Origin: Deltaproteobacteria bacterium
GTDB taxonomy: Bacteria > UBA10199 > GCA-002796325 > JACPFF01
Assembly (NCBI GenBank): GCA_016183065.1
Contig: JACPFF010000026.1
Location: 4,476-68,475 of the forward strand
Direction: 5' to 3'
DNA length: 64,000 nucleotides
Shown: piece after piece, positions 1-64,000 of the stretch
Layout: each line of letters starts with the position of its first letter
Position numbering within the stretch: the first letter of the stretch is position 1
Made by a program: the position numbers and the translations under genes
Notes under the pieces: model-generated
Databases searched by the model: none
What the model saw: only the letters and a program-made list of their open reading frames with translations
What the model was told of the DNA's origin: nothing

Positions 1-885
1 GCGATCCTCCTCATCAGTCCCCCCTTCTTCTTGGGAGTGATTGCCAAGACCAAGGCCACGTTTGCCGGACGCAAAGGGCCACCGCTCCTGCAAATGTACT
101 ATGACCTCTTCCGACTGTGCCGCAAGGGGACCGTCTACAGCCGCAGTACGTCGGTTGTCCTGCGACTGGCGCCAGGGATGGTGTGCGCGACGCTGCTGAT
201 GGCCGGGCTCTTCCTCCCCCTCTCGTGGCCGGCCCCGATCCATTTTTCCGGTGATCTGATCTTCTTTGCCTACGTGCTGGCCTTCGGCCGTTTTCTCCTC
301 CTCCTCTCGGCGCTCGATGTTGGATCCAGCTTTGCGGGAATGGGCGCGAGTCGGGAGGCGACCTTTGGGGCCTTGTCGGAATTGGCCTTCTTCATGGGGC
401 TGGTGACACTGGCGGTCATTACCCGGTCGGTTTCCTTTTCCGGGATCTTTCTCTGGGGGGGAACGCATCCGATGGTTCGTCCCGCCATTGTCCTCCTCTT
501 CCTGTCGTTTTTTCTCATACTCCTGACCGAAAATGCCCGCGTGCCGATCGATGACCCGAATACCCATTTGGAACTCACCATGATTCATGAAGCGATGCTG
601 CTCGATGTCGGGGGACCTGACTTGGGGCTGATGCTCTACGGTGCCGCCATCAAGCTCTTTCTCTTCATGGTCATCACGGTCTCGTGTGTGTGGCCCCCCA
701 CGGGGGGCTTTGGTCTGCCGGAGATCGGCGGGTTCTTCGCCAAGATGATCGGGATGGCGGTCGTGATCGGGGTGGTGGAGTCCTCCAACAGTCGATTACG
801 GCTGAGCAAGGTCCCGCAACTCCTTGTCGCCAATTTTGTGATTACTACCCTGGCCCTGCTCGCCACGATCCTGGGAGGGACCTGA
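1..885 (+). CDS. HyfC/HycD-like (NuoH-family) membrane subunit of a group-4 hydrogenase-like complex; 5' end lies outside the window
   Basis: Frame is open from nt 1 (AILLISPPFFLGVIAKTKATFAGRKGPPLLQ...). Polytopic. PIDDPNTHLELTMIHEAMLLD block is typical of HycD/NuoH. Stop overlaps the next ATG (TGATG at 883-887). Confidence 0.75.
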   Translation, partial: AILLISPPFFLGVIAKTKATFAGRKGPPLLQMYYDLFRLCRKGTVYSRSTSVVLRLAPGMVCATLLMAGLFLPLSWPAPIHFSGDLIFFAYVLAFGRFLLLLSALDVGSSFAGMGASREATFGALSELAFFMGLVTLAVITRSVSFSGIFLWGGTHPMVRPAIVLLFLSFFLILLTENARVPIDDPNTHLELTMIHEAMLLDVGGPDLGLMLYGAAIKLFLFMVITVSCVWPPTGGFGLPEIGGFFAKMIGMAVVIGVVESSNSRLRLSKVPQLLVANFVITTLALLATILGGT

Positions 886-1565
886 TGGACTGGCTCCTTG
901 TCGGCATCATCTTGAGCGCCTTTTTCCTGCTCGGACTTTCGCGATTGACCATCTGCATTCGCGTCGTGGCCATCCAGGGGGCATTGCTGTCGTTGCTCCC
1001 CATACTGGCCAAGGGGTCGCTTGCAGAGGTCCCTCTCGTGTTGATGACGCTTGGCACGTTTGCGATCAAGGCCGTCGCAATGCCATTTCTCCTCTTCCGC
1101 TCTCTTCGGGAGGCCGCGATCCGGAGGGAAGTGGAACCGATTATCAGCCTGCATCTCTCGCTGCTTGCCGGCGGTGGGATCGCCATCCTGGCGTTCTCCA
1201 GCCTCAAGGCGTTGCCGAAAGCGATCCCCCCTTTTTCCCCCATCGCGGTCCCTGTCGCGTTGACCGTGGTGCTCATCGGCTTTCTGCTCCTGATCTCCAG
1301 ACGAAAGGCCGTCACCCAGGTGATTGGTTTCTTGGTACTGGAAAATGGCGTCTTTCTCTTCGGGATGAGCCTGGTGGCCGGGTTTCCGCTGATTGTGGAA
1401 ATGGGCATTCTCCTCGATCTCTTGGTGGGGATTTTTGTCATGGGGATCATGATGTACCATATTCACCGGACCTTTGATCATATCGACATTCAGCCTCACA
1501 GTAGCGACTCCGTGGGAGCTCCAGCGGCTTTGCCGTTGCACGAGAGCGAGCGTGTCACCAGATGA
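885..1565 (+). CDS. HyfE-like small membrane subunit (NuoK-related)
   Basis: ATG at 885 preceded by GGGAGGGA. Hydrophobic 226-aa protein with VTQVIGFLVLENGVFLFG block as in hydrogenase-4 component E. ATGA overlap with the next gene at 1562-1565. Confidence 0.7.
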   Translation: MDWLLVGIILSAFFLLGLSRLTICIRVVAIQGALLSLLPILAKGSLAEVPLVLMTLGTFAIKAVAMPFLLFRSLREAAIRREVEPIISLHLSLLAGGGIAILAFSSLKALPKAIPPFSPIAVPVALTVVLIGFLLLISRRKAVTQVIGFLVLENGVFLFGMSLVAGFPLIVEMGILLDLLVGIFVMGIMMYHIHRTFDHIDIQPHSSDSVGAPAALPLHESERVTR

Positions 1566-3007
1566 TGCGCCTCATTGCTCCCATTGTCATCCCGACGCTG
1601 CTGGGCATCGTGGCCCTCCTGATCCGTGGCGCGACGCGCCGCAGGGAGCGGCGGCTTCTCCTCTCGATCGGGGCGATGGTCCATTTCATCCTCATCGCGT
1701 CTTTCCATCTGTTTCCCATTGCCGAGACGCCGTGGGCACTCCTTTCGCTTGATCCGTTGGGGCTCATTGTTCTCTCCATCAGCAGCCTCCTCTTTCTCTT
1801 GGTTTCTCTCTACGCCTGGGGCTACTTTCATCACGAGCGCGCACCCACGCATGGGGGAGTCAGCCGCGTCTTTACCCCCTGCATGCTCTTTTTTCTCGCG
1901 ACCATGACGCTCACCGCAGTCACGAATCACCTGGGGATTCTCTGGATGGCCATTGAAGGGACCACCCTCGCTTCGGCACCGCTCATCTATTATCACCGCC
2001 ACGAGAAGGCGCTGGAAGCCACCTGGAAATATCTCCTCATCTGTTCCGTGGGGATCGCCCTCGCCCTGCTCGGATTATTTTTCGTGGCAGCGGCCAATGG
2101 CGGCGATGGATCCGATCTCACGGTGACATCCCTCATGGCCCACGGTGGCGCGCTCGACCCCCGATGGCTGCGGATCGGCTTTATTCTGGTCCTGGTCGGC
2201 TTTGGCACGAAGATGGGCCTTGCCCCCATGCACGGCTGGCTTCCCGATGCCCATAGCGAGGCCCCGTCACCCGTGTCGGTCCTCCTGTCGGGGGCGCTGT
2301 TAAACTGTGCCTTTCTGGGGATCCTGCGATTTCACCAGGTGTGCCTTGCGGCCCACCTCGGCCCCTTCACCACGAGACTCTTCATCGTGTTCGGGCTGAT
2401 CTCTCTCTTTGTTGCTGCCGCGTTTATCGTGCACCAGCGTGATTACAAGAGGATGTTGGCGTACTCCAGTATTGAACATATGGGCATCTTGGCGCTCGGT
2501 GTCGGCATCGGGTCCGGATTTGGCAGCTTGTTGCACGCGATCAACCACTCTATTGCCAAGGCTCTCCTCTTTCTCACGGCCGGACAGATCTTGGTGGCCT
2601 ACAAAAGCAAGACGTCTTCCGAGATCCATGGTCTGCTGCGCACCGTGCCGTTCACCGGAGGTCTCCTGACGATCGGGACCCTGGCGGTCTTGGGAGTCCC
2701 TCCTTTTGCGCCATTCATGAGCGAATTGATCATCTGCAAGGATGGCCTTCTGCACGGTTATGGCATCCCCGTTGCCCTCTACCTCTTGGCCCTCGGCATG
2801 GTCTTCGTCGGCATGTCTCGCATTGTCCTTGGCATGATTCATGGCGCACCACATCCCCTTCCGCAGGGCGGTGAGCGACCCTCCTGGCCAATGCTTCTGG
2901 CTCCCGGACTGCTTGCCATCCCGCTCCTCTTCCTGGGCATCTATCTTCCGGCTCCATTGCGGGCGCTCCTGACCAGTGGGGGGCATCTCATCGGAGGCGC
3001 ACCATGA
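1562..3007 (+). CDS. HyfF-like antiporter-type subunit (NuoL/M/N family)
   Basis: 481 aa, about 14 TM segments. GTKMGLAPMHGWLPDAHSEAPSPVSVLLSG block is diagnostic of the NuoL/M/N / HyfB,D,F family. Translationally coupled on both sides. Confidence 0.8.
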   Translation: MMRLIAPIVIPTLLGIVALLIRGATRRRERRLLLSIGAMVHFILIASFHLFPIAETPWALLSLDPLGLIVLSISSLLFLLVSLYAWGYFHHERAPTHGGVSRVFTPCMLFFLATMTLTAVTNHLGILWMAIEGTTLASAPLIYYHRHEKALEATWKYLLICSVGIALALLGLFFVAAANGGDGSDLTVTSLMAHGGALDPRWLRIGFILVLVGFGTKMGLAPMHGWLPDAHSEAPSPVSVLLSGALLNCAFLGILRFHQVCLAAHLGPFTTRLFIVFGLISLFVAAAFIVHQRDYKRMLAYSSIEHMGILALGVGIGSGFGSLLHAINHSIAKALLFLTAGQILVAYKSKTSSEIHGLLRTVPFTGGLLTIGTLAVLGVPPFAPFMSELIICKDGLLHGYGIPVALYLLALGMVFVGMSRIVLGMIHGAPHPLPQGGERPSWPMLLAPGLLAIPLLFLGIYLPAPLRALLTSGGHLIGGAP

Positions 3008-4473
3008 ACGCACTCGGGGTGTGCCTCGCCAATGGCGTGCCGGCCGCGCTGGACACCGTGCCGTGTGTCGACGTTGCCGCCTGGCGCCAATGGATCATTG
3101 AAACCTGCAAAGGATCTACGGGAAGGATCGTCGCCCTCTTTGCCGATGCACACGGTGACCGCGTGCGACTGTACGCCATCATCGGGATGGACCTGCAGCA
3201 TGAGTTGTGGCTGGCGGCCACGGAGGTGTGCGCGCGGGCGCTCCACTACCCATCGCTCACGCCCGATCTTCCGGAGGCGCACTGGTTCGAGCGGGAACTG
3301 TACGAAGAATCCGGTGTGGTGCCGCAGGGGCACCCCTGGCTGAAACCGCTGCGCACAGACCGCCCGTACCCGTTCTATCGCGTCGATGGGGAAGGGATCC
3401 ATGAAGTCGCGGTCGGACCGGTCCATGCGGGGATTATTGAACCGGGACATTTTCGGTTTCAATGCCACGGCGAAAAGATTTTCCACCTGGAGATCCAGCT
3501 GGGGTACCAACATCGCGGCGTCGAGTCGCTGTTGCTTCAGGCACCGCCGGCCCGCCGTGCGATCCTCGCGGAATCGATTGCCGGAGATACAGTGATCGGA
3601 CACATGCTGGCCCATGCCCATGTGGTGGAGCAGTTGGCGGGACGGGCCATCCCCGCGCGGGCGGAAGGGTTGCGGGTCATCGCCCTGGAACTCGAACGCC
3701 TGGCCAACCATGTGGGCGATTTGGGGATGCTCTCCGCTGATATCGGTTTTCTGACGGCCGCAAATTACTTTGGACGACTCCGCGGCGAATTCCTGAATCT
3801 CCTGATGGCACTCACCGGGAACCGCTATGGACGTTCCTTTATCAGACCGGGCGGCGTGTTGCTCGATCTCTCTCGGACCGAGATCGCCGCATTCCAGAAG
3901 CGTCTGACACGGAGTGCCAAGGAGGTTCAGGCGGTGGCGAGGCTCTTCTTTTCAGCCACCTCCGTGCTCGATCGTCTGGAACAGACAGGGATTGTCGAGA
4001 CGACAGCGGCACAGGCGCTTGGCCTGGTGGGTCCCGCGGCACGGGCCTCCGGGTTGCATCGGGATGTCCGACACGATTATCCCACCGGCGACTATCGATC
4101 CTCCCCGTTCCCTCTGGTCCGGCTTACGACGGGAGATGTCTATGCCCGGGCACGGATCCGCGGGCTGGAAGTGCAGCATGCTCTCGATTTTCTCCAGAGA
4201 CGGTTGAAGAGTCTGCCGCAGGAAAAAATCTTCCTGGCCTGTGGTGCGGCACAACCCTCCGCCATCATTGTGAGTCTGGTGGAAGGTTGGCGGGGGGAAA
4301 TCGCCCACGTGGCGATTACCGATCGCGGCGGGGCATTCACACGGTACAAGATTGTCGATCCGTCGTTCCATAATTGGATGGGACTCCAGATCGCCATGCG
4401 GGGTGGCCAGATCTCGGATTTCCCACTCTGTAACAAGAGCTTTAATTTGTCGTATGCCGGACACGATCTCTAA
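3004..4473 (+). CDS. HycE/HyfG-like large subunit (NuoC-like + NuoD-like fusion) lacking the NiFe-binding cysteine motifs
   Basis: GPVHAGIIEPGHFRF, LELERLANH and C-terminal DPSFHNWMGLQIAMRGGQISDFPL blocks match HycE/NuoD. Only 7 Cys and no CxxC pair. See finding. Confidence 0.8.
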   Translation: MNALGVCLANGVPAALDTVPCVDVAAWRQWIIETCKGSTGRIVALFADAHGDRVRLYAIIGMDLQHELWLAATEVCARALHYPSLTPDLPEAHWFERELYEESGVVPQGHPWLKPLRTDRPYPFYRVDGEGIHEVAVGPVHAGIIEPGHFRFQCHGEKIFHLEIQLGYQHRGVESLLLQAPPARRAILAESIAGDTVIGHMLAHAHVVEQLAGRAIPARAEGLRVIALELERLANHVGDLGMLSADIGFLTAANYFGRLRGEFLNLLMALTGNRYGRSFIRPGGVLLDLSRTEIAAFQKRLTRSAKEVQAVARLFFSATSVLDRLEQTGIVETTAAQALGLVGPAARASGLHRDVRHDYPTGDYRSSPFPLVRLTTGDVYARARIRGLEVQHALDFLQRRLKSLPQEKIFLACGAAQPSAIIVSLVEGWRGEIAHVAITDRGGAFTRYKIVDPSFHNWMGLQIAMRGGQISDFPLCNKSFNLSYAGHDL

Positions 4474-4474
4474 T

Positions 4475-5230
4475 ATGTGGACCATAATAAAGAACAGGTT
4501 GCAACAAGGCTATCGCACGCAGGCGTTCCCCCCCCGGGAACCGTTGCCAGTCCCGTTTCGGGGGAGACCGGTGATTGACCCTGCGCGGTGCCAGAGCGGG
4601 TGCCAGGCGTGTGCGAATGCCTGCCCAACGCATGCGTTGACCACGCATCCCCTCACCATCGACCTTGGCCGATGTCTCTTCTGCCAGGACTGTGTCGCGG
4701 CCTGTCCCGACGGTGCAATCACGTATTCCCAAGATTATCGGCTTGCGGCATCGCGGAGAGAGGATCTCAGGTTGAGAGATGCCGAGATTCCGAAAGTGCA
4801 CCGCCTGGAAGAACAGATGCGCACACTCTTTGGGCGTTCTCTGAAACTGAGAGCCGTCTGTGCGGGAAGTTGCAACGGATGCGATCTCGAACTCCAGGCG
4901 TTGAATAATGTCGTCTTCGACCTCTCCCGTTTTGGCATTCAGTGTGTTGCATCGCCGCGACATGCGGATGGACTCATCATTACGGGGCCCGTGACTACAC
5001 GGATGCGGCTGGCACTGGAAAAAACCTTTGCCGCAGTGCCGGACCCAAAAATCGTCATCGCCATCGGCGCTTGTGCCATCAATGGCGGACCGTTTGAGGG
5101 GAGTCCAGCGGTCTGCAACGGCGCGGACGCGGTGATCCCGGTGGATCTGTACATCCCGGGCTGCCCCCCGCATCCACTCACGATCCTGGACGGATTCCTG
5201 CGGCTTCTCGGTCGCCTGAAAGACCGGTGA
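4475..5230 (+). CDS. Fusion of a 2x[4Fe-4S] ferredoxin-like (HycF/NuoI-like) domain with a HycG/NuoB-like small subunit
   Basis: ATG at 4475, 2 nt after the upstream stop. CQSGCQACANACP and CLFCQDCVAACP ferredoxin motifs, then CAGSCNGCDLE, ASPRHADGLIITGPVT, GACAINGGPF and IPGCPPHP (NuoB-type cluster ligands). Confidence 0.8.
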   Translation: MWTIIKNRLQQGYRTQAFPPREPLPVPFRGRPVIDPARCQSGCQACANACPTHALTTHPLTIDLGRCLFCQDCVAACPDGAITYSQDYRLAASRREDLRLRDAEIPKVHRLEEQMRTLFGRSLKLRAVCAGSCNGCDLELQALNNVVFDLSRFGIQCVASPRHADGLIITGPVTTRMRLALEKTFAAVPDPKIVIAIGACAINGGPFEGSPAVCNGADAVIPVDLYIPGCPPHPLTILDGFLRLLGRLKDR

Positions 5231-5494
5231 CCTCTGAAGCACCAATCTCCAAAACAGTGTCTGAGATCCCCGCCTGTTGAAGGATGGATCCGAGTACGAT
5301 CCGGTACAACTGTGCCCCATTGAAGAGTCCATCGGCAGAGGTCCTTCTGCGTTGTAAAGACTTCTTAAGGTGTAAGCAAATTTTGCGCCATTTTGGGCAT
5401 GTTGAGGGACAAAATCGGAAATTATCTTAACGTGTTGGTATGGTGCGTTAACTTTTCCTGAGTATATACGTCTTACGGTACCATAAGTATTTCT

Positions 5495-5530
5495 AACGTT
5501 TCATGAGCACATTTGTACTCATGAAACGTT
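5495..5530 (+). terminator. Perfect 13-bp inverted repeat (AACGTTTCATGAG N10 CTCATGAAACGTT) in an AT-rich convergent spacer; candidate terminator or protein-binding palindrome
   Basis: Read directly. Lies 265 nt downstream of the hyf-like operon. No T-run follows, so the terminator role is uncertain. Confidence 0.35.
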
Positions 5531-5590
5531 GAAATACTATATCAGACAACTATTGATGATGAGATTATTTCAAATTCCATATTGGTGTCG

Positions 5591-5613
5591 GAAAAAAACC
5601 CGGACATCGGGTT
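5591..5613 (-). terminator. Intrinsic terminator of the GH17-GT2 gene
   Basis: On the minus strand: AACCCG-ATGTC-CGGGTT followed by TTTTTTTC, starting 10 nt after the stop codon at 5623-5625. Confidence 0.7.
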
Positions 5614-5622
5614 GAAAGATAC

Positions 5623-8247
5623 TCAACAATTCTCAAGATGATGAGAATCCGTCCGGTCAAAGAGCCGCGCCGGGAGGCGTGGTATGACGCTCAGGAGGGC
5701 GACGATCATGGTGGCAAGGTACGGGATCGATTGGATCATCAAGACGAGGATCCACGCGTGCATATCGAGTGTCAGTAATCCCTGCTGATAGACGAGGGCC
5801 ATGGCCGCCCCGAGCAATGTGAAAAAGAAGAAGACCTCCGCACGGATTGCGGCGAGTGTGCGGAGGAGGTGGCTTGTTGCCGTCATTTTGGGCGTGCGAA
5901 AAAACGGGACGCTGCTCGTCGTGATTCCTTGCAGAACGGCGATGGCAATCGTGTGGGAGAGTGCAATGCCCGCCAGGGCCGCCCCGCAGATCTTCCGGAA
6001 GGGCGCGCGAATGCGTGCGCGGTAGAGATAGATCAGTTTGCCGATTTTAAAACTGAACAGGGCGATCGGAAAGAGCGAGAACTCCGCCAGTGGCGGATCA
6101 ACGCGTTTTGGCAAAGAGAGCATGGCCGCACTCCAGCAGACCGCCGCCACATTGAACACAAGATTTGCCGCATCGGCCATCCACGGCAACCATCCGGCAA
6201 TAAAATGGTATTTTTGCCCGTAGGTGAGCGCACTCGCTTGTACGCCGATCAGTGAACGGAGATGCTGCTTGAGAATCTGCATGGCCCCGTAGGCCCAGCG
6301 GAAGCGCTGCCGTTTGTAGTCGAGAAAAGTATCCGGCATCACGCCTCTGCCGTAACTGGTCGGGATATAGATGGCCTCGTATCCCTGCTCAAACACGCGG
6401 AGTCCCAGCTCGGCGTCTTCGGTAATGCACCATGCGGCCCAACTGCCGACGGTTTCCAACACGGATTTCCGCACGAGTGTCATCGTGCCATGCTGGATAA
6501 TGGCATTGCGGTCATTGCGGGTGATCATCCCGATAAAGAAAAAACCGCTGTATTCGGCGTGGCACACGGCCTTGAAGGCATTGCGATGGGCGTCGCGATA
6601 GTCTTGCGGGGCCTGCACGATCGCGATGCGCGGGTTTTCAAATTGCGGGACCAGATCGAGCAACCAGTTCGTCTCGACGACATAATCGCTATCGATCACG
6701 GCAATGATCTCCGTCACGGAATTGGTGTGTTGCAGCGCACAATTGAGTGCCCCGGCCTTGAAGCCAGTCAGGTGGTCGATGTGGAAAAAGCGGAATTGAT
6801 TTCCAAGTATTTGACAGTGGGCCTCGACGGGTCGCCAGATGGCAGGATCCTCTGTGTTGTTATCAATCACCACCACTTCATATGCGGGGTAGTGCAATGC
6901 GGCGAGGGCGTTCAGCGTTTCGATGAGCATCGCCGGAGGCTCGTTGTACGCAGGCACGTGAATGGAGACAAACGGCGCGGCGACGTTGCAGGTCGATCCT
7001 TTCGCTAACGAACGACGCCGCTCCTTGCTCCAGAGGGCCTCGGCCCACTCGTGGGCCTCGGTGAGGATCACGACAATCACACCGATCATGCCGGTGACGA
7101 CGAGGATGCCGACAATGATCGAGGTGAGGGTCAAATATTGATGGACATATTTATAAATGATCCACACGGCGGTTGCAGAGGCGAGGTACGCGATGATGGC
7201 GAGAAAGCTCCGTCCCCGCGTCTTCAAAGTATGACTATCGAGCAGCAGGAAGCTCAGCATGATGATGGCAATGACCACCGAAATTCCGGCCAGCCAGTGC
7301 CACTGCGGGATGGCCACGATCGGCGTCTGGAGGGGGAATTTCAGATGGCGCTCGACATCGTAGACGCCCCAATAGGCCCCGACCGCGCCCTCGGTGTCGC
7401 GTTTCCACGGTTGATCGAAGGCCTCCATGATGTAATAGATGTATTCTTCCTGCTCCGCGCGATCGAGAAAGCGGCGCAAAAAAATGGCCTGGTTGGACGG
7501 CGACGCCACTGCCGACCGCCGCGTGCGGCCGTTGCTTGGCCAGCCGACCTCGGTCATGACGATCGGTTTTTTCGGAAAGAGCACGCGCAGGCTATTCATG
7601 TGTTGCACAATATATTCCACGGCCTGATCGAGATGGATGCCCTCCCAGTACGGCAACATATGGACGGCGACAAAGTCGACATGCTCCGCAAGTTGCGGAT
7701 ATTTGATCCACACGTGCCAGGGCTCCGCAGTACTGACCGGCCGGTCCAACTCTGCGCGCACGCGGTCGAGGTGCACGGCGAGCTCATCCACCGTCACATC
7801 GCCCCGGAGGATGGCCTCGTTTCCGATGATCACGCGGACGACATTGCGGTGCTGCTGCGCGACGCGAATCAGTTCCGCGACTTCCCGTTCGTTGTTCTCC
7901 CGCCGCGTATCGATCCAGGCGCCGAGCGTCACATTAAGGTCGTGTTTTTCGGCCAGGGACGGGATCTGTGCCAGGACATCTTCCATGGAATAGGTGCGGA
8001 TGGCGTGCACTTTTTTGGCCAGCAGCGCGAGGTCGGTTTCGATTTCCTCTGGGGTGGGAAACGTGTCGGTCAGCGGGCTCTCATCCATCCGCATCGGCGA
8101 AAAGGAAAAGCCCTGGATCATTTTGGGCCACGGGGGTTCCTCTTCAGGCCGATTCAGATAGGCCCAGAATCCGACGCTCAGGATGGCCACGGCCATGACG
8201 ACCAGAAAATTGGCCCGGATATTGGATGGGCGCAAGGTCAGGTGCAT
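5623..8247 (-). CDS. Membrane glucan synthase, GH17-like glucanase/transglycosylase domain fused to a GT2 processive glycosyltransferase (Bradyrhizobium/Pseudomonas NdvB-like)
   Basis: N-terminal TM. GH17-like blocks (IIGNEAIL, MTEVGWPS). TM linker. GT2 blocks VSIHVPAYNEPP, VIDNNT, DSDYVV, TEDAELG and QRFRWAYG (QxxRW). C-terminal TMs. Confidence 0.7.
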   Translation of the reverse strand: MHLTLRPSNIRANFLVVMAVAILSVGFWAYLNRPEEEPPWPKMIQGFSFSPMRMDESPLTDTFPTPEEIETDLALLAKKVHAIRTYSMEDVLAQIPSLAEKHDLNVTLGAWIDTRRENNEREVAELIRVAQQHRNVVRVIIGNEAILRGDVTVDELAVHLDRVRAELDRPVSTAEPWHVWIKYPQLAEHVDFVAVHMLPYWEGIHLDQAVEYIVQHMNSLRVLFPKKPIVMTEVGWPSNGRTRRSAVASPSNQAIFLRRFLDRAEQEEYIYYIMEAFDQPWKRDTEGAVGAYWGVYDVERHLKFPLQTPIVAIPQWHWLAGISVVIAIIMLSFLLLDSHTLKTRGRSFLAIIAYLASATAVWIIYKYVHQYLTLTSIIVGILVVTGMIGVIVVILTEAHEWAEALWSKERRRSLAKGSTCNVAAPFVSIHVPAYNEPPAMLIETLNALAALHYPAYEVVVIDNNTEDPAIWRPVEAHCQILGNQFRFFHIDHLTGFKAGALNCALQHTNSVTEIIAVIDSDYVVETNWLLDLVPQFENPRIAIVQAPQDYRDAHRNAFKAVCHAEYSGFFFIGMITRNDRNAIIQHGTMTLVRKSVLETVGSWAAWCITEDAELGLRVFEQGYEAIYIPTSYGRGVMPDTFLDYKRQRFRWAYGAMQILKQHLRSLIGVQASALTYGQKYHFIAGWLPWMADAANLVFNVAAVCWSAAMLSLPKRVDPPLAEFSLFPIALFSFKIGKLIYLYRARIRAPFRKICGAALAGIALSHTIAIAVLQGITTSSVPFFRTPKMTATSHLLRTLAAIRAEVFFFFTLLGAAMALVYQQGLLTLDMHAWILVLMIQSIPYLATMIVALLSVIPRLPARLFDRTDSHHLENC

Positions 8248-8262
8248 ATTGCACTGCCGGTG

Positions 8263-8345
8263 ACCATTGGAGGGGCTCGCGTCGCCCCCTCCAGCGGCAA
8301 AGCCGCGGGAGCCTCCCCCTCTCGCGCGCGGTGCGCGCTGGGGGA
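8263..8345 (+). repeat. 83-nt GC-rich palindromic (REP-like) element, copy 1
   Basis: About 94% identical to 34535-34616. Contains the CTCCAGCGGC-AAA-GCCGC(G/T)GGAG hairpin and a GCGCGCGGTGCGCGC palindrome. A partial extra copy (GGGGCTCGCGTCGCC) follows at about 8356-8370. Confidence 0.8.
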
Positions 8346-8536
8346 CTTTTCACCCGGGGCTCGCGTCGCCTCCGGCTCTCGCCTGCGGGGCCCCACTCTG
8401 CGCGCAGAGAGGTCCCGGGAAAAGGTGGTGCGAGCATACCCCTCCCGGAAGAGATCGACCATCCTCGGCGAAAAGAGAAAAAAGGACATGGACGGCGTCG
8501 TTAGCGCAAGGACCGGGCGAAATCAAATCAGATTAT

Positions 8537-8718
8537 TACTAAGGAGTACACAACCCACTACACATCTGACTTCGGCTCATGGCCTACGACTGCGTCAGGC
8601 TTCAAGAAAAAATCCTCAACGTATCCGAGTGGATACGTTGAGGATTTTTTCTCTCGCCTTCCTGGTCTCGGCTCATGATCCTGTGTCATCTGTATAGTGG
8701 GTTGTGTACTCCTTAGTA
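8537..8718. mobile_element. MITE-like element: 34-bp terminal inverted repeats (31/34 match) flanking about 114 bp that carry a bidirectional terminator
   Basis: IR-L at 8537-8570 is TACTAAGGAGTACACAACCCACTACACATCTGAC. The reverse complement of IR-R (8685-8718) is TACTAAGGAGTACACAACCCACTATACAGATGAC. No transposase present. Confidence 0.5.
8607..8651. terminator. Bidirectional intrinsic terminator
   Basis: AAAAAA-ATCCTCAACGTATCC-GAGT-GGATACGTTGAGGAT-TTTTTT, a perfect 15-bp stem with A-run and T-run. Lies 22 nt downstream of the acr3 stop. Confidence 0.85.
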
Positions 8719-9779
8719 TCTGCCGGTATCTCCGTTCCGGCCACAGGCGTGGCAAACCAGCGCCGCCGAAAATAGAGGGCGACATGGACAAGGCCCATCA
8801 GGACGGGGACCTCGACCAGGGGACCGATCACCGCGGCAAACGCGGCCCCGTGGTGAATGCCAAAGGTGGTGATTGCCACGGCAATGGCCAGTTCAAAGTT
8901 GTTGGACGCCGCCGTGAACGACAATGTCGTCGACTCGGCGTAATTGGCGCCGGCGCGTTTGCTCATGGCGTACGACACGAGGAACATCACCACGAAATAG
9001 ATGAGAAGCGGCATCGCAATGCGCAGGACATCTCTTGGAAGTGCAATGATATGTTCCCCTTTCAGGGAGAACATGAGGACAATCGTGCAGAGCAGCGCGA
9101 TCAAGGTGAGCGGACTGATCCGCGGGATGAACACACTGTCGTACCACCGGACGCCCTTGGCCCTGATCAAGACGACCCGCGTGGTAATGCCGGCCAGAAA
9201 CGGGATGCCGAGATAGATGAAGACGCTCTGCGCGATGGCGCCCATCGTGATGTGTATCGTGCTCCCTGTGAGACCGAGCCATGTGGGAAAGACAGTGATG
9301 AAGAGATACGCATAGAAAGAGAAAAAAAGGATTTGAAAGAGGGAATTAAATGCGACCAGGCCCGCGCAGTACTCGGCACTCCCTTCTGCCAGATCATTCC
9401 AGACGAGGACCATGGCGATACACCGCGCCAGACCGATAAGAATGAGGCCGGTCATGTATTCGGGGACATCATGCAAAAAAAGCACGGCGAGGAGAAACAT
9501 GAAGAGCGGACCGATCAGCCAGTTCTGCACCAAAGAGAGGAGCAGCACGCGGCGGTTTGAAAACACCGTCCCGACGGTTTCGTACCGCACTTTGGCAAGC
9601 GGCGGATACATCATGATGATGAGCCCGATGGCAATGGGAACGGACGTTGTTCCCACATTGAATTGATTGAGCCACGGGACAATGCCCGGCATGAGTGAAC
9701 CAAGGACCACGCCAAAGGCCATGGCCGTAACAATCCAGACGGTCAGATATCGATCAATCACGCGTAATCGGCGTTTCAT
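8673..9779 (-). CDS. acr3: Arsenite efflux permease, Acr3 family
   Basis: Start taken at [16 protein letters not shown] (ATG 9779). About 10 TM with typical Acr3/BART-family blocks. The C-terminal tail is encoded by the MITE-like IR. Confidence 0.8.
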
Positions 9780-9872
9780 GCAGCGGGCTCCTTGTGCGGC
9801 GCACATGACCACATCAATGTCTCGATTGCAATCGGACCGTGTTTCAAGTAGGCAGCCCGCAGTTCGAATGAA

Positions 9873-10065
9873 AGCGCGGAGGGGAGATAGAGGGAGTGGT
9901 GTAGAAGCCGTACGATCGCATGCGCCCGTAGCTCAGGTGCGACCGAGCCCGGCCCCGCTCGGCGCAGCCGAGTGGGGGGCGAGGAAGTCCCCGCAGCGCG
10001 GAGCGCGGAGGGGAGATAGAGGGAGTGGTGTAGAAGCCGTACGATCGCATGCGCCCGTAGCTCAG
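9873..10065 (+). repeat. Tandem duplication (period 129 bp) of a 64-nt block comprising the tRNA-Arg upstream region plus the first 15 nt of the tRNA
   Basis: 9873-9936 and 10002-10065 are identical (AGCGCGGAGGGGAGATAGAGGGAGTGGTGTAGAAGCCGTACGATCGCATGCGCCCGTAGCTCAG). Confidence 0.9.
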
Positions 10066-10124
10066 TTGGATAGAGCATCAGGCTTCGAACCTGAGGGTCG
10101 GGAGTTCGAATCTCTCCGGGCGCG
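10051..10124 (+). tRNA. tRNA-Arg (anticodon TCG)
   Basis: Manual cloverleaf: acceptor GCGCCCG/CGGGCGC, D-arm GCTC/GAGC, anticodon stem TCAGG/CCTGA with loop CTTCGAA, T-arm GGGAG-TTCGAAT-CTCTC, discriminator G. No encoded CCA. Confidence 0.9.
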
Positions 10125-10126
10125 CA

Positions 10127-10150
10127 ACGACTTTTCGCCAGAAAAGTCGT
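10127..10150 (+). terminator. Hairpin directly after the tRNA (ACGACTTTTC-GCCA-GAAAAGTCGT)
   Basis: Perfect 10-bp stem. Followed by a T-rich tract (CCTCCATTTTCTATTTTCC). Confidence 0.45.
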
Positions 10151-10252
10151 CCTCCATTTTCTATTTTCCATTCTTCTATTTTCTGGGGTTTCTTGCTGTT
10201 GGTCGGGGCGGAAAATCGGGAAAAGAGAAAATGGAGAATAGAAAATAGAGGT
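10151..10252. repeat. Imperfect about 26-bp inverted repeat of TTTTCTATT-type motifs (10151-10176 versus 10227-10252)
   Basis: CCTCCATTTTCTATTTTCCATTCTTC versus the reverse complement of the right arm, CCTCTATTTTCTATTCTCCATTTTCT. Next to a tRNA and a recombinase remnant. Confidence 0.5.
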
Positions 10253-10262
10253 TTTTAAAATC

Positions 10263-10388
10263 ATGGCATTTCAGTTTGAAAAGCTCGAAGTTTACCAGAG
10301 GTCGCTTGATTGGGTTGAAACGGTTGAGTCCCTCTGTGAAGCTCTTAGAGCCTGTTTAGAATCTTTTGTAAGGGCGTGTAATGAATGA
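10263..10388 (+). pseudogene. N-terminal fragment (41 codons) of a four-helix-bundle protein (23S rRNA intervening-sequence protein family)
   Basis: MAFQFEKLEVYQRSLDWVETVESLCEAL matches the family N-terminus (F.KL.VYQ.A..L). The ORF stops after 41 aa, whereas the family is about 120 aa. Confidence 0.45.
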
Positions 10389-10465
10389 TAAAAGCTGGAT
10401 CGGCCTCGGTGTGGGCCGATAGTTTGCCGTTCTTGATTTTGTGGTTGATGCTCCGTTTGATGTTA

Positions 10466-10855
10466 TCACTCAATTGCAACACGTAGGATTTGGCGGTCAT
10501 GACTAAAATCCCAACGCATGATGTCGGTGCTGATCGCGTTGTGATTCAAGATCATGCCTTCACGGTTGAAATGGAGTTCGATTTTTTCTGCTCGGATCAA
10601 TTGATCCAACATGACGGATTCCTTGAAGCTCCTCTGAATCCGATCCCCAGCATCGGCCACCATGGCCACAATCTCTTTCTGTGCCTTGGCAACCTCGATC
10701 ATCTGGTGAAATGCCTTCCGGTCGCCTTGGGTGGAAGACTCGATGAGTTTGAAAACATTCAGGACATTGAGATTCTCAGATGAGTTGAACGCGGCGAGGC
10801 TACGCGAAGTCCGTTCGCCCACCATTTTATCAGCGGTTTTTTGACGGTTTGTCAC
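10466..10855 (-). pseudogene. Serine recombinase catalytic-domain remnant, truncated at both ends
   Basis: ESSTQGDRKAFHQMIEVAK...VAMVADAGDRIQRSFKESVMLDQL...IELHFNREGMIL parallels the resolvase/large serine recombinase core (ESAK..GR..F..M...V.K.DRL.RNF.D...LD.L...ELHF..E). It lacks the YxRVS catalytic-Ser segment and everything after about residue 130. AT-richer than the flanks. Confidence 0.6.
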
Positions 10856-10997
10856 GGGATTCCAACTATGAGAATCTATCCCCCCAACAAGAAACTCCTA
10901 ATTATTTGAAATCATTAATATTACGATTTCATTTCCCTTCGTGCTATTTGGCATGGATATTGCTTTTTTTTCGATCCAGGGACGAAAGCGAGGCCTT

Positions 10998-13193
10998 ATG
11001 CCGTCACTACGCTGGGTTATCATAGCATTGCCGCTGGTGTGCGTATCTGCATGTCATGACGGAGGGACGCCAGCGTCAGCGCCCGGTGACACGACCGAGG
11101 GGAATGGAACCGGTCCGTTGCCCGAGAGTGATTCTCCTTCGGCTGTTCTTGGTACCGGAGGGCTGCCATCGCCGAATGCTGGTGGCGAGGCCCAAATCCC
11201 AGATATTGTTACGGTGCCGACGGAAGGAGTATCGACAGGAGAAGCTGGCGAGGTGACCGGAGCGGGCGCGGTGGAGCCTGCTGGTGGTGGCGCGACAACG
11301 GTCGATGGAGCGGGAGAGCTGGGTGACGGCACGTCCTCTGGGGACACCGGTGTTGACAGCGGAGGGAGCAAGCCGTCGGCCGCGGCAACTCCGGGTGGCG
11401 ACATTACCACCGCAGGCCCGGCAGCGGATGCCGGTGGCACAGTGCCGGCAGTAGGCGCGGACGGTGGGGGGCTGGCTGCGGGAGCAACGCCAGGCGGTGC
11501 AACGCCGGGAACGGCGGTGGCTCCCGGAAATGGAGTGATCCAAAGTAGTGTCCCCGCCGTGTTATCGGCAACTCCGGGTGGCGACATTACCACCGCAGGC
11601 CCGGCAGCGGATGCCGGTGGCACAGTGCCGGCAGTAGGCGCGGACGGTGGGGGGCTGGCTGCGGGAGCAACGCCAGGCGGTGCAACGCTGGGCGATGCAA
11701 CGCCGGTGATATCAGGGAGCGGGGCGATTGTGGGTACAGAAGGGAGCGGGGCGATCGTAGGCACAGAGACGGGGCCAAAAAATGTCACCGGATCTTCTGT
11801 CGTGCAGGATACGCCATATGCGAGTGTGCCGATCAAGGAGGCCGGCGACGGAGCGCGCACGTCACCGAGTAGGAGTGCTACCGGGATCACCTCCGCAAAC
11901 GTACTCCAGGGCGGCATCGATCAGTCGCCTCAGGCAACGACGTTAGTGCCTGGCGCCTGTCAGACGGTGAGTGACTGTGTACAGGAGGGTGATATTTGTG
12001 CAGTGATGGGAAGTACGGATGATTTGGGTCAGTGTCAGCCAAGCAATGGCGAATGTGACGATGCGATCGGTGATGCCTGCGGTGTGGGTCGGGTCTGTGT
12101 CTATCGCCCATGGGTGAACGAGAATGCGAAGTATGCTTGCGAGACCGGAGTGGTGTGCAAAGAGGCAACAGAGGACCTCTCGGGAGGCACGGACGATTGT
12201 CAAGACGAGAGCGGATGGGCATGCGTACGGGGATTATGTCGGCGGTTGGAAGTGGCAACATTGGAGCAGTATGCCTGCCAAAAAACGAATGAATGTAACA
12301 CCGGATGGACCTGCGGCACTGTTACATACGATCAGAAATCACACAAGATTTGTGTAGAAGGTCCATCGGCGTGTATACAAGATGAGGAGTGTGGGAAGGG
12401 ATATTATTGTGCAAAAGATTATGGAGACGGGGACGGCACATGCCTCGAGAAAAAACTTGCGTGGCAGAAGTGCAACAAGTCGAACGAGTGCACCGAGGGA
12501 ACGGTGTGCGGCGGAATTCCATATACGACAAGTAAGTGCGTACCAAAAGGATATCCCTATTTACAGTTCACAACGGGGACACTGCATCTTGGTGTGTATG
12601 ATGGAAAATTCGCAAAAACCAGCATACCGACTCCATCAGTAGATAATCAATCCGTCGTGGTCGGTGTCGGTGTATCAACGGAAAAGGCCGAAACGCTCGT
12701 CTACTCCTATATTGACAGTGTCGTATCAGTGAAAATGCCAATCTCGAATGTGATCACCCCGAATGGTCTGACCGAGAAGCAGGTGAAGAAGGAGTTGGCA
12801 AGCACATCGTTTGTGAGTCCCTATGTTCAAATTCCGACGCTCGATACGGATCAAACATTTCATTATATCTCCGGATTCGAGGTGCGCGTCGGGCTGTGGT
12901 ATGGCTGGCCGAATATTATTCGCGGCCTAACACCGTATGTCATGACGCTCAAGATTCAAGGAGATCACTTTGAGGAAACTGCGCAGCCAGAACAGCCTGG
13001 CTATGTCGAGTCGATCTACTGGAGCCCGAAAAATCCAGGATGGTCATATACAGAGTACAATCTCCTCTGTCCTAAGGGATTCGCCGTCAGCGAGGTGAAA
13101 ACGAGCAGTGGACCTTCCCTGGAGGAATGGGGCCCCCTTCTTGACGGGTTCGGCATCGACTGCCGTGAAATCGTGTTGGAGAAAGTGAAATAA
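10998..13193 (+). CDS. Large secreted lipoprotein: G/A/T/P-rich repeat region, six Cys-rich modules, C-terminal beta-rich domain
   Basis: Start taken at MPSLRWVIIALPLVCVSAC (lipobox VSAC). 61-aa internal duplication. Repeated C-x5-C-x5,6-C-x9,13-C modules between residues about 320-510. Confidence 0.6.
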   Translation: MPSLRWVIIALPLVCVSACHDGGTPASAPGDTTEGNGTGPLPESDSPSAVLGTGGLPSPNAGGEAQIPDIVTVPTEGVSTGEAGEVTGAGAVEPAGGGATTVDGAGELGDGTSSGDTGVDSGGSKPSAAATPGGDITTAGPAADAGGTVPAVGADGGGLAAGATPGGATPGTAVAPGNGVIQSSVPAVLSATPGGDITTAGPAADAGGTVPAVGADGGGLAAGATPGGATLGDATPVISGSGAIVGTEGSGAIVGTETGPKNVTGSSVVQDTPYASVPIKEAGDGARTSPSRSATGITSANVLQGGIDQSPQATTLVPGACQTVSDCVQEGDICAVMGSTDDLGQCQPSNGECDDAIGDACGVGRVCVYRPWVNENAKYACETGVVCKEATEDLSGGTDDCQDESGWACVRGLCRRLEVATLEQYACQKTNECNTGWTCGTVTYDQKSHKICVEGPSACIQDEECGKGYYCAKDYGDGDGTCLEKKLAWQKCNKSNECTEGTVCGGIPYTTSKCVPKGYPYLQFTTGTLHLGVYDGKFAKTSIPTPSVDNQSVVVGVGVSTEKAETLVYSYIDSVVSVKMPISNVITPNGLTEKQVKKELASTSFVSPYVQIPTLDTDQTFHYISGFEVRVGLWYGWPNIIRGLTPYVMTLKIQGDHFEETAQPEQPGYVESIYWSPKNPGWSYTEYNLLCPKGFAVSEVKTSSGPSLEEWGPLLDGFGIDCREIVLEKVK
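11384..11688 (+). repeat. Perfect 122-bp direct repeat inside the lipoprotein gene (11384-11505 and 11567-11688, period 183 bp = 61 codons)
   Basis: Identical strings GGCAACTCCGGGTGGCGACATTACCACCGCAGGCCCGGCAGCGGATGCC...GGTGCAACGC read at both positions. Confidence 0.9.
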
Positions 13194-13288
13194 CGTCCGA
13201 CGCTCTACTTTTGTGCTCCCCATTCATTGCCATTCTATGGTAAGGCGTCGCCCGTTGTCCTGTGGATGCTGGGGAAACGGGAGGGGAT

Positions 13289-13993
13289 ATGCGGCTGGCC
13301 ATGCTCGTGCTGTTTGTGGGGCTCGTCGTTCCCGTCACAGGCTGGGGCGCAAACCGATGTGTCACGTGTCATGTCAGTGCCGCCGGCGGTGCGGGGAAAA
13401 TCCACGGCGTGGAGGATTGGCAGCACTCGGCGCACGCGCGGCACGATATTACGTGCGATCGGTGTCATGGCGGGGATCCCGCGGGCCCGACGGCAGGGGA
13501 GGCCCATCGCGGGATCCTCAATTCCCGCGAGGTGAAGAGTCCGCTCTATTTCACGCGCATTCCCGAGACCTGCGGCGGTTGTCATGTGGCCGAGTTTGCG
13601 ACTTTTCAGAAGAGTTATCACTACAAGGAGTTGCTTCGTACCGGACGTGGTCCGAACTGTGTCACGTGTCACGGGGCCATGGCCACGCGGGTGATGGCCC
13701 CGAAAGAGATGGAACAGACGTGTGTTCTTTGCCATGCGCGCCCCACAGGCGCTGGCGAGGCACTGGTGACACTCAATCTTGCGGGCTCTCTCCTCACACA
13801 ATGGGAGACCCGGGTCCGGTCGACGGCGGATGGTCCTGGGAGCGCATCGCTCAAGGCCGCGCAGCAAGCCTACGCACAGGTGCAACGCAAATGGCACGCC
13901 TTCCAGATGACCGCAGTCCGGAAAGAGGCGGAAGAGATCGTTCGCACAGCGAGACGTGAACTGGAGATGTTACGGAAACAACCGATGCCATGA
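13289..13993 (+). CDS. Periplasmic pentaheme c-type cytochrome
   Basis: Signal peptide MRLAMLVLFVGLVVPVTGWGA. Five CxxCH motifs (CVTCH, CDRCH, CGGCH, CVTCH, CVLCH). ATGA coupling to the Rieske gene. Confidence 0.8.
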   Translation: MRLAMLVLFVGLVVPVTGWGANRCVTCHVSAAGGAGKIHGVEDWQHSAHARHDITCDRCHGGDPAGPTAGEAHRGILNSREVKSPLYFTRIPETCGGCHVAEFATFQKSYHYKELLRTGRGPNCVTCHGAMATRVMAPKEMEQTCVLCHARPTGAGEALVTLNLAGSLLTQWETRVRSTADGPGSASLKAAQQAYAQVQRKWHAFQMTAVRKEAEEIVRTARRELEMLRKQPMP

Positions 13994-14484
13994 TCACCGT
14001 CGAAGACCCCGTCCGACGAACACTGCTTAAGCGGGGGATTGCCCTCATGGGCGGATTGCTCTTCGCGGGCCTCATGGCGCCCGCGGGCGGTTATTTTCTG
14101 GCGCCCCTGTGGCGGCATTCCGACGAGGGCTGGAGCGAGGTGGGACCCGTGAGTGCCATCCCCGTTGGGACACCGATCAAGGTCGATTTCGTGGAGCGGA
14201 AAAAAGATGGATGGGCCACCACCGAGGGCCGCGCGAGTGTCTGGATCGTTACCACGGACGGTGCGCAGTTCACGGTGTACGATCCGCGCTGTACGCACTT
14301 GGGTTGCCCCTACCGGTGGGACACGGAGAAAGGGGTCTTTCTCTGTCCCTGCCACACCGCCATCTTTGATATGGACGGTCATGTCTTGTCCGGGCCGGCC
14401 CCGCGCCCATTGGACCGGTTGCTGACCAAGGTCGAGGATGGACGCTTGCTGATCCGGGCCGTCACTCACCCACAGGAGACGTGA
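13990..14484 (+). CDS. Rieske [2Fe-2S] protein
   Basis: Twin-arginine-like N-terminus (VRRTLLKRG). CTHLGC and CPCH cluster boxes. Confidence 0.9.
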   Translation: MITVEDPVRRTLLKRGIALMGGLLFAGLMAPAGGYFLAPLWRHSDEGWSEVGPVSAIPVGTPIKVDFVERKKDGWATTEGRASVWIVTTDGAQFTVYDPRCTHLGCPYRWDTEKGVFLCPCHTAIFDMDGHVLSGPAPRPLDRLLTKVEDGRLLIRAVTHPQET

Positions 14485-14487
14485 ACG

Positions 14488-15153
14488 ATGCGACGTGCCG
14501 TGGCGACATGGCTCGACGAACGGTGCGGCTGGCGCACGCTCAAACGCGTCCTCCTCGATCGGAAGATCCCGAAGGGCGTTGGGTGGCTCTACACGCTGGG
14601 GAGCATCAGCCTCTTCTGTTTTCTGTTACAGGTCGTGACCGGCATCCTCCTTGCCATGAATTATGCCGCCACCCCTGACCAGGCCTATCTCTCCGTCAAG
14701 TATGTCACCGAAGAGATCCCGATGGGGGCCTTCCTCCGCGGTCTGCACAAATGGGGGGCCTCTGCCATGGTCGTCTTCGCGACGCTCCATATGCTGCGGG
14801 TCTATTTCATGGGGGCGTTTAAATATCCCCGTGAGATGACCTGGATTGTCGGTCTGGCCATATGGCTCCTCATTCTGGGACTGGGGTTCACCGGATACCT
14901 CCTCCCGTGGGATCAGAAGGGATATTGGGCCACGGTCGTCGGGACCAAAATTGCCGAACAGGCGCCATTCCTTGGCGAGGAGATCGCGACGCTCCTGCGC
15001 GGTGGCGCACAGGTCGGTGCGGTCACGCTCACGCGGTTTTACGCGATTCATCTGCTCCTCCTTCCCGCATGTCTCGTAATCGGTCTGCTGGTCCATCTTT
15101 TCCTCGTCATCTGGCACGGGATTTCAGGCCCGCCGGATCGGGAGCGGCGGTGA
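14488..15153 (+). CDS. Cytochrome b, N-terminal (b6-like) half
   Basis: 221 aa, 4 TM. QVVTGILLAMNY..., LRGLHKWGASAMVV and HMLRVYF blocks with conserved His. Confidence 0.9.
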   Translation: MRRAVATWLDERCGWRTLKRVLLDRKIPKGVGWLYTLGSISLFCFLLQVVTGILLAMNYAATPDQAYLSVKYVTEEIPMGAFLRGLHKWGASAMVVFATLHMLRVYFMGAFKYPREMTWIVGLAIWLLILGLGFTGYLLPWDQKGYWATVVGTKIAEQAPFLGEEIATLLRGGAQVGAVTLTRFYAIHLLLLPACLVIGLLVHLFLVIWHGISGPPDRERR

Positions 15154-15156
15154 TCC

Positions 15157-16128
15157 ATGGAGAATGGCGACTGGAAGATGCGCCTCCGCGCACGTTACGA
15201 AGCCCTGAAGCAGCAGGGAAAGTCCTTTTTTCCCCATACGATCTTCAAGGATACCGTGGCGGTGCTGGCGGTCTTTGGCGTTCTGTGTGCCTTGGCGGTC
15301 TTGATTGGCGCTGCTTTGGAGGAGGTGGCCGATCCTGCGGACACGACCTACAATCCGCGGCCGGAGTGGTACTTTCTCTTCCTCTTCCAGGCGCTCAAAT
15401 TTTTTCCCGGGGCCTGGGAGCCGGTGGCCGCGATTATCTTTCCGACTCTTGTCCTGCTCCTCCTGCTCCTCCTCCCCTTCATCGATCGCGGACCTGCGAG
15501 GCATCCGCTCGACCGTCCCGTCTGGACCGGACTGGGGCTCGTGGCCATTGCCGGGTTCGGCGCGCTCACGGTGATGGGATTCCGGTCGCCGCTCCTCAAC
15601 CCGATCACGCATCACGATCCGGTTGTGGCCGAGGGGAAGGCGCTCTATCAGGAGCTGCGGTGCAACTACTGTCACATGATCCAGGGACGCGGGGGGACGG
15701 TAGCGCCTGATCTGACCACGGTCGGTGCGCGACGCGATCGCGAGTGGCTGGTGACCCACTTTAACGATCCCCAGCAGGCCACACCCGGCTCGCTCATGCC
15801 GCGACTGCGACTGTTGTCGGAGGAGGCGCACGTGCTGACCGCCTACATGCAATCACTCGGCGGGGCAGGGCCATTTTCCCCCGAGGCCCCGGCGCTCTTT
15901 GCCGACCAGTGTGCCACGTGTCACCGACTCGACGGTGCGGGGGGCGACGCGGGTCCGGACCTCACCACGGTCCATACCTACCGGGACGCCCCCTATCTCT
16001 CCGGCTATATTGCCAATCCGCCCTCGCTCAACCCCGGCGCGGCCATGCCGGGATTTGAGGGTGCACTGACCCCGGCACAGATCGAAGACCTCGTCCGTTA
16101 CCTCTCCTCCTCGCAGCGGGGGAAGTGA
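15157..16128 (+). CDS. Cytochrome b C-terminal half (subunit IV-like) fused to a diheme cytochrome c
   Basis: PEWYFLFLFQALKFFPG block and 3 TM, then CNYCH and CATCH heme motifs. Confidence 0.85.
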   Translation: MENGDWKMRLRARYEALKQQGKSFFPHTIFKDTVAVLAVFGVLCALAVLIGAALEEVADPADTTYNPRPEWYFLFLFQALKFFPGAWEPVAAIIFPTLVLLLLLLLPFIDRGPARHPLDRPVWTGLGLVAIAGFGALTVMGFRSPLLNPITHHDPVVAEGKALYQELRCNYCHMIQGRGGTVAPDLTTVGARRDREWLVTHFNDPQQATPGSLMPRLRLLSEEAHVLTAYMQSLGGAGPFSPEAPALFADQCATCHRLDGAGGDAGPDLTTVHTYRDAPYLSGYIANPPSLNPGAAMPGFEGALTPAQIEDLVRYLSSSQRGK

Positions 16129-16216
16129 CGGGGGGCACGGCGCCCGAATGTGGTGACCTACACCTTAAATCTGGCGTGAACGATATTTAGTCCCCCCGGT
16201 AGCCTGTTATCATCGA

Positions 16217-16297
16217 CTGGCCAAGTGCAGAGGAGGTATGGGGAGCGGAAACTCGCGCCTGGCACGGTGTGTACAGTGGTGGACCTTACCACGGAGG
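16217..16297 (+). other. Conserved about 81-nt 5' block, copy A (overlaps the start of the GRAS-like ORF)
   Basis: 58/81 identical to 17828-17909, including a 49-nt core with 40 matches. A 1-nt indel breaks any common reading frame. Confidence 0.6.
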
Positions 16298-16525
16298 TGT
16301 TCTATGAATGCGTTCCAACCGATGGCACCGGGAAACGGTGATGGCACATGCGTTGCGGGCGCCCCGCTGGGTGATGCGACCAGCGGTTCTCCTTCCGCAC
16401 CAGGGGGCCCGTATATTGATATTTTGAATCCGGCCAAAGACTCGAAGATGCACCAGGCGATCTCTCTCGGGTGTGCCGGAGAGTTCGCCCGTGCCCTGCA
16501 AGTGATCGATGCCGTATATTCCTAG
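16238..16525 (+). CDS. N-terminal fragment, in frame with the GRAS-like ORF, ending at TAG 16523-16525
   Basis: Same frame as 16553-17560. ...MHQAISLGCAGEFARALQVIDAVYS*PAEFLRGVLLLHLDQRSEALTAFRRV reads as one continuous helical region. Confidence 0.4.
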   Translation: MGSGNSRLARCVQWWTLPRRCSMNAFQPMAPGNGDGTCVAGAPLGDATSGSPSAPGGPYIDILNPAKDSKMHQAISLGCAGEFARALQVIDAVYS

Positions 16526-16552
16526 CCGGCGGAATTCCTTCGGGGCGTCCTG

Positions 16553-17560
16553 TTGCTGCACCTCGACCAACGATCCGAGGCGTTAACGGCCTTTCGTAGG
16601 GTGGCAGCCAAGGCGGATGCCCATTTTCTGGCGCCAGCATTTTGTGACTTTCTCACGGGCGATGAACAAGCCGCCACCGCGATGTATGGGGGACGCGCAT
16701 TTACGCAGTACTTTCGCGCTGCCTCGGAATCGATCGTTTTTCGGAATATGTATCAGGCGGTTGATAATATCCTGCGCACGTTTCCCCCTCCGGATGACAC
16801 CTTTACCGTGGTGGATTTAGGCATTGGGACGGCGCGCCAAGTTCAACGGATCGTCGAGTGGATTCCCCACCATTGGCCGCAGGTGCGCAGGGTGCACATT
16901 ATCGGCGTGGAGCCGTATGACCACCTGGCCACCATCGCGCAAACCCAGTTGGAGACATTGACTCAGGTCACGACCCTGCACGTCACCTACACCCTGGTGC
17001 GCGAATATGCCCAAAAGCTGGATACGGCAGCGATCGTACGCCAGCTGCCCTTTGGCCGGTTGGATCTGGTCAACGCCTGTGCCTCGATTCATCACATGCG
17101 CCAGGGAGAGAAATGGCATCTACTGCGGGTGATGCGATCCTGGGCGCCGCGGTTGTTTCTCATGAGTGACGCCGATTCCGACCATGAATCTACGCTGCCC
17201 GATCTCTCGCTTGAACTCATTGCGAATGTGACCTCGTTTTATACCCATCTGCTGGCCCTGATCTGTTCCAACAATCCCGACGACGAGACGGCGGCATGCT
17301 ACCGGGGGTTTTGTTTTTATGATGCCCGCAATATCCTAATGGAAACTGGTGAGCGACGCATAGAATTTCATACAACGGCGGACCGTTGGAAAGACTATCT
17401 CCTGGAGGCAGGGTTTGCGATGCTCCCACCGCAGGCTGAATGGTTGGCGGATATCGATCCATCCATGTCCCAGTTGCATGCAGATCGCCTGATTCCCGCC
17501 CAAGGAAAACGTTCACTCATCTTCCAATTGGCGGCCACGCCATCGGGAGGCAGCGTGTGA
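16553..17560 (+). CDS. Bacterial GRAS-family (Rossmann methyltransferase-like) protein, core and C-terminal part
   Basis: TFTVVDLGIGTARQVQRIVEWI...VHIIGVEP (VHIID-like), LLRVMRSWAPRLFLMSDADSDHES and FYDARNILMETGERRIEFHTTADRWKDYLLEAGF parallel plant GRAS blocks (VHIID, PFYRE, SAW regions). Confidence 0.55.
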   Translation: MLHLDQRSEALTAFRRVAAKADAHFLAPAFCDFLTGDEQAATAMYGGRAFTQYFRAASESIVFRNMYQAVDNILRTFPPPDDTFTVVDLGIGTARQVQRIVEWIPHHWPQVRRVHIIGVEPYDHLATIAQTQLETLTQVTTLHVTYTLVREYAQKLDTAAIVRQLPFGRLDLVNACASIHHMRQGEKWHLLRVMRSWAPRLFLMSDADSDHESTLPDLSLELIANVTSFYTHLLALICSNNPDDETAACYRGFCFYDARNILMETGERRIEFHTTADRWKDYLLEAGFAMLPPQAEWLADIDPSMSQLHADRLIPAQGKRSLIFQLAATPSGGSV

Positions 17561-17827
17561 AGCCGGGGAGGCTATGCCTTAATCGGCACCAACGTGTTCT
17601 GAAATCCGGCCACTGGGACGAATGGATCTCGGCCCTCCAAATAGCTATTGACGCGGCCTCGCAGGAGGGCCTAGAGGCGTGGAATAGCACATGGTCACGA
17701 TTCCAAAGAGGGGTTTCGTCCTACCAGGTCATGTGCCCTTTTCTATCTGCACGCTTCCAACTATAGGCGCGCGACGGCGTGGAGACATTCAGTGCGCCGT
17801 GCGCACCAACAGCTCCCTAGCCACCTG

Positions 17828-17909
17828 CTGGCCGAGTGCAGAAGCGATATGGGCAGCAGAAACCGACGCCCTGGCACAACACGTGAAGCCTTGGGCCTTG
17901 CCAAGGAGC
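17828..17909 (+). other. Conserved about 82-nt 5' block, copy B (38 nt upstream of the DUF819-like gene)
   Basis: See copy A. Contains the hairpin CCTTGG-GCCTTG-CCAAGG (17889-17906). Confidence 0.6.
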
Positions 17910-17946
17910 GCGCACCATCCCGATCGTATGCTACGAGGTTAGCTCC

Positions 17947-19074
17947 ATGGGAGCAGAAATTCTCATCCTTGTCATCCTCGCGACGAGCGCACTATGTCTC
18001 GCGATCGAGAAACAAGTTGCCTGGTGGATCCATATTAACGGGATTTGCCTGACAATACTCGTTGCCCTTTTCCTTTCTGCAATCGGCGTGATACCCCATC
18101 ATCATTTCTTGTACGATTTTTTCTCGACGAGAACGACCCCGATGGCCATTGCAATGTTGCTCCTCAGCCTGAATATCCGAGAGATTGCCTATTTGCCGCG
18201 CTTTTTTTTGTGGATATACGGCGCCGGCATTTGCGGATCTGTGCTTGGCGCGATTATTGCTGCCATGGTTGGGTCCATGGATCTCGGGCTCGACGCTGCA
18301 AAGCTCGCCGCGCAACTGGGGGCAAGTTATATTGGTGGTGGAGAAAATGCCGTCGCAATGAAAGTCATTCTTGCCATTCCCAACGAGTTGTTTGTCGGGT
18401 CTTTCGCTGTTGACAATGTTCTCACCAGCCTATGGATGTTCATGGCAATTATGTACGCGGGATCACGTTTTTCCCTGGTCGATACCTCATCCGATAGAAA
18501 AACTGCCGATCCAGCGCCAAATATTCTTGAAATAGTCTTCATCGGGTTTTTGGCCCTTTTAGTCGTTCAGGTGGCGACCTGGTTGACTGCGACCGTTGGC
18601 ATGCTGCATCGTTATCTTTATATTAGCGGTGTGGCAGTGGCCATTGGGCAAATCTCGTTCGTGCAGCGACATGTGCGTTTTGCCTACCCCCTTGGTGTCA
18701 TATTGTTTATCCCGTTCTTCTTTTCGATTGGAGCGATGAGTGACTTTGCGTCACTGGCACAACTTCCCTGGGCAGCACTGTACATGCCCATGGTGATTGT
18801 TATCGTGCATGGCACGGTCATGCTGACATGTGGACACTATTTCAAAATACCACGGCATTATGTTGCCGTGGCATCCCAGTCTCTGATTGGGGGTCCGTCG
18901 ACAGCAGTCGCCGTGGCCCAGGCAAAAAACTGGCGCAGTGGCATACCCATTGCCATCATTGCCGGCATACTCGGGTATGCCATCGCGAACTTTTGTGGAA
19001 TGGGGATTTATCATATTGCGCGTTTCATGATTACTCTCTGGGGCTATCATGGGCATCCTCAATCAATTTCGTGA
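17947..19074 (+). CDS. DUF819-like polytopic membrane protein
   Basis: 375 aa, about 11 TM. LGASYIGGGENAVAM and ASQSLIGGPSTAVAVAQAKNW...GILGYAIANFCG resemble the duplicated IGG(P)xTA motifs of the DUF819 family. Confidence 0.5.
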   Translation: MGAEILILVILATSALCLAIEKQVAWWIHINGICLTILVALFLSAIGVIPHHHFLYDFFSTRTTPMAIAMLLLSLNIREIAYLPRFFLWIYGAGICGSVLGAIIAAMVGSMDLGLDAAKLAAQLGASYIGGGENAVAMKVILAIPNELFVGSFAVDNVLTSLWMFMAIMYAGSRFSLVDTSSDRKTADPAPNILEIVFIGFLALLVVQVATWLTATVGMLHRYLYISGVAVAIGQISFVQRHVRFAYPLGVILFIPFFFSIGAMSDFASLAQLPWAALYMPMVIVIVHGTVMLTCGHYFKIPRHYVAVASQSLIGGPSTAVAVAQAKNWRSGIPIAIIAGILGYAIANFCGMGIYHIARFMITLWGYHGHPQSIS

Positions 19075-19789
19075 ACGACCGATTCAGTGTGTTTATCCTA
19101 CTGTTTCGGTAGGTAGAATTCGGAGTTTACAACAACACGCGCAGGTCAGAGCGCTCCAAGACGGTCCGGGCCTGGAACTCGCCAATGAATATTTCCGCGA
19201 GGGATTGGCGGGTTCTCAGCCGACCATGGTTGTGCGCGCAAGTGTCCAGCATCGCATAGAGCGATTGCGGCGATATGCACTGCGTGATGGGTATGGCGTG
19301 CGCATTTTCGATGCGTTTCGCACGAAGCGTACTCAAGCAGCAATCTTTGAAAAGTTTGAGCGGGATATTTGCTTGGCCCACCCTGATTGGTCTTCCGAGA
19401 TTATTCGGATCGAAGCGCTGCGGTATGTTGCGCCGCCCGACAACAGCCGGTACCCTGTGCTTCCACACAATAGCGGAGGAGCGCTTGATCTGGTGCTCAC
19501 ACGGGATGGGCAGCCCATTGATATGGGTACTCCATTTGATTCTCCAGCCGTTCTATCGGAGACGACCTATTTTGAAGGGGTACAGGGCCCCTATTCAGAA
19601 ATGTCGGTTGAACGATGGAGGCGCGTGAAAGAAAATCGACGGATGCTATTCCATATCATGTGTTATCTCGGATTTACCGCACATGAGAGAGAATGGTGGC
19701 ACTTTGACCTGGGAAATTGCCGTTGGGCAAATATATATCGGAGCGCTTGGTATTATCCCTCAATGGAAGAAGAGGTGATGGCCCTATGA
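19049..19789 (+). CDS. D-Ala-D-Ala dipeptidase, VanX/DdpX family (peptidase M15D)
   Basis: GYGVRIFDAFRTKRTQ, PHNSGGALDLVL (H and D zinc ligands), IDMGTPFDS and HEREWWHFDL. Start uncertain (26-nt overlap with the upstream gene). Confidence 0.75.
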   Translation: MGILNQFRERPIQCVYPTVSVGRIRSLQQHAQVRALQDGPGLELANEYFREGLAGSQPTMVVRASVQHRIERLRRYALRDGYGVRIFDAFRTKRTQAAIFEKFERDICLAHPDWSSEIIRIEALRYVAPPDNSRYPVLPHNSGGALDLVLTRDGQPIDMGTPFDSPAVLSETTYFEGVQGPYSEMSVERWRRVKENRRMLFHIMCYLGFTAHEREWWHFDLGNCRWANIYRSAWYYPSMEEEVMAL

Positions 19790-21807
19790 GAGTCCCCGTA
19801 GATCCAAGCGCCAATGAGGAGAAGAGTACTGCTCCCTTATTAAAAAAGATTGTGACAGGAGTCTTCAGTGCATTACTCGGCTTCAACGTTTTCGCCTTGT
19901 TTGCGTTCGGGATTTTCCTATGCGATTCATTGTCGTCCCCACTTTTCTGGAAGATGCTCTCTGTCCTATTGATTTACGTGTTATGTACGGCGCTGATCGC
20001 GGCGGGATTTGTTTGGTGGTTGCTACAGGAATCGCTGCGCCCATTGATCGAACTGATTCGATGGGCCCATCTCGCAAATAATTTGCAACCATTAACCCCT
20101 TCTGGAAAGTGCTCAAAAGAGATCGGAGAGATCTACGGTCTCTTCAATGAAACGCTTGCCCGCTTACGGTGTGCTCAAGAACAACGTGTTCTTTCTGGCC
20201 AGGCAGTGGCATTTGGCAATGTCTGTCGGCAAGTCGCCCACGACATCCGGTCGCCGTTGGCGGCATTGGAGGTGGCGACGGCGGGGTTAGCGGAGCTGCC
20301 GGAAGAGAAGCGCTTGCTCGTGCGCCGGGCCACGGCCCGCATTCGGGATATTGCGAATCATCTGATTGAGCAGGGTCGGATGGCCATTTTGAAGACGGGG
20401 GCCGGGGGAGCCACCACAACCTTGGCAACACCGGCAGGAAAAGAGGCGGTGTCTATCGAGCTGCTCTCGAGCCTCATTGATCCGCTCGTGACGGAGAAGC
20501 GCCTGCAGCATCGTGTGCACCGGGAGGTGGATATTCACGCGGAATTGGGTGAGACCTCATATGGTTTGTTTGCGGCGGTGCAACCCACGGAATTGAAGCG
20601 TGTCTTGTCGAACCTGGTGAACAATGCGGTGGAAGGGATTGAGGGAGCCGGTACGGTGAGTGTACGCTTGTGTCCGTGTGGCGAGCAGGTGGGTATCGAG
20701 GTGCAAGACACGGGCAAAGGGATACCGCCCGAGATCCTGGCGCAGCTGACCCAACGGGGGGTGACATTTGGCAAAGCGGGCGGCTCGGGGTTGGGATTAT
20801 CTCACGCCAGGGAGCGGGTGGAGGCCTGGGAGGGGACGCTCGCTATCACCTCCGTCGTCGGGAGCGGCACGACCGTGACCCTCCGGTTGCCCGCGGCGGA
20901 GCCGCCTCCCTGGTTTGTGCCCGTGTTGACGCTGCGCGACGGCATGGCGGTCGTGGTGCTCGACGACGACCAATCGATCCATGACCTCTGGGACGGGCGA
21001 TTGACCCCGTTGCGCCACCACCTGCCGCACCTCACGATGTACCATGTGACCACGGCGGAGGGAACCTGTGCGTGGCAGGCCCACTATGGGGCCACGGCGT
21101 CGGAGGTGCTCTATCTCTTCGACTACGAACTGATCGGGCAGCCGTCCAATGGGTTGGCCCTCATGGAGCAGCTCCAGATCGCCCCGCACGCGATTCTCGT
21201 CACCAGTCGCTACGAGGAGCCGGCCGTCCGGGAAAAATGTGCGGCCTTAGGCGTGCGCCTCATCCCCAAAGGATTGGCGGGGTTTGTGCCGATCCAGGTG
21301 GAGACCGGAGACCAACGGCCACTGCCCATGACTGGCCCGGTGGCAATCACGCGCCGTCTGGACGGTGCCGACGCCCGCCTGCCCGCCGTCGCTGGAGCAG
21401 AGGCGGGACACCCGATGCCGGACGACGATGTTGCCAGCCCGCCGCCGGGGTACCGCGTGTTGCTGATTGACGACGACGCCGGTATCCGGCTGGCGTGGAA
21501 GATGCAGCAAGCGGTCCTCGGCATCGACCAGCTGACCCCCTTCCCGTCGATGGAGGCGTGTGAACAGGCCCAGCCTGATTATCCGGCCTATGACTTTGCC
21601 TTTGTGGACAAACAGATCCCCGAGAGCGTGTGGCGCATTGATCAGGTGATTACGCATTTGCAGCAGGCGGGTGTGCAACACGTGATCGTGGCCTCGGGCG
21701 AATCGCTGGAGGCCCTGCAACAGGACCCGGCCTGCCAGGGAGCGGATGGCTTTGCGCCCGAGAAAATTCCGGACAGTTTGCGACCGTGGGGGCGCAAGGC
21801 CACGTAA
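19786..21807 (+). CDS. Hybrid sensor histidine kinase with two C-terminal receiver domains (paralogue of 58034-60679)
   Basis: ATGA start at 19786. 2 TM. H-box VAHDIRSPLAALEV, N-box NLVNNAVEGI, G1 DTGKGIPPE, G2 GGSGLGLSHA. Receivers VVVLDDD...FDYEL...LVTS...IPK and LLIDDD...AFVDKQI. Confidence 0.85.
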   Translation: MRVPVDPSANEEKSTAPLLKKIVTGVFSALLGFNVFALFAFGIFLCDSLSSPLFWKMLSVLLIYVLCTALIAAGFVWWLLQESLRPLIELIRWAHLANNLQPLTPSGKCSKEIGEIYGLFNETLARLRCAQEQRVLSGQAVAFGNVCRQVAHDIRSPLAALEVATAGLAELPEEKRLLVRRATARIRDIANHLIEQGRMAILKTGAGGATTTLATPAGKEAVSIELLSSLIDPLVTEKRLQHRVHREVDIHAELGETSYGLFAAVQPTELKRVLSNLVNNAVEGIEGAGTVSVRLCPCGEQVGIEVQDTGKGIPPEILAQLTQRGVTFGKAGGSGLGLSHARERVEAWEGTLAITSVVGSGTTVTLRLPAAEPPPWFVPVLTLRDGMAVVVLDDDQSIHDLWDGRLTPLRHHLPHLTMYHVTTAEGTCAWQAHYGATASEVLYLFDYELIGQPSNGLALMEQLQIAPHAILVTSRYEEPAVREKCAALGVRLIPKGLAGFVPIQVETGDQRPLPMTGPVAITRRLDGADARLPAVAGAEAGHPMPDDDVASPPPGYRVLLIDDDAGIRLAWKMQQAVLGIDQLTPFPSMEACEQAQPDYPAYDFAFVDKQIPESVWRIDQVITHLQQAGVQHVIVASGESLEALQQDPACQGADGFAPEKIPDSLRPWGRKAT

Positions 21808-21825
21808 GAGTCAGGAGAATAACCG

Positions 21826-22029
21826 ATGGAGAGACCGCTTGCGAAACTCACGCATGATCTGCGGGGGGCCTTACAGATCGTGGTGGCCTTCGTACGATCT
21901 CGTGACGAGACATCACTGACAGAGGAACAACGTGAGCGGCGCGTGTCTTGCCAATCGAACATGGACACACTGCGCCACGGACTCGACGCCATCGATATCC
22001 TCCACAGAATGTGTTGCGGAAAAAAGTGA
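21826..22029 (+). CDS. 67-aa H-box-only (DHp-like) protein, candidate minimal histidine phosphotransferase
   Basis: LAKLTHDLRGALQIVVAFV resembles a HisKA H-box. Two predicted helices. 18 nt after the kinase stop. Homologous to 54874-55308. Confidence 0.5.
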   Translation: MERPLAKLTHDLRGALQIVVAFVRSRDETSLTEEQRERRVSCQSNMDTLRHGLDAIDILHRMCCGKK

Positions 22030-22122
22030 AACCGTGCAGAAATAGGCGTGGAGTGCCTTTTGAGGCCGGATTGGCGGAATTTTTGTCTCTCGATGTTATG
22101 GGAATACGACTGACGGGACGTC

Positions 22123-22617
22123 ATGAAGACAATGGGCATTTATCTTCTGGTCACTGTCGTGGCTGTCGCAATGATCTGGGGCGTCATCCGGTATGGCCAT
22201 AGGCTCTCCGCACCGCCAGCCCTTCCCGACCAGTGGATGATTGCCGAGGCGTCGCTCACACAGGAATGTCGTCTGCTGCGCCCGCGCGCCTATCCCCTCG
22301 TGGTGGAGCAATCCGGGGAGAGTCTCAACGTCGTGTGGGCAGGGTCGCCCCATTGGGCATTTCACGGGAAGATCGACCGACAAGGCCGGTTTCACCTGAG
22401 TGGTCGTCTCATGCAGCACGCGGAGCCAGGATGTCGCCGCGTCAGGATGACGTGGGAGGGAATTGCGGATCAGACCACGTTCGCGGGGACCGTACGAATC
22501 GTCAGCCCTGGCTGTCCGCTCTGTCCCGAAGGGTTGCATCTCACGGCAACACCCGTTTCACTGGAGCCGGAACCGCGCGAGGATCAGGGAAATCATCATG
22601 CACAGGCTCTTCCATAA
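22123..22617 (+). CDS. Hypothetical membrane-anchored protein
   Basis: N-terminal TM (MKTMGIYLLVTVVAVAMIWGVI). No recognisable motif. Overlaps the antiporter start by 20 nt. Confidence 0.4.
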   Translation: MKTMGIYLLVTVVAVAMIWGVIRYGHRLSAPPALPDQWMIAEASLTQECRLLRPRAYPLVVEQSGESLNVVWAGSPHWAFHGKIDRQGRFHLSGRLMQHAEPGCRRVRMTWEGIADQTTFAGTVRIVSPGCPLCPEGLHLTATPVSLEPEPREDQGNHHAQALP

Positions 22618-24712
22618 TCCCATGGCCTTGTTGCTCATCCAGGCCATGGTGATCATTCCCCTGGCGCGGATACTCGGCACCCTCTTTTCGAAAATCAACC
22701 AGCCCATGGTGATCGGGGAAATTATTGCCGGGCTCCTCCTGGGGCCGAGCTTTCTGGGATGGATCGCGCCCGAGCTCTACCACGCGCTCTTTCCCGAATT
22801 TTCCCTCCACGCGCTCAATCTCCTGAGTCAGGTCGGCCTGATTTTTTTCATGTTCCTGGTCGGACTGGAATTCAATCCGCGTCTCCTGCGCGGTCAGGCG
22901 CGCGCGGCCTTGGCGACCAGCCACGCCAGCATTGTCTTTCCGTTTTTGCTCGGGACGATCTTGGCGCTCTTTCTCTATCCGAAGTTGTCCGACAATAGTG
23001 TCCGTTTTGCCCCCTTTGCCCTGTTTATGGGGGCCTCGATGTCGGTCACGGCCTTTCCCGTCCTGGCGCGCATTCTGACGGAACGGAATCTGATCAAGAC
23101 CCGAATGGGGGCGCTGGCACTCACCTGTGGGGCGGTCGACGATATCACGGCGTGGATGATCCTCGCCTTTGTGATTTCGGTCGTGCGGGCCACAGGCGCG
23201 GCCCAGATGTTGACCGTCTTTGCATGGACGGGACTGTATCTGCTCATCATGGTGCTGATGGCCCGACCGCTCCTGCGCCGCTTTGAACGGCGGTACAGCA
23301 CGCGGGAAGGGCTCTCGCAGAATGCCGTGGCCGGGGTGATGCTCATGCTCCTGGCCTCGGCGCTGGCGACGGAGCTGATCGGCATTCATGCCCTGTTCGG
23401 GGCCTTTTTTCTTGGCGCGATCATGCCCAACGAAACCGCATTTGTGCGCAATTTGACGGAGAAGATCGAGGACATTGTGGTGCTCTTCATGCTCCCGCTC
23501 TTCTTTGCCTTTACGGGGCTCAAGACGCAGATCGGTCTGGTTGATACCCCCGAATTATGGGTGATCACGGCCATTATTATGGCGATCGCCTGTGTGGGCA
23601 AATTTGGCGGGAGCTGTCTGATTTCGAAATTGGCGGGATGTAGTTGGCGCGAATCCTCGGCGATCGGCATTCTCATGAACACGCGGGGACTCATGGAGTT
23701 GATTATCCTGAATATCGGGCTCAATTTTGGCGTCATCTCGCCGCTCCTCTTCACGATGCTCGTGCTCATGGCCCTCCTCACAACGCTCATCACGACGCCG
23801 CTCCTGGCTTGGATTTATCCGGATGCCTTGATTGTCGCCGATGGCGCGGAGATCATGTCAAAGGCGGAGAAACCCTACACCGTGCTTGTGGCGATCTCGC
23901 TCCCGCGTTCTGCCCAGGGCCTGATGACCATTGCCGCCGCGGTGATGGGGAAGATGACGCACACCCGCATTTACGCCCTCCACTTGACGCACGCCGGCAC
24001 GCGGCCATCGAGTTACGTGAAGCGGGGCGAGTCGCTTTCCGAGATCGATCCCATTCTCCCACTCATCGAGCACGCCAAGGCGAAGGGCCAGGAGATTCGG
24101 CCCCTCACCTTTTATACGCACGATCCGAGCGAAGACATCGTCGATGTCGCCAAAACCAAGAGAGCGGATCTGATCCTCCTCGGTTGGCACAAGCCGATCT
24201 TCGGGGGGAGGGTGTTGGGAGGAACGGTGCGACAGGTGCTCAATGCCGCGACGTGCGACGTCGGTGTGTTTATTGATCGGGGCATGAACGATGTCCGTCG
24301 CATTCTCGTCCCCATTGTGAAATGTTTTCATGACCGGGCCGCCATTCAGCTGGCCAAGCAGATCGCCGCGCACTTCACGGCCCAGGTGACGCTGTTTCAT
24401 GTCCTTCCCGCCGGGCTGGCGCCAGTTGCAAAGGCTGTTCCGGTCGGTGGCGGACCCGAGACCTCCACCGAGGATCAGACCTTTTTCGATCCGGACACCC
24501 ATGGAGAGGTCGTCTTGATGACCCGCCAGCACGATTCTCCCGCGGATGTGGTGCTGGAAGAAGCCACAAAGGGATATGACCTGATCGTCATCGGGGTGTC
24601 GGAAGAGTTCGCACTGGAGCCGCGCCTTTTTGGTTGGCGGTCGGAAAAGCTTGCCGAACAATCGCCGACGTCATTGCTCATCGTCCGCCGTGCCCCGCAA
24701 ACAAAGGCTTAG
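22598..24712 (+). CDS. CPA2-family cation:proton antiporter fused to tandem universal stress protein (USP) domains
   Basis: Start taken at MHRLFHNPMALLLIQAMVIIPLARILG...QPMVIGEIIAGLLLGPS (Kef/NapA-type N-terminus). About 12 TM. The C-terminal 280 aa has two USP-like alpha/beta units. Confidence 0.8.
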   Translation: MHRLFHNPMALLLIQAMVIIPLARILGTLFSKINQPMVIGEIIAGLLLGPSFLGWIAPELYHALFPEFSLHALNLLSQVGLIFFMFLVGLEFNPRLLRGQARAALATSHASIVFPFLLGTILALFLYPKLSDNSVRFAPFALFMGASMSVTAFPVLARILTERNLIKTRMGALALTCGAVDDITAWMILAFVISVVRATGAAQMLTVFAWTGLYLLIMVLMARPLLRRFERRYSTREGLSQNAVAGVMLMLLASALATELIGIHALFGAFFLGAIMPNETAFVRNLTEKIEDIVVLFMLPLFFAFTGLKTQIGLVDTPELWVITAIIMAIACVGKFGGSCLISKLAGCSWRESSAIGILMNTRGLMELIILNIGLNFGVISPLLFTMLVLMALLTTLITTPLLAWIYPDALIVADGAEIMSKAEKPYTVLVAISLPRSAQGLMTIAAAVMGKMTHTRIYALHLTHAGTRPSSYVKRGESLSEIDPILPLIEHAKAKGQEIRPLTFYTHDPSEDIVDVAKTKRADLILLGWHKPIFGGRVLGGTVRQVLNAATCDVGVFIDRGMNDVRRILVPIVKCFHDRAAIQLAKQIAAHFTAQVTLFHVLPAGLAPVAKAVPVGGGPETSTEDQTFFDPDTHGEVVLMTRQHDSPADVVLEEATKGYDLIVIGVSEEFALEPRLFGWRSEKLAEQSPTSLLIVRRAPQTKA

Positions 24713-24798
24713 GGAGGTTGTCATCGTGAAACGACCGGAAATTTTTCTATTGAACCATGGTCATTTCAGATATGCCATGGAACAGAGCGAGGTCTGAT

Positions 24799-25467
24799 AT
24801 GCGACGAATCACGATATGGTTTGGTCTTCTCTGTATTGGACTCCTCTGCACCTGGAGTCGGTTGGGCCTGGCCACGACGCCCTGTGTTGTTGACTACCGC
24901 GTCCTCGGTTTTTCGCAGGATTGGCAACAGGCCTATTGGGAACTCGTGATTGGGAGTGAGTGTGCGCCGGCATTGGCACTCTTCCGCTACGACTTTGCCC
25001 AAAATCGCGCGGAGAAATTATTCTGGGCGTATGACGATGACGCACAATTTAAAAAAGGACGCTTGGAGGTGCGAAAGGACGTTTATGAGACGAGAAAAGG
25101 CGCGATGGTCAAATCGCTCCAGACCGCGCCGACGGACGGGAGAGGGAATCAGCAAGGCGCTGTGCTGGCACCAGCGACGTTTGATTGTCGGAACAAGATC
25201 ACCACAGTCAACGACCTCCCCTGCCTACTCCGACTCACACGGGGAGCAAAGATCTGTACGTTTTCACGCGAAACGTTCGCGGACAAAGAAGCATATGTCA
25301 CGGAGCTTATTCGTCCGACGGAGAGTTACTTCAATCCCCGCTATACGAGTTGGATTGTCCTGCAGGAACACTGTAGTGTGGCGCAGACGCCCTGCTACAA
25401 CGAAGAGACCCACGCCTGGAATCCCGCCCCGGCATTGGCGATTTACGATGAGCGGACGTGCATCTGA
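24799..25467 (+). CDS. Hypothetical secreted protein
   Basis: Signal peptide MRRITIWFGLLCIGLLCTWSRLGLA. Several Cys. No recognised family. Confidence 0.45.
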   Translation: MRRITIWFGLLCIGLLCTWSRLGLATTPCVVDYRVLGFSQDWQQAYWELVIGSECAPALALFRYDFAQNRAEKLFWAYDDDAQFKKGRLEVRKDVYETRKGAMVKSLQTAPTDGRGNQQGAVLAPATFDCRNKITTVNDLPCLLRLTRGAKICTFSRETFADKEAYVTELIRPTESYFNPRYTSWIVLQEHCSVAQTPCYNEETHAWNPAPALAIYDERTCI

Positions 25468-25500
25468 CAGAAGAATGACAGGCGTTGATATGGAGGTCCC

Positions 25501-26328
25501 ATGCGATCGCTCGTAAAACGGTATGGATGGAATCTTGTTGTGCTGCTCTCTGTGGTTGCACCGCTCCATGCTGCGTCGGCGGCAGAGCCGTATCTCGAGG
25601 TGCCGATCGGACGATTTGCGAGACTGGTGCAGGCGGTGGATGCGGCCAAGGAGGCCTCGCGCCGCTTGCAGTATCCCATCGCGGAAGAGACATTGCGGAT
25701 TCCCGCCACGAAGACGCGCCACGTGGGACGCGTGGTCGAGATCTTTGCCGAGCCCGAAGGGACGCTGGTCGTGAGCGTACTCCTCATGAGCAATGCCACG
25801 GGGTCCAGGGAACGGGACTACTATCTCCAGCAGATCAAGACGGTCTATCCGCAGGTGGTGCTGACACCACGACGACTCGACCCGGCGCAGGTGACCATCG
25901 ATCCATTCTACGCCGCCTATGCGGTGTCGCAGGTGGTCATCCTGGGGAGCTACCCGCAGTATCAGGATGCGCTGACCAAGGTGCGTACGCTTTCACAGGC
26001 GAGCACGATTCCCTACGATGCCAGAGGGATGGTCTATGACCGGCGGAAAGGCCTGATTTGGCCGGACCGCGACGTGGACAATCCTTTTGCCGGGTCGTAT
26101 CTGGCACGCCGCGATAATGCGTGCGACACCGAAGGTCCATATTGCCTGACCATTGAGCGCTCTGAATTCTACGAAGGCTTTACGCCGGGATACTATATCA
26201 TTGTCGGGGGCATTTTTGCTGCGGACGGCGAACGGCAGGCTGTGGAACAACTGCTGACACGCATTCGCCCGCATCTCCCCGACGCCTATGTCAAACGGAC
26301 ATCGATTTACATGGGCTGCAATTCGTAA
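25501..26328 (+). CDS. Hypothetical secreted protein, possibly with SPOR-like repeats
   Basis: Signal peptide ending LHAASA. YAVSQVVILGSYPQYQDALTKVRTL and YYIIVGGIFAADGERQAVEQLLTRIR look like SPOR-type beta-alpha-beta units (weak). Confidence 0.4.
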   Translation: MRSLVKRYGWNLVVLLSVVAPLHAASAAEPYLEVPIGRFARLVQAVDAAKEASRRLQYPIAEETLRIPATKTRHVGRVVEIFAEPEGTLVVSVLLMSNATGSRERDYYLQQIKTVYPQVVLTPRRLDPAQVTIDPFYAAYAVSQVVILGSYPQYQDALTKVRTLSQASTIPYDARGMVYDRRKGLIWPDRDVDNPFAGSYLARRDNACDTEGPYCLTIERSEFYEGFTPGYYIIVGGIFAADGERQAVEQLLTRIRPHLPDAYVKRTSIYMGCNS

Positions 26329-26334
26329 CCGTGG

Positions 26335-26922
26335 TTATCCCGCGAAATACGCCTTGAGACCGGCTGGATCGGCTTTCATGGTCCGGTCGCCCTGGTGCCA
26401 GTTGGCCGGGCAGACCTCGCCGTGCGTCTCGAAGAATTGCAGCGCATCGACCATGCGGAGGGCCTCGTCGACACTGCGTCCCAGCGGCAGGTCATTGACC
26501 ACCTGATGACGGACGATGCCGGTCTTGTCGATCAGGAAGAGTCCGCGGAGCGCAACTCCGAGATCTTCGACGAGCACGTCGTACGCCCGCGCAATGTTTT
26601 TTTGGAGATCGGAGACAATCGGATACGTGACGCCGGTAATACCGCCCTGCGCCCGCGGTGTGTTCAACCAGGCAACGTGCGAAAAATGCGAGTCGACCGA
26701 GCAGCCAATGACCTGCACGCCCCGTTTTTCAAATTCAGAGAGGGATTCCTGAAAGGCATGTAATTCGGTCGGACAGACGAAGGTGAAATCGAGGGGGTAG
26801 AAAAAGAGGAGGACGTGTTTTTTCCCCGCAAACTGTGCGAGTGAAAAATTGGGGACCATTTCTCCACGAACAACGGCCATGGAACCAAAATCAGGTGCTT
26901 TTTTGCCCACGAGTACGCTCAT
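26335..26922 (-). CDS. Typical 2-Cys peroxiredoxin (AhpC/Prx1 family)
   Basis: FFYPLDFTFVCPTE peroxidatic Cys block and resolving Cys in HGEVCPANW. Start MSVLVGKKAPDF with GGAGGA 4 nt upstream. Confidence 0.9.
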   Translation of the reverse strand: MSVLVGKKAPDFGSMAVVRGEMVPNFSLAQFAGKKHVLLFFYPLDFTFVCPTELHAFQESLSEFEKRGVQVIGCSVDSHFSHVAWLNTPRAQGGITGVTYPIVSDLQKNIARAYDVLVEDLGVALRGLFLIDKTGIVRHQVVNDLPLGRSVDEALRMVDALQFFETHGEVCPANWHQGDRTMKADPAGLKAYFAG

Positions 26923-27068
26923 AATGTCCTCCATGCCCGGTGACCGGTTTCATGCCAGTTGTGACTGAAGGTCTTCTCTTGCCTTGCGCGGTGCGCGATC
27001 GCAAGCGGAAAGAAAAAATCCCCCAAGAGGGGTCTCTTGGGGGATTTCCCACCGATGTGTGGGCCCGA

Positions 27069-27281
27069 TTATTTTGCCCCGCAACCATCGAGCGATTTTT
27101 TCGCCTTAAAACAGTTCCCGACGTCATTCAAATCCTTGGCGCCGGCCTTTACGTGACACGTGGTGCATGGCTTGTTGCCGACCTGCTTGCTGAAAGTTGG
27201 CGTGGCAAAGAGTGTTGAAATGCCAATGGTTGGTACCGCCATGACCGCTGCCGCAAGGGCAATGAGTTGCGTCTTTTTCAT
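27069..27281 (-). CDS. Small secreted monoheme c-type cytochrome
   Basis: MKKTQLIALAAAVMAVPTIG signal. Single CTTCH. GGAGGAG RBS upstream of the ATG at 27281. Confidence 0.6.
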   Translation of the reverse strand: MKKTQLIALAAAVMAVPTIGISTLFATPTFSKQVGNKPCTTCHVKAGAKDLNDVGNCFKAKKSLDGCGAK

Positions 27282-27566
27282 CTCTCCTCCTGGAGGGTTA
27301 ACGACATTCACATGCCAACAAACAGGTATCAAGATCAATCACTTTTTTGCGATGACGACAATGATATCCATCATATTTTTTTTTACCACGGTTTTACCGT
27401 CCGCGTCAGCCTGGAGTCCACCCTGCTCTTCTCTTCAACGCCATGATAGGGATCATACGACATGTGTCAATCAGTCATTCACGCCTTTTTTCCCCTTGCT
27501 TTCCCGTCAGGACCTGCTAGCGGCGCCGCTGAACACCCAATGGCGGGTCTTTCGCAAGGAGGGCGT

Positions 27567-28289
27567 ATGAAACGATTCAGTTGGTGTCTGGTCGCCATGC
27601 TCATGATGGGCTGTGGCGGTGGTGAGAGTGGCAACGCCGATGATACTGAAGGGGCATCGACCAACGGGGCAGTCTCCTCTAGCGGTGCAACGACGGCCAC
27701 TGAGGCCCAGACAGAAACCGCAGTGAGCTCGGCGATGGGAGCAGTGGAAGTCGCCATGACGGCGGCGTTTGGGGGACTCAGTGCGGAAGTGGCCAAGGGT
27801 GTGGCGGGGGTTGGCACTCTCCCGTTACTTACGAAACAGGTCCCGGCGACTGTAAAAGCAATGACGTTGCAGGAAACCACAACGTGTACCCCTGGCGCTC
27901 TGCCGGATGTGGTGGGTGGAGATTTTAGTGGGACGATCACGGGGACGGAGATCGATCCGGATGGGAGCGGGACCTGCGCGATCATGTTCGATACCGACGA
28001 TTCGACGGTCGGGATGGTGCTCGATTGCGATCAATTCACGCTCGGCAATGCCATGGACGATGCGGTGATTGACGGCAAGGTCGGCTTTTCCGGTCTGTTT
28101 GGTGGAGAGATTGCCACCATGTCGTACGGCTCCGAGAATTTTTTCATTACCCTTGCTGATGGAACGAATTGCGAACTCGTGCTGAACTTCGGCGTGACAC
28201 TCAATGTCTCCGCCAATACGATCAGTTACAACGGCTGTGCAACGTTCTGCGGCAGCGGGTACACCATCTCCGGGACAGATACTTTCTAG
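27567..28289 (+). CDS. Hypothetical lipoprotein
   Basis: MKRFSWCLVAMLMMGCGGGESG (lipobox-like MMGC). AAGGAGGG RBS. T/S/G/A-rich mature protein. Confidence 0.5.
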   Translation: MKRFSWCLVAMLMMGCGGGESGNADDTEGASTNGAVSSSGATTATEAQTETAVSSAMGAVEVAMTAAFGGLSAEVAKGVAGVGTLPLLTKQVPATVKAMTLQETTTCTPGALPDVVGGDFSGTITGTEIDPDGSGTCAIMFDTDDSTVGMVLDCDQFTLGNAMDDAVIDGKVGFSGLFGGEIATMSYGSENFFITLADGTNCELVLNFGVTLNVSANTISYNGCATFCGSGYTISGTDTF

Positions 28290-28325
28290 TCCGGGCCGGT
28301 TTTTTTCGGCACGCAGACGATCGGC

Positions 28326-29606
28326 ATGGTGGAATGGCGACTGCACAAGCGCGGTGAACGCCGCTTTCGGCAGGGGCATCCCTGGGTTTTTTCCAATGAG
28401 CTTGTCCACCCCCCGGCGGGCATCGTTCCTGGGGCTCCCGTCGATCTGTGCGATGCGCGGGGAGCATTTCTTGCCTGCGGCTATGGCAATCCCCATTCAC
28501 TCATTGCCTTTCGGCAGATGACCCGTGACCGGACGCAACCGGTCGATCTTCCACTCGTGCGTGAACGACTCCGACAGGCGAGTCACTTTCGTCGGCGGCT
28601 CGGATATCACGCGACCAGTCACCGGGTCGTCTTTGCCGAAGGGGATCTGCTCCCGGGGTTGATCATCGATCGCTATGTCAATGCCGCCGGGCAGGTCTTT
28701 GTGGCCGAGCTCTCCACGGCTGGCATGGAACGGTTGGTCGGCGAGACCCTGCCGACCCTACTGCACGAGTTGGCGGACTGGGAGGTCGCACAGGGGGGTG
28801 CGCCGTTTTCGCGGGACGCCACAACGGTCGTGGTCCGACGCGAGGGGGCCTTTCGGGCGCTGGAGGGTCTTGCAGGGCAGCCTGCGCACGTTGTCGGTCC
28901 GTTGGCGTCCGAGGCGCTCTCCGCCTATCCGGCGCGCGTGGCCTCCGGCCAGGGATCGCTCACACTCATTGTCGACCTCTTTGCCGGGCAAAAGACGGGG
29001 CTCTTTCTCGACCAGCGGGAAAACATCGCGCACCTGCTGCGATTGCTGCAGGCGCGGAGGTCCTCTGTCGGCGAGGAATTCCGGGTGCTCGATCTCTTCG
29101 CCTATGTGGGGCAGTGGAGTGCACACGTCGCGCAGCTTCTGGAGGCACGGTCTGGCGTGACGGCCACGTTGGCAGATGCCTCGGCAGCGGCGCTCGCCAC
29201 GGCGGCAACCAATGTCTCGGCCTGCGGCGCGCGCAGTCACCCTGTGCAGCTCGATCTCCTGCAACCCTGGCCCAAAGCGCTGGGGTTTGCCTATGACCTG
29301 GTCGTGTGCGATCCACCGGCGCTGATCAAGAATCGGCGCGACATTGCCGCCGGATATCGCGCCTATGTGAAATGCAATGCGTGGGCCATGCAGCGGCTCC
29401 GTCCCGGCGGACTGTTTGTGACCTGTTCCTGCTCGCATCACCTGAGTCATGACGCCTTTCGCGAGGCCGTGACCGCGGCGATGCACAAGGCCAAGGTGTC
29501 TCTCCAGTGGGTGTATTGCGGGAGCCAGGCGGCGGACCATCCGCGGCGGCTCGAGTTTCCGGAAGGGGAGTATCTCCAGTGCTCGATCGGGGAACGACAG
29601 CCGTGA
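28326..29606 (+). CDS. RlmI/RlmK-like SAM-dependent rRNA (cytosine-C5) methyltransferase with PUA-like N-terminus
   Basis: HKRGERRFRQGHPWVFSNEL N-terminal signature. VLDLFAYVGQWS and VVCDPPA SAM motifs. Confidence 0.75.
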   Translation: MVEWRLHKRGERRFRQGHPWVFSNELVHPPAGIVPGAPVDLCDARGAFLACGYGNPHSLIAFRQMTRDRTQPVDLPLVRERLRQASHFRRRLGYHATSHRVVFAEGDLLPGLIIDRYVNAAGQVFVAELSTAGMERLVGETLPTLLHELADWEVAQGGAPFSRDATTVVVRREGAFRALEGLAGQPAHVVGPLASEALSAYPARVASGQGSLTLIVDLFAGQKTGLFLDQRENIAHLLRLLQARRSSVGEEFRVLDLFAYVGQWSAHVAQLLEARSGVTATLADASAAALATAATNVSACGARSHPVQLDLLQPWPKALGFAYDLVVCDPPALIKNRRDIAAGYRAYVKCNAWAMQRLRPGGLFVTCSCSHHLSHDAFREAVTAAMHKAKVSLQWVYCGSQAADHPRRLEFPEGEYLQCSIGERQP

Positions 29607-29692
29607 CCTGTGGTGTCCAGGCTTGACGATGGACCGCCAACCCGCTAACTCCGCCTGCTAGGGGGCCCTGGTATGGGACGAGGAGCAATACG

Positions 29693-30577
29693 ATGACCCT
29701 TTTGAGACAGCTATTCCGCAGCGGTCGAGGTGCAACAGCCGCCCCGTCACCGGTATCCATCTCGGAGGACCCCGCGCCAGCGGCGACCGCAGCAATCACA
29801 CGTCCGCTCCTGGAGCGCATTCGCACGCATCCGCTCCGGTATGTTGCCCCGATGTCCGTGACCGGACTCGGTCTCGCCGGGGGCATTGCGGCAAGCGCGA
29901 TCAGCGGGAGCGGGGGGAGTCTGCGCATCGCCTCCCTGCTGTTGGTCGGCGCGGCCATGGCAGACGCGGTCGATGGCGTGGTGGCGCGGTTTTTTCATGC
30001 CGCATCGCGATATGGCATGCATGCCGACACGATCACCGATGGCGTGGCGTATGGCGTGGCGCCGGCGGTGATGGTCTTCTCCCTCGGAGAGCGTGCCCAT
30101 CTGCCGCGGCTCCTCAGTGGGGCTGCGGCGTTGTGGACTGCGGGGAGTGTTTTCTTTCGACTCTTTCGTTTTGCACGACATGACCAGGCGGAGATCTCTG
30201 TCGGGTTTTCCGGGCTCCCGAGTACGGGCGGTGGCCCCATGATCGCCGGAGCCACAGTTATGGCGGACGTGGAGACCGAGGAAGCGGGAGACACGGTGGC
30301 TGCCAGGGCCATTGCGGCTCTCACGACGTCGGTGATTCTCGGGGGACTGATGGTCTCCAAGATCTGGTACCCGAAATTGAGCCAGGTCCTCGCCGGACTC
30401 AACTGGCGGAGCCTGAAAACGCGCACGGGGGCCGCATTTCTTCTCGGAGCGATCACCGGCACCATCACGGCCGTCGGTCCGATGGTGCCGCTCCTCGCCC
30501 TCTTCGGGGCCTATGCCCTCTCAGGCCCGGTCCACCTGCTTTCGCAGAAGGGACGACAGTTCCGATCTCGCGGGTAG
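29693..30577 (+). CDS. CDP-alcohol phosphatidyltransferase, PssA-like
   Basis: DAVDGVVARFFHAASRYGMHADTITDGVAYGVAPA fits D-x2-DG-x2-AR...G-x3-D-x3-D. Multi-TM. Confidence 0.65.
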   Translation: MTLLRQLFRSGRGATAAPSPVSISEDPAPAATAAITRPLLERIRTHPLRYVAPMSVTGLGLAGGIAASAISGSGGSLRIASLLLVGAAMADAVDGVVARFFHAASRYGMHADTITDGVAYGVAPAVMVFSLGERAHLPRLLSGAAALWTAGSVFFRLFRFARHDQAEISVGFSGLPSTGGGPMIAGATVMADVETEEAGDTVAARAIAALTTSVILGGLMVSKIWYPKLSQVLAGLNWRSLKTRTGAAFLLGAITGTITAVGPMVPLLALFGAYALSGPVHLLSQKGRQFRSRG

Positions 30578-30583
30578 ATCTCC

Positions 30584-32329
30584 CTACTCCTCTCCATGGC
30601 ATCCCTTGCAGAGTTCCTGGGCGCCATCGCGCAAGGGGCCCTCTTTGTGCGGCCCGAACTCGTGACAGTCGCTGCAGGGCATCAGGGAAGCGTGCATGGC
30701 GTGGGGCATGGTTTTTCCATCGTGCTCGACCGTTTCCGCAGGGATGGTGACCCCGACGCGCTTGTGGCAGAGTGTGGTGCAAAAGGCCTCGGAAAGGAGC
30801 GGCAACGTGCGCAAGTCGGTCGCAGGTCGTCCGAGTTCTTTTCCCACCTCGTCGAGGAGGGCATTGGCTTTGCGCAAGGTGGCGGCCGCGAGATAGATGT
30901 TGTGTTCCCCGTGGGCATATTGCACAAAATTGACCCAGGACTCCACCTGCTGGAGTTGTTCTTCGGCCCACAACTCTTTCTCCGAACGCGGCGTGCTGTG
31001 CGGCACCGCCGCAGTACTGGCATGGAGTTTTTGCGTCATGGCCCCGAGCGTTTTCTGGACCGCGTTCCGGGTGTCATCGAAGATGCCGCGGAACGATTCA
31101 CCATGGCATTTTACGCAGGCCTGCGGAGAGGCCGTGTAGGTGCGGCCTTCGAATTGCGCGCCGGCGTGTTCCTGTTTGACATAGTGGCAGCCGACGCAAT
31201 CGACATTGGCGAGATACATGGGGCTCGGGATCTCCGGCAGTCCGAGTTCTGCGACCTTGCCGGTGTACATTTCCAGTTGGCCCGCGTGCTTGCCCTGATG
31301 GCAGAAGTTGCAATTGAAGGTCAGCGTCGGCAGGTGGCTTGCCGGAGGCGTTGCTTCAGTGGGTCCCTTCCCCGCGGCGGCTTCACCAATCGGCCCCAGG
31401 ACCTTTTCCTGCCGGTAACCGAGCCCATGTTCCATCTGCTCGTGACAATGAAAGCAGGCGACGTTGTGTTCCGTGACATGTTTTTCATGGAGGAGCGGAA
31501 TGTCGGTAAAGAGGGCGATTTTTTCCGGTTGGTTGTGGCACGTGAAGCACCGCTCGATATGGGCCTCGCCACTCCCCTTCAAGACATCGAGATGACACGA
31601 TTCACAGGTGACTCCCCGCTCTGTGACGAACGTCTGATGATTATACCGCATGTTGCCGACGGTGATTTCCCTCTCCGGCAGCGTATGACAGCCGAGGCAG
31701 CCGCCAATGGGATCGAGTGTTCGCTCGGTGCCGCGCCCGCGGAAGTGGCAGAGATAACACGTGCCGTAGGTCACCTCGACGTGATTCCCCACCACGATCT
31801 GTGAGTGACAGGAGACGCATTTCAACCGGCGACCGCGTTTCTCCGTGGTGAGATGGGGACGGTGGTCAAACTTGATTCCCGATGCGGTTTTCACACGACC
31901 TTCCAGCAGGCGCGTCGAATGGCAGCCGGAACGGAGACACGCCGCGTCTTCGATCTCCGCAAACGGCTTCGACGAATAGGTGCGCGTGACATACTTCGCC
32001 ACCTGGGAGAGCGCCTGAAACTTGCGCCATAGGTGACTCTTGAACGATTCCGGCGGATAGTGGCAGTGCACGCACGGGACGAAGTTGTGTTTCGAGGTGG
32101 CCCAGGCATTGTAATACGGATCCATGATGTGACACGATTTACAGAAGGCGGGGCTTTCCGCGTAACGGGCTCCCGCGCCGAGCAGCAGGATGAGACAGAG
32201 GATCGATCCCGCAATGATCCGGCTCCGTGTTGTCCGAAGCCAGGTCCGTTGCGCATAGCGCATCTTTCCCCAGAGGATACTGGTGCGAAGAGCCGATTGG
32301 ATGGCCGCCCAGAGACGCGTATGCCACAT
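30584..32329 (-). CDS. Membrane-anchored multiheme cytochrome c with NapC/NirT-like N-terminus (13 CxxCH plus CLRSGCH and CTTLCH)
   Basis: N-terminal TM, then CKSCH...W..S.H...CVHCH as in NapC/NrfH. Heme motifs counted by eye. Confidence 0.8.
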   Translation of the reverse strand: MWHTRLWAAIQSALRTSILWGKMRYAQRTWLRTTRSRIIAGSILCLILLLGAGARYAESPAFCKSCHIMDPYYNAWATSKHNFVPCVHCHYPPESFKSHLWRKFQALSQVAKYVTRTYSSKPFAEIEDAACLRSGCHSTRLLEGRVKTASGIKFDHRPHLTTEKRGRRLKCVSCHSQIVVGNHVEVTYGTCYLCHFRGRGTERTLDPIGGCLGCHTLPEREITVGNMRYNHQTFVTERGVTCESCHLDVLKGSGEAHIERCFTCHNQPEKIALFTDIPLLHEKHVTEHNVACFHCHEQMEHGLGYRQEKVLGPIGEAAAGKGPTEATPPASHLPTLTFNCNFCHQGKHAGQLEMYTGKVAELGLPEIPSPMYLANVDCVGCHYVKQEHAGAQFEGRTYTASPQACVKCHGESFRGIFDDTRNAVQKTLGAMTQKLHASTAAVPHSTPRSEKELWAEEQLQQVESWVNFVQYAHGEHNIYLAAATLRKANALLDEVGKELGRPATDLRTLPLLSEAFCTTLCHKRVGVTIPAETVEHDGKTMPHAMHASLMPCSDCHEFGPHKEGPLRDGAQELCKGCHGEE

Positions 32330-32362
32330 GGTGAGGACTCCCGGTCGAGGTCAATGTGAATG

Positions 32363-34429
32363 TTAATGCACCAGCGCAATCAGGATGATCAATATCAGAC
32401 CGATTGCGAGTGCCGTAAACCCGAAAATTTTCGCAAAATTGCGCAACCAACGGTCTGGCGGCCGCGCCGCGAGCTGTTCGAGCTCGCCGCGTGCCTTGAG
32501 GAGTGCGTATTGGGCCGGTTTTTCATGCGCGAGTTCCTCTTCCGTGATGCGACCCGTGAACATGACCGGATCCATCGGGAATTTGTCCGGACGGAGATGG
32601 CCGTTGAAGAAATGGATCGTGAAGATGAAGCCGACTGCCAGGAGCGCTTCGTCGCTATGAATGATCGTGGCGACGTTGATCACCCATCCGGGGAGAAAGG
32701 TGGTGAAGAACGTGGGGAACCAGAGGATGATTCCGGAGCTGCCGATGATCGCAATACCCCAGAAGACCGCCCAGTAATCGAACTTCTCCCAATAGGTCCA
32801 GCGGCCCCACTGCGGTTGCGGGCCGAGGCCGAAGAACCATTGGAGTTGCTGCCACATCTGCACGGCGTCGTGCCACTGCGGCACGAGCGAGTCCGGTCCC
32901 CAGAGGATGTGATAGTCCTTCTCTTTCACCAGGCGCCGGACGAGGAAGGCGAGGTGCATGATGCAGTAGCCGAAGGTCATGATGGCGCAGGTGCGGTGAA
33001 TAAAGCCCGCGATCTCGAAGCCGCCGAAGACGTGGGCCAGCCAGATTGCCCACGGACGATCGCTGAATTTAAGCGGGAGTCCGGTCGAGGCGAGCCCGAG
33101 GAAACTGATGATGATCAGCGCGTGGGTCATGCGATGATACAGATCGAAGCGCCAGTAATATTTTTCCGGCCGCCCGACTGTGCGTCGCGCAAACCGCGCC
33201 GGATCGAGTTGTTTGAGGCGGCGTCGCTCAATGAGCGACCGGGTGAGCCAGAGCAGCGCATGGAGGCCCCATGTGGCAAAGGTCAAGATCAGCAAGACGT
33301 TAAATCCCTTGTAGACGTAGTACAACCCGGGATTCCGGTCGGGGCGCGTGTAATCGGCATGTGGCAGGAATTGCGCAAAGCCGGCGGTGGCCTTGGGGTG
33401 GCATTGCTGGCACGTGGCCAGACGGTGTGTGGCGCTCAAGGTCGATGCCGGATCGTCGATGGGGAGAATCTGATGATACCCGTGGCAATCGGAACAGCGG
33501 GCCACGGCCGTGTACCCAAGCGCCGTGACCTTGCCATGATAGCTGTGACGGTAGGTTGCGAGGGCCTCCACATGGCAGTCGCCACATCCTTCAATGATCG
33601 AGAGTTTCCAGGCCTTGCTCCCGACGCGCGTAATCATATGGCCGCGGTGACAGTTGGTGCAGACCGGCGTGGCCTCGCCGGTGGCGGAGAGGCCCGAACC
33701 ATGGACACTCTGCTGGAAGGTGGCGGCCACGCCGGCATGGCAGGTGCCACAGGTTTTCACAATGTTCTGGCGGTGGATGTGTGAGGACGGATCCTGGTGC
33801 GGCGTAATATCGTGGACGCCGTGACAATCGGAACAATTGGCTGCCACAAGCAGGCCACTCTTCATGACCGCGCGTCCGTGGATTGAGTCCATGTAGAGTT
33901 GATAGGCGTTTTCGACAGGGATGCGGTTGCGTCGGGCCAGCTCCGGATCGCCATGGCACGTGCCGCAGGTGCGCGGCAGATTCAGGTGATAGACCGGCGA
34001 TTGCGGGTCGTCCGTGGCGAGCACGTTGTGCACTGATCCATGACAGGACTCGCACCGCGCGGCCTCCGCGACCCCGCCGACCTGGGCACGGCCATGCACG
34101 CTGTTGCCGTATTCGGTGCCGATCGTGCCATGACAGGTGTCGCACGCGAGCTTTTCCACCGGGGCTGGATGGGGATACTCCGTGACATTCGGGTGGCACG
34201 TGTCGCAGGAAAACGCGTTGTGCACCGAGGACTGATAGCGCGCCGCATCGACATGCGGGATGCCATCGATCGGGGTACCGTGACAGGTGAGGCAGTCCCC
34301 GGAGGTTGGGGAGGCGGGGAGATGGCGTGGGGCGGCCACGAGGAGCAGGGCGAGTGCCAAGAGGCATGGGACCACCAATCGGTGTCGCGGTCGTCTCGGC
34401 ATCGGACTCGTGGCTTCCTCGGTGCTCAC
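32363..34429 (-). CDS. 11-heme cytochrome c fused to a C-terminal membrane b-type cytochrome domain (CbcL-like architecture)
   Basis: Signal/TM. 11 CxxCH (CLTCH, CDTCH x2, CESCH, CGTCH x2, CSDCH x2, CTNCH, CGDCH, CQQCH). The C-terminal about 300 aa has 5-6 TM and conserved His, as in FdnI/HydC-type cytochrome b. Confidence 0.75.
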   Translation of the reverse strand: MSTEEATSPMPRRPRHRLVVPCLLALALLLVAAPRHLPASPTSGDCLTCHGTPIDGIPHVDAARYQSSVHNAFSCDTCHPNVTEYPHPAPVEKLACDTCHGTIGTEYGNSVHGRAQVGGVAEAARCESCHGSVHNVLATDDPQSPVYHLNLPRTCGTCHGDPELARRNRIPVENAYQLYMDSIHGRAVMKSGLLVAANCSDCHGVHDITPHQDPSSHIHRQNIVKTCGTCHAGVAATFQQSVHGSGLSATGEATPVCTNCHRGHMITRVGSKAWKLSIIEGCGDCHVEALATYRHSYHGKVTALGYTAVARCSDCHGYHQILPIDDPASTLSATHRLATCQQCHPKATAGFAQFLPHADYTRPDRNPGLYYVYKGFNVLLILTFATWGLHALLWLTRSLIERRRLKQLDPARFARRTVGRPEKYYWRFDLYHRMTHALIIISFLGLASTGLPLKFSDRPWAIWLAHVFGGFEIAGFIHRTCAIMTFGYCIMHLAFLVRRLVKEKDYHILWGPDSLVPQWHDAVQMWQQLQWFFGLGPQPQWGRWTYWEKFDYWAVFWGIAIIGSSGIILWFPTFFTTFLPGWVINVATIIHSDEALLAVGFIFTIHFFNGHLRPDKFPMDPVMFTGRITEEELAHEKPAQYALLKARGELEQLAARPPDRWLRNFAKIFGFTALAIGLILIILIALVH

Positions 34430-34534
34430 AGGCCTTCCCCCAACAATGTCTCCGCTCTCTCACATACCAAAATAGGGGAGACAATGATACAGATCTGTCA
34501 CACGTCTGATCTGGGTCATTATCCGAGGAACGCA

Positions 34535-34616
34535 ACCATTACAGGGGCTCACGTCGCCCCCTCCAGCGGCAAAGCCGCTGGAGCCTCCCCCTCTCGCGCG
34601 CGGTGCGCGCTGGGGA
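34535..34616 (+). repeat. GC-rich palindromic (REP-like) element, copy 2
   Basis: About 94% identical to 8263-8345. Here the CTCCAGCGGC-AAA-GCCGCTGGAG stem is perfect. Confidence 0.8.
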
Positions 34617-34744
34617 ACGTCTACTGAAGATCGGTTTGACACATTCACGGTTTTTGGCTACAGGCGCGGCATTGTTCTCTCGAAGATCAGCCTCACAAGG
34701 CGTCGCCTGATTGCGAAGATGTTGGTATCTGCGCACGAGGAGCT

Positions 34745-35137
34745 ATGAAGAGAAAAATCCGGTATATCATTCCATTGCTCCTCATTGGGGGCGTCATTGG
34801 CTATCTCTTCAGTAGCGCCTTCCGATCGGCCATCCAGTATTACGTCACCGTGGCAGAACTTCAGGCCGCACCGCCGCCACCGGGCCGCATTCTCAAGGTT
34901 GGAGGGACGGTGAAGTCAGGAACCCTCACCCAGACCGGCTCCCGGCCCGTCACGTATCAGTTCACGGTGGCCCAAGGCGACGACGAACTGCCGGTGCGAT
35001 ACACGGGGATGGTCCCCGACACCTTCAAAGAGGGGGGCGAGGTCGTGGCGACCGGCACCTTGGGCGCTGACGGGACATTTGAGGCCACCCACATCCTGGC
35101 AAAATGCGCCTCGAAATATGAGGCAAAGGCCCCGTGA
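34745..35137 (+). CDS. ccmE: Heme chaperone CcmE, CxxxY variant
   Basis: N-terminal anchor and OB-fold blocks (ILKVGGTVKSGTL). C-terminal HILAKCASKYEAK with Cys where canonical CcmE has the heme-binding His. Confidence 0.85.
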   Translation: MKRKIRYIIPLLLIGGVIGYLFSSAFRSAIQYYVTVAELQAAPPPPGRILKVGGTVKSGTLTQTGSRPVTYQFTVAQGDDELPVRYTGMVPDTFKEGGEVVATGTLGADGTFEATHILAKCASKYEAKAP

Positions 35138-37545
35138 TCCCGCAACTCGGTACGACCTGTTTGATGCTCCTCCTCCCCGTCTCGTTCTACAGCCTCGGGA
35201 TGACGCTCATTGGGGCGCGTCATGCCGACGCGCGGCTCTATCGCTCCGGGCGTCATGCGGCCTATGCCGTATGCGGACTCTTGACACTCGCGTGCCTGCT
35301 CTTGATCGCCGGCTTTGTGGGGAATCATTTTGAAATCATCTATGTGGCAAGTCATTCCAACCGGGCCCTGCCGCTCTTCTTCAAATTCGCCGGATTATGG
35401 GCGGGCCTGGATGGGTCGCTCCTCTTCTGGGCCTGGCTCCTCGGGGTGATGACCTGCATTGCGCTGGTGCAGGCCGAACGGCATTTGCCACGGCATGTGC
35501 CGTACATCAATGTCGCGGCGATGGTCATCATCGGCTTCTTCGGGATAGTCCTCCTCTTTGAGGCCAATCCCTTTGCGACGAGCCTCGATTTTCCCTTCGA
35601 TGGTCGCGGACTCAATCCGCTCCTGCAGGCTACAGAGATGGTCGTCCATCCGCCCTCGTTGTATCTCGGCTATGTCAGTGCCTCGATCCCGTTTGCGCTC
35701 ATGGTGAGCGGGCTCCTCTCGGGCGAGATGGGCGAGCGGTGGCTCCGCATGATGCGCGGCTGGCTCCTCTTTTGCTGGCTTTTTTTAAGCGTTGGCAATC
35801 TGCTCGGGATGCACTGGGCCTATGTGGAGTTGGGTTGGGGCGGATTTTGGGCGTGGGATCCGGTGGAGAATGCCGCGATCATGCCGTGGTTTACTGCCAC
35901 GGCCATGCTCCATTCGCTCATCATCCAGGAGCGGCGGGGGATGCTCCGCGTGTGGAATGTCACCCTCGCGTTACTGACGTTCATCCTCACCGTCCTCGGG
36001 ACATTTCTCACGCGGAGCGGTGTCGTACAGTCGGTCCACGCCTTTTCGAATTCGACGCTCGGGGTCTATTTTGGGGCCTTCCTCGCGGTCATGACTGCCG
36101 CGGGCATTCTCCTGATCCTTGCCCGGCGGCATCTGTTGGCGAGCGAACATGATCTCGATTCGCTCCTCTCAAAAGAGGGTGCCTTTCTCCTGAACAACGT
36201 TTTCTTCACGGTCGGGGCCTTTACCATTCTCTGGGGGACCATGCTGCCGACACTCGCCGAGGCATTGATCGGCGAACGGATGATGCTGGGGCCGCCATTT
36301 TTCAACCGGATGTTGGCGCCGATCGGGATCGTGTTGATTCTCCTCGCGGGGTTTGGTCCGATACTGGCCTGGCGCAAACATGAACGGCGCGATCTGCTGG
36401 AACTGACGCGATGGCCGGCCACGCTCGGGCTTGCAGCGTTGACGATTGCCTGGGTGATGGGCGCGCGCGAGTGGTACGTCTTGGCCTCGACAGCGGGCAT
36501 TGCCTTTACGTTACTCATTACGTTCGGAGAGTTTGGGCGCGGCATGCAGGTCATACGCCGTCGCGAACAGATTTCTTCCGGGGCCGCGGCTATCGAGATC
36601 TTTCGTCACGCCCCGCGGCGGTATGGCGGTTACCTGGTTCATGTGGCCATGCTCCTGATCTGCGTCGGGATTGCCGGTGCGGTCTATCATTCTGAAGTAA
36701 CCGCAACGCTCAAGCCCGGCGAACGCCTGGAGATGCACGGATACCAGATCGAATTTCAGGGCCTGCGCTACAAGGCCGATGACAACCAGGAGACGATTGC
36801 CGGTGCGCTGGCCGTGCATCGCAATGGCGTGCACATCAGCACCCTCTATCCGGCGCGCAATTTTTATCGCGCCTCCGACCAGCCGACGACGGAGGCCGCG
36901 ATTCACCGGGCATGGAACCACGATCTCTACACCATCATCGGTGCCTTTGACGTGCAAAAAAACGAGGCCGAGTTCAAGGTCATGCATAATCCCATGGTTA
37001 GTTGGATGTGGATCGGGGGCCTGCTCCTGCTCTGTGGTACCGGCATTGTGGCATGGCCGATGGGCCAGCGCAAACGCCAGGCGGAACCGGCCAGACGGGT
37101 CGCGACGGCCGTGATGCTCGTCGCGGTGTTGGGGAGCGGGTTTGCCCTGCCAAGTGCCGTGGCACAAACGATGCCGGAGGGGCATCAGGAGGCCGTGCAG
37201 CTCAAAACCGTGACGCCGGAGGAACGGACGCTGGTCGACGCGGCCTCCAAGATGGTCTGCCTCTGCAGCACCTGTCCGCGGATCAATCTGGCCGAGTGCG
37301 GGTGCGGCTATGCCCGCGAGCGGCGTGAAGAAGTGATGGCGCTTATTCGCTCCGGCAAGAATGCGGCTGAGGTCATTGTCGCGATGATCGGAAAATATGG
37401 GGAAGAGATTTTGGCTGAGATGCCGTTGCGCGGCTGGCAGACTGCGGCGATCTGGATGCCGTTGCTCGTGTTGGGTGGGGCCATTGGCGGTGTCAGTCTG
37501 ACTGCACGTCGCTGGATTCGGCGGAATCGCCAGCGGCGACAGTAA
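35134..37545 (+). CDS. ccmF: Heme lyase CcmF with a C-terminal CcmH/NrfF-like domain
   Basis: GTG start overlapping the ccmE stop. WGGFWAWDPVENA Trp-rich motif. The C-terminal 130 aa (MVCLCSTCPRINLAECG...EEVMALIRSGKNAAEVIVAMIGKYGEEIL + TM) parallels CcmH. Confidence 0.85.
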   Translation: MIPQLGTTCLMLLLPVSFYSLGMTLIGARHADARLYRSGRHAAYAVCGLLTLACLLLIAGFVGNHFEIIYVASHSNRALPLFFKFAGLWAGLDGSLLFWAWLLGVMTCIALVQAERHLPRHVPYINVAAMVIIGFFGIVLLFEANPFATSLDFPFDGRGLNPLLQATEMVVHPPSLYLGYVSASIPFALMVSGLLSGEMGERWLRMMRGWLLFCWLFLSVGNLLGMHWAYVELGWGGFWAWDPVENAAIMPWFTATAMLHSLIIQERRGMLRVWNVTLALLTFILTVLGTFLTRSGVVQSVHAFSNSTLGVYFGAFLAVMTAAGILLILARRHLLASEHDLDSLLSKEGAFLLNNVFFTVGAFTILWGTMLPTLAEALIGERMMLGPPFFNRMLAPIGIVLILLAGFGPILAWRKHERRDLLELTRWPATLGLAALTIAWVMGAREWYVLASTAGIAFTLLITFGEFGRGMQVIRRREQISSGAAAIEIFRHAPRRYGGYLVHVAMLLICVGIAGAVYHSEVTATLKPGERLEMHGYQIEFQGLRYKADDNQETIAGALAVHRNGVHISTLYPARNFYRASDQPTTEAAIHRAWNHDLYTIIGAFDVQKNEAEFKVMHNPMVSWMWIGGLLLLCGTGIVAWPMGQRKRQAEPARRVATAVMLVAVLGSGFALPSAVAQTMPEGHQEAVQLKTVTPEERTLVDAASKMVCLCSTCPRINLAECGCGYARERREEVMALIRSGKNAAEVIVAMIGKYGEEILAEMPLRGWQTAAIWMPLLVLGGAIGGVSLTARRWIRRNRQRRQ

Positions 37546-37575
37546 CAGCAGGCTCAATGGGATTCGGGAGGGTGT

Positions 37576-38352
37576 ATGGGTGAGGGAGGATTTTTTGCCA
37601 CGGTACTCTTTATTCTCGTGTGGGCCTACGTTGCGGCCCCCTATTGGTGGCAGTCGTCGAGGGCATCCGATGCTGGAAAGAAGTGCGGGAGCGGACCGCT
37701 CGTCAAAAGTCTCCTCTTCTGCGCGATGGTCGCCTGGCCACTCGTTGTGCAGGCGCAAGTTGGTGGCGACACCGCCCCGCACCAGTCCATGCCGGAGGGC
37801 GGGACCATTTCCGGGACGCTGGCCGTGCGACCTGCGACTGAGGCTGCGTCGCATCTGCTGAGCTCGCATCCCTACACGATTGAGGTGATGCAGGGGAGTG
37901 CGGCGGTCGTGGCCGTCGAGAAAACGACCGACGCCCAGGGCCGCTTTCAGATCCGCAACGTCATTGCCAATCCGGCCTTGCACTATTTTCTCCGCGTGAC
38001 CCACGATGGACGGCGCTATCGTTCAGCAGCCCTGCAGTTGCCAGGCGGGGTGAAGGAGGCAACGCGGGATCTTGTGCTGACCCCGGTTGGCGATGCCTCC
38101 GCGGGCGATGTGCCTGGGGTTGCGGCCCCGATGGCCATGCCCTCCTCGCCGGATCGCGCGGCAGCTCCTCAGATCGCACCTTTCGCCCCGACCGCCGGTG
38201 AAGCGATGCCGCCGTCCGCGCCCCGTGACATGGAGCATGACGCGGCGTCCCGCGCCTGGGGGAGCGACCAATGGATCAGTGTCCTCCTCTGTGGCGGCGT
38301 GGCCCTCCTCATTGCCTGGCAGCTCATGGCCCGGCGGGGGAGGAAGGTGTAG
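37576..38352 (+). CDS. Hypothetical membrane-anchored protein with a possible carboxypeptidase-regulatory-like beta domain
   Basis: N- and C-terminal TM segments. The middle part (ISGTLAV...DAQGRFQIRNV) resembles CarboxypepD_reg folds (weak). Confidence 0.35.
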   Translation: MGEGGFFATVLFILVWAYVAAPYWWQSSRASDAGKKCGSGPLVKSLLFCAMVAWPLVVQAQVGGDTAPHQSMPEGGTISGTLAVRPATEAASHLLSSHPYTIEVMQGSAAVVAVEKTTDAQGRFQIRNVIANPALHYFLRVTHDGRRYRSAALQLPGGVKEATRDLVLTPVGDASAGDVPGVAAPMAMPSSPDRAAAPQIAPFAPTAGEAMPPSAPRDMEHDAASRAWGSDQWISVLLCGGVALLIAWQLMARRGRKV

Positions 38353-38390
38353 GGCATCTTAAAAAAACCTCTGCCAGGATGGATCAGAGA

Positions 38391-39059
38391 TCAGTTGTCG
38401 ACCACGCCCTGCGCTGCGATGGCAAAGGCAGAGACAAAATTTCCGTGCGTGGCGGTACGATAATGGCATTCCCATGGTCCATAATGGGCCCGCCGATGGG
38501 GGTCATCCACACGGATATCGGTCAATCGTAGATTCGGGGTGGGTGGGAGCGCCTTGAGGCAGGCTTCCTTGATACACCAGAGTACCTTGCGGCGTGACGG
38601 CACGATGCGGTCATGTGGATGCCATATTCCATGTTGCATAGAGTGGAGTCTGTCGCGGCATTCAATGTCACAGCCGATACCAATACGACCGAGGTAACGC
38701 GCGTGCACATGCGCAATGACAGCAAAACACCATCCCGCTGCATGTGCCAGTGTGACGACAAATGGGCATCCCCTGTTGCGACAGCGCAACTGCGGATCGA
38801 AACTATGTCGGTGTCGTCGATTCGTGACTGACGATAATGCGTAGAGCGTCTGTGCGATCCACCATCGGCCAAATAACCGTTCAGCACGACGATCGGGATG
38901 GCGCTGCGTTTGAATATGTGCCCATTCGATGTCGTCAAAACAGGATCGATATGCCTCTTCCGGCATATGCAGCAGGATGGGACCTACATACACCTGTTTA
39001 ATGTGCAGCGGTGGTCGCATGTGCAAGAAATACTCTGTTGTGTGTAAGGCGCAGCCCAA
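38391..39059 (-). CDS. Sfp-type 4'-phosphopantetheinyl transferase
   Basis: VTLAHAAGWCFAVIA...RIGIGCDIE (G.D.E motif) and LWCIKEACLKAL (W.xKEA.xK motif). Start uncertain (39059 or 39020). Confidence 0.7.
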   Translation of the reverse strand: MGCALHTTEYFLHMRPPLHIKQVYVGPILLHMPEEAYRSCFDDIEWAHIQTQRHPDRRAERLFGRWWIAQTLYALSSVTNRRHRHSFDPQLRCRNRGCPFVVTLAHAAGWCFAVIAHVHARYLGRIGIGCDIECRDRLHSMQHGIWHPHDRIVPSRRKVLWCIKEACLKALPPTPNLRLTDIRVDDPHRRAHYGPWECHYRTATHGNFVSAFAIAAQGVVDN

Positions 39060-40272
39060 GATAGATTGGGATCATCATGACAATGGCCGCGTGCAGAAGA
39101 AATGAGGTGATCAGGAGGGGCATGGAGGCATGGTGTGCGGTGAGCTGTAAGAACCCGCGTGCCACGATCATGGCTGCTGCAAAGATGGCGGCGACCACAT
39201 ACCCTTTCTGATCTGACTCAAGAAGATATCGACTGACATGCATACCACCCATAAAGGGAATCAAGGCTGCGTCAGTCCAGATCACTATGGTCAGCGCGTG
39301 CACGGCGTCCTCGAGATGTGGCGTACACAGAGAGAGAATCTGCTCCACATGCGTGAACACGCGGTATGCGAGGAAGACCGTCATGCCGATCCAGAGGAAA
39401 AGTGCTGGCGATATCGGTCGAATGTGCGACCAGTGAAACATCGCATGGTCGTGTTGGCGGCGTTGCGCGAGAACTTGACCGAGGGCAAGTGCGGGAATGA
39501 GGAAGAATGGTTTGAGTTGAAACCAACCGGCAAACACCCCAACGTAGGCGGTATCCCACTGACCGACGATGCCATTGAGCCAATGACGGTCCAGTGCGAC
39601 GACAGACCAACTGAGGATCAGGGGAATCGAAAATCGACTATAGAGATGCAGAGAGTGTCCCTGCAGTGTGCAACGCCACAACGCGCGGTGCCAGGGTTGT
39701 AGCAACAGAAACCAGACGATGGATTCCAGGACTGCCACGTATGCCATCGTGTGCGCCCATGTCGAGGTGTCGAGCAGGTCGTGCAGTGCGCACCATATGG
39801 CCATGCCGATCGTGATGCACAGAAACGCGAAATTCGCACGATAGATACGACGAAATGCCCCACGCGCACGCAAAATACCAATACAGCCTGCTGAGGCAAT
39901 GCTGAGTGCCGCCATGATGAACAGCGGTCGAGCGATCAGGGTCATTTCAAATGTCGTGACACCCCCTGGTTGATACAGAAAACCACCAGCATAGTACATC
40001 AGTGCCAGGCTCGCTTGCCAGGCAAAGAGTGCCACGATGTTGGTCTGTGACTGTCGGCCGATCAGATAAAAGATCGCCATTTCCGTTCCCTCGGCAATGG
40101 CGAACCCCAGGAGGAGATAGGGGAGGAGCAGTCCGTAGACAATGATGGCACGGTCCGAGACTTGGGCAAAGACCAGACACATGACGAGCGGTGAGGCATA
40201 TGTGGCGGCAAATCCTTTTGTGCTATGCCATAATGTGCACAGCATCTCGTAATTGTGTTTCCACAGAGACAT
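38998..40272 (-). CDS. About 12-TM membrane protein, possibly a MOP/MATE-superfamily exporter
   Basis: Hydropathy pattern and N-terminal ATYASPLVMCLVFAQVSDRAIIVYG resemble MATE-like lobes. Weak. Confidence 0.35.
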   Translation of the reverse strand: MSLWKHNYEMLCTLWHSTKGFAATYASPLVMCLVFAQVSDRAIIVYGLLLPYLLLGFAIAEGTEMAIFYLIGRQSQTNIVALFAWQASLALMYYAGGFLYQPGGVTTFEMTLIARPLFIMAALSIASAGCIGILRARGAFRRIYRANFAFLCITIGMAIWCALHDLLDTSTWAHTMAYVAVLESIVWFLLLQPWHRALWRCTLQGHSLHLYSRFSIPLILSWSVVALDRHWLNGIVGQWDTAYVGVFAGWFQLKPFFLIPALALGQVLAQRRQHDHAMFHWSHIRPISPALFLWIGMTVFLAYRVFTHVEQILSLCTPHLEDAVHALTIVIWTDAALIPFMGGMHVSRYLLESDQKGYVVAAIFAAAMIVARGFLQLTAHHASMPLLITSFLLHAAIVMMIPIYLGLRLTHNRVFLAHATTAAH

Positions 40273-40273
40273 A

Positions 40274-41212
40274 TTATTGTAGCCGGCGGAGTGTCAGACC
40301 AATGATGACCTCGCCGGGTTCGATGAATAGACACAGACATCGTGTGTTATTTGGCATATCGCTCTTGGCAAGCATCGCCAGGATTTCCAATCCATGGGCC
40401 ATGCCACAGCAACCGTTGTGCCACGCCATACCGGTACGTACGTGCGAAAATTGTTCCAGCACGAGCGGAGCACACGCGGGATAAATGACCTGCGAGCATG
40501 TCGGTGGATGCTGGCGAAAAAAATGCGTCAGCTGTGTCATCGTGTCATCCAACATCATGTCCCATGCATGATCAGCCCAGGCGAACGGGTGTGGATGATA
40601 ATATGCGATACAATCTTCATACACATACGTCGGTCCTTCTGATGGAATATCTGTCGAGACAGATACCACCCCCGCAGCATCCGAAAGCCATCCCAGCGGC
40701 GAGAAGGCGCGATGCGCTGGCGCAAGGACCCGTTCAGCCCCCACAATGAGGCTCGTCGCAGAGGCCGATTGAGACTGGACCCAGTCAATGGTTTCCTGGA
40801 ATGCGAGGCCCCATGTGGCGCCTCCCTGGTATTCTACCGTAAATGTCTCCGATGCCCGAATACCGGTGATATGTTGCAACCATGCCGCAGGGCATATGTG
40901 CAAATCTTCCGGGAAGGTCTGATGGCAGTAGACAAATTGTTGGCAGGAAGCGTGTGGATAGGCCTTCAATACTGCGGCGGCCAGTTCGACCTGACTCAGG
41001 CGAGGGCTTTGCACAAATGCGTGAGACCGTCCCTCCCACGCCATCGGAGGGACATGGTGGCGAGGTAACAGTCCATGGGTACACAAATGCAAATAGTGTA
41101 ACGAATCAAAGGGATCTTCGCTATGACCTTCCAGATATTCTGCCCAGGATCTGAGGGATAATACCTCACCAACCGGTAGTACGGATGGTGTATGGATATA
41201 GACATCATGCAT
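40274..41212 (-). CDS. KASIII (FabH)-like thiolase-fold protein lacking the nucleophilic Cys
   Basis: TFTVEYQGGATWGLAFQETIDWVQS...SLIVGAERV and LSDAAGVVSVS parallel FabH A-A-C-S-G-F...VVGAE and GDGAGA blocks, but the Cys position reads GGAT. Confidence 0.5.
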   Translation of the reverse strand: MHDVYIHTPSVLPVGEVLSLRSWAEYLEGHSEDPFDSLHYLHLCTHGLLPRHHVPPMAWEGRSHAFVQSPRLSQVELAAAVLKAYPHASCQQFVYCHQTFPEDLHICPAAWLQHITGIRASETFTVEYQGGATWGLAFQETIDWVQSQSASATSLIVGAERVLAPAHRAFSPLGWLSDAAGVVSVSTDIPSEGPTYVYEDCIAYYHPHPFAWADHAWDMMLDDTMTQLTHFFRQHPPTCSQVIYPACAPLVLEQFSHVRTGMAWHNGCCGMAHGLEILAMLAKSDMPNNTRCLCLFIEPGEVIIGLTLRRLQ

Positions 41213-42488
41213 ATCCGGTAACCAGCTGTTGGCCCTTTGCGAGAGTACGCCATGTCATTTGGGGACTGAGCATATGGATACAGCCGTTGCTGCCAGCCCA
41301 TTCTGCGGGAAAACCCTCAAGGGCGCGCCATACCGCGCTGGTCGTTGGTCCATAGGCTCCCGAGTTGAGAAAGACGAGGTAATCGCCGATGGCCAAACGA
41401 GGTGCTGTTACACGGGTGGGCCATGGAAGACGCTGTCCATGGAGACGGTACGAGACGGCAGTTGGCAGCTTTCCACGTTTCCAGCCGTCACGATGCAGCC
41501 CGGCACCAAGAAAATGGCGATTCTTTGCGAGAAAACTTCCCGCGGATAATCCGTGAAGGGCTGGTGTCGCCGCGACTTCCACCTGTTGCAGGTCGCCGTC
41601 CATTGCGACGTGTTGCACGCGTGCAAAAAAACACCCCGCCGGACCGATAATATAACGGCCTGACTCCAGGTAAAACAGGCAGGGCGGGAGTCCGGTCGCG
41701 TGATAGGCGCGGACATGTTCCTGTACTGCCTCGGCGAATGATTCAAATGCGCACTCATGCTCGTCTTCGTAGTAGGGAATGCCGAGACCTCCCCCGACGT
41801 CAACTTTGGTGCATATGGCGCCTGTCTGACCAAACTGACGCGCCTGCGCGATGACCTGTCCTACGTTCCATGCTGCATCCGTTGCGGAGGCAATCCGAGT
41901 CCCCACATAGATATGGATGCCACAGACCTGGAGAGGAGATTGTCGATGGATGGCATCGTGCATGCAGTGAAGGGCCTCATCGCGTTCGAGACCAAATTGT
42001 GTGGTGCGACCCCCCATCGCCATGCGAACGCCCCGAACCTCGTACGTAGGATTAATGCGCACGATGGCCGTTGTCGGACATCGACGCGTGGTGGCAATAT
42101 GCCGCAACATGTGGAGCTCGGACGCGGATTCCACGGCAACCGCGCCGATCTGGCGCTCGACCGCTAGAGTGAGCTCCGCACTGCTCTTTCCGGGGCCGAC
42201 AAAACAGATGGTTTCCGATGCAAATCCACTGCGCAACGCCAGTAATAACTCTGCACCAGAGGAGACATCGGCCCCACACCGTTCCTGCGCCAGCAATGTG
42301 AGGAGCGGCGGCGCTGGATTCGCCTTGAGTGAATAGAGCAGATGCATATTCTCTGGCAGTGCGCTCTGCATCGTGCGCACACGTGATCGTACGATGTCCA
42401 TATCATAATAATAGCCTGCCGTCAGCTCAGCGGTGACACATGCCGTGTAGAGTGCTCGTCCATTGTGATGTGCGTCGCACAGATGCAT
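41205..42488 (-). CDS. PLP-dependent fold-type III decarboxylase (Orn/DAP/Arg decarboxylase family), PLP-Lys present
   Basis: LLYSLKANP, GIHIYVGTRI, VDVGGGLGIPY, ESGRYIIGPAG and GDYLVFLNSGAYG. Start chosen at MHLCDAHH (ATG 42488, GGAGGA 9 nt upstream). The GPxCxxxD loop is absent. Confidence 0.75.
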   Translation of the reverse strand: MHLCDAHHNGRALYTACVTAELTAGYYYDMDIVRSRVRTMQSALPENMHLLYSLKANPAPPLLTLLAQERCGADVSSGAELLLALRSGFASETICFVGPGKSSAELTLAVERQIGAVAVESASELHMLRHIATTRRCPTTAIVRINPTYEVRGVRMAMGGRTTQFGLERDEALHCMHDAIHRQSPLQVCGIHIYVGTRIASATDAAWNVGQVIAQARQFGQTGAICTKVDVGGGLGIPYYEDEHECAFESFAEAVQEHVRAYHATGLPPCLFYLESGRYIIGPAGCFFARVQHVAMDGDLQQVEVAATPALHGLSAGSFLAKNRHFLGAGLHRDGWKRGKLPTAVSYRLHGQRLPWPTRVTAPRLAIGDYLVFLNSGAYGPTTSAVWRALEGFPAEWAGSNGCIHMLSPQMTWRTLAKGQQLVTGYA

Positions 42489-42516
42489 TGTCGACATTCC
42501 TCCATTGTCATGAGTG

Positions 42517-43455
42517 CTACTGCGCTTGTACGAGGAGACCGCCCCAACTTGCTCCCATGCCATAGGTCAGTGCGAGGGCGTAGGTCGATGTCGGTGGATG
42601 CTGCGCAACGAATTGCATCAACCCCAGCACGCAATCCGTTCCAAAAAGATGCCCCAAGGTCTCCATCTCCCGCTGCAGTAGGATCTGGCCGTGAAATTGC
42701 AAAAGCTCTCGGATACGCTGCCATGTCACCGGATTGCTGATATGGGGAATCACATGTGCAACCTGCTCAATGGTGATCCCATGCCGGACTAAGAGCGCAT
42801 GAACGAGCGAACGGAGGGTGAAAAAATATCGCCAGCTGAGTTCATCGCCAGCTCCACTCATGTCATATCGCGATGCATCGGTGATCACGTGCGTTCCCAC
42901 ATACGCGATTTCCGCGGGGGCATGGCTCAGAATCACCGCTGACGCCGCATCGCCCTGGATCACGCCGTTGCCCAATGTGCGGTGCGTCGTAAAATCCACA
43001 ACGTCGACCGTGGCCACCAACACGTGAGAATATGGCCGTGTCGTCAACCAGTGCGCAGCCTGTCGCATGGCAGCAATAGTGCCTGAACACTGATGTCCGC
43101 CGAGATGCAGGTATGGTCCCGAAACGCCAATGGGCTGCAATATGGATCGAACAAGAGAGCGTCCAGCGGGGAAGTGCGTCATCGGCAATGTGCAACAAAA
43201 TACGGTGCCATCAATTATTGTCGCCGGCATCGATGCCCGTTCGAGCGCACCCGTAATGGCCTCACGCAGCAATGACATCTTTGCATCGGCCGACCATGCT
43301 GCCAGACATGCGACGGTGCGATCATGACCTGCTGTTTCTTGCGTTGCAGAGATGCCCTCTATACGCATGATCGCACGACGCAACCGTCGCACCGTCCCCG
43401 TGACGCTATAGGCACCATGTACATAAATCCGACGTTGACGCTTCTGCTGATTCAT
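42517..43455 (-). CDS. KASIII-like condensing enzyme/acyltransferase (Cys present)
   Basis: Start MNQQKRQRRIYV in ATGA overlap with the upstream stop. GGHQCSGTIAAMRQAAHWL (Cys box), GDAASAVIL, HVIPHISN, GHLFGTDCVLGL. Confidence 0.6.
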   Translation of the reverse strand: MNQQKRQRRIYVHGAYSVTGTVRRLRRAIMRIEGISATQETAGHDRTVACLAAWSADAKMSLLREAITGALERASMPATIIDGTVFCCTLPMTHFPAGRSLVRSILQPIGVSGPYLHLGGHQCSGTIAAMRQAAHWLTTRPYSHVLVATVDVVDFTTHRTLGNGVIQGDAASAVILSHAPAEIAYVGTHVITDASRYDMSGAGDELSWRYFFTLRSLVHALLVRHGITIEQVAHVIPHISNPVTWQRIRELLQFHGQILLQREMETLGHLFGTDCVLGLMQFVAQHPPTSTYALALTYGMGASWGGLLVQAQ

Positions 43456-44429
43456 GGATCCACGGGATCTGCTGAGAGAAATGGCGAGGGAACCTGCTGG
43501 ACCGGAACAAGGGAGCCATGCGTATAGAGCATCTCGAGCGGCGCGGGATGGCTGATAAAATACAACGGGCTTCGATAGTGCGCACTGCCGGCATTCGGCA
43601 GTGCGATCAGATCGCCTGGGTGAAGTGCAGGAGCGGGTATATCGACCGCCAACAGATCTTGCGGCGTACACAGCGGTCCACAGAACGTGGTTGGACGCAC
43701 TGTCGCCTCTGCTGCACTGTACGGGAAGAGTATCGGGTACTTCTTGCGCAACGCATTTCCCCGTTGTCCGGCATCCCAGAGCACGTTTGTTCCACCACTC
43801 ATGATTGCATACTGACGTCCGTGGACCTGCTTCACCGTGCGTACCACCAGCCACAAGGTACAGGCCTGATGCAGCAGTGCTTCTCCATGGAACACCATGC
43901 AGCGAATGTCATGATGTTCGCAGAACTGTTGTATGCAATGTGACAGAGCATCATGGTCCTGGATTGATGCCCCCCGCGCATCAACAAGCCATTGTTTAGG
44001 GCGTTGTGCGATAGACCGCAGGGGTGCGCATTGAATGAGCTTCGGCAGGACATGATGGGGAATACAGGCGATCGAGTGAGAGGCTGGACAGGATGCCAGT
44101 GCCAGCCGTGTCCAGTCTTCTGGGGATTCGATCCACAGAGCATGCTCATTCAGACAGCACACGTCAGATGGCGGAATATTCGTCAACTGAAGATAGGAGA
44201 TCCACGCTGTTGTCGGAATGACGACATGGCAGCACAGCTGTTCGTGAATCCGTCGCACAACGGCAAGGGTTGGCTCTGTTTGGAGGTCGTACACATGCCG
44301 TATCCATGGGGGATATTGCTGCCCCACTGTGCGGCAGTTTGCCTCCAATTGTGGGATGTCAACAACGACAAACGCCTCCTGGCCGCGTCGTACCCACTGC
44401 GTCAGTTGCTCTAGGTAGGGAAACTGCAT
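43452..44429 (-). CDS. Degenerate fold-type III decarboxylase paralogue (PLP-Lys replaced by Gln, Cys loop retained)
   Basis: HVYDLQTEPTLAVVRRI aligns to LLYSLKANPAPPLLTLL. FHGEALLHQACTLWLVVRTVKQVHGRQYAIMSGGTN aligns to the EPGR region. FCGPLCTPQDLL and GDLIALPNAGSAHY are retained. Confidence 0.6.
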   Translation of the reverse strand: MQFPYLEQLTQWVRRGQEAFVVVDIPQLEANCRTVGQQYPPWIRHVYDLQTEPTLAVVRRIHEQLCCHVVIPTTAWISYLQLTNIPPSDVCCLNEHALWIESPEDWTRLALASCPASHSIACIPHHVLPKLIQCAPLRSIAQRPKQWLVDARGASIQDHDALSHCIQQFCEHHDIRCMVFHGEALLHQACTLWLVVRTVKQVHGRQYAIMSGGTNVLWDAGQRGNALRKKYPILFPYSAAEATVRPTTFCGPLCTPQDLLAVDIPAPALHPGDLIALPNAGSAHYRSPLYFISHPAPLEMLYTHGSLVPVQQVPSPFLSADPVDP

Positions 44430-44457
44430 GGCGGTTATGCGTACACGGTATCAGACT

Positions 44458-45828
44458 TCACCCTTGTGCTGGACAAAGGGGTGAGGAGAGCACGTCCGAA
44501 GTGAAAAATGTATGTATACGTTGTGCGAGCATCTGCTGCAGTATGAGGCAACGGTCGCGAGTCGAGGCGAACACGGCGTACATAAGACGCGATCTGGCGG
44601 GGATCTCCCGTAGTCGACTGACCGTGGCCCAATTCATGATCATGAGCCCTTCATCGGTGCGATAGGGGAGTGCTTTGACGACACGGTCATGAAACTCGGA
44701 GAACGTTGGACGATGCTGCAATGTAAACATCACCTGGTTTGATAAGAGACATAGACCGTGATGTCGCGCCTGATCCAGGGCCCATTGAAAGGACGAGTTG
44801 TTGAGTCGTGCGTTAATTTCCAGCAATGGATACACGGTTCCATTCTGAGCCACTAGCCCATCAACCCCAACAAGGCCCGTATAGCGGGCCGAGGCGAGTG
44901 CCGCTCCGATGACGTCGGCCGCATGACGGCACGTTGCCTCAATGTGCGCATCGGGCATCGCTGGCGTAAAATGACCGAGATGTTTACATCCCTCGACCAG
45001 GGCCTCTTTGTAGAGATAATAACTGACACGACCGGACGGGTGGAGAAAGAACTGATAGTTGAGGTCGTGGCGCTTTTCAATAAAGGTTTCAACAATCATT
45101 GTGCATGAATTGATGCTTCGGCGCTGGAGATATTCCAGATAATGCTCGAGTTCGGCTGTGGACGCGCACATGCGAATGCCGCGTCCACTGACTCCCATTG
45201 GATCTTTGAGCAACACCTTTCCATGTGTCTCTTGAAGCAACCGTGTGGCAATGTCATACAGCGCTGCCGGCGAATTGGCGATCAGCGAAGGGACGGTATG
45301 CGGCAATCCCGTCAGGCGGGAGGAAAAACACTTATCATTGACGCGATGGGTCACGTCAGAGGATGCACTGATATTTGGGATGCCCGTGTCTTGCACCAGT
45401 TGATCGGCTGCGATCGTGGCGCCATAAAAGAAGAAACGGAGACGATTGCGCAGCGGATGGGCAGCAAGGGCTGCAAGAGTCGGCGGATCACGGCAGATCA
45501 GCTCGCAGATGTCCAACGTTGGATCGTCGTGTTGCACGATCAGCATGCGACAACGCGCCAATCCGTACTCCTGCAGATATGCAAGGAACTGTGAATCCGG
45601 CGCGCGACGCAAAATCACGATATCCTGTGGGCGTGCCAACAGGAGAACCAATTCCTCCATTGCGGCAATCACCTGGCGCTCCGTTCGCGGCGCGACGGAG
45701 GGCCCCATAATGTTCAGTGGATTTTTTCGTGGCCAGTGACGTTCCACTTCACATTCGATGGCCCAAATAACGGGATGGGGACCGATCCAGTGGAGCAGTG
45801 GAAGTGCTATCGGAGAAAAGTGGAGCAT
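44458..45828 (-). CDS. ATP-grasp ligase
   Basis: KVLLKDPMGVSGRGIRMCAS, MIVETFIEKRHDLNYQFF and VYPLLEINARLNNSS are ATP-grasp nucleotide-binding and Mg blocks. Start at 45828 (GGAAAGGAAAG upstream); alternatives are 45921 and 45708. Confidence 0.65.
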   Translation of the reverse strand: MLHFSPIALPLLHWIGPHPVIWAIECEVERHWPRKNPLNIMGPSVAPRTERQVIAAMEELVLLLARPQDIVILRRAPDSQFLAYLQEYGLARCRMLIVQHDDPTLDICELICRDPPTLAALAAHPLRNRLRFFFYGATIAADQLVQDTGIPNISASSDVTHRVNDKCFSSRLTGLPHTVPSLIANSPAALYDIATRLLQETHGKVLLKDPMGVSGRGIRMCASTAELEHYLEYLQRRSINSCTMIVETFIEKRHDLNYQFFLHPSGRVSYYLYKEALVEGCKHLGHFTPAMPDAHIEATCRHAADVIGAALASARYTGLVGVDGLVAQNGTVYPLLEINARLNNSSFQWALDQARHHGLCLLSNQVMFTLQHRPTFSEFHDRVVKALPYRTDEGLMIMNWATVSRLREIPARSRLMYAVFASTRDRCLILQQMLAQRIHTFFTSDVLSSPLCPAQG

Positions 45829-46348
45829 CGCTTTCCTTTCCGGCATCTTGTTCGAATGCGGTCCATGCGCGCCGCAGATAGCGGCGTAAGACAAAGGCAT
45901 ATTTACTGATATCAACACCATACAATCGGACGTGATATTGTTGATATGACGTGTCCGCGGCGATCCGGAACACTACGGAGGGGATGATCTCGCAGGTCTC
46001 AGGGTTCAGTCGCCGGAGGTTGAGCCAACTCATAAGCTCACCGGCCGGACCATCGAGATGGAGGAGAACCCAGAGCGGAACCGTTTCTCGAAGGACCAGT
46101 CGCATTTCTCCATGTATCTGCAGCATCGCGCCGGAAAGGCCATAATGTACATGTGGTGCGCGGATGTACACGAACTGGTCAGGCCGTGCAGTAGTGGAAA
46201 AGACCTCGGGACGAAGCACTCCGGCATTACCGCAGTGACGGTAGAACATCGCCGCGATATGCTGTCCCCCAGTGACAGTCAGTGGTGCCCATCGCCGTGA
46301 CATGCGTATGAACGCATATGGTGCCAGGTGTTGTGTGTGGCGCCTCAT
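45749..46348 (-). CDS. Hypothetical protein (199 aa) inside the biosynthetic operon
   Basis: ATGA coupling with the ACP stop supports translation. No recognised motif. The 3' end overlaps the ATP-grasp ORF. Confidence 0.4.
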   Translation of the reverse strand: MRRHTQHLAPYAFIRMSRRWAPLTVTGGQHIAAMFYRHCGNAGVLRPEVFSTTARPDQFVYIRAPHVHYGLSGAMLQIHGEMRLVLRETVPLWVLLHLDGPAGELMSWLNLRRLNPETCEIIPSVVFRIAADTSYQQYHVRLYGVDISKYAFVLRRYLRRAWTAFEQDAGKESDAPLFSDSTSTAPLDRSPSRYLGHRM

Positions 46349-46629
46349 GCCGCACCAGCCTCTTGTTGTTGCGGTACTGTTAAGAGCTTTTGCACAAGCA
46401 GAGATACCAAGGCGCTGAGGCGCTCGAAGAGTTCTGGTGAGAGTTCGTCATCATCAAAAACAACGTGTAACTGGTTTTCAATGTCAACGATCAATTCCAT
46501 TACCCCGAGTGAGTCGAGCCCGATCTCAAAGAGGTTCGTCTCCAGCGAAAGCGAATGGTCTGTTGCACTGAGTTTGACGATCCGCGTGATCATGGGGTTC
46601 AGAATCGTCATGATCTGTTGCTCATTCAT
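46345..46629 (-). CDS. Stand-alone acyl/peptidyl carrier protein
   Basis: 94 aa. LFEIGLDSLGVMELIVDIE contains the DSL phosphopantetheine attachment motif. Confidence 0.85.
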   Translation of the reverse strand: MNEQQIMTILNPMITRIVKLSATDHSLSLETNLFEIGLDSLGVMELIVDIENQLHVVFDDDELSPELFERLSALVSLLVQKLLTVPQQQEAGAA

Positions 46630-47644
46630 GGTGCGTGCCTTTCTCGTGTCCGTAGTGCATCGGACGTGTCGGGGTGAAAATCATTGTGCAGAGAGTCGTT
46701 CCGAGGCCCGTTGCATGCAGTGCCACCGGCTTCTTTGCGCCTCGTCGCAAAACTTCCATCAGGCATCCAATGGCGATATGTGCAGATGTCAGTGCGTATT
46801 CCCGAACGTGGTCGTCAATAATAGTCCGCTTTGTCCGGGGATACGATGTCAGTCGGTCCATGGCCCGGTTCAATGGGGGATTGTTTGTCACAATGAATTC
46901 CATATCGTCGGCGGTGAAGCCCGTCTGAGTGAAGGCCCGTTCATATTCGTGGAGTGACCATTGCACACCCTTTACGGCCAGTGTGCGCAGCGTTTCCAAT
47001 GGTTCGCGATACCGTCGGCCGCCCTGGGGAATGCAGCGTGAGGCCACGTAGTGAATGGGGCCACCCTCGCGACTCAGGAGGACGGCGCTCCCAGCATCTC
47101 CAAAGATCAGATGGTTGACCACCCGTGGTTCACCACAATGCGTTGCCACGCAGTCTCCACCAGCCACGATGACCCGATGGATGTCGGGACGGGCGGACAT
47201 CACATACCACGCGGCTTCAATCGCGGCGATGCTGGACGCACAATTACGCTGAGTGACATGTGCGACGTAGCGCAGATCCATCATGCCTGTCAGTTCAGCA
47301 AGGCGCGATGGCATATTGATCGTAGTATCCTCGGGCCATGGAATGGCATCATAATAGAGCAAGGCATCGACGGCCGCGGGTGGCAGCGCATTGTTGGCAA
47401 GCAATTGCTCAACGGCCATCACGGCCAGATCCAGTGGGCGCTCGCTGCTCGCGATAGGGACAGAGGCGTACCCTGCGGCGCGATACGATGCGGGATCGAG
47501 CGAGGGGGTTGAGACATGATCATAGTTGGTGTCGAGACGCGTTCCCGCTGCAATGCGGGCCCGTTCGACGGCAATGACCTGTTCAACAGTGTAGCGTTTT
47601 GGTGCGGGGACGTACACGCAATCCTGGATGCCGATAGCGGCCAT
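46622..47644 (-). CDS. KASIII-like condensing enzyme/acyltransferase (Cys present, atypical His/Asn positions)
   Basis: Start MAAIGIQDCVYV with GAAAGGAGGA RBS. TQRNCASSIAAIEAAWYVM Cys box, IVAGGDCV, FGDAGSAVLL. Confidence 0.6.
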   Translation of the reverse strand: MAAIGIQDCVYVPAPKRYTVEQVIAVERARIAAGTRLDTNYDHVSTPSLDPASYRAAGYASVPIASSERPLDLAVMAVEQLLANNALPPAAVDALLYYDAIPWPEDTTINMPSRLAELTGMMDLRYVAHVTQRNCASSIAAIEAAWYVMSARPDIHRVIVAGGDCVATHCGEPRVVNHLIFGDAGSAVLLSREGGPIHYVASRCIPQGGRRYREPLETLRTLAVKGVQWSLHEYERAFTQTGFTADDMEFIVTNNPPLNRAMDRLTSYPRTKRTIIDDHVREYALTSAHIAIGCLMEVLRRGAKKPVALHATGLGTTLCTMIFTPTRPMHYGHEKGTHHE

Positions 47645-47675
47645 CGTTCCTCCTTTCGTGTGCAGAATGAAAATG

Positions 47676-48827
47676 TCAGATACGGAGATGCGTGCAGATA
47701 TGTTCGCGCTGCATCTCTCCTGTCCCTTCGAGAATATCAAAGACCTTGGCCGCCCGGTACAATCGTTCGAACAAGTGTCCTTCGACCAATGCCTCTGCGC
47801 CAATGATCTCGATGCCGCGAACGGCCATCCGCATGGCGAATTGTGCCGTGTATGCCTTTGCAATCGAGACGGCGTATTGGGCCGGGAGTCCGGTATCGTG
47901 GGCATGAGCGGCCCGTTGACAGAGCATCCGTCCTATGTGGATGTCACGTTCCACCTCCGGAAGTGTCTTGCCGTATTCGCTGCGCAATGTGTCGGCAATG
48001 GCACGCGCGATTCCCACGCTGATGGCCGAGACTTCGATGCGAAAAAAGCTCCACGCGGCCGTCGCACCATGGAATCCAGCCAGATAGGCCTTTCTGTCGG
48101 GGCCGCAGAGGAGTTGCGATTTGGGTACAAAGCACTCATCCAGGACGATTTCGGCAATGCCCGCCGCGCCAAGGCCCATCATTTTCTCGACGGTTCCAAT
48201 CGAAAATCCTGGGGCATCACGGTCGACAATGAAGGCACGCAATCCGAATTGTTTCCGGGATGCATCAATCGTCGCAAAGACAATCGTGTAATCCGCGCGG
48301 GCCCCATTGGTGATGAAGCACTTTGTCCCATTGAGGATGTATCCGCCGTCGACCTTGCGGGCGCGGGTCCGCAATGCTGTTGCATCGGATCCGGCATGGC
48401 TTTCGGTGATGGCAAATGCGCCCCATACATTGCGCTGTGTGCTGAACTTCCGAAAATAGCGCTCACGCTGCGCTTCGGATCCGAATGCGCAGAGCACCGG
48501 AAACGTCAGACTTGGGCCCGGCAACCCGCAGGTCAAACCGGGATCACCCCACGCGAGCTCCTCGGTCAGCAGAATACTGATCTGCGAGGAGCATTCAATC
48601 CGCCGGTCGCTGCCCGGAATCGGTACGCCCCCACCATACCTGCAGGGAACGTAGGCAGCGCTCAGAATGTCCGCCCAAGGATGTTCCAGGACTCGCGGGG
48701 GGATCTCTCCTGTGCGGTCTGCCACTGCTGCCGCAGGCCGGAGGTGCTCTCGCGCAAAACAGCGGGCTTCTTCACGCAACGCCGCGTGCTGTGCAGGTGT
48801 CAGTGTGGGTATTGGTGTCATTTGCAA
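47676..48827 (-). CDS. Acyl-CoA (or acyl-ACP) dehydrogenase, catalytic alpha-type subunit
   Basis: GAFAITESHAGSDATALRTRARKVDGGYILNGTKCFITNG and C-terminal FDILEGTGEMQR (catalytic-Glu region) are ACAD hallmarks. Confidence 0.8.
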   Translation of the reverse strand: MQMTPIPTLTPAQHAALREEARCFAREHLRPAAAVADRTGEIPPRVLEHPWADILSAAYVPCRYGGGVPIPGSDRRIECSSQISILLTEELAWGDPGLTCGLPGPSLTFPVLCAFGSEAQRERYFRKFSTQRNVWGAFAITESHAGSDATALRTRARKVDGGYILNGTKCFITNGARADYTIVFATIDASRKQFGLRAFIVDRDAPGFSIGTVEKMMGLGAAGIAEIVLDECFVPKSQLLCGPDRKAYLAGFHGATAAWSFFRIEVSAISVGIARAIADTLRSEYGKTLPEVERDIHIGRMLCQRAAHAHDTGLPAQYAVSIAKAYTAQFAMRMAVRGIEIIGAEALVEGHLFERLYRAAKVFDILEGTGEMQREHICTHLRI

Positions 48828-49755
48828 TGATGGCTCCGAGTTCTCGCAACATCGTTTTCAGCACCTGGGCATCACGCATCCATTTTTCGACAGGATGATC
48901 CTCGAGATAGCCATGACCACCCAAGACCTGTACTGCACCTTCAACAATGTCATCGAGCACAGTACAGAGCAGACATTGTGATTGCCATACCGCACCCGGT
49001 GTCTGCGGATGGTGCAACGCATGATCAAAACACGCTGTTGCCCGTTCATACCCAATGGCCATATTGGCGAGTTTCTGTGAGACGGCCTGCCACCGGACAA
49101 TGGCGCGTCCGAATGTCTGACGTTCATGGGCATAGGCATGTGCGTATTGAATCGTTGCACGCAGGAGACCGAATGTCACACATTGGTACAACAGACTGAT
49201 TTCGTCGAGGAAGCTTGCATAGTCGGATGTGGAGATATTTCCCAGCATCACACGCACCGGTGCGGATTGTGGCGCGAACCATGAAATGCCGCGAAATCCC
49301 ATATACTGGCGAGTGGCGGCCATGGTCGTACCTATCAAGAGGAGTTCGTGCCCACTGGCACTCGACCGAATCATATAGCTATCGGCTACCGGTACATTCA
49401 TCGCCATCACAAATGCGCACGGCTCATAGGGGAAAATCGGGGCCGTGACGAGCGGATGCGCTGCCCTCGACTGTAAGGCGCTGTGGATGAGTCCAGCAAA
49501 CAGACGGAGGGCGATGGCGGCGTCCCGCTGCCCGACGCACCCGATGATCTGTGCAAGGGCCGCTGCATCACAATATGGGTTGTGATAGAATCCCCCCGAG
49601 GCGATGTCGTGCAGGCCCAGTTCACTGGCCCGCGCGGCAATTGCTGACCACACGGCTGGATCTCGCTCCATGCGCCGTGACATGGGCGCCACGCATGTCG
49701 CGGCAAAGTCTTCAACCGGTGGCAACAACGCATTGGTCATTTCATTTGTGCACAT
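48772..49755 (-). CDS. Acyl-CoA dehydrogenase-like beta-type subunit (degenerate)
   Basis: YAHERQTFGRAIVRWQAVSQKLANM and VQVLGGHGYLEDHPVEKWMRDAQVL match ACAD C-terminal helices. The N-terminal and middle FAD/substrate blocks and the YEGT catalytic motif are not recognisable. Confidence 0.6.
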   Translation of the reverse strand: MCTNEMTNALLPPVEDFAATCVAPMSRRMERDPAVWSAIAARASELGLHDIASGGFYHNPYCDAAALAQIIGCVGQRDAAIALRLFAGLIHSALQSRAAHPLVTAPIFPYEPCAFVMAMNVPVADSYMIRSSASGHELLLIGTTMAATRQYMGFRGISWFAPQSAPVRVMLGNISTSDYASFLDEISLLYQCVTFGLLRATIQYAHAYAHERQTFGRAIVRWQAVSQKLANMAIGYERATACFDHALHHPQTPGAVWQSQCLLCTVLDDIVEGAVQVLGGHGYLEDHPVEKWMRDAQVLKTMLRELGAIIANDTNTHTDTCTARGVA

Positions 49756-49767
49756 GGCATTCGTCCC

Positions 49768-50769
49768 TTATTGGTGATATCGCAGACGCAAATCCGCCAA
49801 TCCGGTCACAGCGCGTACTTTGAATGGGGCCGCAGGGTTCGTGGCCACGTCAACGTGGACATCTGACAGGCCACTTTTGATGGTTGGGGCCACGACGGCC
49901 CCTTCGGGGAATTCAAGCGTGGAATCTGTGGCACCCGCACGAATGTCGACCTCTCCGGACGACGGCATCTGTATCCAGCGGAGAAACAATTCTCCCAGCC
50001 CTGTGCGGACCTCGACAGTTGACGAGCGGATCTCTCCCCAAAGGGTTCCCACGCCAACTTTTACTGCAAGTGGGCCTGCCAGGTTGGTGAGATGGAGTGT
50101 CCCTTTGCGCACTTCGGCAGTGATCGCAAGGCCCGAGGGGACCATGAGACCGACATCCACCTCGCAATCACCAGGATCCAGCACGGCCTTCTCGGTTTTG
50201 ACAACGATGCTATCTGCTTCCGTCGTCACTTCGGTTTGGCAGCTTGGACTGCTCTTGCGTGGGTAGGTGCGCAGCTCGATGGTGTCTGTCGCAATACCGG
50301 CGACATGTACCACGCCCACATCATGCCGCACAGTGAGGTGATCGACCTGCACTGCCGGAATCACCCGTGTGATATCGGGTGCCGTACTGGTGTCAAAGAC
50401 AAAAGCGGCATTTCGACCGGTTGTTTCTGCGACCTCTGTGGACATGTCGCGCTGTGTGCCGACGAATTGCGTAACGCTTGCGCGAAAAGATGCAACCGCT
50501 GCACGCACATTGTGCTCGACGGTGTGCGCCACACTGGTGGCAGTATTGCGTGCCGTCGCCCATATGGTTTGTTCATCCCAGCGGGAAGCCAATGCTCTGG
50601 TCCCGCCAAGCCATTGCATGGCCGTCTGTACCTCGTCGACCGCTTCAACCACATGGTCAACAAAAGATGCGGCGGTTTGTTGCACGCCAGATGTCACGTC
50701 AGCGATGAATCGCTCGATGTAACATGCGGGCACATTTGTACTGCTACTGCAGGTGCGTAGGTCTCCCAT
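49768..50769 (-). CDS. DUF4097-like beta-helical protein, no obvious signal peptide
   Basis: Repetitive V.V....G.L.G.I....V.V.TG.G strands (LAVKVGVGTLWGEIRSSTVEVRTGLGELFL) typical of the putative-adhesin DUF4097 fold. Confidence 0.5.
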   Translation of the reverse strand: MGDLRTCSSSTNVPACYIERFIADVTSGVQQTAASFVDHVVEAVDEVQTAMQWLGGTRALASRWDEQTIWATARNTATSVAHTVEHNVRAAVASFRASVTQFVGTQRDMSTEVAETTGRNAAFVFDTSTAPDITRVIPAVQVDHLTVRHDVGVVHVAGIATDTIELRTYPRKSSPSCQTEVTTEADSIVVKTEKAVLDPGDCEVDVGLMVPSGLAITAEVRKGTLHLTNLAGPLAVKVGVGTLWGEIRSSTVEVRTGLGELFLRWIQMPSSGEVDIRAGATDSTLEFPEGAVVAPTIKSGLSDVHVDVATNPAAPFKVRAVTGLADLRLRYHQ

Positions 50770-50852
50770 GAGACACCTCCTTTGGTGTTTGGTCAGGTAA
50801 GCAAGTGAATATCGCCATCAGTCAGCAATACGAACGATGCCGCGGAATGGTG

Positions 50853-51539
50853 TTATGATGACTGCGGATACTGCAGTGTGACGCTGCCAAAACCCACCTT
50901 GGCCTGCAGCAAAAACCCCGAGGTGCTACTGGTTTGTAATGCATTGATAATGCGACCAAAACCTTGCACGAGGTCCGGTCGGATGGTCGTGCCGCGGGGA
51001 AAGGTCAATGTTACGACCCCAGCGCCCGCCTTGATGGCGAGAATTCCGCGCTGTGGCACGTGGCCCCAGACAAGGTCGACGTGGCCCGCGCCCAGCTTGA
51101 TGTGGGTGTCCTCCGAATCGATGGTGCCTCGGACATGGCCCGCACCCATGTTAATATGCAATGGCCCCCGGAGATGCGCGAGCTGCACCCTGCTTGCTCC
51201 ACTGTCGGCACGCACCGCCAGTGTGCGCGGCATCGTGACCACAAGATCCACCTCACAGCTCAGGCCGGAAAAGAGGGCATGTGCGGTTTTCACGAGCACG
51301 GTGTCTCCTTCCGTGCGCACTTTTGTCAGACAGCTGAGTCCGCCTTTGACCTTCTCTGCCCGCACGTGAATCGTCTCTGTTTCCATTCCTTCGATCCGCA
51401 CCGTCCCTTCCTCGTGCTTGATCCATACGGTTGTCACGCCTGCCTGCGGAACGGTGTGATCCAGCAACACCTCACCGGCACGCGCAAGACTGCTCCACGA
51501 CAGAGCGCTGATCATGATTGTGACCATCAAGTAGAGCAT
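50853..51539 (-). CDS. DUF4097-like beta-helical protein with signal peptide
   Basis: Start MLYLMVTIMISALSWSSLARA with GGAGG RBS. Same strand-repeat pattern (LHINMGAGHVRGTIDSEDTHIKLGAGHVDL). Confidence 0.5.
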   Translation of the reverse strand: MLYLMVTIMISALSWSSLARAGEVLLDHTVPQAGVTTVWIKHEEGTVRIEGMETETIHVRAEKVKGGLSCLTKVRTEGDTVLVKTAHALFSGLSCEVDLVVTMPRTLAVRADSGASRVQLAHLRGPLHINMGAGHVRGTIDSEDTHIKLGAGHVDLVWGHVPQRGILAIKAGAGVVTLTFPRGTTIRPDLVQGFGRIINALQTSSTSGFLLQAKVGFGSVTLQYPQSS

Positions 51540-51571
51540 ATATACCTCCTCAGTATGCGTACGGCTGCGTC

Positions 51572-51823
51572 CTAAAACGGAACCTCGTTCATCCACTGCA
51601 TGGCACAGTGCCACCATCCATTATCGGCCACCACAGGCCAGCCGTCAGTGACCGCCTTCATTGCCTGCGCAACATGACCAATGAGCAGTGCCAATGCAAC
51701 CACGAAAGTCAGGCCAGGGACAAGGAAGATCACAAGGTTGATCAGGAGCACGATAAGGATCAACAACATCACGAATAAGCTGATGAATGCCAGGGTTGTC
51801 ATCAGGACCTCCATGACGGTCAT
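51572..51823 (-). CDS. Small 2-TM membrane protein
   Basis: LAFISLFVMLLILIVLLINLVIFLVPGLTFVVALALLIGHV. The start is one of several Met codons around the MATE stop. Confidence 0.4.
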   Translation of the reverse strand: MTVMEVLMTTLAFISLFVMLLILIVLLINLVIFLVPGLTFVVALALLIGHVAQAMKAVTDGWPVVADNGWWHCAMQWMNEVPF

Positions 51824-53190
51824 TGTACGGCGCATTGTGCGACAGCCACGTGCGGTCGTCCAACACGTTGTGATTGCATGAGCCGGCGGTAGGATCGGAT
51901 GAACCAGATGGCCTCCACTGCATGCAAGACATGTGACCATGGTAAGATATACCGCAACGCCATTGGCCCCATCACGGGCACGATGATCAGATAGGGAAGT
52001 AATCGGCCAAAGACCACGACGATCACCAAGGTGATGAGATTGGGATAGGTCTTCCCCGTCCCTTCAAAGGCTCCCTGACCAATAAATCCGAGGGCAAGAA
52101 ACGGAAATCCGACGACCTCAGACTGAAAAACGAGAACGGCAAATTCACGGGCCCCGGTGGCATCGGGAGCCAGCAGCGATAAGGCCGGCGCGATTCCACA
52201 ATAGCAAATGATGACCAGACCTATATATGCGAGCACGATAACACGAAATGTGGCGGACACACCATGCCACGCGCGGGCTATTTGTCCGGCCCCAAGGTGC
52301 TGACTGACAAAAATGCTTATGCCAACACTGATGGCAATGGCGGGGAACAGCGCCATGGTGCGGACTCGTTCAAGAAGACCAAGGGCAGAGAGCGTTTCTG
52401 TGCCATAGTGGGAAAAAAATCCGACGGTCATTCCGGCCTCGATGGCCCCCAGAAGATTGCCTGCCATTACCGGCACGGCCATCAACAAAAATTGCCGCAG
52501 CCATCTCTGAGAAACGGCCATCCATCGCGCAGGACGCCCGCGGATGGCCAAGCAACGCATATAGACCGCGGTGCACACTACCGAAATCCACATGGCGACA
52601 ATCGTCGAAAGTCCGATGCCACTGATGGAGAGATGGCCCGACCACAATAACGCGCCTTGGAGCGCGACTTTGGTCCCTATGAACGTCAGGGATCCAACAT
52701 AGGACGGTGAAGTATGGCCAGTCCCACCGCACAGGGCCGCTTGATAGGCCCGAACGCACCAGGGAACGATGCTGGCCACAAAGCACAAGGCATAGAGGGT
52801 AAACCCCTTCGAGACTACGGGAGACATGGTGAACACTCGAGGCGCAATCGGGAGCAGGGCAAATCCGCAGACGGTCACGAGGAGGCCCACTCCCACGAGA
52901 AGCCCCCATCCCGTATCGCGCACCTCTGCTAATTGCTGCGGGTCACGCGTTCCCACCGCCCGGCCAATCAGTACGATCAATGGGATACTGAATCCTTCCA
53001 GCACCGCATACACGACAAAGAGGCAGGGCGACAAATAGGTGGCTACCGCAATATAGTCGGCTGTGAGTCTTCCCAAAAAATAGATATCGACCGAGAGCCA
53101 GAGGCTATTGATCACCATGCTGGCGAAAATTGGTGCTGAAAGTCGTGCAATGGCACGACCGATCGGTTGCGTTGTGATATCGTCTCTCAT
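51820..53190 (-). CDS. MATE-family efflux transporter
   Basis: Start MRDDITTQPIGRAIARLSAPIFASMVINSLWLSVDIYFLGRL in ATGA overlap with the upstream stop. 12 TM with a two-lobe repeat. Confidence 0.75.
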   Translation of the reverse strand: MRDDITTQPIGRAIARLSAPIFASMVINSLWLSVDIYFLGRLTADYIAVATYLSPCLFVVYAVLEGFSIPLIVLIGRAVGTRDPQQLAEVRDTGWGLLVGVGLLVTVCGFALLPIAPRVFTMSPVVSKGFTLYALCFVASIVPWCVRAYQAALCGGTGHTSPSYVGSLTFIGTKVALQGALLWSGHLSISGIGLSTIVAMWISVVCTAVYMRCLAIRGRPARWMAVSQRWLRQFLLMAVPVMAGNLLGAIEAGMTVGFFSHYGTETLSALGLLERVRTMALFPAIAISVGISIFVSQHLGAGQIARAWHGVSATFRVIVLAYIGLVIICYCGIAPALSLLAPDATGAREFAVLVFQSEVVGFPFLALGFIGQGAFEGTGKTYPNLITLVIVVVFGRLLPYLIIVPVMGPMALRYILPWSHVLHAVEAIWFIRSYRRLMQSQRVGRPHVAVAQCAVQ

Positions 53191-54122
53191 GGCAGTTGCG
53201 TAATGAAATGATCGATAGCGGTCAGAAAATTTTCGGGTTCCTCTTGGAATGGATTGTGTCCCGAGTGGGAAAATATGATGCGTTGGGCATGGTGTATCGC
53301 CTTCCAATAGGTCTCCAGACACGCGCGATCGACAATGCGATCATGCGTGCCACCGATGACCAACGTCGGACACTCGACACGAAGCAGTTGCGGGGTAATA
53401 TCCCTCGTCATGACGCTGTGATATTCGCAGGCTGCGAACAAGGTGTCATCGGCATCCTGCAGACTGTTCGCATCATATTCCCCGGTGCTAAGCGTGCTGC
53501 GGATATTGGCCTCCATGGCCGTGCGAGTGGCATCGTGGTCCCGATAGTACAAACCCGCGATGCGAGCATAATGGAACAACTGTGTAAATCGCGCGAATCC
53601 CAATGGGAGTTGAGTAATCCGTGTCAGGTTGTGCAGGGCCTTGGCATTGTCAGAGAAAAAACCCCGGAGATGGCAGAGGAGATTATACAGCATCTCCGGA
53701 AACGAGGCGGGCCCGCACACGTTGATCAACGCCCGTGTCCGTCGGGGCATCTGACTGGCAAAGAGCCCGGCGAGCATGCCGCCCCACGAATGTCCCATGA
53801 CAATCATCGGTGGAAGGGCAAGCTGCTCATGCATGTGGCACAGGCCCACAAGGAATGCATCCGGATCATGATCCTCGCACGGGATGTCTCGTGGAGAATG
53901 TCCACATCCCGGTTGATCCACCCATAACACCGTGTAGCGGGCTTCCAAGAGGCGACCACAACAGGCAGAAAAGTATGCACAGTTGTCACCGGGTCCCCCG
54001 TGGAGAAATAGGACGACGGGTTGATCCGTTGCGTGGCGGACCAGTCGGTAGGCGAATGGTGGACTGGTGCGTGTAAACTCCCACTGAAATCTGTCTTGGG
54101 CCCCCTCGATCATGCAAGTCAT
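53187..54122 (-). CDS. Alpha/beta hydrolase, proline iminopeptidase-like (S33)
   Basis: VVLFLHGGPG oxyanion block, GHSWGG nucleophile elbow, C-terminal SGHNPF His. Alternative start at 54173. Confidence 0.75.
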   Translation of the reverse strand: MTCMIEGAQDRFQWEFTRTSPPFAYRLVRHATDQPVVLFLHGGPGDNCAYFSACCGRLLEARYTVLWVDQPGCGHSPRDIPCEDHDPDAFLVGLCHMHEQLALPPMIVMGHSWGGMLAGLFASQMPRRTRALINVCGPASFPEMLYNLLCHLRGFFSDNAKALHNLTRITQLPLGFARFTQLFHYARIAGLYYRDHDATRTAMEANIRSTLSTGEYDANSLQDADDTLFAACEYHSVMTRDITPQLLRVECPTLVIGGTHDRIVDRACLETYWKAIHHAQRIIFSHSGHNPFQEEPENFLTAIDHFITQLP

Positions 54123-54136
54123 TGTCGGCAGTTTCC

Positions 54137-54700
54137 TCAGTGGTCGTGCGTGATCCTGGGGCGGGTAATGCATGCGAGATCCAACCGAATGCGCTTATTA
54201 TCTAACGAAACACAAATTGTTGCGCGGTGTTTTCGTTTGGAGAATTTGAGAATCATCCCTTCTTTTCCCTGTAAGGGGCCTGAGATAATATGTACGCGAT
54301 CGCCCTGTAACTCACCATGGGAGAGCCCCGCTGTCCCCGTATTGCCGGTTAACGCCTGCAGCAGATCCATTTCATGCGATTGCACGGGAATTAGTGACTC
54401 TCCGAGGCGGACAGGGCCATACATACTGTCAGGCCTGTTGTCGATCACGTGCCGCAGCACAGTTGGAGCACATTGAATAAATGCGTATCCCGGATAGAGC
54501 GGTCGTCGGCGTAACTGAAATGCTCCCCGATGGTATTCCAGCAACAGACGCATGGGTTGGAATATGCGGATGATTTTTTGCCCGAGACGTTGTCGCAATA
54601 TCTCCAAGCCCTGTGTTGTGGCCCGTTGTTGAAACGCCAATGCCCACCATGCCTGTTGTGACTGCGTGTCTATTATGCCCTCTCTTTCATGTGCCGTCAT
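54137..54700 (-). CDS. Specialised NusG-family paralogue (NGN + KOW), first gene of the biosynthetic operon
   Basis: NGN: WWALAFQQRATTQGLEIL...RRPLYPGYAFIQ. KOW: GDRVHIISGPLQGKEGMILKF. Alternative start at 54715. Confidence 0.7.
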   Translation of the reverse strand: MTAHEREGIIDTQSQQAWWALAFQQRATTQGLEILRQRLGQKIIRIFQPMRLLLEYHRGAFQLRRRPLYPGYAFIQCAPTVLRHVIDNRPDSMYGPVRLGESLIPVQSHEMDLLQALTGNTGTAGLSHGELQGDRVHIISGPLQGKEGMILKFSKRKHRATICVSLDNKRIRLDLACITRPRITHDH

Positions 54701-54818
54701 ATGTACGACATCCATAGACCTTAGAGTGCGGCCGGGGTTTTTTCTGGATGTGCCATTCGTGCCGTGGTTGCCGTAACAAACGCAGACATGTCGTGACGCA
54801 ATTCTGATGTTTTGGATT

Positions 54819-54834
54819 AGCAAGCACCGTGCCA
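54819..54834 (-). promoter_or_regulatory. Sigma-54 (-24/-12) promoter
   Basis: Minus strand reads TGGCACGGTGCTTGCT, which equals the consensus TGGCAC-N5-TTGCW. It lies 119 nt upstream of the NusG-like ATG and 40 nt after the preceding stop. Confidence 0.75.
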
Positions 54835-54873
54835 AAAAAGATTGACGAGAAAACGCGGTGAAATGCTTGTTTG

Positions 54874-55308
54874 CTACCGGACTGCTGCATGTCTCGTCCG
54901 ATTGCTCGAGCAATCGGACACAAAAACGGGATTTGACGACCAATCATCAGACATTGCCTGTGACTTCTGCGCGTCATTGATCGACGATTGGACGGGTGCG
55001 GCTCCGGAAAACACCGCTGGAAGAACTTCCTGTACGAGTGCATGAATCCGTTCCACATGGATGGCCATCCGCTCCAGGCTCACTCGGCACGCCTCATGCA
55101 GCGCTTGACCATCCGTGGTCAACGTGCGTGCGTCGAGCCATCGCAGAAATCCCGTCACGACCTGCAACGTACCTCGCAGGTCGTGAATCCGTTGCATCAG
55201 TTCTGCGTTTATTGGAACACCTCCATCATGCCTGGACTGTTGATTGTGCAATCTCCCATCCGTACAATTTTGGACCATGTCGCAGATACGACACGTTGTC
55301 ATGTACAC
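54874..55308 (-). CDS. Small H-box-only (DHp-like) protein, paralogue of 21826-22029
   Basis: LMQRIHDLRGTLQVVTGFLRWLDARTLT aligns with LAKLTHDLRGALQIVVAFVRSRDETSLT. No ATPase domain. The true start may be internal. Confidence 0.45.
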   Translation of the reverse strand: MYMTTCRICDMVQNCTDGRLHNQQSRHDGGVPINAELMQRIHDLRGTLQVVTGFLRWLDARTLTTDGQALHEACRVSLERMAIHVERIHALVQEVLPAVFSGAAPVQSSINDAQKSQAMSDDWSSNPVFVSDCSSNRTRHAAVR

Positions 55309-55468
55309 GCTGGTCCGGAACGTGAATGGGCGGTGACATGGTTCGCATCCACAGCTTCCATGTCAAAGAGGGCATTGGCATCGACCGGTTTGCCGATACG
55401 AGAGTCGTCGAGAAAGGATGGTTCCGTATCAGTGACACTCATCGGTGTTTCTCCGGTGCCGGCTCACG

Positions 55469-56878
55469 TTACTCTGAGACGTAGTCCCCATTCGTCATCC
55501 CCCAGTCTTTCAGCTTTTCATACAACCGGGAGCGGCTGACTTGCAGGATGGCAGCGGCCTTGCTCTTGTCGCCACACATGACTTCCAACGCCCGCGCAAC
55601 GTAGACGCGCTCTGCAGTGGTGACATACGCCTTCAAGGCCTGGAAGTCGCCGGGCGCATCGGGCAACGCCAGGAGGCCGTTCGCAGGGGTCTGCGCGCCG
55701 TTTGTCGATGGGCCCCGCTGGTGAAAGAGCCATTCCGGGAGATCGGAGAGCATGATGGTCGGTCCGGGGATGAGGATCACCAGACTTTGAATCAGGTTTT
55801 CCAGCTCGCGGACATTGCCAGGCCATGCATATTGCTGGAGTGCCATCATGGCGGTCTTGTTGAAGGTCCAGTCCGGGGTCCGAGCGTATTTATTGAGAAA
55901 GGCCTCGGCGAGGATTGGAATGTCTTCCCGTCGATCGCGCAGTGGGGGGATGTTGAGCGTAACCACCCGCAGACGATGAAAAAGATCGCGCCGAAACCGG
56001 TCGTGTTCCACGAGCGCCTCGAGATCGTCGTTGCACGCGGCGATGACGCGAAAATTGACCTTGATGGACTTCACGCTCCCAATTCGCACAATTTCTTGTT
56101 CCTGAATTGCCCGGAGAATCTTGGCCTGCAGGTCTTTCTTGAGCGACGAGACTTCATCCAAAAAGAGGTCACCGTTGTGGGCGAGTTCGAATTTGCCGAC
56201 CTTCCGCTCGGCGGCGCCGGTAAAGGCCCCTTTTTCGTGACCGAACAATTCCGATTCGAGCAGATTTTCGGGAATCGCGGCACAGTTGATGGCGACAAAT
56301 GGTCGATCCGGTTGCTGGTCGAGCCGATGAATATAGCGGGCAAAGAGCTCCTTGCCCGTCCCGGATTCCCCTTCGATCAGGATATTGGCCTGGTGGCCCT
56401 TGAGCTTCCGGGCGCGCTCGAGTTGGCCCAGCAGAAAGGCGGAACGACCCAGGATCAACCGGTCGCCGAATGCCTCGTTCAGGTCTTCCAGAAAGGCTGC
56501 GTGTTTCTCCCGGATGTCGCGGTAGGGGGCGAGTTTTTCGAGAATCGCGACCACTTCGTCAATCGCAAACGGTTTGATCAGGTAATCAGCCGCCCCCAGT
56601 CGCACCGCCGTCACGAGCAGCTGTGGATCCTTGTGCCCCGTGACAATGACCACATCGGCCGCCGGACAGATCTGTTTGATCGTCCGAATTCGTTGCAATC
56701 CGTTGTCCTGGCCGAGCGAGATATCGAGCAGGACGATCTCCATGGGGTGTCGGCGGAGGAGCGCAGCGCCGTCGTCGAAATTTTCTGCGGTCGTGAGGGT
56801 GCACTGCGACCGGAGTCCGATGCGGAGAGCGGTCAGGAACTCGGGGTTATCGTCGATCACCAACACCTGGGTTTGCAT
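55469..56878 (-). CDS. Sigma-54-dependent response regulator (NtrC family: receiver + AAA+ + Fis-type HTH)
   Basis: Start MQTQVLVIDDNPEF. GESGTGKE Walker A, GAFTGA loop, ENLIQ..., C-terminal SKAAAILQVSRSRLYEKLK HTH. Confidence 0.9.
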   Translation of the reverse strand: MQTQVLVIDDNPEFLTALRIGLRSQCTLTTAENFDDGAALLRRHPMEIVLLDISLGQDNGLQRIRTIKQICPAADVVIVTGHKDPQLLVTAVRLGAADYLIKPFAIDEVVAILEKLAPYRDIREKHAAFLEDLNEAFGDRLILGRSAFLLGQLERARKLKGHQANILIEGESGTGKELFARYIHRLDQQPDRPFVAINCAAIPENLLESELFGHEKGAFTGAAERKVGKFELAHNGDLFLDEVSSLKKDLQAKILRAIQEQEIVRIGSVKSIKVNFRVIAACNDDLEALVEHDRFRRDLFHRLRVVTLNIPPLRDRREDIPILAEAFLNKYARTPDWTFNKTAMMALQQYAWPGNVRELENLIQSLVILIPGPTIMLSDLPEWLFHQRGPSTNGAQTPANGLLALPDAPGDFQALKAYVTTAERVYVARALEVMCGDKSKAAAILQVSRSRLYEKLKDWGMTNGDYVSE

Positions 56879-57130
56879 GCTCGGCCTCGCCGCTGTGAAA
56901 TTAAGCAATTCTCGTGCCACTATGATTATTTTTCTAACATGCCGAAATTTAATCAGTTTCTGGATTGAGGTGAGCTATTGCAGACCGTCCGAAATCCGAC
57001 ATTTCGGACATATTGCCTGAATGTTGAACAATCGTGCAAATGAAAGAGGCACTCATCGAGTTGAGATGAATATTGGACATGAATGCATTCATGGCATAGG
57101 CATCCGCTGTCGCAAAAGGAGTTATAATAA

Positions 57131-58021
57131 ATGACGGCATCCTCAACGACCCTGCCAAGAGTCTTTTTTGTTCCTCACCCCACAACAGGTGCGCGGGGTG
57201 TGTCAGCACTCCGCACGGCACTTGCAGCGGTCTCTCAAGATATCCCAGGGCTCCAACCAGCGCATCTGTCTCCAGATCCGCAATACGATAGAGATTATGT
57301 CTACCGACAGAGTTATCAAAATCTCTCGCTCAAAGGCACAGATGTCACCCGGCGCCCGTGGAATATCTACGCGATCATCGCACGGTCTCTGTCACCCACT
57401 GCGGTTATGGTCGATGTTGGATGTGGCACTGCCTACAAATCAATTCGGCATGCTGCGGGGATACGGCTGCTCATCGGCCTTGAGCCCAACGAAAAGATGA
57501 TCGGACAGGCTGTGCAGAATGCCATGACCGCGAGTGCATTCAACGTCTGTTTTATGACTGGCACGTGTGACGCGCTGCCTTTTGTTGATAATAGCATCGA
57601 TGTCGTCACAGCATTGCTCGCACCGCACAACGCCCAAGAAATGCACCGTGTCCTCAAACCCGGAGGTTGGGCCATTGTCGAACGTGTAGGGGACAGAGAC
57701 AAAGTGAATATCAAGCAATACTTTGGCAGTGATGCCGAAGGGCCGCGTGGGCAGTTGCTGCATTATGAAGTAGGAACACGGGCAGTCATGATGACGGAAG
57801 AATTTCAAGGGTGCTTCTCACACGCCACCGCAAGGAATGGTTTTTGGGACACAGCATATACCATGGGCGAATTGCTGGTCCTCTTGGCACACACCCCGAC
57901 GATTCGCAATTACGTGTTACCACACGATCAACCCTATGTTGACGCCATCCAAGCTTCATTAGTGAGAGATGGAAAAATCCGGACAACCCAAAATCGGGTT
58001 TTGGTGGTCGCACAAAAGTGA
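57131..58021 (+). CDS. Class I SAM-dependent methyltransferase
   Basis: VMVDVGCGTAYKS (motif I), IDVVTALLAPHN, LKPGGWAIV. Confidence 0.7.
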   Translation: MTASSTTLPRVFFVPHPTTGARGVSALRTALAAVSQDIPGLQPAHLSPDPQYDRDYVYRQSYQNLSLKGTDVTRRPWNIYAIIARSLSPTAVMVDVGCGTAYKSIRHAAGIRLLIGLEPNEKMIGQAVQNAMTASAFNVCFMTGTCDALPFVDNSIDVVTALLAPHNAQEMHRVLKPGGWAIVERVGDRDKVNIKQYFGSDAEGPRGQLLHYEVGTRAVMMTEEFQGCFSHATARNGFWDTAYTMGELLVLLAHTPTIRNYVLPHDQPYVDAIQASLVRDGKIRTTQNRVLVVAQK

Positions 58022-58033
58022 CGAGGTCACGTC

Positions 58034-60679
58034 ATGCGTGCTGTTGTACCGGTAATGTTGCTGCTCTGGGCGGTCTCGTTCCCCCGCATATGCGAAGGAG
58101 CCCCGACGCTCTCCCCATGGAAAGCACGCCTGATATCACAGGCAACCACCGCAGCGACCCCGAACGCAGGAGATTGGGTTGCTGCGCAGGATCTCCCGAT
58201 CTCAAAACACTACATCGGCTACATTGAATATGTGACGGAGTTATCTGTCACCCCCACCGATCTCGTGCGCCCCCTGGGCATCTACCTTGGGGACATTTCG
58301 GACAGTGATCGCATCTACATGAATGATGCATTGATTGGCAGCACCGGTGGATTTCCTCCACATTATCAAGGATACATTGATTATGCGCGAGAGTATTTCA
58401 TTCCGAGCGCCATCCTTTCGACCGCGAAGGCGAATATTCTACGCATGGTCGTGTATGTGGAGTATCCCGCGAAAAAAGGAATCGATTTGTCGGTCGTACG
58501 CATCGGTGACCACACTGCCTTGCAGCGCATGAAATTTTTTCGTGAAGTGCGATGGTATCTCGTGAGACTGTTGATGCCGTTTATATGCGTCGTGTTGGCG
58601 ATCGTGGTATTTCTATCGCTCAATCTCATACGCCAGAAACAGCACGCACTTATCTATATTGGTATTGCCCTGAGTTTCGGCCTGTTCGGCATCAGCCGCA
58701 GCCGTGTCACATTTCATCTGTTTGATGTCGTCACGGCCTATAAAATTCTCATTGTCTCCAACATCCTTGGCGTGACGTTAATTCTGCTGCATGTCGCACA
58801 GGCTGGAAAAAGAGCGCGTGCATGGAGGTGTGCCGGTGTTTTTCTGCCATTGATGTATTTCAGCTCGATGGTCTTGTTTGAAACATCTGTCAATGCCATT
58901 TTCACTCGGTATGCCCCCTGGTTCGTTGTCGGCACGACCATGCTCGTGTTCTCGTTCATTATCGCCTGGATTCGGCGACGGAAAGTCGGCCATTTGTTCG
59001 CGGTAGGGCTGGGGATACTCACCGCCCTGGGCTTGTTCGACACGATGTTGTCGACCACCAGTGTGCGGCTGCCATACTTATTTGATATTGGTATCAGTCT
59101 TCTCGTGATGTGCATGATCTGTCGACACATCCTCGCAATCAAAGATTCGTATGTTGATATTTCGAATCATCAAATACTATTGGAGGCGCAAGCGGAAATG
59201 GCCACCAAGATTGGACAACTCGCCTCCCAAGTCGCCCACGACATCCGGTCGCCATTGACGGCCTTGCGGGCGATGGTGGGGCAGGTGGCGGAGGTGTCGG
59301 AAGAGTCTCGGGTGATGATGCGGAATGCCGTGCAGCGGATCGAGGATATTGCCAATGATCTGTGTGCACAGCAAGCGCATGGACAGGCGGGAGAAGCGGG
59401 CGGCGCCGATATGTGCTCGGTGCAATTGTTGTCGAGCTTGCTGGAACCGTTGATCTCCGAGAAGCGGACACAGCACCGGGCGCAGTTGGGGGTGGAAATT
59501 CATGCGGCGTTGGATGCGGCGAGTTATGGGGTCTTTGCGAACGTGCAGCCGGTGGAGTTCAAGCGCGTGCTCTCGAATCTGATCAACAACGCGGTGGAGG
59601 CGATGGCCCAGGGCCTGGTGACGGTGACGGTGCGCGCCGAAGACGCGGGTGTGGTCATCACGGTGATGGATACAGGGCACGGGATTCCGCCGGACATTCT
59701 GGCGCGGCTGATGCGCCCCGGAGCCACGTTTGGGAAGGCGGGGGGCTCAGGGCTCGGGTTGTATCATGCCCGGACGACGTTCGAGCGGTGGGGTGGGACG
59801 GTGGCATTGACCTCCACGATGGGCGTCGGCACCACGGTGACGCTCACCGTGCCGCGCGCGGCGGCCCCGCCGTGGTTTGTGCCGGAGTTGGTGCTGACGA
59901 CGGGGCAGACGATCGTGATCGTCGATGACGATGTCTCGATTCATCAGATCTGGCAGGAGCGGCTGGAGGTGCTGGATCTCGCGGCCCATGACATCGGGCT
60001 GCAACACTTTTCCTCCGGGACCGAGGTGGTGGCCTGGTATCAGGGGCAGGCCGATACCCACTTCCTCTGTGATTACGAATTTCTGGGGCATCCGAACAAC
60101 GGGTTGGAGTTGATCGCGCAGTTGGACGTTGCCGACCGCGCGACCTTGGTGACGAGTCATTATGAAGAAGCGCCGATCCAAGCGCGCTGTGCCGCGATGG
60201 GCGTACGCTTGATCCCGAAAGGCTTGGCGGGATTCGTGCCGGTTCGGGTCGCGCCGGTCGCAGAATCCATGGCAGCGACCAGCAGGGCACCCAGGGCCAC
60301 GGCACCCTCCCCTCAACGATCGAAGAGCGAAACCGCGAAACCCACTGCCCTGGTCCTCGACGATGATGCAGGGATCCGGTTTGTCTGGCCGATGGAAGGA
60401 GAGCGGCTCGGGTTCGACACCATCACCACGTTTGCGTCGATGGAAGCGTGTGAGGCGGCCCAACTCGATTACGCCCAATTCGACTTCGCGTTCGTCGATA
60501 AAAATATTCCCGAGTCCACGTGGCGCGTTGATCAAGTGATTACGCACCTGAAAGCAAACGGGGTGAAGAAGGTGTTCGTCGCCAGCGGGGAATCCGCGCG
60601 CGAGCTCCTGCGCGATCCGCTCTGTGCCGCCGTCGATGGGATCATCCCCATGAAAATCCCGCAGAAACTGCCGACGTAA
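58034..60679 (+). CDS. 7TMR-DISM-type hybrid sensor histidine kinase with two receiver domains
   Basis: Periplasmic DISMED2-like domain (IYMNDALIGSTGGFPP...), 7 TM, H-box VAHDIRSPLTAL, NLINNAVEAM, DTGHGIPPD, GGSGLGLYHA. The C-terminal half is collinear with 19786-21807. Confidence 0.85.
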   Translation: MRAVVPVMLLLWAVSFPRICEGAPTLSPWKARLISQATTAATPNAGDWVAAQDLPISKHYIGYIEYVTELSVTPTDLVRPLGIYLGDISDSDRIYMNDALIGSTGGFPPHYQGYIDYAREYFIPSAILSTAKANILRMVVYVEYPAKKGIDLSVVRIGDHTALQRMKFFREVRWYLVRLLMPFICVVLAIVVFLSLNLIRQKQHALIYIGIALSFGLFGISRSRVTFHLFDVVTAYKILIVSNILGVTLILLHVAQAGKRARAWRCAGVFLPLMYFSSMVLFETSVNAIFTRYAPWFVVGTTMLVFSFIIAWIRRRKVGHLFAVGLGILTALGLFDTMLSTTSVRLPYLFDIGISLLVMCMICRHILAIKDSYVDISNHQILLEAQAEMATKIGQLASQVAHDIRSPLTALRAMVGQVAEVSEESRVMMRNAVQRIEDIANDLCAQQAHGQAGEAGGADMCSVQLLSSLLEPLISEKRTQHRAQLGVEIHAALDAASYGVFANVQPVEFKRVLSNLINNAVEAMAQGLVTVTVRAEDAGVVITVMDTGHGIPPDILARLMRPGATFGKAGGSGLGLYHARTTFERWGGTVALTSTMGVGTTVTLTVPRAAAPPWFVPELVLTTGQTIVIVDDDVSIHQIWQERLEVLDLAAHDIGLQHFSSGTEVVAWYQGQADTHFLCDYEFLGHPNNGLELIAQLDVADRATLVTSHYEEAPIQARCAAMGVRLIPKGLAGFVPVRVAPVAESMAATSRAPRATAPSPQRSKSETAKPTALVLDDDAGIRFVWPMEGERLGFDTITTFASMEACEAAQLDYAQFDFAFVDKNIPESTWRVDQVITHLKANGVKKVFVASGESARELLRDPLCAAVDGIIPMKIPQKLPT

Positions 60680-60756
60680 GTTCCTCAGTAATCCATGCGC
60701 CTTGCGCGGGATGTTCTCGGCTGTCGGGGTTATCGTCCGATGGCAACGGGAGTGAT

Positions 60757-61998
60757 TTGGGCTTTACATGGACCATTTTACGTGTAAAATGGTCCATGAT
60801 GGTTCCAAATTACGATTCCTTTCGCTCCATTCAGCACTTTTGGATCGACCCCGAGTGGCTGGGACGACGGATGCTTTTTCTTTCCGGACCGCGTCAGGTG
60901 GGCAAGACCACACTCGTGACGACTACATTATGCACGGAGAAGGCCGCCTATCTGAATTGGGATCATCCGCGCGTACGACGGACCTATCAACGCGATCCCG
61001 ACTTTATTGCCACTCTGACCGCAGAATGGATCTGTTGCGATGAAATTCACAAACGGCCGCGGTGGAAAGACATTCTCAAGGGGCTGTACGATACCTACCA
61101 AGATCGCTTCCGCTTTGTCGTGACCGGAAGTGCGCGGCTGGAAACTTTTCGGAAGAGCGGGGATTCGTTGGTTGGCCGATATTTTCACACCCACTTGTTT
61201 CCGCTGAACCTTGCGGATTTTCAAAAAACAGACACGGCAATGGCGGCGAATGGTGCAGACCTTCTTTCCATGGCGGCGGAAACAGAGGAGGTCACGGGAC
61301 TGGAGGATTTGCTCCGATATAGTGGATTTCCGGAGCCGTTCTTCAGGGGGAGCGACACATTCTGGAAACGATGGTCTCATAATCATCTCGATCTCATTTT
61401 GCGCGAGGACCTGCGCGATCTGACCAAGGTGATGGAAATTGACAAAATCGCGCACTTAGTCGATCTGCTCAGGCCCTGTGCGGGCCAGCTGGTCAGTTAC
61501 CGCAATATTGCCAATGATCTGGAATCCTCGCACAACAGCATTCGACGTTGGCTGGAAATGTTGCATCGGTTGCATGTGGTCTTTCCCGTGACCCCGTATT
61601 CGCGTAAGATCCGTCGCGCGTATAAAATGGAAAAAAAATGGTACTTCATGGACTGGCGCGTGGCGGAGCAGAATCTGTTTGAAAACTATGTGGCGGCATC
61701 GTTACTCCGCGTGGTCACGTTGTTCACTGATCGCTACGGCGACCCGTTTTCTCTCCATTTTGTCCGTACGCACGATGGTGCCGAAGTCGATTTCTTGTTA
61801 TGCCGCTCAGGCAAGCCATGGCTATTGATCGAGGCCAAAGAAGGGACCCCTGAGGTCTCCTCAGCCGTGCATCGTTTCAGCAGCGAGCTTCGAGTCCCAT
61901 GCGCCGTCGTCACACGAAGAAACGGCATTGCCAAAAAATATGTCGGCACGGCGATCTATGCCCTCTCATGGGCCAAACTCGGAGCCATATTGCCGTAA
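60757..61998 (+). CDS. AAA-type ATPase with DUF4143-like C-terminal domain
   Basis: LSGPRQVGKTTL Walker A and VVTGSARL. Architecture typical of the AAA_14 + DUF4143 family. Confidence 0.65.
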   Translation: MGFTWTILRVKWSMMVPNYDSFRSIQHFWIDPEWLGRRMLFLSGPRQVGKTTLVTTTLCTEKAAYLNWDHPRVRRTYQRDPDFIATLTAEWICCDEIHKRPRWKDILKGLYDTYQDRFRFVVTGSARLETFRKSGDSLVGRYFHTHLFPLNLADFQKTDTAMAANGADLLSMAAETEEVTGLEDLLRYSGFPEPFFRGSDTFWKRWSHNHLDLILREDLRDLTKVMEIDKIAHLVDLLRPCAGQLVSYRNIANDLESSHNSIRRWLEMLHRLHVVFPVTPYSRKIRRAYKMEKKWYFMDWRVAEQNLFENYVAASLLRVVTLFTDRYGDPFSLHFVRTHDGAEVDFLLCRSGKPWLLIEAKEGTPEVSSAVHRFSSELRVPCAVVTRRNGIAKKYVGTAIYALSWAKLGAILP

Positions 61999-62150
61999 TG
62001 GGCGTATCTCCAGTCCGCTCGATGATCTTCGGTTGGGCTCACTTGAAAAAAATCGTCACAAAAAATATTGGACATAATTTTTAAGCCGTGGAAAGCAGGA
62101 TATACAGAGTATCATATGCTACACCAGCTGTGGAGAAAGGAGAAGCGCCC

Positions 62151-63458
62151 ATGGTAGTGAAAACTATCGGTATCCTCTATCAGCCACTCGGCAACCCTTC
62201 GCCACGCAATCCATACCGACTTGGGGTTGAACGTATGATCACTGCCGCTTCAGCGCATGGCTATGAGAGCCGTGTATTTATTCCGGCTGGAGTAGCCCGG
62301 GAATCACTGCCAAAGGGAAACTGTGAATTGGTAGTTTGCCCAACCTCTTTTTCCGGTGAAGGCATTTCTGATGTAGTTGCTGCAGTCACCACGTATCATA
62401 GGCGGACGCCATTACATCGTCTCTTTGCCGAACAGGAATGTACTGTAATGCTAGGCGCACTGTGCCGCCAGGCTGGAGAAATCCCTGGCCTCTTGCCGGA
62501 GCGAGCTCTGCCGTTCCGTAACAAACATGTCATGGGACGTACTGCGCAGACAATCGGCTTACATGTTCCGCGTTCTCATCCTGCGACTTCGTGTTCGGAA
62601 ATTAGGGCCTTTGCTGAGAAAGTCGGATGGCCGGTTATTGTCAAGCCCATTGACGGCGCCGGATCGGATGGCATCAGAGAGATTGGATCCGCAGCACAGC
62701 TTGATAGACTTTGGTCTATTTTTGCAATCGATCTCGCTCGCTGGAGATTTGAAGAATATATCGCTGGCATTGAGTATCATGTCGATACAATCGTAAGAGG
62801 CGGTGGCATTGTATTTGTTCGGCTTTGTCGTTACTTAGGACACGTTTTGGATTTTCGCACCTGCCCGCCTGCCTCTGTGATTCGTCTAAAAAATCTATCA
62901 GTGGGTGAACAAACGATCCTGGAATCTGATGCCGGTCTCCTACGGGCATTCGGGTTTACCGATGGCGTTAGTCATAATGAATATTACGTGCGTAATAACG
63001 AGGTTATCTTTGGTGAGGCGGCCGCACGGGTTGGTGGCGGTCACGCCGTCCAGATGATAGAAGCGGCCACGGGTATTAATCTTTTTGATGCACGTATTCG
63101 CTTGGAACTAGACCCTAGTTATATGCCAGTACTTGTGCGTAATGACGAAGTCGGTGGTCAAATGTTACCGGCCCGACGTGCAGGGCGTATTACTTCCATT
63201 ATTGATACAGCAAGACTATTTGAGGCTGGAATATTCGAAGTTGCGCATTGGTTTGATGTCGGTGATGCTCTCGCCGCTGCTACGCGCTCGAGTCGAATGT
63301 TCGGCTATGTCCTGGCGCGTGGAAGAGATTATACTGAAATTGCGAAACGATTAACAGTTGCACGAGACCTATTCTGGGTTGAAACTGATGAAGAAAGCAG
63401 TGATGAGACCGTGCCGCAGCATACATCTCCGCGCGGCAGCACAGTGGGTCTTGGTTAA
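62151..63458 (+). CDS. ATP-grasp domain protein
   Basis: Start MVVKTIGILY with AAGGAG RBS. WPVIVKPIDGAGSDGIREI and FEEYIAGIEYHVDT ATP-grasp blocks. Confidence 0.65.
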   Translation: MVVKTIGILYQPLGNPSPRNPYRLGVERMITAASAHGYESRVFIPAGVARESLPKGNCELVVCPTSFSGEGISDVVAAVTTYHRRTPLHRLFAEQECTVMLGALCRQAGEIPGLLPERALPFRNKHVMGRTAQTIGLHVPRSHPATSCSEIRAFAEKVGWPVIVKPIDGAGSDGIREIGSAAQLDRLWSIFAIDLARWRFEEYIAGIEYHVDTIVRGGGIVFVRLCRYLGHVLDFRTCPPASVIRLKNLSVGEQTILESDAGLLRAFGFTDGVSHNEYYVRNNEVIFGEAAARVGGGHAVQMIEAATGINLFDARIRLELDPSYMPVLVRNDEVGGQMLPARRAGRITSIIDTARLFEAGIFEVAHWFDVGDALAAATRSSRMFGYVLARGRDYTEIAKRLTVARDLFWVETDEESSDETVPQHTSPRGSTVGLG

Positions 63459-63480
63459 CATCAGGGACGAAGGGGCAGCA

Positions 63481-64000
63481 TATGCGAATTAGTCCATCCC
63501 AAGGTGTGATTTCTCCGATAGCATTACCCGCGACCCTACCTCTGCCGTCTGGTCACACATCATTGCTGGTCCACAAGGCGGTGTATGCAAACACCGCGGC
63601 AGTGGCAGCGCTTATTCGTGCGGCTTTTTCCTATTGGCCGCAGCATGGAGTAAATGTGAGCCCAGCCAGCCAGACCGACGAAAAGACGTGGGCGCATCTC
63701 GTCCGAGGTGGCTATGTTTTTGTTGAGGCGCAAGAACCGTTCGTTCCATTGGCCACAGTGACGGTATATCCTATCGACCTTGCATTCGACTCCACGATTC
63801 AACAATGGAACCTCGATACGTGTGATGAAAGCACACTTGTCAGATACATTGCCGCACCGAATGTGCGGGAGCCAGCGGACCCCGTCCATTATTCCATGGT
63901 GCTCTTTGAAAAACTTGCGGTGCAGCCGGAATTGGCACACCGTGGCATTGGCACAGCGATATATCGTATGATTGAAGAGGTGACCCGGCGTCGTCAAGCC
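63481..64000 (+). CDS. GNAT-family N-acetyltransferase, 3' end outside the window (not in the supplied ORF track)
   Basis: Hand-translated open frame from ATG 63481 to the window end (173 codons, no stop). LFEKLAVQPELAHRGIGTAIYRMIEE is GNAT motif A. Confidence 0.6.

Follow-up and report, generated by a model that had tools for sequence, protein, structure and literature searches.

Ehr (energy-converting/Ech-hydrogenase-related) complexes were first named in Geobacter sulfurreducens (GSU0739-45), in which a NuoL-like EhrA and a HyfE-like EhrC accompany EhrL and EhrS; the same family is described in PMC3569383, PMC6349859, PMC10284858 and PMC7894505. The Hyq system of Azorhizobium caulinodans (hyqRBCEFGI) is similar in that its six structural genes run B-C-E-F-G-I and include one for a fused NuoC::D protein without CxxC, and its proteobacterial subclade includes Paraburkholderia xenovorans LB400 and Rhodoferax ferrireducens. 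The nearest relatives of the EhrL studied here that keep the [NiFe] ligands are cysteine-bearing, group 4f-like sequences of the Desulfotomaculum type (Desulfotomaculum ruminis Desru_3260-3265; cluster P0201, 'hydrogenase large subunit, Desulfotomaculum sp.'), which are 35-41% identical to it.

We analyzed a stretch of 64,000 nucleotides (hereafter, the window) that opens inside an operon of this kind. The operon almost certainly encodes a six-subunit Ehr-type complex, EhrA-B-C-D-L-S, a derivative of the group 4 membrane hydrogenases in which EhrL has no [NiFe] centre. The complex belongs to the published Ehr family, a known and widespread type without proven function; that is, the operon is a correct but ordinary find, as the Ehr type is already known.

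The six-gene operon and its iron-sulfur subunit

The initial annotation described five coupled genes in a hyf/hyc layout. Open reading frame calls and Pfam/NCBIfam searches upheld the hyf-like layout, the coupling and the family assignments, but the five overlapping genes at positions 1-5230 of the window belong to an operon of six, which begins with a gene directly upstream of the window. The genes are listed below, with window coordinates except for ehrA.

ehrA, G000:C6:2402-4450 (contig coordinates, wholly upstream of the window): NuoL/HyfB-like antiporter subunit, 682 aa; PF00361, E=1.8e-51
ehrB, 1..885 (+), gene start 36 nt before the window: NuoH/HyfC/HycD-like membrane subunit; PF00146, E=6e-31
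ehrC, 885..1565 (+): HyfE-like membrane subunit, 226 aa; NCBIfam NF008556 (hydrogenase 4 membrane subunit), E=3e-19
ehrD, 1562..3007 (+): HyfF/NuoN-like antiporter-type subunit, 481 aa; PF00361, E=1.4e-50
ehrL, 3004..4473 (+): fused NuoC+NuoD/HycE-like large subunit, 489 aa, without [NiFe] ligands; PF00346 and PF00329
ehrS, 4475..5230 (+): fused small subunit, 251 aa, NuoI(HycF)+NuoB(HycG); PF01058, E=1e-30, and Fer4 families

The junctions from ehrB to ehrS read, in order, TGATG (the ehrC start ATG overlapping the ehrB stop), ATGA, ATGA and TAAtATG, indicating that the genes are translationally coupled. The top NCBIfam match of ehrD was 'hydrogenase 4 subunit F' (E=4e-108). The A-B-C-D-L-S order was kept in 80 species from more than 10 phyla (80 related loci). 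In EhrA, the NuoM/HyfB residues Glu in TM5, Lys in TM7 and TM8, and Glu in TM12 are all present. EhrD likewise has Glu in TM5 and TM12 and Lys in TM7, whereas its TM8 position is occupied by Asn, precisely as in HyfF; i.e., the Glu/Lys channel residues of the two subunits agree with HyfB and HyfF, respectively.

The N-terminal part of EhrS is a HycF/NuoI-like 2x[4Fe-4S] domain with two motifs of the CxxCxxCxxxCP type, the first one CxxxC (nt 4589-4627 and 4673-4708). Behind it, from residue 129, begin the cysteines of a HycG/NuoB-like domain, carried by CAGSCNGC (4859-4882), GACA (5066-5077) and GCPP (5159-5170). The NuoB-like part had been said to retain all four cluster cysteines, and these three motifs indeed aligned with HycG/HyfI/NuoB; together with the alignment to HycF/HyfH/NuoI, all 12 (8+4) Fe-S cysteines are kept. 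The NuoI+NuoB fusion was found in 71 of 74 related loci. The conservation of all Fe-S ligands indicates that electron transfer is under selection.

Loss of the [NiFe] ligands in EhrL

An alignment to E. coli HycE made by eye had led to the claim that EhrL lacks every [NiFe] cysteine. In a phmmer search against the PDB, EhrL matched HycE (7z0s_E) at E=1.2e-45, with ESIAGDTVIGH opposite DRVCGICGFAH and SFNLSYAGHDL opposite SLDPCYSC.., and MAFFT placed other residues at all four ligand positions of HycE. The AlphaFold model of EhrL (pLDDT 83) also had HycE as its top fold match (TM 0.83). Sequence alignment and predicted-fold alignment thus place the ligand loss alike, and the by-eye alignment was not shifted. 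EhrL contains seven cysteines (positions 7, 21, 35, 76, 154, 413 and 476), none of them in a CxxC pair. The sites concerned are as follows.

3571..3603 (+): former L1 motif, residues 190-200, ESIAGDTVIGH; A193 and T196 at HycE C241 and C244, respectively
3733..3747 (+): D246 (in SADIG), aligned to the complex I quinone-site Asp, E. coli NuoCD D325 and T. thermophilus Nqo4 D139
4429..4470 (+): former L2 motif and C-terminus, residues 476-489, CNKSFNLSYAGHDL; S483 and G486 at HycE C531 and C534, respectively

The motifs that took the place of the ligands show conservation, not decay. In the L1 region, the Arg of the motif has become S191, and D195 marks the clade: 85 of 91 cysteine-free sequences have it, and not one of seven cysteine-bearing relatives does. 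Asp occupies the D246 position in 82 of the 91, whereas the cysteine-bearing relatives have Gly (five) or Asp (two), and HycE and HyfG have Phe. S483 and G486 are invariant (91/91 cysteine-free sequences). Among the 120 closest homologues, 100 contain SFNLSYAGHDL, and conservation of the cysteine-free motifs extends to all 120. The last residue of EhrL aligned to HycE R537, the maturation cleavage site; i.e., EhrL ends where mature HycE ends. The loss of all catalytic ligands might by itself suggest that this is what is left of a hydrogenase operon that is decaying and has stopped functioning. However, the frames are intact and overlapping, EhrL homologues from different phyla share 50-67% identity, more than 90 columns of their alignment are invariant, and both the replacement residues and the gene order are preserved. 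The conservation data rule this explanation out, and we assign it virtually no probability.

Following a proposal made for the 'endo-hydrogenase' Hyq of A. caulinodans, we also considered whether EhrL makes or consumes H2 at a non-canonical site that dispenses with the four cysteines. The hyq genes follow the same order, HyqG likewise lacks both CxxC motifs, and hyq deletion alters diazotrophic growth and H2 evolution (PMC2650096, PMC3357923); moreover, the hydrogenase scaffold is largely intact in EhrL, and the Glu of the proton relay (E146) is still there. However, all four ligands are missing, the Hyq authors themselves called the Ni-Fe site 'uncertain, if not unlikely', and no H2 was seen in a Methylocystis study of the complex classed there as 'group 4f'. 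In addition, Hyq-type small subunits are NuoB-only (79 of 80 proteobacterial, Hyq-subclade loci), as opposed to the fused EhrS. Searches of the source genome for PF00374, HypC, HypD, HypF, HycI (PF01750) and FeFe hydrogenase, and tblastn for HypA and HypB, found none of them; this genome is 88.8% complete, so absences there are not proof. EhrL is encoded by 24 of the 93 genomes in the class to which the source genome belongs, and HypD was present in only one of those (G083); fourteen of the 23 HypD-free carriers are at least 95% complete. We therefore regard H2 chemistry at EhrL as highly unlikely.

In FastTree and IQ-TREE trees rooted on NuoCD, EhrL was not nested in group 4a; HycE and HyfG formed a separate clade, and the split from EhrL had a UFBoot value of 96/100. 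In these trees, which hold no curated HydDB 4b-4i references, the cysteine-free radiation adjoins the cysteine-bearing Desulfotomaculum-type sequences, and monophyly of the cysteine-free set received a support of 0.96 in FastTree and only 62 in IQ-TREE. The initial annotation had presented Ehr complexes as evolutionary intermediates between hydrogenases and complex I; the trees show a derived radiation instead, not a stem to NuoD. Its Ehr-type reading held, given the hyf-like layout, the lost ligands, the retained Fe-S cysteines, the lack of hyp genes, HycI and any other hydrogenase in the source genome and the position outside 4a.

Proposed electron transfer and ion pumping

In Mbh and Ech, electrons from ferredoxin enter at the NuoI-type subunits, MbhN and EchF, respectively. 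The source genome encodes two POR_N-type 2-oxoacid:ferredoxin oxidoreductases, and we propose that reduced ferredoxin from these enzymes docks on the HycF/NuoI-like domain of EhrS, whose two [4Fe-4S] clusters would hand electrons to the NuoB-type cluster. The acceptor would sit in a remodelled pocket at the EhrL/EhrS/EhrB interface, formed with D195, T196, S483, G486 and D246 instead of the four cysteines; it is presumably not a proton, with a membrane quinone as the likeliest candidate. The redox step may then power H+ or Na+ export via EhrB, EhrC and the antiporter-like EhrA and EhrD, and the enzyme could also work in reverse. We put the best overall explanation, Ehr identity and mechanism together, at a probability of about 0.5; the full chain of electron transfer and ion pumping is tentative, falling somewhat short of even odds.

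The alignment of D246 to the quinone-site Asp of complex I speaks for a quinone acceptor. Against it, the other two headgroup ligands are gone (Tyr to G194 and His to I145): E. coli NuoCD H224, Y273 and D325 correspond to EhrL I145, G194 and D246, and the Asp alone is shared. The genome also encodes a separate canonical NuoA-B-CD with intact quinone-site residues, which makes a quinone pool likely. Two published observations count against the proposed mechanism: Azorhizobium genetics ascribe H2 uptake and evolution to the Hyq complex (PMC2650096, PMC3357923), and every Ehr subunit of Geobacter was more abundant on formate (PMC7894505).

The Geobacter result would fit a formate dehydrogenase-Ehr complex, as proposed for Margulisbacteria and Saganbacteria (PMC6349859), in which Ehr is the membrane module that couples formate oxidation to ion pumping in a formate hydrogenlyase-like manner with another acceptor; formate dehydrogenases were also co-induced with the 'group 4f' genes of Methylocystis. 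However, a PF00384 search found no molybdopterin-family proteins in the source genome, a HycB-type partner is absent from the operon, and no formate dehydrogenase gene recurs beside the operon in the 80 related loci. The probability of such a partner is, in our estimate, very small.

Complex I-type enzymes are reversible, which counts in favor of the ferredoxin-quinone reaction running backward in vivo, with the proton-motive force lifting electrons from quinol to ferredoxin as a supply of low-potential reductant. The direction is not readable from the sequence. Relatives are found in aerobes with a need for reduced ferredoxin (comammox Nitrospira, PMC10284858; Paraburkholderia; Rhodoferax), but no haem-copper oxidase was seen in the source genome, and its ferredoxin-reducing 2-oxoacid oxidoreductases suit ferredoxin oxidation better. 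Reverse operation is therefore quite unlikely here.

The neighborhood of related operons hints at another main role in place of energy conservation, namely ion, pH or stress homeostasis, with the complex exporting H+, Na+ or some other ion under redox power or redox gating. In 43 of 52 related loci, an HTH_17 + PTS-EIIA(Ntr-type) protein is encoded upstream of the operon, a SulP transporter adjoins the operon in four loci, and the Methylocystis complex was induced at least 16-fold at acid pH. However, the HTH-EIIA gene was not found in the source genome, in which tblastn gave one weak EIIA-domain match only (contig C23), and a fluoride riboswitch was found neither at the operon nor at eight related loci. 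Considering also the selection on electron transfer, we judge homeostasis as the main role to be unlikely. This role overlaps the proposed ferredoxin-driven ion export and does not exclude it.

Comparison with known systems

E. coli Hyf/Hyc (hydrogenase 4/3, group 4a formate hydrogenlyase, PDB 7Z0S) was the top match, by sequence and by fold, for every subunit, the pairs being EhrA-HyfB, EhrB-HyfC, EhrC-HyfE, EhrD-HyfF, EhrL-HycE/HyfG and EhrS-HycF+HycG. Unlike these enzymes, EhrL lacks the Ni-Fe ligands (RxCGxCxxxH, DPCxxCxxR) and the C-terminal extension for a HycI-type protease and branches outside 4a, maturation genes were not found in the source genome, F and G are fused, and no HyfA/HycB, HyfD, HyfJ or FdhF partner lies in or beside the operon. 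With complex I, the complex shares the modular plan, an N2-type cluster, intact charged antiporter residues and the Asp at the NuoCD D325 position, whereas the operon has no NuoA/J/K or NADH (NuoEFG) input module and has a HyfE-like subunit instead. Mbh and Mbs (Mbx) of Pyrococcus furiosus (PDB 6CFW, 6U8Y) are likewise group-4-type membrane complexes and are ferredoxin-fed, as Ehr may be; Mbs sets a precedent, being a relative in which another acceptor has taken the place of protons. Their similarity is weaker (MbhL, E=1e-38; MbsL, 6u8y_L, E=2e-19; HycE, 1e-45), and Mrp-type small membrane subunits are absent from the ehr operon. By these differences, assignment to group 4a, complex I or Mbs/Mbx was rejected.

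The Desulfotomaculum-type relatives share the six-gene family, the DFPL.NKSF.L..Y motif near the C-terminus and the lack of a C-terminal extension. They keep the four ligands in ERxCGxCxxSH and LCYxCxDR and are without D195 and mostly without D246. Hyq is approximately 35-42% identical and is part of the nif regulon of an aerobe, and HyqI is a plain NuoB homologue (Cys55/58/112/152), whereas EhrS carries the extra 2x[4Fe-4S] domain. At the present operon, the regulator is a divergent ArsR-type gene, in which it differs from Geobacter Ehr; no architectural difference from that complex was found on comparison with its published subunit description rather than its sequence. The two have in common the subunit set, the loss of the [NiFe] cysteines and the retention of the small-subunit Fe-S clusters (PMC7894505, PMC3569383, PMC6349859, PMC10284858).

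Operon layout and the lost [NiFe] ligands

Genes were called by ORF listing combined with Pfam and NCBIfam scans. The window (G000:C6:4476-68475) starts inside the operon; the five-gene, hyf/hyc-like layout proposed in the initial annotation was recovered within the window, but the operon itself comprises six genes, the sixth being a NuoL/HyfB-like gene upstream.

The ehr operon and its flanks (L002, the locus containing the operon, shares the coordinates of contig G000:C6)
L002:610-1467, + strand: IS30-like transposase ORF close to where the contig begins, with ~1 kb between it and the ArsR-type regulator gene downstream
L002:1995-2336 (= G000:C6:1995-2336), - strand, divergent: ArsR/SmtB-family regulator gene before ehrA, just upstream of the window
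Within 4.4 kb upstream of the window: ehrA, NuoL/HyfB-like, 682 aa, ending where ehrB starts
Window 1-885, + strand: ehrB, NuoH/HyfC-like (PF00146, E=6e-31)
Window 885-1565, + strand: ehrC, HyfE-like (NF008556, E=3e-19)
Window 1562-3007, + strand: ehrD, HyfF/NuoN-like ('hydrogenase 4 subunit F', E=4e-108)
Window 3004-4473, + strand: ehrL, NuoC+NuoD/HycE-like fusion, 489 aa (PF00346 + PF00329)
Window 4475-5230, + strand: ehrS, HycF/NuoI + HycG/NuoB fusion, 251 aa (PF01058 + Fer4 families)
Window 5623-8247, - strand: 874-aa membrane protein, family-2 glycosyltransferase with a weak N-terminal GH17-like match

The gene junctions (TGATG, ATGA, ATGA and TAAtATG) indicate that the ehr genes are translationally coupled, as initially proposed. 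The downstream end of the operon is closed by the convergent glycosyltransferase gene, whose product looks like a beta-glucan synthase.

The top match of EhrL among all PDB chains was E. coli HycE (7z0s_E, E=1.2e-45, phmmer), followed by MbhL (1e-38) and then Nqo4 (1.5e-34). In the phmmer register, ESIAGDTVIGH of EhrL lies on DRVCGICGFAH of HycE and SFNLSYAGHDL lies on SLDPCYSC.., i.e., the N- and C-terminal [NiFe] cysteine motifs (L1 and L2). We then aligned 103 sequences with MAFFT, including E. coli HycE, HyfG and NuoCD from NC_000913.

Residues of EhrL at the [NiFe] ligand positions (MAFFT)
HycE C241: EhrL A193
HycE C244: EhrL T196
HycE C531: EhrL S483
HycE C534: EhrL G486
Arg of RxCGxC: EhrL S191
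HycE R537 (maturation cleavage site): EhrL L489, the final residue

The AlphaFold model of EhrL (pLDDT 83, pTM 0.86; input of 40 homologues) was closest in fold to HycE (TM 0.83, E=1e-26), with NuoCD chains next. Since HMMER, MAFFT and the fold search gave one register, a shift in the original by-eye alignment was ruled out; L1 and L2 hold no cysteine pairs, and the count of seven cysteines without a CxxC in the 489-aa protein was also correct.

The other redox and channel residues were retained. The ferredoxin part of EhrS keeps both four-cysteine motifs, CQSGCQACANACP and CLFCQDCVAACP, and its NuoB/HycG-type ligands (CAGSCNGC, GACA and GCPP) are all present, as the initial annotation had stated for the NuoB-like part; EhrS differs from HycF and HycG in having no long C-terminal tails. 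In EhrA, the four charged residues of NuoM and HyfB (Glu in TM5, Lys in TM7 and TM8, Glu in TM12) are retained, and EhrD keeps Glu, Lys and Glu, its TM8 position being Asn exactly as in HyfF. Both the electron wire and the residues of the ion channels have thus been preserved, and the complex has lost only its catalytic metal site.

Spread, phylogenetic position and the remodelled pocket

The motifs E[ST]xxGD[ST]... and SF.LSY.G.D. occurred in every one of the 120 nearest homologues, which are 52-67% identical and come from 'Deltaproteobacteria' and Omnitrophota MAGs. When one genome per species was scanned, at least 581 related stretches were confirmed. The best 80 of these loci (48-66% identity) span more than 10 phyla, including Omnitrophota, Verrucomicrobiota, Planctomycetota, Acidobacteriota, Elusimicrobia, Kiritimatiellae, Myxococcota and Methylomirabilota, and share the A-B-C-D-L-S order wherever the contig permits; the NuoI+NuoB fusion was found in 71 of 74 related loci drawn from them. 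In the class of the window, 24 of 93 genomes from 10 families carry EhrL (E<=1e-60). This family-wide conservation of motifs and gene order ruled out a pseudogene or a decaying operon.

A full-library search yielded 150 representatives at 50% clustering, of which 141 have neither CxxC motif, and eight (35-41% identical) carry ERxCGxCxxSH and LCYxCxDR. Ehr complexes are usually without the NiFe cysteines, and EhrL of D. ruminis keeps its four (PMC3569383); one of the eight cysteine-bearing clusters is named 'hydrogenase large subunit, Desulfotomaculum sp.', in agreement with that remark.

Trees rooted on NuoCD were built with FastTree (103 sequences) and IQ-TREE (LG+G4, 44 sequences). HycE and HyfG fell outside in both (support 1.0 and 100, respectively), so that EhrL is not nested in group 4a, and the cysteine-bearing and cysteine-free relatives were united (0.72 and 96). 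Both trees placed EhrL deep within cysteine-free subclades that are themselves strongly supported (UFBoot 96-100). For the cysteine-free set to have arisen once, support was 0.96 in FastTree but only 62 in IQ-TREE. In both trees, the cysteine-free representative P0267 paired with the cysteine-bearing P0259, which hints at a possible second, independent loss of the ligands. With the ligand loss, the retained Fe-S ligands and the position outside group 4a, the initial reading as an Ehr-type complex is correct. The locus typifies a known, widespread family and adds no new kind, although comparing it with its relatives gives sharper questions to test. The accompanying view of Ehr complexes as evolutionary intermediates between hydrogenases and complex I was not borne out; at this sampling, the rooted trees suggest that the family looks like a derived hydrogenase offshoot rather than a stem towards complex I.

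Loss of the Ni-Fe site has become fixed in the family, and an invariant Ser/Gly pair and a two-Asp signature stand in its place. Among 91 cysteine-free large subunits, S483 and G486 were invariant (91/91), D195, between the two former N-terminal ligands, was present in 85 and D246 in 82; the two former N-terminal ligand positions are occupied by Ala or Ser (193) and by Thr or Ser (196). D246 aligned with D325 of E. coli NuoCD and D139 of T. thermophilus Nqo4, and this position is Phe in HycE and HyfG, Gly in five of seven cysteine-bearing relatives and Asp in the other two. In complex I, the Asp at this position pairs with the quinone-binding His. The remaining two quinone ligands of complex I, Y273 and H224 of NuoCD, correspond to G194 and I145 in EhrL, neither being kept, and the hydrogenase-type IEPGHFRF loop is retained. 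One signature residue thus matches, by alignment, the quinone-site Asp of complex I.

Genome content, proposed electron flow and candidate regulation

Maturation genes and redox partners were sought in the genome, which comprises 1.97 Mb and is 88.8% complete. We found no [NiFe] hydrogenase large subunit (PF00374), HypC, HypD, HypF or HycI, and no HypA or HypB by tblastn; the genome search suggested in the initial annotation thus recovered neither hyp genes nor a HycI-type protease in this assembly. Relatives gave a stronger test: HypD occurred in one of the 24 EhrL carriers of the class (G083) and in 13 class genomes without EhrL, and 14 of the HypD-free carriers are 95-100% complete. Although these relatives are not independent, the pattern covers 10 families, indicating that the Ehr complex routinely exists without Ni-Fe maturation.

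The genome also yielded no [FeFe] hydrogenase, haem-copper oxidase or molybdopterin enzyme, and hence no formate dehydrogenase. According to a rival explanation, Ehr is a module coupled to formate dehydrogenase. This pairing has been hypothesised in Margulisbacteria (PMC6349859); in Geobacter, where Ehr was first seen (GSU0739-45), the subunits are more abundant on formate (PMC7894505). Here, such a partner was rejected because no molybdopterin enzyme was found in this 88.8% complete genome and none recurs in related neighbourhoods.

Part of a canonical complex I, with intact quinone residues, lies elsewhere in the genome.

Complex I genes outside the ehr operon
G000:C27:89038-91522 (contig 27): canonical nuoA-nuoB-nuoCD, stand-alone
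G000:C21:29339-29776: nuoI, on a separate contig

NuoH and NuoL/M/N of this enzyme were not found in the genome by tblastn, NuoJ/K had no reported match, and the assembly holds no molybdopterin domain (NuoG/FDH); its only PF00361 matches are EhrA and EhrD. Among 20 sampled relatives, the 12 Ehr-bearing genomes each encode three NuoLMN-type and two Ehr-type genes, suggesting that the remaining complex I genes probably fall in the 11% that the assembly lacks.

Two POR_N-type 2-oxoacid:ferredoxin oxidoreductases were found. We propose that reduced ferredoxin from these enzymes would donate electrons to the NuoI-like domain of EhrS, by analogy with Mbh and Ech, and that these would pass through the NuoB-type cluster to an acceptor in the remodelled EhrL pocket. 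We consider quinone the most likely acceptor, given an Asp like that of complex I, a quinone pool that probably exists and what the Hyq authors themselves inferred; however, without the Tyr and His ligands, this is a weak case. The electron transfer would in turn lead to ion export through EhrA-D. Further rival explanations are that the complex is a nickel-free hydrogenase (see below), that it operates in reverse or that it serves as a homeostasis pump.

An HTH_17 + PTS_EIIA_2 gene precedes the ehr operon on the same strand in 43 of the 52 loci with enough upstream sequence.

HTH-EIIA gene in related loci
L014:2035-2964; also L071 and 41 further loci: immediately upstream of ehrA or flanked by two ehrA paralogues

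Its ~236-aa product has a PtsN-like EIIA type-2 domain with the GIAIPH phospho-His motif, and its recurrence suggests PTS-Ntr-type control of Ehr. A tblastn search with these proteins did not recover the gene from the genome of the window, giving only one weak EIIA-domain match (contig C23). The ArsR-type regulator of the window is 39% identical to ArsR-type genes beside ehr in four other loci (L018, L021, L059 and L079); therefore, it may be the local ehr regulator. Control by a fluoride riboswitch was rejected, as Rfam detected none upstream of the operon, even with the cut-off relaxed to E<=1, or in eight related loci at the gathering score. In four Omnitrophota loci (L010, L018, L027 and L043), the HTH-EIIA gene and ehr are preceded by a gene for a SulP-family transporter with a STAS domain, and four Verrucomicrobia-type loci have Rex-like repressor genes close to the operon.

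Comparison with Hyq and other known systems

Few respiratory-type machines without a known reaction are as widespread as Ehr complexes, whose hosts include anaerobes, nitrifiers, methanotrophs and many uncultured phyla. They are also reported from ammonia-oxidising archaea (PMC10432482), and in comammox Nitrospira a position close to group 4f is reported (PMC10284858). The 'group 4f hydrogenase' of Methylocystis sumavensis is reported to be strongly acid-induced, and its authors detected no H2 (bioRxiv 10.1101/2025.08.29.672306). Its published motif 'AARVS' matches the cysteine-free L1 position of proteins resembling P0213, one of our representatives; on the basis of this motif, the enzyme may belong to the Ehr/Hyq type and not be a hydrogenase.

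The Azorhizobium caulinodans operon hyqRBCEFGI, whose HyqG we compared by its published description, agrees in gene order and in the absence of the cysteine motifs from HyqG, yet genetics tie the operon to the recycling and evolution of H2 (PMC2650096, PMC3357923). As those genetics imply, the pocket (D195, T/S196, S483, G486 and D246) could be a new H2-handling site without nickel or Hyp proteins. We consider this very improbable (roughly one chance in twenty); if true, membrane hydrogenases without nickel would form a large class that has gone unrecognised.

Hyq-type loci
L090-L169: beta/gamma-proteobacterial loci; L160 is Paraburkholderia xenovorans LB400, NC_007952.1:3003348-3022811

In this proteobacterial subclade, which shares the gene order and includes P. 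xenovorans LB400, Rhodoferax ferrireducens, Ramlibacter and Accumulibacter, the small subunit is NuoB-only in 79 of 80 loci. The cultured aerobes P. xenovorans LB400 and R. ferrireducens are possible hosts for knockouts and biochemistry, although they carry this NuoB-only variant. In a Methylibium sp. (L150, NZ_OZ257250.1), a large subunit and fused NuoI-NuoB pair of the type seen in the window directly adjoins a second A-B-C-D set, and both architectures may occur together in this genome. The NuoB-only small subunit corresponds to HyqI as described, whereas EhrS is a NuoI+NuoB fusion; i.e., two architectures exist, with or without a ferredoxin-like wire, which points to different electron partners. 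The added two-cluster wire of EhrS, reaching the protein surface, argues for a soluble electron partner.

What the first reader, a model, noticed from the sequence alone, without database searches (positions are those of the whole stretch)
38391..54834. Orphan 18-gene biosynthetic operon without PKS or NRPS, built around a free ACP, on a lower-G+C island
All ORFs from 54700 down to 38391 are on the minus strand. Their junctions are ATGA/short overlaps or gaps under 90 nt. Spot G+C counts are about 47-53% here versus 60-65% in the flanks, and the composition changes at the convergent junction 38352/38391 and near 54.9 kb. The gene order is:
1. NusG paralogue
2. alpha/beta hydrolase
3. MATE exporter
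4. 2-TM peptide
5. two DUF4097-like proteins
6. ACAD beta and ACAD alpha
7. KASIII-like A
8. ACP
9. unknown 199-aa protein
10. ATP-grasp ligase
11. decarboxylase-like (Lys to Gln)
12. KASIII-like B
13. decarboxylase (Lys present)
14. KASIII-like C (no Cys)
15. 12-TM protein
16. Sfp-type PPTase

There is no adenylation domain, no modular synthase, and no KS-alpha/beta pair. The combination suggests that an amino acid is ligated to the ACP, decarboxylated while tethered, condensed or transferred by KASIII-type enzymes, desaturated, released by the hydrolase and exported. I know of no characterised pathway with this exact gene set.
Basis: partly seen in the sequence, partly recalled or inferred. 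Interest (0 to 1): 0.85.

Follow-up and report, generated by a model that had tools for sequence, protein, structure and literature searches.

The report
Carrier-protein amino-acid pathway without NRPS/PKS
This is a real 18-gene operon from an uncultured deltaproteobacterium that most likely builds a small amide-type metabolite on a free carrier protein without any NRPS or PKS; the chemical logic has recent precedents, but this version has an unknown product and an unusual decarboxylase whose catalytic residues are split between two proteins.

Summary
The "low-G+C island" is not confirmed (55.8% G+C against 58.8% and 54.4% in the flanks).

The ATP-grasp + ACP + BtrK-like decarboxylase trio is the thiotemplated cassette of butirosin and closthioamide. 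KASIII-like transacylases plus an ACAD acting on beta-alanyl-carrier protein are known from bolagladin and AFC-BC11. Dunbar et al. (2020) flagged a large KASIII-associated family of such loci, none with a known product.

This sub-family has only three relatives in public data. Its new features are:
- The decarboxylase is split. One paralogue keeps the PLP-Lys and the other barrel motifs but has lost the GPLCTPxD loop. The other paralogue keeps only that loop. This predicts an obligate heterodimer with one composite active site.
- A second catalytic/degenerate pair, KASIII-B (Cys-His-His) with KASIII-C (Cys to Gly), and a third, ACAD alpha/beta.
- Three perfect sigma-54 promoters (0.09 expected), an adjacent NtrC-type activator, and a LoaP-like first gene with a conserved leader element.

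Verdict: a new variant of a known kind. Product, substrate and acyl donor are unknown. Interest 0.55.

The parts
56904..56919 (-). Perfect sigma-54 -24/-12 element in front of the activator gene.
   Evidence: TGGCACGAGAATTGCT, one of 3 perfect matches in the window against 0.09 expected. It lies 27 nt upstream of ATG 56877, below an AT-rich intergenic stretch. The GTG 56920 start listed by the ORF finder is therefore probably wrong.
55469..56877 (-). NtrC-type sigma-54 enhancer-binding response regulator (REC, AAA+ sigma-54 interaction domain, Fis-type HTH).
   Evidence: Pfam: Sigma54_activat 4e-64, Response_reg 1e-20, HTH_8. Its link to the operon is inferred from adjacency and from the sigma-54 promoters.
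54896..54919 (.). Perfect 24-bp palindrome, a candidate activator-binding site (UAS).
   Evidence: GTCCGATTGCTC|GAGCAATCGGAC, 100% complementary, 62-85 bp upstream of the -24 element. Its function is inferred.
54819..54834 (-). Sigma-54 promoter of the operon.
   Evidence: TGGCACGGTGCTTGCT, a perfect consensus. A near-consensus site, TGGCATGCGAATTGCT, sits at the same distance from the LoaP-like gene in L001.
54763..54783 (-). Conserved leader block, a candidate recruitment element for the antiterminator.
   Evidence: GCGTTTGTTACGGCAACCACG against GAGTTTGTTTCGGCAACCATG in L001 (18 of 21 identical), although the LoaP proteins are only 40% identical. No significant RNA structure was found. There are only two sequences to compare.
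54137..54715 (-). LoaP-like NusG paralogue (NGN + KOW), first gene of the operon.
   Evidence: NCBIfam LoaP NF033641: E 9e-27, 94 bits, below the cutoff of 125 but the best of the NusG-type families. Pfam NusG/KOW. Orthologue in L001 at 40% identity.
53187..54122 (-). alpha/beta-hydrolase, the putative thioesterase or release enzyme.
   Evidence: Abhydrolase_1 2e-26; GHSWG nucleophile elbow. An alpha/beta-hydrolase recurs in the analogous Tritonibacter and Rahnella modules.
51820..53190 (-). MATE exporter.
   Evidence: MatE 2e-26; ATGA overlap with the hydrolase gene; 43% identical orthologue in L001.
51572..51835 (-). Uncertain gene.
   Evidence: One long hydrophobic stretch, long enough for two helices. 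No Pfam hit. No counterpart in L001.
50853..51539 (-). Toastrack (DUF4097-like) protein a, with an N-terminal hydrophobic anchor.
   Evidence: Exhaustive search: 671 relatives, and 7 of 10 sampled pass Pfam's DUF4097 threshold. N-terminal hydrophobic segment. Orthologues in L001 and L004.
49768..50769 (-). Toastrack (DUF4097-like) protein b, a paralogue of a with an N-terminal extension of about 130 aa.
   Evidence: 32% identical to protein a, E 1e-34. Orthologues in L001 and L004.
48772..49755 (-). ACAD beta: a degenerate acyl-CoA/ACP dehydrogenase paralogue without the catalytic Glu.
   Evidence: Only the C-terminal ACAD domain is detected. It has no [YLM]EGT motif. A large/small ACAD pair recurs in Streptomyces and Burkholderia loci.
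47676..48821 (-). ACAD alpha: the catalytic flavin dehydrogenase.
   Evidence: All three ACAD domains. Best PDB hit 5lnx, 1.8e-47. ILEGTGEMQ catalytic-base motif. 65% identical in L001 and L004; 38.6% in Burkholderia L091.
46622..47644 (-). KASIII-like A: Cys retained, catalytic His replaced by Asn, third triad position not conserved. A putative acyltransferase.
   Evidence: hhalign against the KASIII-B family: probability 99.5%, E 7e-23. Its Cys aligns with the nucleophile of DpsC, its best PDB hit. Motif table.
46345..46629 (-). Free acyl carrier protein.
   Evidence: PP-binding 2e-9; DSL serine at residue 39-41.
45749..46348 (-). Conserved protein of unknown function (199 aa).
   Evidence: 53% identical homologue P0038 and 36% in L004. 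Degraded or shorter in L001. No Pfam hit. AF2 model pLDDT 47. The Foldseek hits to ACAD-fold proteins are not significant and are not supported by hhalign.
44458..45708 (-). ATP-grasp ligase with a pre-ATP-grasp domain; the putative ACP loader for Asp or Glu.
   Evidence: PreAtp-grasp 1e-8 and CPSase_L_D2 1e-4, both above the gathering scores. Identical to NCBI MBI2344262.1. In 83 related loci it co-occurs with a BtrK-like decarboxylase in 81.
43452..44429 (-). Pseudo-decarboxylase: a BtrK paralogue that keeps only the CGPLCTPQD loop and the C-terminal domain.
   Evidence: Best PDB hit is BtrK, C-terminal part only, 3e-18. PLP-Lys replaced by Gln; the HxYxGT and GGG loops are deleted; ESGRY and SGAYG are degenerate; the Cys loop is invariant in 3 orthologues.
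42517..43455 (-). KASIII-like B with a Cys-His-His triad.
   Evidence: ACP_syn_III plus its C-terminal domain. Alignment to FabH 2ebd and PqsD shows Cys and His conserved and Asn replaced by His. The same GHxFGxD motif occurs in Streptomyces and Burkholderia homologues.
41205..42497 (-). PLP decarboxylase: a BtrK-like barrel subunit that lacks the GPLCTPxD loop.
   Evidence: Best PDB hit BtrK, 1.3e-42, ahead of DAP decarboxylases at 1.7e-32. SLKAN, GGGLGIPY, ESGRY and SGAYG are present; the Cys loop is replaced by an unrelated longer loop in the window, L001 and L087.
40408..40423 (-). Third perfect sigma-54 element, inside KASIII-C and 136 nt upstream of the 12-TM gene. A possible internal promoter.
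   Evidence: TGGCACAACGGTTGCT. Not conserved in L001.
40274..41212 (-). KASIII-like C: a Cys-less (Gly-Gly) degenerate paralogue.
   Evidence: hhalign against the KASIII-B family: 92.6%, E 4e-7. Invariant GG at the nucleophile position. Only 2 homologues among 5.8 billion proteins. A Cys-less counterpart (Cys to Asp) occurs in Burkholderia L091.
38998..40272 (-). Membrane protein with 10-12 TM segments; probably a divergent MATE-like exporter.
   Evidence: 12 hydropathy peaks, some overlapping. hhalign against the MATE alignment: 92.5%, E 5e-7 over 361 co-linear columns. Compositional bias in membrane proteins is possible.
38391..39020 (-). Sfp-type 4'-phosphopantetheinyl transferase.
   Evidence: ACPS 3e-7, above the gathering score; WCIKEACLK motif.

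Best explanation
This is a sigma-54-dependent operon that probably also uses processive antitermination. It encodes an NRPS- and PKS-independent, carrier-protein-templated ('non-canonical thiotemplated') pathway.

Steps supported by homology to characterised enzymes:
1. The Sfp-type PPTase primes the free ACP.
2. The ATP-grasp ligase attaches an acidic amino acid (Asp or Glu) to the ACP thiol through its side-chain carboxylate.
3. A BtrK-like PLP decarboxylase removes the alpha-carboxylate on the carrier, giving beta-alanyl- or gamma-aminobutyryl-S-ACP.

New inference: the decarboxylase works as a heterodimer of two paralogues. One supplies the PLP-Lys barrel. The other supplies only the Cys/Asp loop that completes the active site in trans in this fold. 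The result would be one composite active site per dimer.

Steps inferred by analogy with bolagladin and AFC-BC11:
4. The ATP-grasp may iterate, adding further residues to the free amine.
5. KASIII-like A (Cys only, DpsC-like) and KASIII-like B (Cys-His-His, probably paired with the Cys-less C) act as transacylases that N-acylate or transfer the chain.
6. The ACAD alpha/beta heteromer desaturates the N-acylated aminoacyl-ACP to an enamide of the dehydro-beta-alanine type.
7. The alpha/beta-hydrolase releases the product.
8. The MATE exporter and the MATE-like 12-TM protein export it.

The toastrack pair is envelope-associated and its role is unknown. The product is most likely a small N-acyl or oligomeric (dehydro)-beta-alanine/GABA amide. 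The substrate, the acyl donor and the product are not known.
For: - All domain assignments are verified.
- The decarboxylase's best solved relative is BtrK, the L-glutamyl-[ACP] decarboxylase (1.3e-42, against 1.7e-32 for DAP decarboxylases). All PLP-site motifs are aligned.
- In 83 loci that encode relatives of the ATP-grasp, a BtrK-like decarboxylase is present in 81, an ACAD in 70 and an ACP in at least 37.
- Characterised precedents: CtaD/E/F and BtrJ/I/K load Asp or Glu by the side chain and decarboxylate only the tethered substrate. BolN, BolM/P and BolQ and AfcP, AfcL/O and AfcE combine an on-carrier decarboxylase with KASIII-like transacylases and an ACAD-type dehydrogenase.
- A natural decarboxylase-ACAD fusion on a Tritonibacter plasmid links these two steps.
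- L001 adds a glutamate mutase (MutE 1.6e-117) and a second ATP-grasp. This is consistent with acidic amino-acid substrates such as 3-methylaspartate.
- Reciprocal motif loss in the two decarboxylase paralogues is conserved in 3 + 3 orthologues. All 9 single-decarboxylase comparators keep every motif.
- KASIII residues. ACAD catalytic Glu in alpha only.
- Operon layout and promoters.
Against: - No CtaD or BtrJ sequence was available, so membership of the ATP-grasp in that family rests on domain architecture and gene neighbourhood, not on a direct comparison.
- The cluster encodes no acyl-activating enzyme (no FAAL or acyl-CoA ligase), so the acyl donor for any N-acylation is unknown.
- The Cys-His-His triad of KASIII-B is the triad of elongating ketosynthases, so C-C bond formation cannot be excluded.
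- Asp cannot be distinguished from Glu by sequence here.
- The heterodimer is inferred from motifs only.
- Co-transcription is inferred from spacing. A third sigma-54 site inside KASIII-C may drive the last two genes separately.
- The 199-aa protein and the toastrack pair have no assigned role.
Confidence: 0.7

Rival explanations
1. Amino-acid-primed polyketide-like route. The beta-alanyl- or GABA-ACP is a starter unit. KASIII-B (with C) extends it by decarboxylative Claisen condensation with malonyl-ACP or malonyl-CoA from primary metabolism. The ACAD pair and spontaneous cyclisation then give a lactam, pyrroline or alkaloid-type product instead of an N-acyl amide.
For: KASIII-B and its Streptomyces and Burkholderia homologues have Cys-His-His, the triad of elongating ketosynthases. 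KASIII-A's best solved relative is DpsC, a polyketide starter-unit enzyme. Distant members of the cassette sit next to KS/CLF genes in actinomycete loci.
Against: The window has no KR, DH or ER and no KS/CLF. KASIII-A lacks the His and Asn needed for decarboxylation. The characterised KASIII-likes next to BtrK-like decarboxylases (AfcL; BolM/P as proposed) make amide bonds.
Confidence: 0.2
2. The pathway makes an envelope or lipid modification, not a secreted metabolite. The ACP-bound amine-containing acyl group is transferred to a membrane lipid or surface polymer. The toastrack proteins and the two polytopic membrane proteins would be part of the envelope machinery.
For: The best NCBIfam family for both decarboxylase paralogues is the 'exosortase A system-associated' decarboxylase TIGR03099, although far below its cutoff. 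Two toastrack proteins, one with a membrane anchor, and two multi-TM proteins are conserved in the cluster.
Against: The decarboxylase scores 211 bits against a cutoff of 478 for TIGR03099 and is closer to BtrK. No glycosyltransferase, exosortase or lipid acyltransferase is in the cluster. A MATE exporter, a dedicated PPTase and a LoaP-type regulator are typical of secondary-metabolite clusters (background knowledge).
Confidence: 0.07
3. A catabolic (beta-oxidation-like) operon for an amino or fatty acid. The ACADs and thiolase-fold proteins would act on CoA esters.
For: ACAD alpha scores best against generic acyl-CoA dehydrogenases and acryloyl-CoA reductase. KASIII-A shows weak thiolase-family hits.
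Against: A dedicated ACP, an Sfp-type PPTase, an ATP-grasp ligase and exporters are present. No CoA ligase or transferase, enoyl-CoA hydratase or hydroxyacyl-CoA dehydrogenase is present. The thiolase-fold proteins are of KASIII type, with one Cys-less member.
Confidence: 0.02

Closest known systems
AFC-BC11 pathway of the Burkholderia cepacia complex (afc cluster; JACS 2025, PMC12186527)
   Same: It is NRPS- and PKS-independent, with stand-alone enzymes around one free carrier protein. Asp is loaded through its side chain and decarboxylated on the carrier by a PLP enzyme. There are two KASIII-like enzymes: AfcL forms the final amide bond and releases the chain. A BolQ-like dehydrogenase is expected to make dehydro-beta-alanine, and several membrane proteins are encoded in the cluster.
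   Different: The afc loader is a VinN-type adenylating enzyme, not an ATP-grasp. afc also has a FAAL, a citrate synthase, a methyltransferase and desaturases, all absent here. The window has a split decarboxylase pair, an ACAD alpha/beta pair, a Cys-less third KASIII, a toastrack pair, and LoaP/sigma-54 control. No afc sequences were available for direct comparison.
Closthioamide CtaD/CtaE/CtaF and butirosin BtrJ/BtrI/BtrK cassettes (PNAS 2020, PMC7183216)
   Same: An ATP-grasp ligase, a free carrier protein and a fold-type III PLP decarboxylase that accepts only the tethered substrate. The window's decarboxylase is closest to BtrK among all solved structures.
   Different: Closthioamide continues with a papain-like transacylase (CtaG) and a thioamide synthetase. 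Butirosin continues with hydroxylation and transfer to an aminoglycoside. Neither uses KASIII-likes or ACADs. Those systems have a single decarboxylase, and BtrK carries every motif in one chain.
Bolagladin dehydro-beta-alanine starter module (BolC/O/N/M/P/Q; PMC7756342)
   Same: A free ACP, a BtrK-like decarboxylase, two KASIII homologues proposed to N-acylate beta-alanyl-ACP, and an ACAD whose deletion gives the dihydro compounds.
   Different: An adenylating loader is used, and the module feeds an NRPS. The window has no NRPS or C domain.
KASIII-associated family of uncharacterised CtaD-homologue loci (Dunbar et al. 2020), and the compositional analogue in Burkholderia cenocepacia NZ_CP091013 (L091)
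   Same: The 2020 survey grouped most of about 400 ATP-grasp/PCP loci into a family with a KASIII-like protein (PF08541), none with a known product. L091 has an ACAD alpha (38.6% identical), an ACP, three KASIII-likes (one Cys-less and closest to KASIII-C), a BtrK-like decarboxylase and an ACAD beta.
   Different: The actinomycete and Paenibacillus members share only the ATP-grasp, decarboxylase, ACP, KASIII and ACAD at about 30% identity. They lack the pseudo-decarboxylase, KASIII-C, the 199-aa protein, the toastrack pair and LoaP. L091 uses an AMP-binding loader and a single complete decarboxylase.
Catalytic/degenerate paralogue pairs: ODC and DAPDC dimers with trans active sites, PqsBC, and alpha2beta2 ACADs such as ChsE4-ChsE5
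   Same: From background knowledge: in fold-type III decarboxylases the PLP-Lys and the Cys loop of one active site come from different subunits. PqsB is a Cys-less partner of PqsC. Steroid ACADs pair a catalytic with a non-catalytic subunit. The window shows the same pattern three times.
   Different: I did not come across a natural fold-type III decarboxylase whose two half-sites are divided between two genes. No literature search was aimed at this question, so this rests on my own knowledge. None of the three pairings has been tested physically here.
LoaP, the NusG-paralogue antiterminator of antibiotic gene clusters
   Same: It is the best-scoring NusG-type family (E 9e-27). The gene has NGN + KOW and is the first gene of a long biosynthetic operon, with a conserved leader element downstream of the promoter.
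   Different: The score of 94 bits is below NCBIfam's cutoff of 125. The promoter is sigma-54-dependent. The host is a deltaproteobacterial MAG.

Membership tests
BtrJ/CtaD-type thiotemplated ATP-grasp cassette (non-canonical thiotemplated pathways) | An ATP-grasp ligase encoded next to a free carrier protein. | tested here: met
   PreAtp-grasp and CPSase_L_D2 are above their gathering scores. The PP-binding ACP with a DSL serine lies two genes upstream.
BtrJ/CtaD-type thiotemplated ATP-grasp cassette (non-canonical thiotemplated pathways) | A BtrK/CtaF-type fold-type III PLP decarboxylase in the same locus. | tested here: met
   The best PDB hit is BtrK at 1.3e-42, and the PLP-site motifs align. 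The decarboxylase co-occurs in 81 of 83 related loci.
BtrJ/CtaD-type thiotemplated ATP-grasp cassette (non-canonical thiotemplated pathways) | Direct sequence homology of the ATP-grasp to CtaD or BtrJ. | not testable with these tools
   No CtaD or BtrJ sequence or structure is in the accessible libraries. The paper's table of 402 homologues is not held.
BtrJ/CtaD-type thiotemplated ATP-grasp cassette (non-canonical thiotemplated pathways) | ATP-dependent loading of the side-chain carboxylate of Asp or Glu onto the Ppant thiol, with decarboxylation only of the tethered substrate. | not testable with these tools
   This needs biochemistry. Indirect support comes from the glutamate mutase in the syntenic locus L001.
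AFC/bolagladin-type dehydro-beta-alanine module | KASIII-like enzymes with a nucleophilic Cys next to the carrier protein and the decarboxylase. | tested here: met
   KASIII-A and KASIII-B retain the Cys.
AFC/bolagladin-type dehydro-beta-alanine module | An ACAD-type flavin dehydrogenase with a catalytic Glu. | tested here: met
   ACAD alpha has all three domains and the ILEGTGEMQ motif. A decarboxylase-ACAD fusion occurs in Tritonibacter.
AFC/bolagladin-type dehydro-beta-alanine module | A VinN-type adenylating enzyme as the Asp loader. | tested here: not met
   No AMP-binding domain occurs in the cluster or in the other large ORFs of the window. An ATP-grasp takes its place.
AFC/bolagladin-type dehydro-beta-alanine module | The product contains dehydro-beta-alanine. 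| not testable with these tools
   No product is known.
LoaP antiterminators (NusG paralogues) | The protein reaches the curated family score. | tested here: inconclusive
   NF033641 gives 94.2 bits against a cutoff of 125. It is the best among LoaP, UpxY, RfaH and NusG.
Sigma-54-dependent operon with an enhancer-binding protein | A -24/-12 consensus upstream of the first gene and an adjacent bEBP gene. | tested here: met
   A perfect TGGCAC-N5-TTGCT site; 3 in the window against 0.09 expected; conserved position in L001; NtrC-type activator adjacent.
Toastrack (DUF4097) proteins | A match to PF13349. | tested here: inconclusive
   The direct hit is only E 0.15. By transitivity, the query finds proteins at E 1e-12 to 1e-21, of which 7 of 10 sampled pass the Pfam gathering score. 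I accept the assignment as probable.
Heteromeric (alpha/beta) ACADs | Adjacent ACAD genes of which only one keeps the catalytic base. | tested here: met
   The EGT motif is in alpha only, in the window, L001 and Burkholderia. Physical association was not tested.
Horizontally acquired genomic island | A clear compositional break at both borders, with mobility genes or a tRNA at a border. | tested here: not met
   G+C is 55.8% against 58.8% and 54.4%. The only tRNA is at 10051. The flanks encode cytochrome maturation and regulatory genes. Only a modest GC3 shift is seen (p 0.001).

The most novel reading that the evidence does not exclude
The two BtrK-like paralogues form an obligate heterodimer with a single composite active site: the PLP-Lys barrel from one gene and the Cys/Asp loop from the other. 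To my knowledge this would be the first natural 'split-site' fold-type III decarboxylase, and it would act on a carrier-protein-tethered amino acid. The operon as a whole would then make a new class of NRPS-independent oligo- or N-acyl-(dehydro)-beta-alanine/GABA metabolites in uncultured Deltaproteobacteria, using three catalytic/degenerate enzyme pairs.
Probability: 0.45. Interest if true: 0.7.

Novelty: new variant of a known kind. Interest (0 to 1): 0.55.

Why it matters
Thiotemplated pathways that work without NRPS or PKS megasynthases are missed by standard genome mining. Only a handful have been worked out: the butirosin side chain, closthioamide, the bolagladin starter unit and AFC-BC11.

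This operon joins the ATP-grasp loading logic of the first two to the KASIII/ACAD logic of the last two. It therefore supports the idea that the loader is an exchangeable part of one widespread module. The adenylating-enzyme versions in Burkholderia, Rahnella and Tritonibacter, and the decarboxylase-ACAD fusion, point the same way.

The reciprocal loss of active-site halves in the two decarboxylase paralogues is a clean, testable prediction about enzyme evolution, because it amounts to a natural version of the classic ODC K69A x C360A complementation. It could also serve as a sequence signature for mining this sub-family.

The product is unknown. It comes from an uncultured lineage, so heterologous expression could yield new chemistry. 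However, orphan clusters are common, and the basic logic is no longer surprising.

Tried and rejected
- A scan of JGI metagenome contigs with the KASIII-C alignment found nothing.
- The AF2 model of the 199-aa protein from a 2-sequence alignment had low confidence (pLDDT 47). Its Foldseek hits were nearly all ACAD-fold proteins but not significant (E >= 0.06). A profile comparison with the ACAD alpha family gave 0.5% probability. The idea that it is a detached ACAD middle domain is therefore dropped, and the protein is left unassigned.
- BLASTP between the paralogue pairs was too insensitive. Profile methods were needed.
- The leader RNA folds no better than shuffled controls.
- No Rfam family was found in 37500-57500.
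- Terminator-like and sigma-70-like sites are not enriched.
- The supplementary table of CtaD homologues is not held, so the ATP-grasp could not be placed in that network.
- Literature searches for a product of the actinomycete KS/CLF-linked cassettes or of the Burkholderia LuxR-linked cluster found nothing.
- The unannotated genes of the actinomycete cassettes are not detectably related to the window's KASIII-C, pseudo-decarboxylase or 199-aa protein.
- The 'psdeC' column mostly reflects hits to the C-terminal domain of the single real decarboxylase in those loci, not to a second paralogue.
- The small ORF 54874-55308 has an H-box-like motif by eye but no Pfam support.
- An exact look-up of the NtrC product as listed by the ORF finder found nothing, probably because its start is mis-set.
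- I considered the island/HGT reading and a catabolic reading and rejected both (see the rival explanations and the membership tests).

Full report
OBSERVATION. The region 38391-54834 contains 18 consecutive minus-strand ORFs. After the starts were refined, the junctions are ATGA-type or 8-nt overlaps, or gaps between -50 and +83 nt. Several genes have AGGAGG-type ribosome-binding sites.

- a NusG paralogue whose best family is LoaP;
- an alpha/beta-hydrolase (GHSWG);
- a MatE exporter;
- a degenerate and a complete ACAD;
- two KASIII-likes;
- a PP-binding ACP (DSL);
- an ATP-grasp with a pre-ATP-grasp domain;
- an Orn/DAP/Arg-type decarboxylase;
- an Sfp-type PPTase (WCIKEACLK).

Three calls that Pfam does not make directly were verified in other ways.
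- 'KASIII-C without Cys' is supported by a profile-profile match to the KASIII-B family (92.6%, E 4e-7), with an invariant Gly-Gly at the nucleophile position.
- 'Decarboxylase-like, Lys to Gln' is supported by alignment (YDLQTEP against YSLKANP).
- 'DUF4097-like' is supported by transitivity. An exhaustive search found 671 relatives, and 7 of 10 sampled pass Pfam's DUF4097 threshold. The two proteins are paralogues.

No adenylation, PKS or NRPS domain occurs in the cluster or in the other large ORFs of the window.

The compositional claim fails. The cluster is 55.8% G+C, against 58.8% on the left and 54.4% on the right. The 1-kb windows inside it are 52-59%. There is only a modest GC3 shift (0.586 against 0.665, p 0.001), which other parts of the window share. 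No tRNA lies at the borders, and no mobility gene appeared in the flanking ORFs that were scanned. The flanks encode multihaem cytochromes and CcmF/H on the left, and an NtrC-type activator, a methyltransferase and a hybrid histidine kinase on the right.

SOURCE AND RELATIVES. The ATP-grasp protein is identical to NCBI MBI2344262.1, from a MAG labelled 'Deltaproteobacteria bacterium'. The cluster is not unique.
- L001, a Logan metagenome contig, has an orthologue of every gene from LoaP to the PPTase except the 2-TM ORF, in the same order, at 26-65% identity. The match to the 199-aa ORF is weak (26%) and that gene looks degraded there. L001 also has a second ATP-grasp and a glutamate mutase (MutE 1.6e-117, plus a B12-binding subunit).
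- L004 (another 'delta proteobacterium' MAG) and L087 are partial syntenic copies.
- Beyond these three, the sub-family is very rare. KASIII-C has two homologues among 5.8 billion proteins, and none was found in the JGI metagenomes.
- A wider family does exist. A scan of 185,579 species genomes found 426 relatives of the ATP-grasp. In the 83 loci examined (the best 80 from that scan plus L001-L003), a BtrK-like decarboxylase is present in 81, an ACAD in 70, an ACP in at least 37 and a KASIII-B-like protein in 30. These loci are mostly from Streptomyces, Nocardia and Paenibacillus, at about 30% identity.
- In these distant loci the cassette is attached to KS/CLF genes, a C domain or sugar genes.
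- The pseudo-decarboxylase, KASIII-C, the 199-aa protein, the toastrack pair and LoaP are confined to the small deltaproteobacterial sub-family.

WHAT IS KNOWN.
- In butirosin and closthioamide biosynthesis, an ATP-grasp enzyme (BtrJ, CtaD) ligates Glu or Asp through the side-chain carboxylate to a free carrier protein. A PLP decarboxylase (BtrK, CtaF) then acts only on the tethered substrate. CtaD and CtaF iterate to build tri-beta-alanine.
- The window's decarboxylase is closer to BtrK than to any DAP decarboxylase (1.3e-42 against 1.7e-32).
- In bolagladin biosynthesis, a BtrK-like BolN is followed by two KASIII homologues proposed to N-acylate beta-alanyl-ACP, and by the ACAD BolQ. Deleting bolQ gives the dihydro compounds.
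- In the NRPS-independent AFC-BC11 pathway, one free carrier protein, an iterative Asp loader, a PLP decarboxylase, two KASIII-like enzymes (AfcL forms the final amide bond and releases the chain) and a BolQ-like dehydrogenase build an N-acyl tri-(dehydro-beta-alanyl) peptide.
- Dunbar et al. reported that most of about 400 uncharacterised CtaD-homologue loci fall into two families. One is defined by a KASIII-like protein, and none of its members has a known product.
- The window therefore belongs to a class that has been recognised bioinformatically, and whose individual steps have been shown in related systems, but which has never been characterised itself.

LOADER EXCHANGE AND FUSION. A tblastn search of annotated plasmids found the same module built around adenylate-forming loaders instead of the ATP-grasp.
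- Rahnella plasmids carry a decarboxylase, KASIII, PCP, AMP-binding enzymes, an ACAD, an alpha/beta-hydrolase and a second KASIII.
- A Tritonibacter plasmid encodes the decarboxylase and the ACAD in one 812-aa CDS, in frame. This natural fusion links the two steps.
- A Burkholderia cenocepacia replicon carries ACAD alpha (38.6% identical to the window's), an ACP, three KASIII-likes (one Cys-less and closest to KASIII-C), an AMP-binding loader, a decarboxylase and an ACAD beta, next to a LuxR-type regulator. I could not link this cluster to a product.
- The composition 'one ACP, three KASIII-likes, a large/small ACAD pair, one BtrK-like decarboxylase' is therefore conserved across proteobacterial classes, while the loader is exchanged.

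NEW FINDING: A SPLIT DECARBOXYLASE. Alignment with BtrK shows that the 430-aa paralogue keeps the PLP-Lys (SLKAN) and the HxYxGT, GGGxGxPY, ESGRY and SGAYG motifs. It has replaced BtrK's GPLCTPED loop with an unrelated, longer loop.

The 325-aa paralogue is also closest to BtrK, but only in its C-terminal part (3e-18). It has lost the Lys (now Gln, Ser or Cys in the orthologues), the middle of the barrel, ESGRY and SGAYG. It keeps CGPLCTPQD unchanged.

The pattern is the same in three orthologues of each paralogue, from independent assemblies. All nine comparators with a single decarboxylase keep both halves in one chain. These are BtrK, five actinomycete loci, Burkholderia, Tritonibacter and Rahnella.

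In fold-type III decarboxylases, the Lys and the Cys/Asp loop of one active site come from different subunits of the dimer. This is established for ODC (K69 and C360/D361) and for DAPDC, and is cited from my own knowledge. The simplest reading is an obligate heterodimer with one composite active site. This is an inference from sequence and has not been demonstrated.

OTHER ENZYMES.
- KASIII-B has Cys-His-His: the FabH Asn is replaced by His (GHLFGTD against GNTSAAS). The same holds for its Streptomyces and Burkholderia homologues.
- KASIII-A is a full-length KASIII-fold protein (99.5%). Its Cys aligns with the nucleophile of DpsC, its best solved relative. The His is replaced by Asn, and the third triad position is not conserved. 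This argues for acyl transfer and against decarboxylative condensation.
- KASIII-C lacks the Cys. By analogy with PqsB/PqsC it may be the non-catalytic partner of B (inference).
- ACAD alpha keeps the catalytic-base motif (ILEGTGEMQ). ACAD beta does not, in the window, in L001 and in Burkholderia.
- The cluster thus contains three catalytic/degenerate paralogue pairs.
- The 12-TM protein aligns co-linearly with the MATE family (92.5%, E 5e-7, 361 columns). It is probably a second exporter, with a caveat for compositional bias.
- The 199-aa protein is conserved but remains unassigned.

REGULATION. The window has three perfect TGGCAC-N5-TTGCW sites, against 0.09 expected by chance. All three are on the cluster's strand.
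- The first lies 27 nt upstream of ATG 56877 of the NtrC-type activator, so the GTG 56920 start is probably wrong.
- The second lies about 104 nt upstream of the LoaP-like gene. Its position is conserved in L001.
- The third lies inside KASIII-C, 136 nt upstream of the 12-TM gene. It is not conserved in L001.

A perfect 24-bp palindrome lies 62-85 bp upstream of the operon promoter and is a candidate activator site. The leaders of the window and L001 share an 18-of-21-nt block about 40 nt downstream of the -12 element, although the LoaP proteins are only 40% identical. This block is a candidate recruitment element for the antiterminator, but there are only two sequences and no significant RNA fold. 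Terminator-like sites are not enriched inside the cluster, and no Rfam family matches.

MECHANISM AND CONFIDENCE.
- Well supported by homology: ACP priming, side-chain loading of an acidic amino acid by the ATP-grasp, and on-carrier alpha-decarboxylation to beta-alanyl- or GABA-ACP.
- Inferred by analogy: possible iteration by the ATP-grasp, N-acylation or transfer by the KASIII-likes, desaturation by the ACAD pair to an enamide, hydrolytic release and export.
- Unknown: Asp against Glu, the acyl donor (the cluster encodes no acyl-activating enzyme), the roles of the toastrack pair and the 199-aa protein, and the product.
- The main rival is a polyketide-like extension of the aminoacyl starter by the Cys-His-His KASIII (about 0.2). 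An envelope-modification role (0.07) and a catabolic role (0.02) are less likely.

VERDICT. The gene map is confirmed and the G+C island is not. This is a new variant of a known kind: an uncharacterised, rare sub-family of the non-canonical thiotemplated pathways. Its distinguishing features are a predicted split-site heterodimeric decarboxylase, two further catalytic/degenerate enzyme pairs, and LoaP/sigma-54 control. Interest is 0.55.

Noticed in passing
window 56904-56919, 54819-54834 and 40408-40423 (all minus strand): There are three perfect sigma-54 -24/-12 sites where 0.09 are expected by chance, all on the cluster's strand. One precedes the activator gene itself, which suggests autoregulation or a cascade and implies that the true start is ATG 56877, not GTG 56920. 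One lies inside KASIII-C and may be an internal promoter for the 12-TM and PPTase genes.
   Followed up: partly
window 54763-54783 (-) and L001 about 1828-1848 (+): An 18-of-21-nt block is conserved in the 5' leader downstream of the sigma-54 promoter, followed by a shared CAGAAAAAA. It is a candidate cis element for the LoaP-like antiterminator. Only two sequences are available, and no significant RNA structure was found.
   Followed up: partly
window 54896-54919 and 55155-55186: A perfect 24-bp palindrome and an 88% complementary 32-bp palindrome lie between the activator gene and the operon promoter. They are candidate enhancer-binding sites.
   Followed up: no
window 54874-55308 (-): A small ORF between the activator gene and the promoter contains an H-box-like stretch (IHDLRGTLQVVTGFLRWL) but has no significant Pfam hit. 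It overlaps the putative UAS and may be spurious.
   Followed up: partly
L089 9932-12370 (Tritonibacter mobilis plasmid NZ_CP015232): A single 812-aa CDS annotated as 'acyl-CoA dehydrogenase family protein' is a fusion of a BtrK-like decarboxylase (N-terminal) and an ACAD (C-terminal). It sits in a cluster with two KASIII-likes, an ACP, an alpha/beta-hydrolase and adenylating enzymes.
   Followed up: yes
L091 10656-21911 (Burkholderia cenocepacia NZ_CP091013, unannotated in PLSDB): A compact cluster: ACAD alpha, ACP, a Cys-less KASIII, a Cys-His-His KASIII, an AMP-binding loader, a BtrK-like decarboxylase, ACAD beta, an unknown gene, a KASIII and a LuxR-type regulator. It has the same composition as the window's core with the loader exchanged. 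No product could be identified.
   Followed up: partly
L001 11327-12646 and 14461-16338: The syntenic relative carries a second ATP-grasp and a glutamate mutase (MutE plus a B12-binding subunit) inserted into the operon. Its product probably also incorporates a 3-methylaspartate-derived unit.
   Followed up: partly
window 45749-46348 (-): NCBI annotates only a 118-aa version of this gene (HYV02_08040), although homologues show that about 175-200 aa are conserved. The low-confidence AF2 model resembles the ACAD beta-barrel domain in Foldseek, but the hits are not significant and a profile comparison does not support the resemblance.
   Followed up: yes
window 57131-58021 and 62088-63458 (+): Just beyond the activator gene lie a SAM methyltransferase and, further on, an L-amino-acid-ligase-type ATP-grasp (LAL_C2) with very low GC3 (0.41). 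It is not known whether they relate to the operon. The hybrid histidine kinase at 58034-60679 is a candidate sensor for the NtrC-type activator.
   Followed up: no
window 10941-13193 (+) and 16553-17560 (+): A 750-aa Cys-rich protein has a Dickkopf_N-type hit and an internal DNA repeat: the same TGGCACAGTGCCGGCA 16-mer occurs at 11435 and 11618. A separate 335-aa protein has a GRAS-domain hit. Both are unusual for bacteria and unrelated to the finding.
   Followed up: no
window 38391-54943, protein composition: The cluster's proteins are richer in His (4.7% against 3.1%, p 0.003) and Cys (2.8% against 1.9%, p 0.04) than the proteins encoded elsewhere in the window. This is unexplained.
   Followed up: no

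What the first reader, a model, noticed from the sequence alone, without database searches (positions are those of the whole stretch)
41205..44429. Two decarboxylase paralogues with complementary defects, predicting an obligate heterodimer with one composite active site
Paralogue A (41205-42488) keeps the PLP-binding Lys (LLYSLKANP), HIYVG, GGGLGIPY and ESGRY blocks. At the position of the GPxCxxxD substrate/catalytic loop it reads YRLHGQRLPWPTRV, with no Cys. Paralogue B (43452-44429) has Gln in place of the Lys (HVYDLQTEP) and FHGE in place of EPGR, but it retains FCGPLCTPQDLL. In ornithine/DAP-type decarboxylases each active site is built across the dimer interface, from the PLP-Lys barrel of one subunit and the Cys loop of the other. 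An A-B heterodimer would therefore have exactly one intact site (Lys from A, Cys loop from B) and one dead site. This resembles enzyme-prozyme pairs.
Basis: partly seen in the sequence, partly recalled or inferred. Interest (0 to 1): 0.7.

Follow-up and report, generated by a model that had tools for sequence, protein, structure and literature searches.

The report
Two-gene split PLP decarboxylase pair
Two neighbouring genes each keep the half of a shared decarboxylase active site that the other has lost, so they most likely work only as a mixed pair with one working site; no natural case of this was found for this enzyme fold in the searches run.

Summary
A (41205-42488, minus strand, 427 aa) and B (43452-44429, minus strand, 325 aa) are both BtrK-like fold-type III PLP decarboxylase homologues.

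- **A** keeps the PLP lysine, the GGG loop, E-x-GR and SGAYG. It has replaced the GPLCTPxD cysteine loop.
- **B** has no PLP lysine and has lost about 100 residues of the barrel, including the GGG loop. It keeps an invariant FCGPLCTPQD loop.

Of 55 positions conserved in 101 canonical relatives, A keeps 40 and B keeps 15. Only 6 are shared, 9 are B-only, and 49 are kept by at least one of the two (Fisher p=0.002). A and B show no detectable similarity to each other.

The order B, KASIII-like gene, A recurs in every related metagenomic locus long enough to show it. Both genes are under purifying selection (dN/dS 0.16-0.20). A sister cluster has one intact decarboxylase in their place.

The surrounding genes (ATP-grasp ligase, ACP, PPTase) match the butirosin and closthioamide logic of decarboxylating Asp/Glu-S-ACP.

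Best reading, about 0.7: an obligate A-B heterodimer with one composite active site and one dead site. I rate this a new variant of a known kind.

The parts
41205..42488 (-). Gene A, 427 aa. BtrK-like fold-type III PLP decarboxylase subunit with an intact PLP-binding barrel and a degenerate trans (Cys-loop) half.
   Evidence: Pfam PF02784 only. PDB best hit BtrK, E=1e-42, full length. AF2 pLDDT 92.8; Foldseek top hit 7ru7, TM 0.81.
42315..42335 (-). A: YSLK55ANP, the PLP Schiff-base lysine motif.
   Evidence: K is invariant in 8/8 A-types and in 101 canonical enzymes.
41772..41795 (-). A: G232GGLGIPY, the PLP phosphate-binding glycine loop.
   Evidence: Invariant in the A family; deleted in B.
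41652..41666 (-). A: E275-S-G-R278-Y, equivalent to ODC Glu274/Arg277 (ODC numbering from memory).
   Evidence: Invariant in the A family; replaced in B.
41418..41450 (-). A: Y347RLHGQRLPWP, the replacement of the GPLCTPxD catalytic loop. It has no Cys. The family motif is Y-[RKF]-[LV]-[HN]-G-x-[RK]-x-x-W-P.
   Evidence: Aligned to BtrK GPLCTPED. G343, P344, C346 and D350 are all lost in 8/8 A-types.
41346..41363 (-). A: SGAY379GP. This is the ODC Tyr389 equivalent, a C-terminal-region residue that serves the same subunit's PLP site.
   Evidence: G-A-Y-G is kept in 8/8 A-types and lost in the B family. TyrA389/PheB397 chain assignment from PMC11912471.
43452..44429 (-). Gene B, 325 aa. Lys-less paralogue with a truncated barrel that retains the beta-sheet domain and the catalytic Cys loop.
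   Evidence: Pfam PF00278 only. PDB best hit BtrK, E=3e-18, residues 179-308 only. AF2 pLDDT 88.8; Foldseek top hits BtrK.
44271..44291 (-). B: YDLQ50TEP, the vestige of the SLKANP motif. The PLP lysine is replaced by Gln.
   Evidence: This column reads Q/S/A/S/C/R/R/S/S/D/D in 11 B-types and never K.
43656..43685 (-). B: FCGPLC254TPQD258, the retained catalytic Cys loop, proposed to act in trans in A's PLP site.
   Evidence: G, P, C and D are invariant in 11/11 B-types and 96-100% conserved in canonical enzymes.
43545..43559 (-). B: F291ISHP, equivalent to canonical FL(S/G)H. By position in the C-terminal motif this probably corresponds to ODC Phe397, a trans-subunit residue; that mapping is inference from memory of the ODC sequence.
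   Evidence: F is invariant in B and lost in all A-types.
42517..43455 (-). KASIII-like protein, 312 aa, lying between B and A. Its start overlaps B's stop codon (ATGA).
   Evidence: Pfam ACP_syn_III hits. Junction sequence. This position is conserved in all related loci.
44458..45708 (-). ATP-grasp ligase, 416 aa, with a Pre-ATP-grasp domain. Proposed to load Asp/Glu onto the ACP, like BtrJ and CtaD.
   Evidence: Pfam PF18604. Gene call of 416 aa. 34% identical to the ATP-grasp of sister cluster L054. Precedent in PMC7183216.
46345..46629 (-). Stand-alone acyl carrier protein, 94 aa.
   Evidence: Pfam PP-binding, E=2e-9.
38391..39059 (-). Phosphopantetheinyl transferase-like protein at the end of the operon.
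   Evidence: Pfam ACPS, E=3e-7. Conserved in L006.
38391..54943 (-). The whole co-directional operon-like cluster. Gene order: LoaP-type antiterminator, alpha/beta hydrolase, MatE, two unknowns, short ACAD, ACAD, KASIII-like, ACP, unknown, ATP-grasp, B, KASIII-like, A, unknown, membrane protein, PPTase.
   Evidence: Same gene order in L005/L006.

Best explanation
A and B are the two subunits of one heterodimeric, carrier-protein-dependent PLP decarboxylase of the BtrK/CtaF/VinO type.

Inferred pathway: the cluster's ATP-grasp ligase attaches the side-chain carboxylate of an acidic amino acid to the phosphopantetheine arm of the stand-alone ACP. In this window the amino acid is probably Asp or Glu. 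In relatives that carry glutamate mutase it is probably 3-methylaspartate.

Inferred catalysis: A binds PLP through Lys55, with His192, Gly232-234, Glu275, Arg278 and Tyr379, and forms the external aldimine with the aminoacyl-S-ACP. After CO2 loss, the intermediate is protonated at C-alpha by Cys254 of B. B's GPLCTPQD loop reaches into A's barrel across the head-to-tail dimer interface, as Cys360' does in ornithine decarboxylase.

The reciprocal site would be built from B's barrel remnant and A's Y347RLHGQRLPWP loop. It has no lysine, no phosphate loop and no cysteine, so it is dead. Each heterodimer therefore has one active site.

Shown here: the sequence anatomy, its complementarity, its conservation and synteny, purifying selection, and the fold. 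Inferred: heterodimer formation, the role of Cys254, the substrate, and that A alone is inactive.

Probable origin: duplication of a canonical BtrK-like gene, followed by complementary loss of the two halves of the shared active site.
For: Family and fold. A hits only the barrel domain and B only the C-terminal domain. Both have BtrK as best sequence match and best structural match, with confident AF2 models.

Complementarity. Of 55 signature columns in 101 canonical enzymes, 34 are kept only in A, 9 only in B, 6 in both and 6 in neither. That leaves 49 of 55 kept in at least one (Fisher OR 0.12, p=0.0018). Every 100%-invariant canonical position except P18 is kept in exactly one of the two. 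In the C-terminal region A keeps only G-A-Y-G, while B keeps K289, G302, G343, P344, C346, D350 and F384 (BtrK numbering). A and B give no significant BLASTP match to each other (best E=0.26).

Conservation. The Cys loop holds 8 of the 22 invariant residues of the B family.

Synteny. ATP-grasp, B, KASIII-like, (GlmE/S), A recurs in the window contigs, L005, L006, L007, L008-L011, L051 and the ERZ1426827 contig pair. Adjacent genes overlap.

Selection. dN/dS is 0.20 for B and 0.16 for A, against 0.125-0.20 for neighbours. B's barrel remnant (0.19) and A's degenerate C-domain (0.13) are also constrained.

Sister cluster. L054/L055 has KASIII-like, ATP-grasp, one intact decarboxylase, ACP, ACAD and PPTase. 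That enzyme matches A at 35% over 409 aa and B at 38% over 118 aa.

Literature. Shared Lys69/Cys360' sites, with Cys360 ensuring correct protonation (PMC3253432). K57A + C334A ODC mixing restores 29% of activity (PMC3289617). Thiotemplated ATP-grasp plus decarboxylase pairs CtaD/CtaF and BtrJ/BtrK (PMC7183216; PMC11350588).
Against: No direct evidence of A-B contact exists.

The genes are not adjacent; a KASIII-like gene always sits between them.

The DGG loop (ODC Asp332 region) is, as I recall, a same-subunit element. It is lost in A and kept as SGG in B, which the simple cis/trans model does not explain.

A's replacement loop is itself conserved, with an invariant Tyr347. It is conserved even where the partner B has lost almost the whole barrel (L007, P0174), so it has some function of its own and could supply an alternative proton donor.

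Three A-types have Gln at the PLP-stacking His.

The cis/trans assignment of residues other than Lys69, Cys360, Tyr389 and Phe397 rests on my memory of ODC structures.
Confidence: 0.7

Rival explanations
1. A is self-sufficient as an A-A homodimer. It uses another proton donor, for example the invariant Tyr347 of its replacement loop, or it carries out altered chemistry such as decarboxylation-dependent transamination. B is then a non-catalytic accessory, such as an ACP-docking or scaffolding subunit.
For: A has a complete PLP site. Its replacement loop is conserved in 8/8 A-types, with an invariant Tyr at the position of canonical G343. That loop stays conserved where B has lost nearly all of its barrel. 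PDB entry titles for Cys-to-Ser variants of a related decarboxylase show PMP and aldehyde, so a Cys-less enzyme can still turn over with different chemistry.
Against: This reading does not explain why a mere scaffold would keep the catalytic GPLCTPxD loop, and the Phe384 and K289 equivalents, invariant across 11 proteins down to 22% identity under purifying selection. It also does not explain why B retains 9 of the 15 signature positions A has lost. The sister cluster manages with one canonical enzyme.
Confidence: 0.15
2. B works with a partner other than A, for example the KASIII-like protein or the ATP-grasp ligase encoded next to it. Its conserved cysteine would then serve a PLP-independent role such as acyl transfer or ACP handling.
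For: B is flanked by the ATP-grasp gene and the KASIII-like gene, and its stop overlaps the KASIII-like start. This adjacency is conserved.
Against: B's conserved residues are the canonical decarboxylase trans-site residues in their canonical spacing. B folds as a fold-type III decarboxylase. No precedent for such a role turned up in the literature searches.
Confidence: 0.08
3. B is a decaying remnant of a duplicated decarboxylase gene with no function. The complementarity is coincidental.
For: B has lost about 100 residues of the barrel and all PLP-binding residues. Some orthologues are shorter still.
Against: dN/dS is 0.20 overall, 0.19 in the barrel remnant and 0.21 in the C-domain. The reading frame is intact in at least 11 divergent lineages, with invariant motifs. 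The AF2 fold is confident. Retention in A and B is significantly anticorrelated.
Confidence: 0.03

Closest known systems
BtrK (butirosin), CtaF (closthioamide), VinO/FlvO (macrolactams): carrier-protein-dependent fold-type III PLP decarboxylases
   Same: Best sequence and structural match for both A and B. The genetic logic is the same: an ATP-grasp or adenylating loader, a stand-alone ACP/PCP, and a decarboxylase acting on Asp/Glu/3-MeAsp-S-carrier protein (PMC7183216, PMC11350588, PMC11284099). Relatives of the window cluster carry glutamate mutase, as vicenistatin does.
   Different: The known enzymes are single polypeptides that carry both the PLP lysine and the Cys loop (BtrK alignments; single-gene CtaF). 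Here the two halves lie on two separate, mutually unalignable proteins, one of which has a truncated barrel.
Engineered ODC heterodimers: K69A x C360A in mammalian/T. brucei ODC, K57A x C334A in E. histolytica ODC
   Same: The same complementary defects, a lysine-less subunit and a cysteine-less subunit. One restored composite site per heterodimer gives partial activity (PMC3289617; PMC3253432).
   Different: Those are laboratory point mutants that also form dead homodimers. Here the arrangement is natural, encoded by two diverged genes, conserved in several lineages, and accompanied by large deletions in B and a new conserved loop in A.
Trypanosomatid prozymes: AdoMetDC/prozyme, deoxyhypusine synthase DHSc/DHSp, PRMT1 ENZ/PRO
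   Same: A catalytically dead paralogue is required as a partner of an impaired paralogue. For DHS the complex pairs a catalytically impaired subunit with an inactive one (PMC3663545, PMC5201418).
   Different: Different folds and cofactors, and eukaryotic parasites. The AdoMetDC prozyme acts allosterically rather than by donating a catalytic residue. In the model here the 'dead' subunit supplies the catalytic acid itself.
Antizyme inhibitor (AZIN1), an inactive ODC paralogue
   Same: A fold-type III decarboxylase paralogue without decarboxylase activity (PDB 4zgz and 3btn appear as weak hits).
   Different: From my own knowledge, not tested here: AZIN does not complement ODC catalytically and acts by sequestering antizyme. 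B appears built to complement A.

Membership tests
Fold-type III (group IV) Orn/DAP/Arg-type PLP decarboxylases | N-terminal beta/alpha-barrel domain (Pfam PF02784) | tested here: met
   A: E=7e-39, above the Pfam cutoff. B: no Pfam hit to this domain. Its AF2 model shows a reduced beta/alpha remnant and aligns to BtrK with TMq 0.68-0.72. So the feature is met by A and only vestigial in B.
Fold-type III (group IV) Orn/DAP/Arg-type PLP decarboxylases | C-terminal beta-sheet domain (Pfam PF00278) | tested here: met
   B: E=1.7e-10, above the Pfam cutoff. A: no Pfam hit, but the AF2 model folds the region into beta strands and Foldseek aligns the full length to BtrK, TM 0.81.
Fold-type III (group IV) Orn/DAP/Arg-type PLP decarboxylases | Schiff-base lysine plus the GGG phosphate loop and E-x-GR in one chain | tested here: met
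   Met by A (K55, G232-234, E275, R278). Not met by B (Q50, GGG deleted, F-H-G-E).
Fold-type III (group IV) Orn/DAP/Arg-type PLP decarboxylases | Catalytic Cys loop (GPxC...D) in the same polypeptide as the lysine | tested here: not met
   A has Y-R-L-H-G-Q-R-L at that position, and 8/8 A-types lack Cys. B has the loop but no lysine. Neither protein alone is a complete member. Together they carry 49 of 55 signature positions.
BtrK/CtaF-type carrier-protein-dependent decarboxylases | Closest homology to BtrK, and a genomic link to an ATP-grasp loader and a stand-alone carrier protein | tested here: met
   BtrK is the top PDB hit by sequence and by fold for both proteins. The ATP-grasp and ACP genes lie in the same operon.
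BtrK/CtaF-type carrier-protein-dependent decarboxylases | Decarboxylates aminoacyl-S-carrier protein and not the free amino acid | not testable with these tools
   Needs an enzyme assay.
LysA (TIGR01048) and exosortase-A-associated decarboxylase (TIGR03099) equivalogs | Score above the NCBIfam curated cutoff | tested here: not met
   A: 178.9 against a cutoff of 297.9, and 211.2 against 478.45. B: 36.3 and 60.5. Neither is LysA, and neither is the PEP-CTERM-associated enzyme.
Enzyme-prozyme pairs (a functional category) | One paralogue lacks catalytic or cofactor residues, and the two are co-inherited | tested here: met
   B lacks all PLP-binding residues. The pair co-occurs in all informative loci.
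Enzyme-prozyme pairs (a functional category) | Physical heteromer whose activity greatly exceeds that of either subunit alone | not testable with these tools
Biochemistry is required.

The most novel reading that the evidence does not exclude
This is a natural, obligate heterodimeric fold-type III PLP decarboxylase. It arose by duplication and reciprocal loss of the two halves of a shared inter-subunit active site. Subunit A binds PLP; truncated subunit B binds no cofactor and exists to donate the catalytic cysteine loop in trans. The enzyme has exactly one active site and operates on an ACP-tethered amino acid in an uncharacterised ATP-grasp/KASIII-like biosynthetic pathway of uncultured bacteria.
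Probability: 0.65. Interest if true: 0.72.

Novelty: new variant of a known kind. Interest (0 to 1): 0.62.

Why it matters
Fold-type III decarboxylases such as ODC, DAP decarboxylase and BtrK are textbook obligate homodimers with two shared active sites. The classic proof of this was to complement Lys and Cys point mutants in the laboratory.

A conserved natural pair that has fixed that same complementation in two genes would be the first heteromeric member of this fold that I could find in the library searched. It would also be a bacterial analogue of the trypanosomatid prozyme principle. And it would be a clean example of complementary degeneration locking a homodimer into an obligate heterodimer.

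There are practical consequences:
- Annotation pipelines call such genes 'diaminopimelate decarboxylase'; relatives carry that name in public sources.
- Expressing A alone would probably give an inactive or self-inactivating enzyme.
- The pair marks a small, uncharacterised family of thiotemplated ATP-grasp gene clusters. These probably make a beta-alanine/GABA- or 3-aminoisobutyrate-derived product.

Tried and rejected
- **Complex modelling.** I built a paired alignment of A-(GGGGS)8-B fusions. The tools return no coordinates, so I could not measure a Lys-Cys distance.
- **Word-indexed searches.** These found only one full-length B orthologue, and the profile version found few more. The exhaustive HMM search was needed to find the family.
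- **Genome scan.** The scan of 185,579 species genomes found a single B-type locus, a 'delta proteobacterium' MAG. The other 38 loci were canonical enzymes.
- **Cluster-member look-up.** It gave no names or taxonomy.
- **PDB sequence searches.** Nothing was found for the conserved unknown proteins x312 and x199.
- **Rfam and promoter/terminator scans.** Nothing relevant turned up in the operon.
- **Literature.** Four searches for a natural heteromeric fold-type III or PLP decarboxylase-pseudoenzyme pair found none. A search for 3-methylaspartate with ATP-grasp and carrier protein found nothing.
- **Rejected readings.** B as a pseudogene (dN/dS, conservation). A or B as LysA or as a TIGR03099 equivalog (below cutoff). 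A hidden Lys in B or a hidden Cys loop in A (three independent alignments agree).

Full report
**1. What is there**

All genes between about 54943 and 38391 lie on the minus strand and are tightly packed. In order they are:
- a LoaP-type NusG antiterminator (54137-54943)
- an alpha/beta hydrolase and a MatE exporter
- two unknown proteins
- a short ACAD-like protein (48772-49755) and a full ACAD (47676-48827)
- a KASIII-like protein (46622-47644)
- an ACP (46345-46629)
- an unknown 199-aa protein
- an ATP-grasp ligase with a Pre-ATP-grasp domain (44458-45708)
- B (43452-44429)
- a second KASIII-like protein (42517-43455)
- A (41205-42488)
- an unknown 312-aa protein and a 424-aa membrane protein
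- a PPTase-like protein (38391-39059)

B's stop overlaps the KASIII-like start (ATGA), and A's stop overlaps the next start. The window matches metagenome-assembled contigs from four sequencing runs, in all of which B is nucleotide-identical.

**2. Checking the observation**

A matches only the barrel domain (PF02784, E=7e-39). B matches only the C-terminal domain (PF00278, E=1.7e-10). Against NCBIfam TIGR03099, A covers profile positions 24-292 and B covers 276-397. Both score far below the equivalog cutoffs, as they do for LysA.

BtrK is the best solved-structure match for both proteins. A aligns over its full length (E=1e-42). B aligns only over residues 179-308 (E=3e-18). In the A-BtrK alignment, BtrK's IAGPLCTPEDCLG is opposite A's VSYRLHGQRLPWP.

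- B has Gln50 at the Schiff-base lysine position.
- B has F-H-G-E where canonical enzymes have E-x-G-R.
- B has lost the GPGK, HxYxGT and GGG segments altogether.

No other lysine in B can take over. Window B has no Lys at all in about its first 120 residues. The only family-invariant Lys is K200, which corresponds to BtrK K289, and canonical enzymes conserve that residue as well.

**3. Is the complementarity real?**

I defined 55 signature columns as those at least 85% conserved in 101 canonical BtrK-like enzymes. I then scored 8 A-type and 11 B-type proteins at those columns.

| Retained in | Columns |
|---|---|
| A only | 34 |
| B only | 9 |
| Both | 6 |
| Neither | 6 |

A keeps 40 in total, B keeps 15, and 49 of 55 are kept in at least one of the two. 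Retention is anticorrelated (Fisher OR 0.12, p=0.0018). The B-only set, in BtrK numbering, is K289, G302, G343, P344, C346, D350 and F384, plus G364 and D365.

The split is not simply 'A keeps the N-domain, B keeps the C-domain'. Inside the C-terminal region A retains exactly G373-A374-Y375-G376. That tyrosine is the ODC Tyr389 equivalent. A human ODC study places TyrA389 and PheB397 in different chains of one site (PMC11912471), and B is the partner that keeps the Phe (F384). So the partition follows the two halves of a shared active site.

A and B have no significant pairwise similarity (best BLASTP E=0.26). Yet a canonical enzyme, P0060, matches A at 35% over 409 residues and B at 38% over 118 residues.

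**4. Relatives**

A-type proteins (barrel domain only) form a small group, P0052-P0058, at 41-100% identity.

An exhaustive HMM search of 1.84 billion representatives with a B profile gave six hits below 1e-30. These were 148-328 aa, one of them a fragment of window B itself. After them the scores fell abruptly to canonical enzymes. Three more distant B-like proteins (P0177, P0178, P0180) have TGPLCTP(S/A)D and no lysine.

Wherever a contig is long enough, the order is ATP-grasp, B, KASIII-like, (glutamate mutase E and S), A, about 300 aa, about 415-aa membrane protein, PPTase:
- L005
- L006, NCBI GCA_041643055.1
- L007
- L008-L011, for the distant B-like group
- L051, where the contig starts with a B C-terminus (...TTFCGPLCTPQD...FIGHP...) followed by KASIII-like and A
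- two contigs of one MAG, labelled 'uncultured delta proteobacterium', that carry B (P0171) and A (P0055) at their ends

In two lineages B is only 241-250 aa, having lost nearly all of its barrel remnant but not the Cys loop.

**5. Selection and fold**

Between L005 and L006 (dS about 0.5), dN/dS is 0.20 for B and 0.16 for A, within the 0.125-0.20 range of neighbouring genes. The degenerate halves are constrained too:

| Region | dN/dS |
|---|---|
| B barrel remnant | 0.19 |
| B C-domain | 0.21 |
| A barrel | 0.18 |
| A C-domain | 0.13 |

AF2 monomer models are confident. Both retrieve BtrK as the top PDB fold match, and all of the listed matches are fold-type III decarboxylases.

| Protein | mean pLDDT | pTM |
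|---|---|---|
| A | 92.8 | 0.91 |
| B | 88.8 | 0.87 |

**6. Sister cluster**

The canonical relative P0060 has both the lysine and the Cys loop. It sits in the order KASIII-like, ATP-grasp, decarboxylase, ACP, 298 aa, 227 aa, ACAD, PPTase, radical SAM. Its ATP-grasp, ACP, ACAD and KASIII-like proteins are homologous to those of the window. One intact gene there occupies the role taken here by two complementary genes.

**7. Mechanism**

The following is established knowledge. In this fold, two active sites form at the dimer interface. [quoted passage not shown] The interface itself is made mainly by the C-terminal domains (PMC3253432). Mixing Lys-less and Cys-less ODC mutants restores about 29% of activity through heterodimers with one good site (PMC3289617).

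BtrJ/BtrI/BtrK and CtaD/CtaE/CtaF show that ATP-grasp ligases load Glu or Asp onto a carrier protein and that the decarboxylase acts only on the tethered substrate (PMC7183216; PMC11350588). Vicenistatin shows the same logic for 3-methylaspartate made by glutamate mutase (PMC11284099).

My inference is an A-B heterodimer:
- PLP sits on A Lys55.
- B Cys254 acts in trans as the C-alpha proton donor.
- The reciprocal site is dead.
- The substrate is Asp- or Glu-S-ACP in the window, and 3-MeAsp-S-ACP in relatives that carry GlmE/GlmS.

**8. What does not fit neatly**

- The DGG loop is lost in A (A-A/T-T-P) and kept as SGG in B. As I recall, the ODC equivalent, Asp332, belongs to the lysine subunit.
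- A's replacement loop, Y-[RKF]-[LV]-[HN]-G-x-[RK]-x-x-W-P, is conserved in all eight A-types. This holds even where the partner B has almost no barrel left, so its role is unexplained. Its invariant Tyr is a conceivable alternative proton donor.
- Three A-types have Gln at the PLP-stacking His position.
- A KASIII-like gene always separates B from A.

**9. Rivals**

- A alone is sufficient and B is an accessory protein: about 0.15.
- B partners with another protein: about 0.08.
- B is a relic: about 0.03. Selection and conservation effectively refute this one.

The strongest argument against all three is that B's most conserved segment is the catalytic loop, which is useless without someone else's PLP site.

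**10. Novelty**

The principle is known from engineered ODC heterodimers and from trypanosomatid prozymes. Four literature searches found no natural heteromeric member of this fold. That library is incomplete, so this is absence of evidence only. I rate the finding a new variant of a known kind. The family is rare and is known here only from metagenomes and MAGs.

Noticed in passing
window 48772-49755 (-) and 47676-48827 (-): This may be a second 'half-and-half' pair in the same operon. A 327-aa protein matches only the C-terminal ACAD domain, with a weak NCBIfam hit to IpdE2. The next gene is a full 383-aa acyl-CoA dehydrogenase. The pair is conserved in L005, L006 and L012. It resembles the alpha2beta2 heteromeric ACADs of mycobacterial steroid catabolism (that resemblance is from memory).
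   Followed up: partly
window 54137-54943 (-): A LoaP-type NusG-family antiterminator (NCBIfam NF033641, E=2e-26, below cutoff) sits at the head of the co-directional cluster. This suggests processive antitermination of the long operon.
   Followed up: no
L005 11819-13696; L006 8179-10008; L007 4513-6365; L009 2023-3503: Related clusters carry glutamate mutase E and S subunits between the KASIII-like gene and A. This implies a 3-methylaspartate substrate, as in vicenistatin. The window cluster has no mutase there, so it probably uses Asp or Glu.
   Followed up: partly
window 45749-46348, 40274-41212, 38998-40272, 49768-50769 (all -): Four proteins have no Pfam, NCBIfam or PDB sequence match: 199 aa, 312 aa, a 424-aa membrane protein and 333 aa. 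For three of them (312 aa, 424 aa and the KASIII-like neighbours), homologues were confirmed in L006 at 28-34% identity.
   Followed up: partly
L007 2843-3595; P0174: In two lineages the B-type protein is only 241-250 aa. Nearly the whole barrel remnant is deleted, while the N-terminal strand region and the Cys-loop domain remain.
   Followed up: partly
L005 13689-14951; L006 10001-11263; L007 6334-7608: These A-type proteins have Gln instead of the PLP-stacking His (GIQAYVGT or GIQCYVGT, against GIHIYVGT in the window).
   Followed up: no
L054 1875-10547; L055 5667-12329: A sister cluster has a single canonical decarboxylase directly after the ATP-grasp gene. It also carries a radical SAM enzyme and an adjacent amidase. 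It is a useful natural control for the two-gene arrangement.
   Followed up: partly
window 46622-47644, 42517-43455 (-): Two KASIII-like proteins retain a cysteine in a FabH-like position (NCASS and HQCSG). Together with the ACADs this points to further processing of the ACP-bound amine, but the product is unknown.
   Followed up: no
window 10051-10124 (+): A single tRNA gene is the only Rfam match in the window.
   Followed up: no
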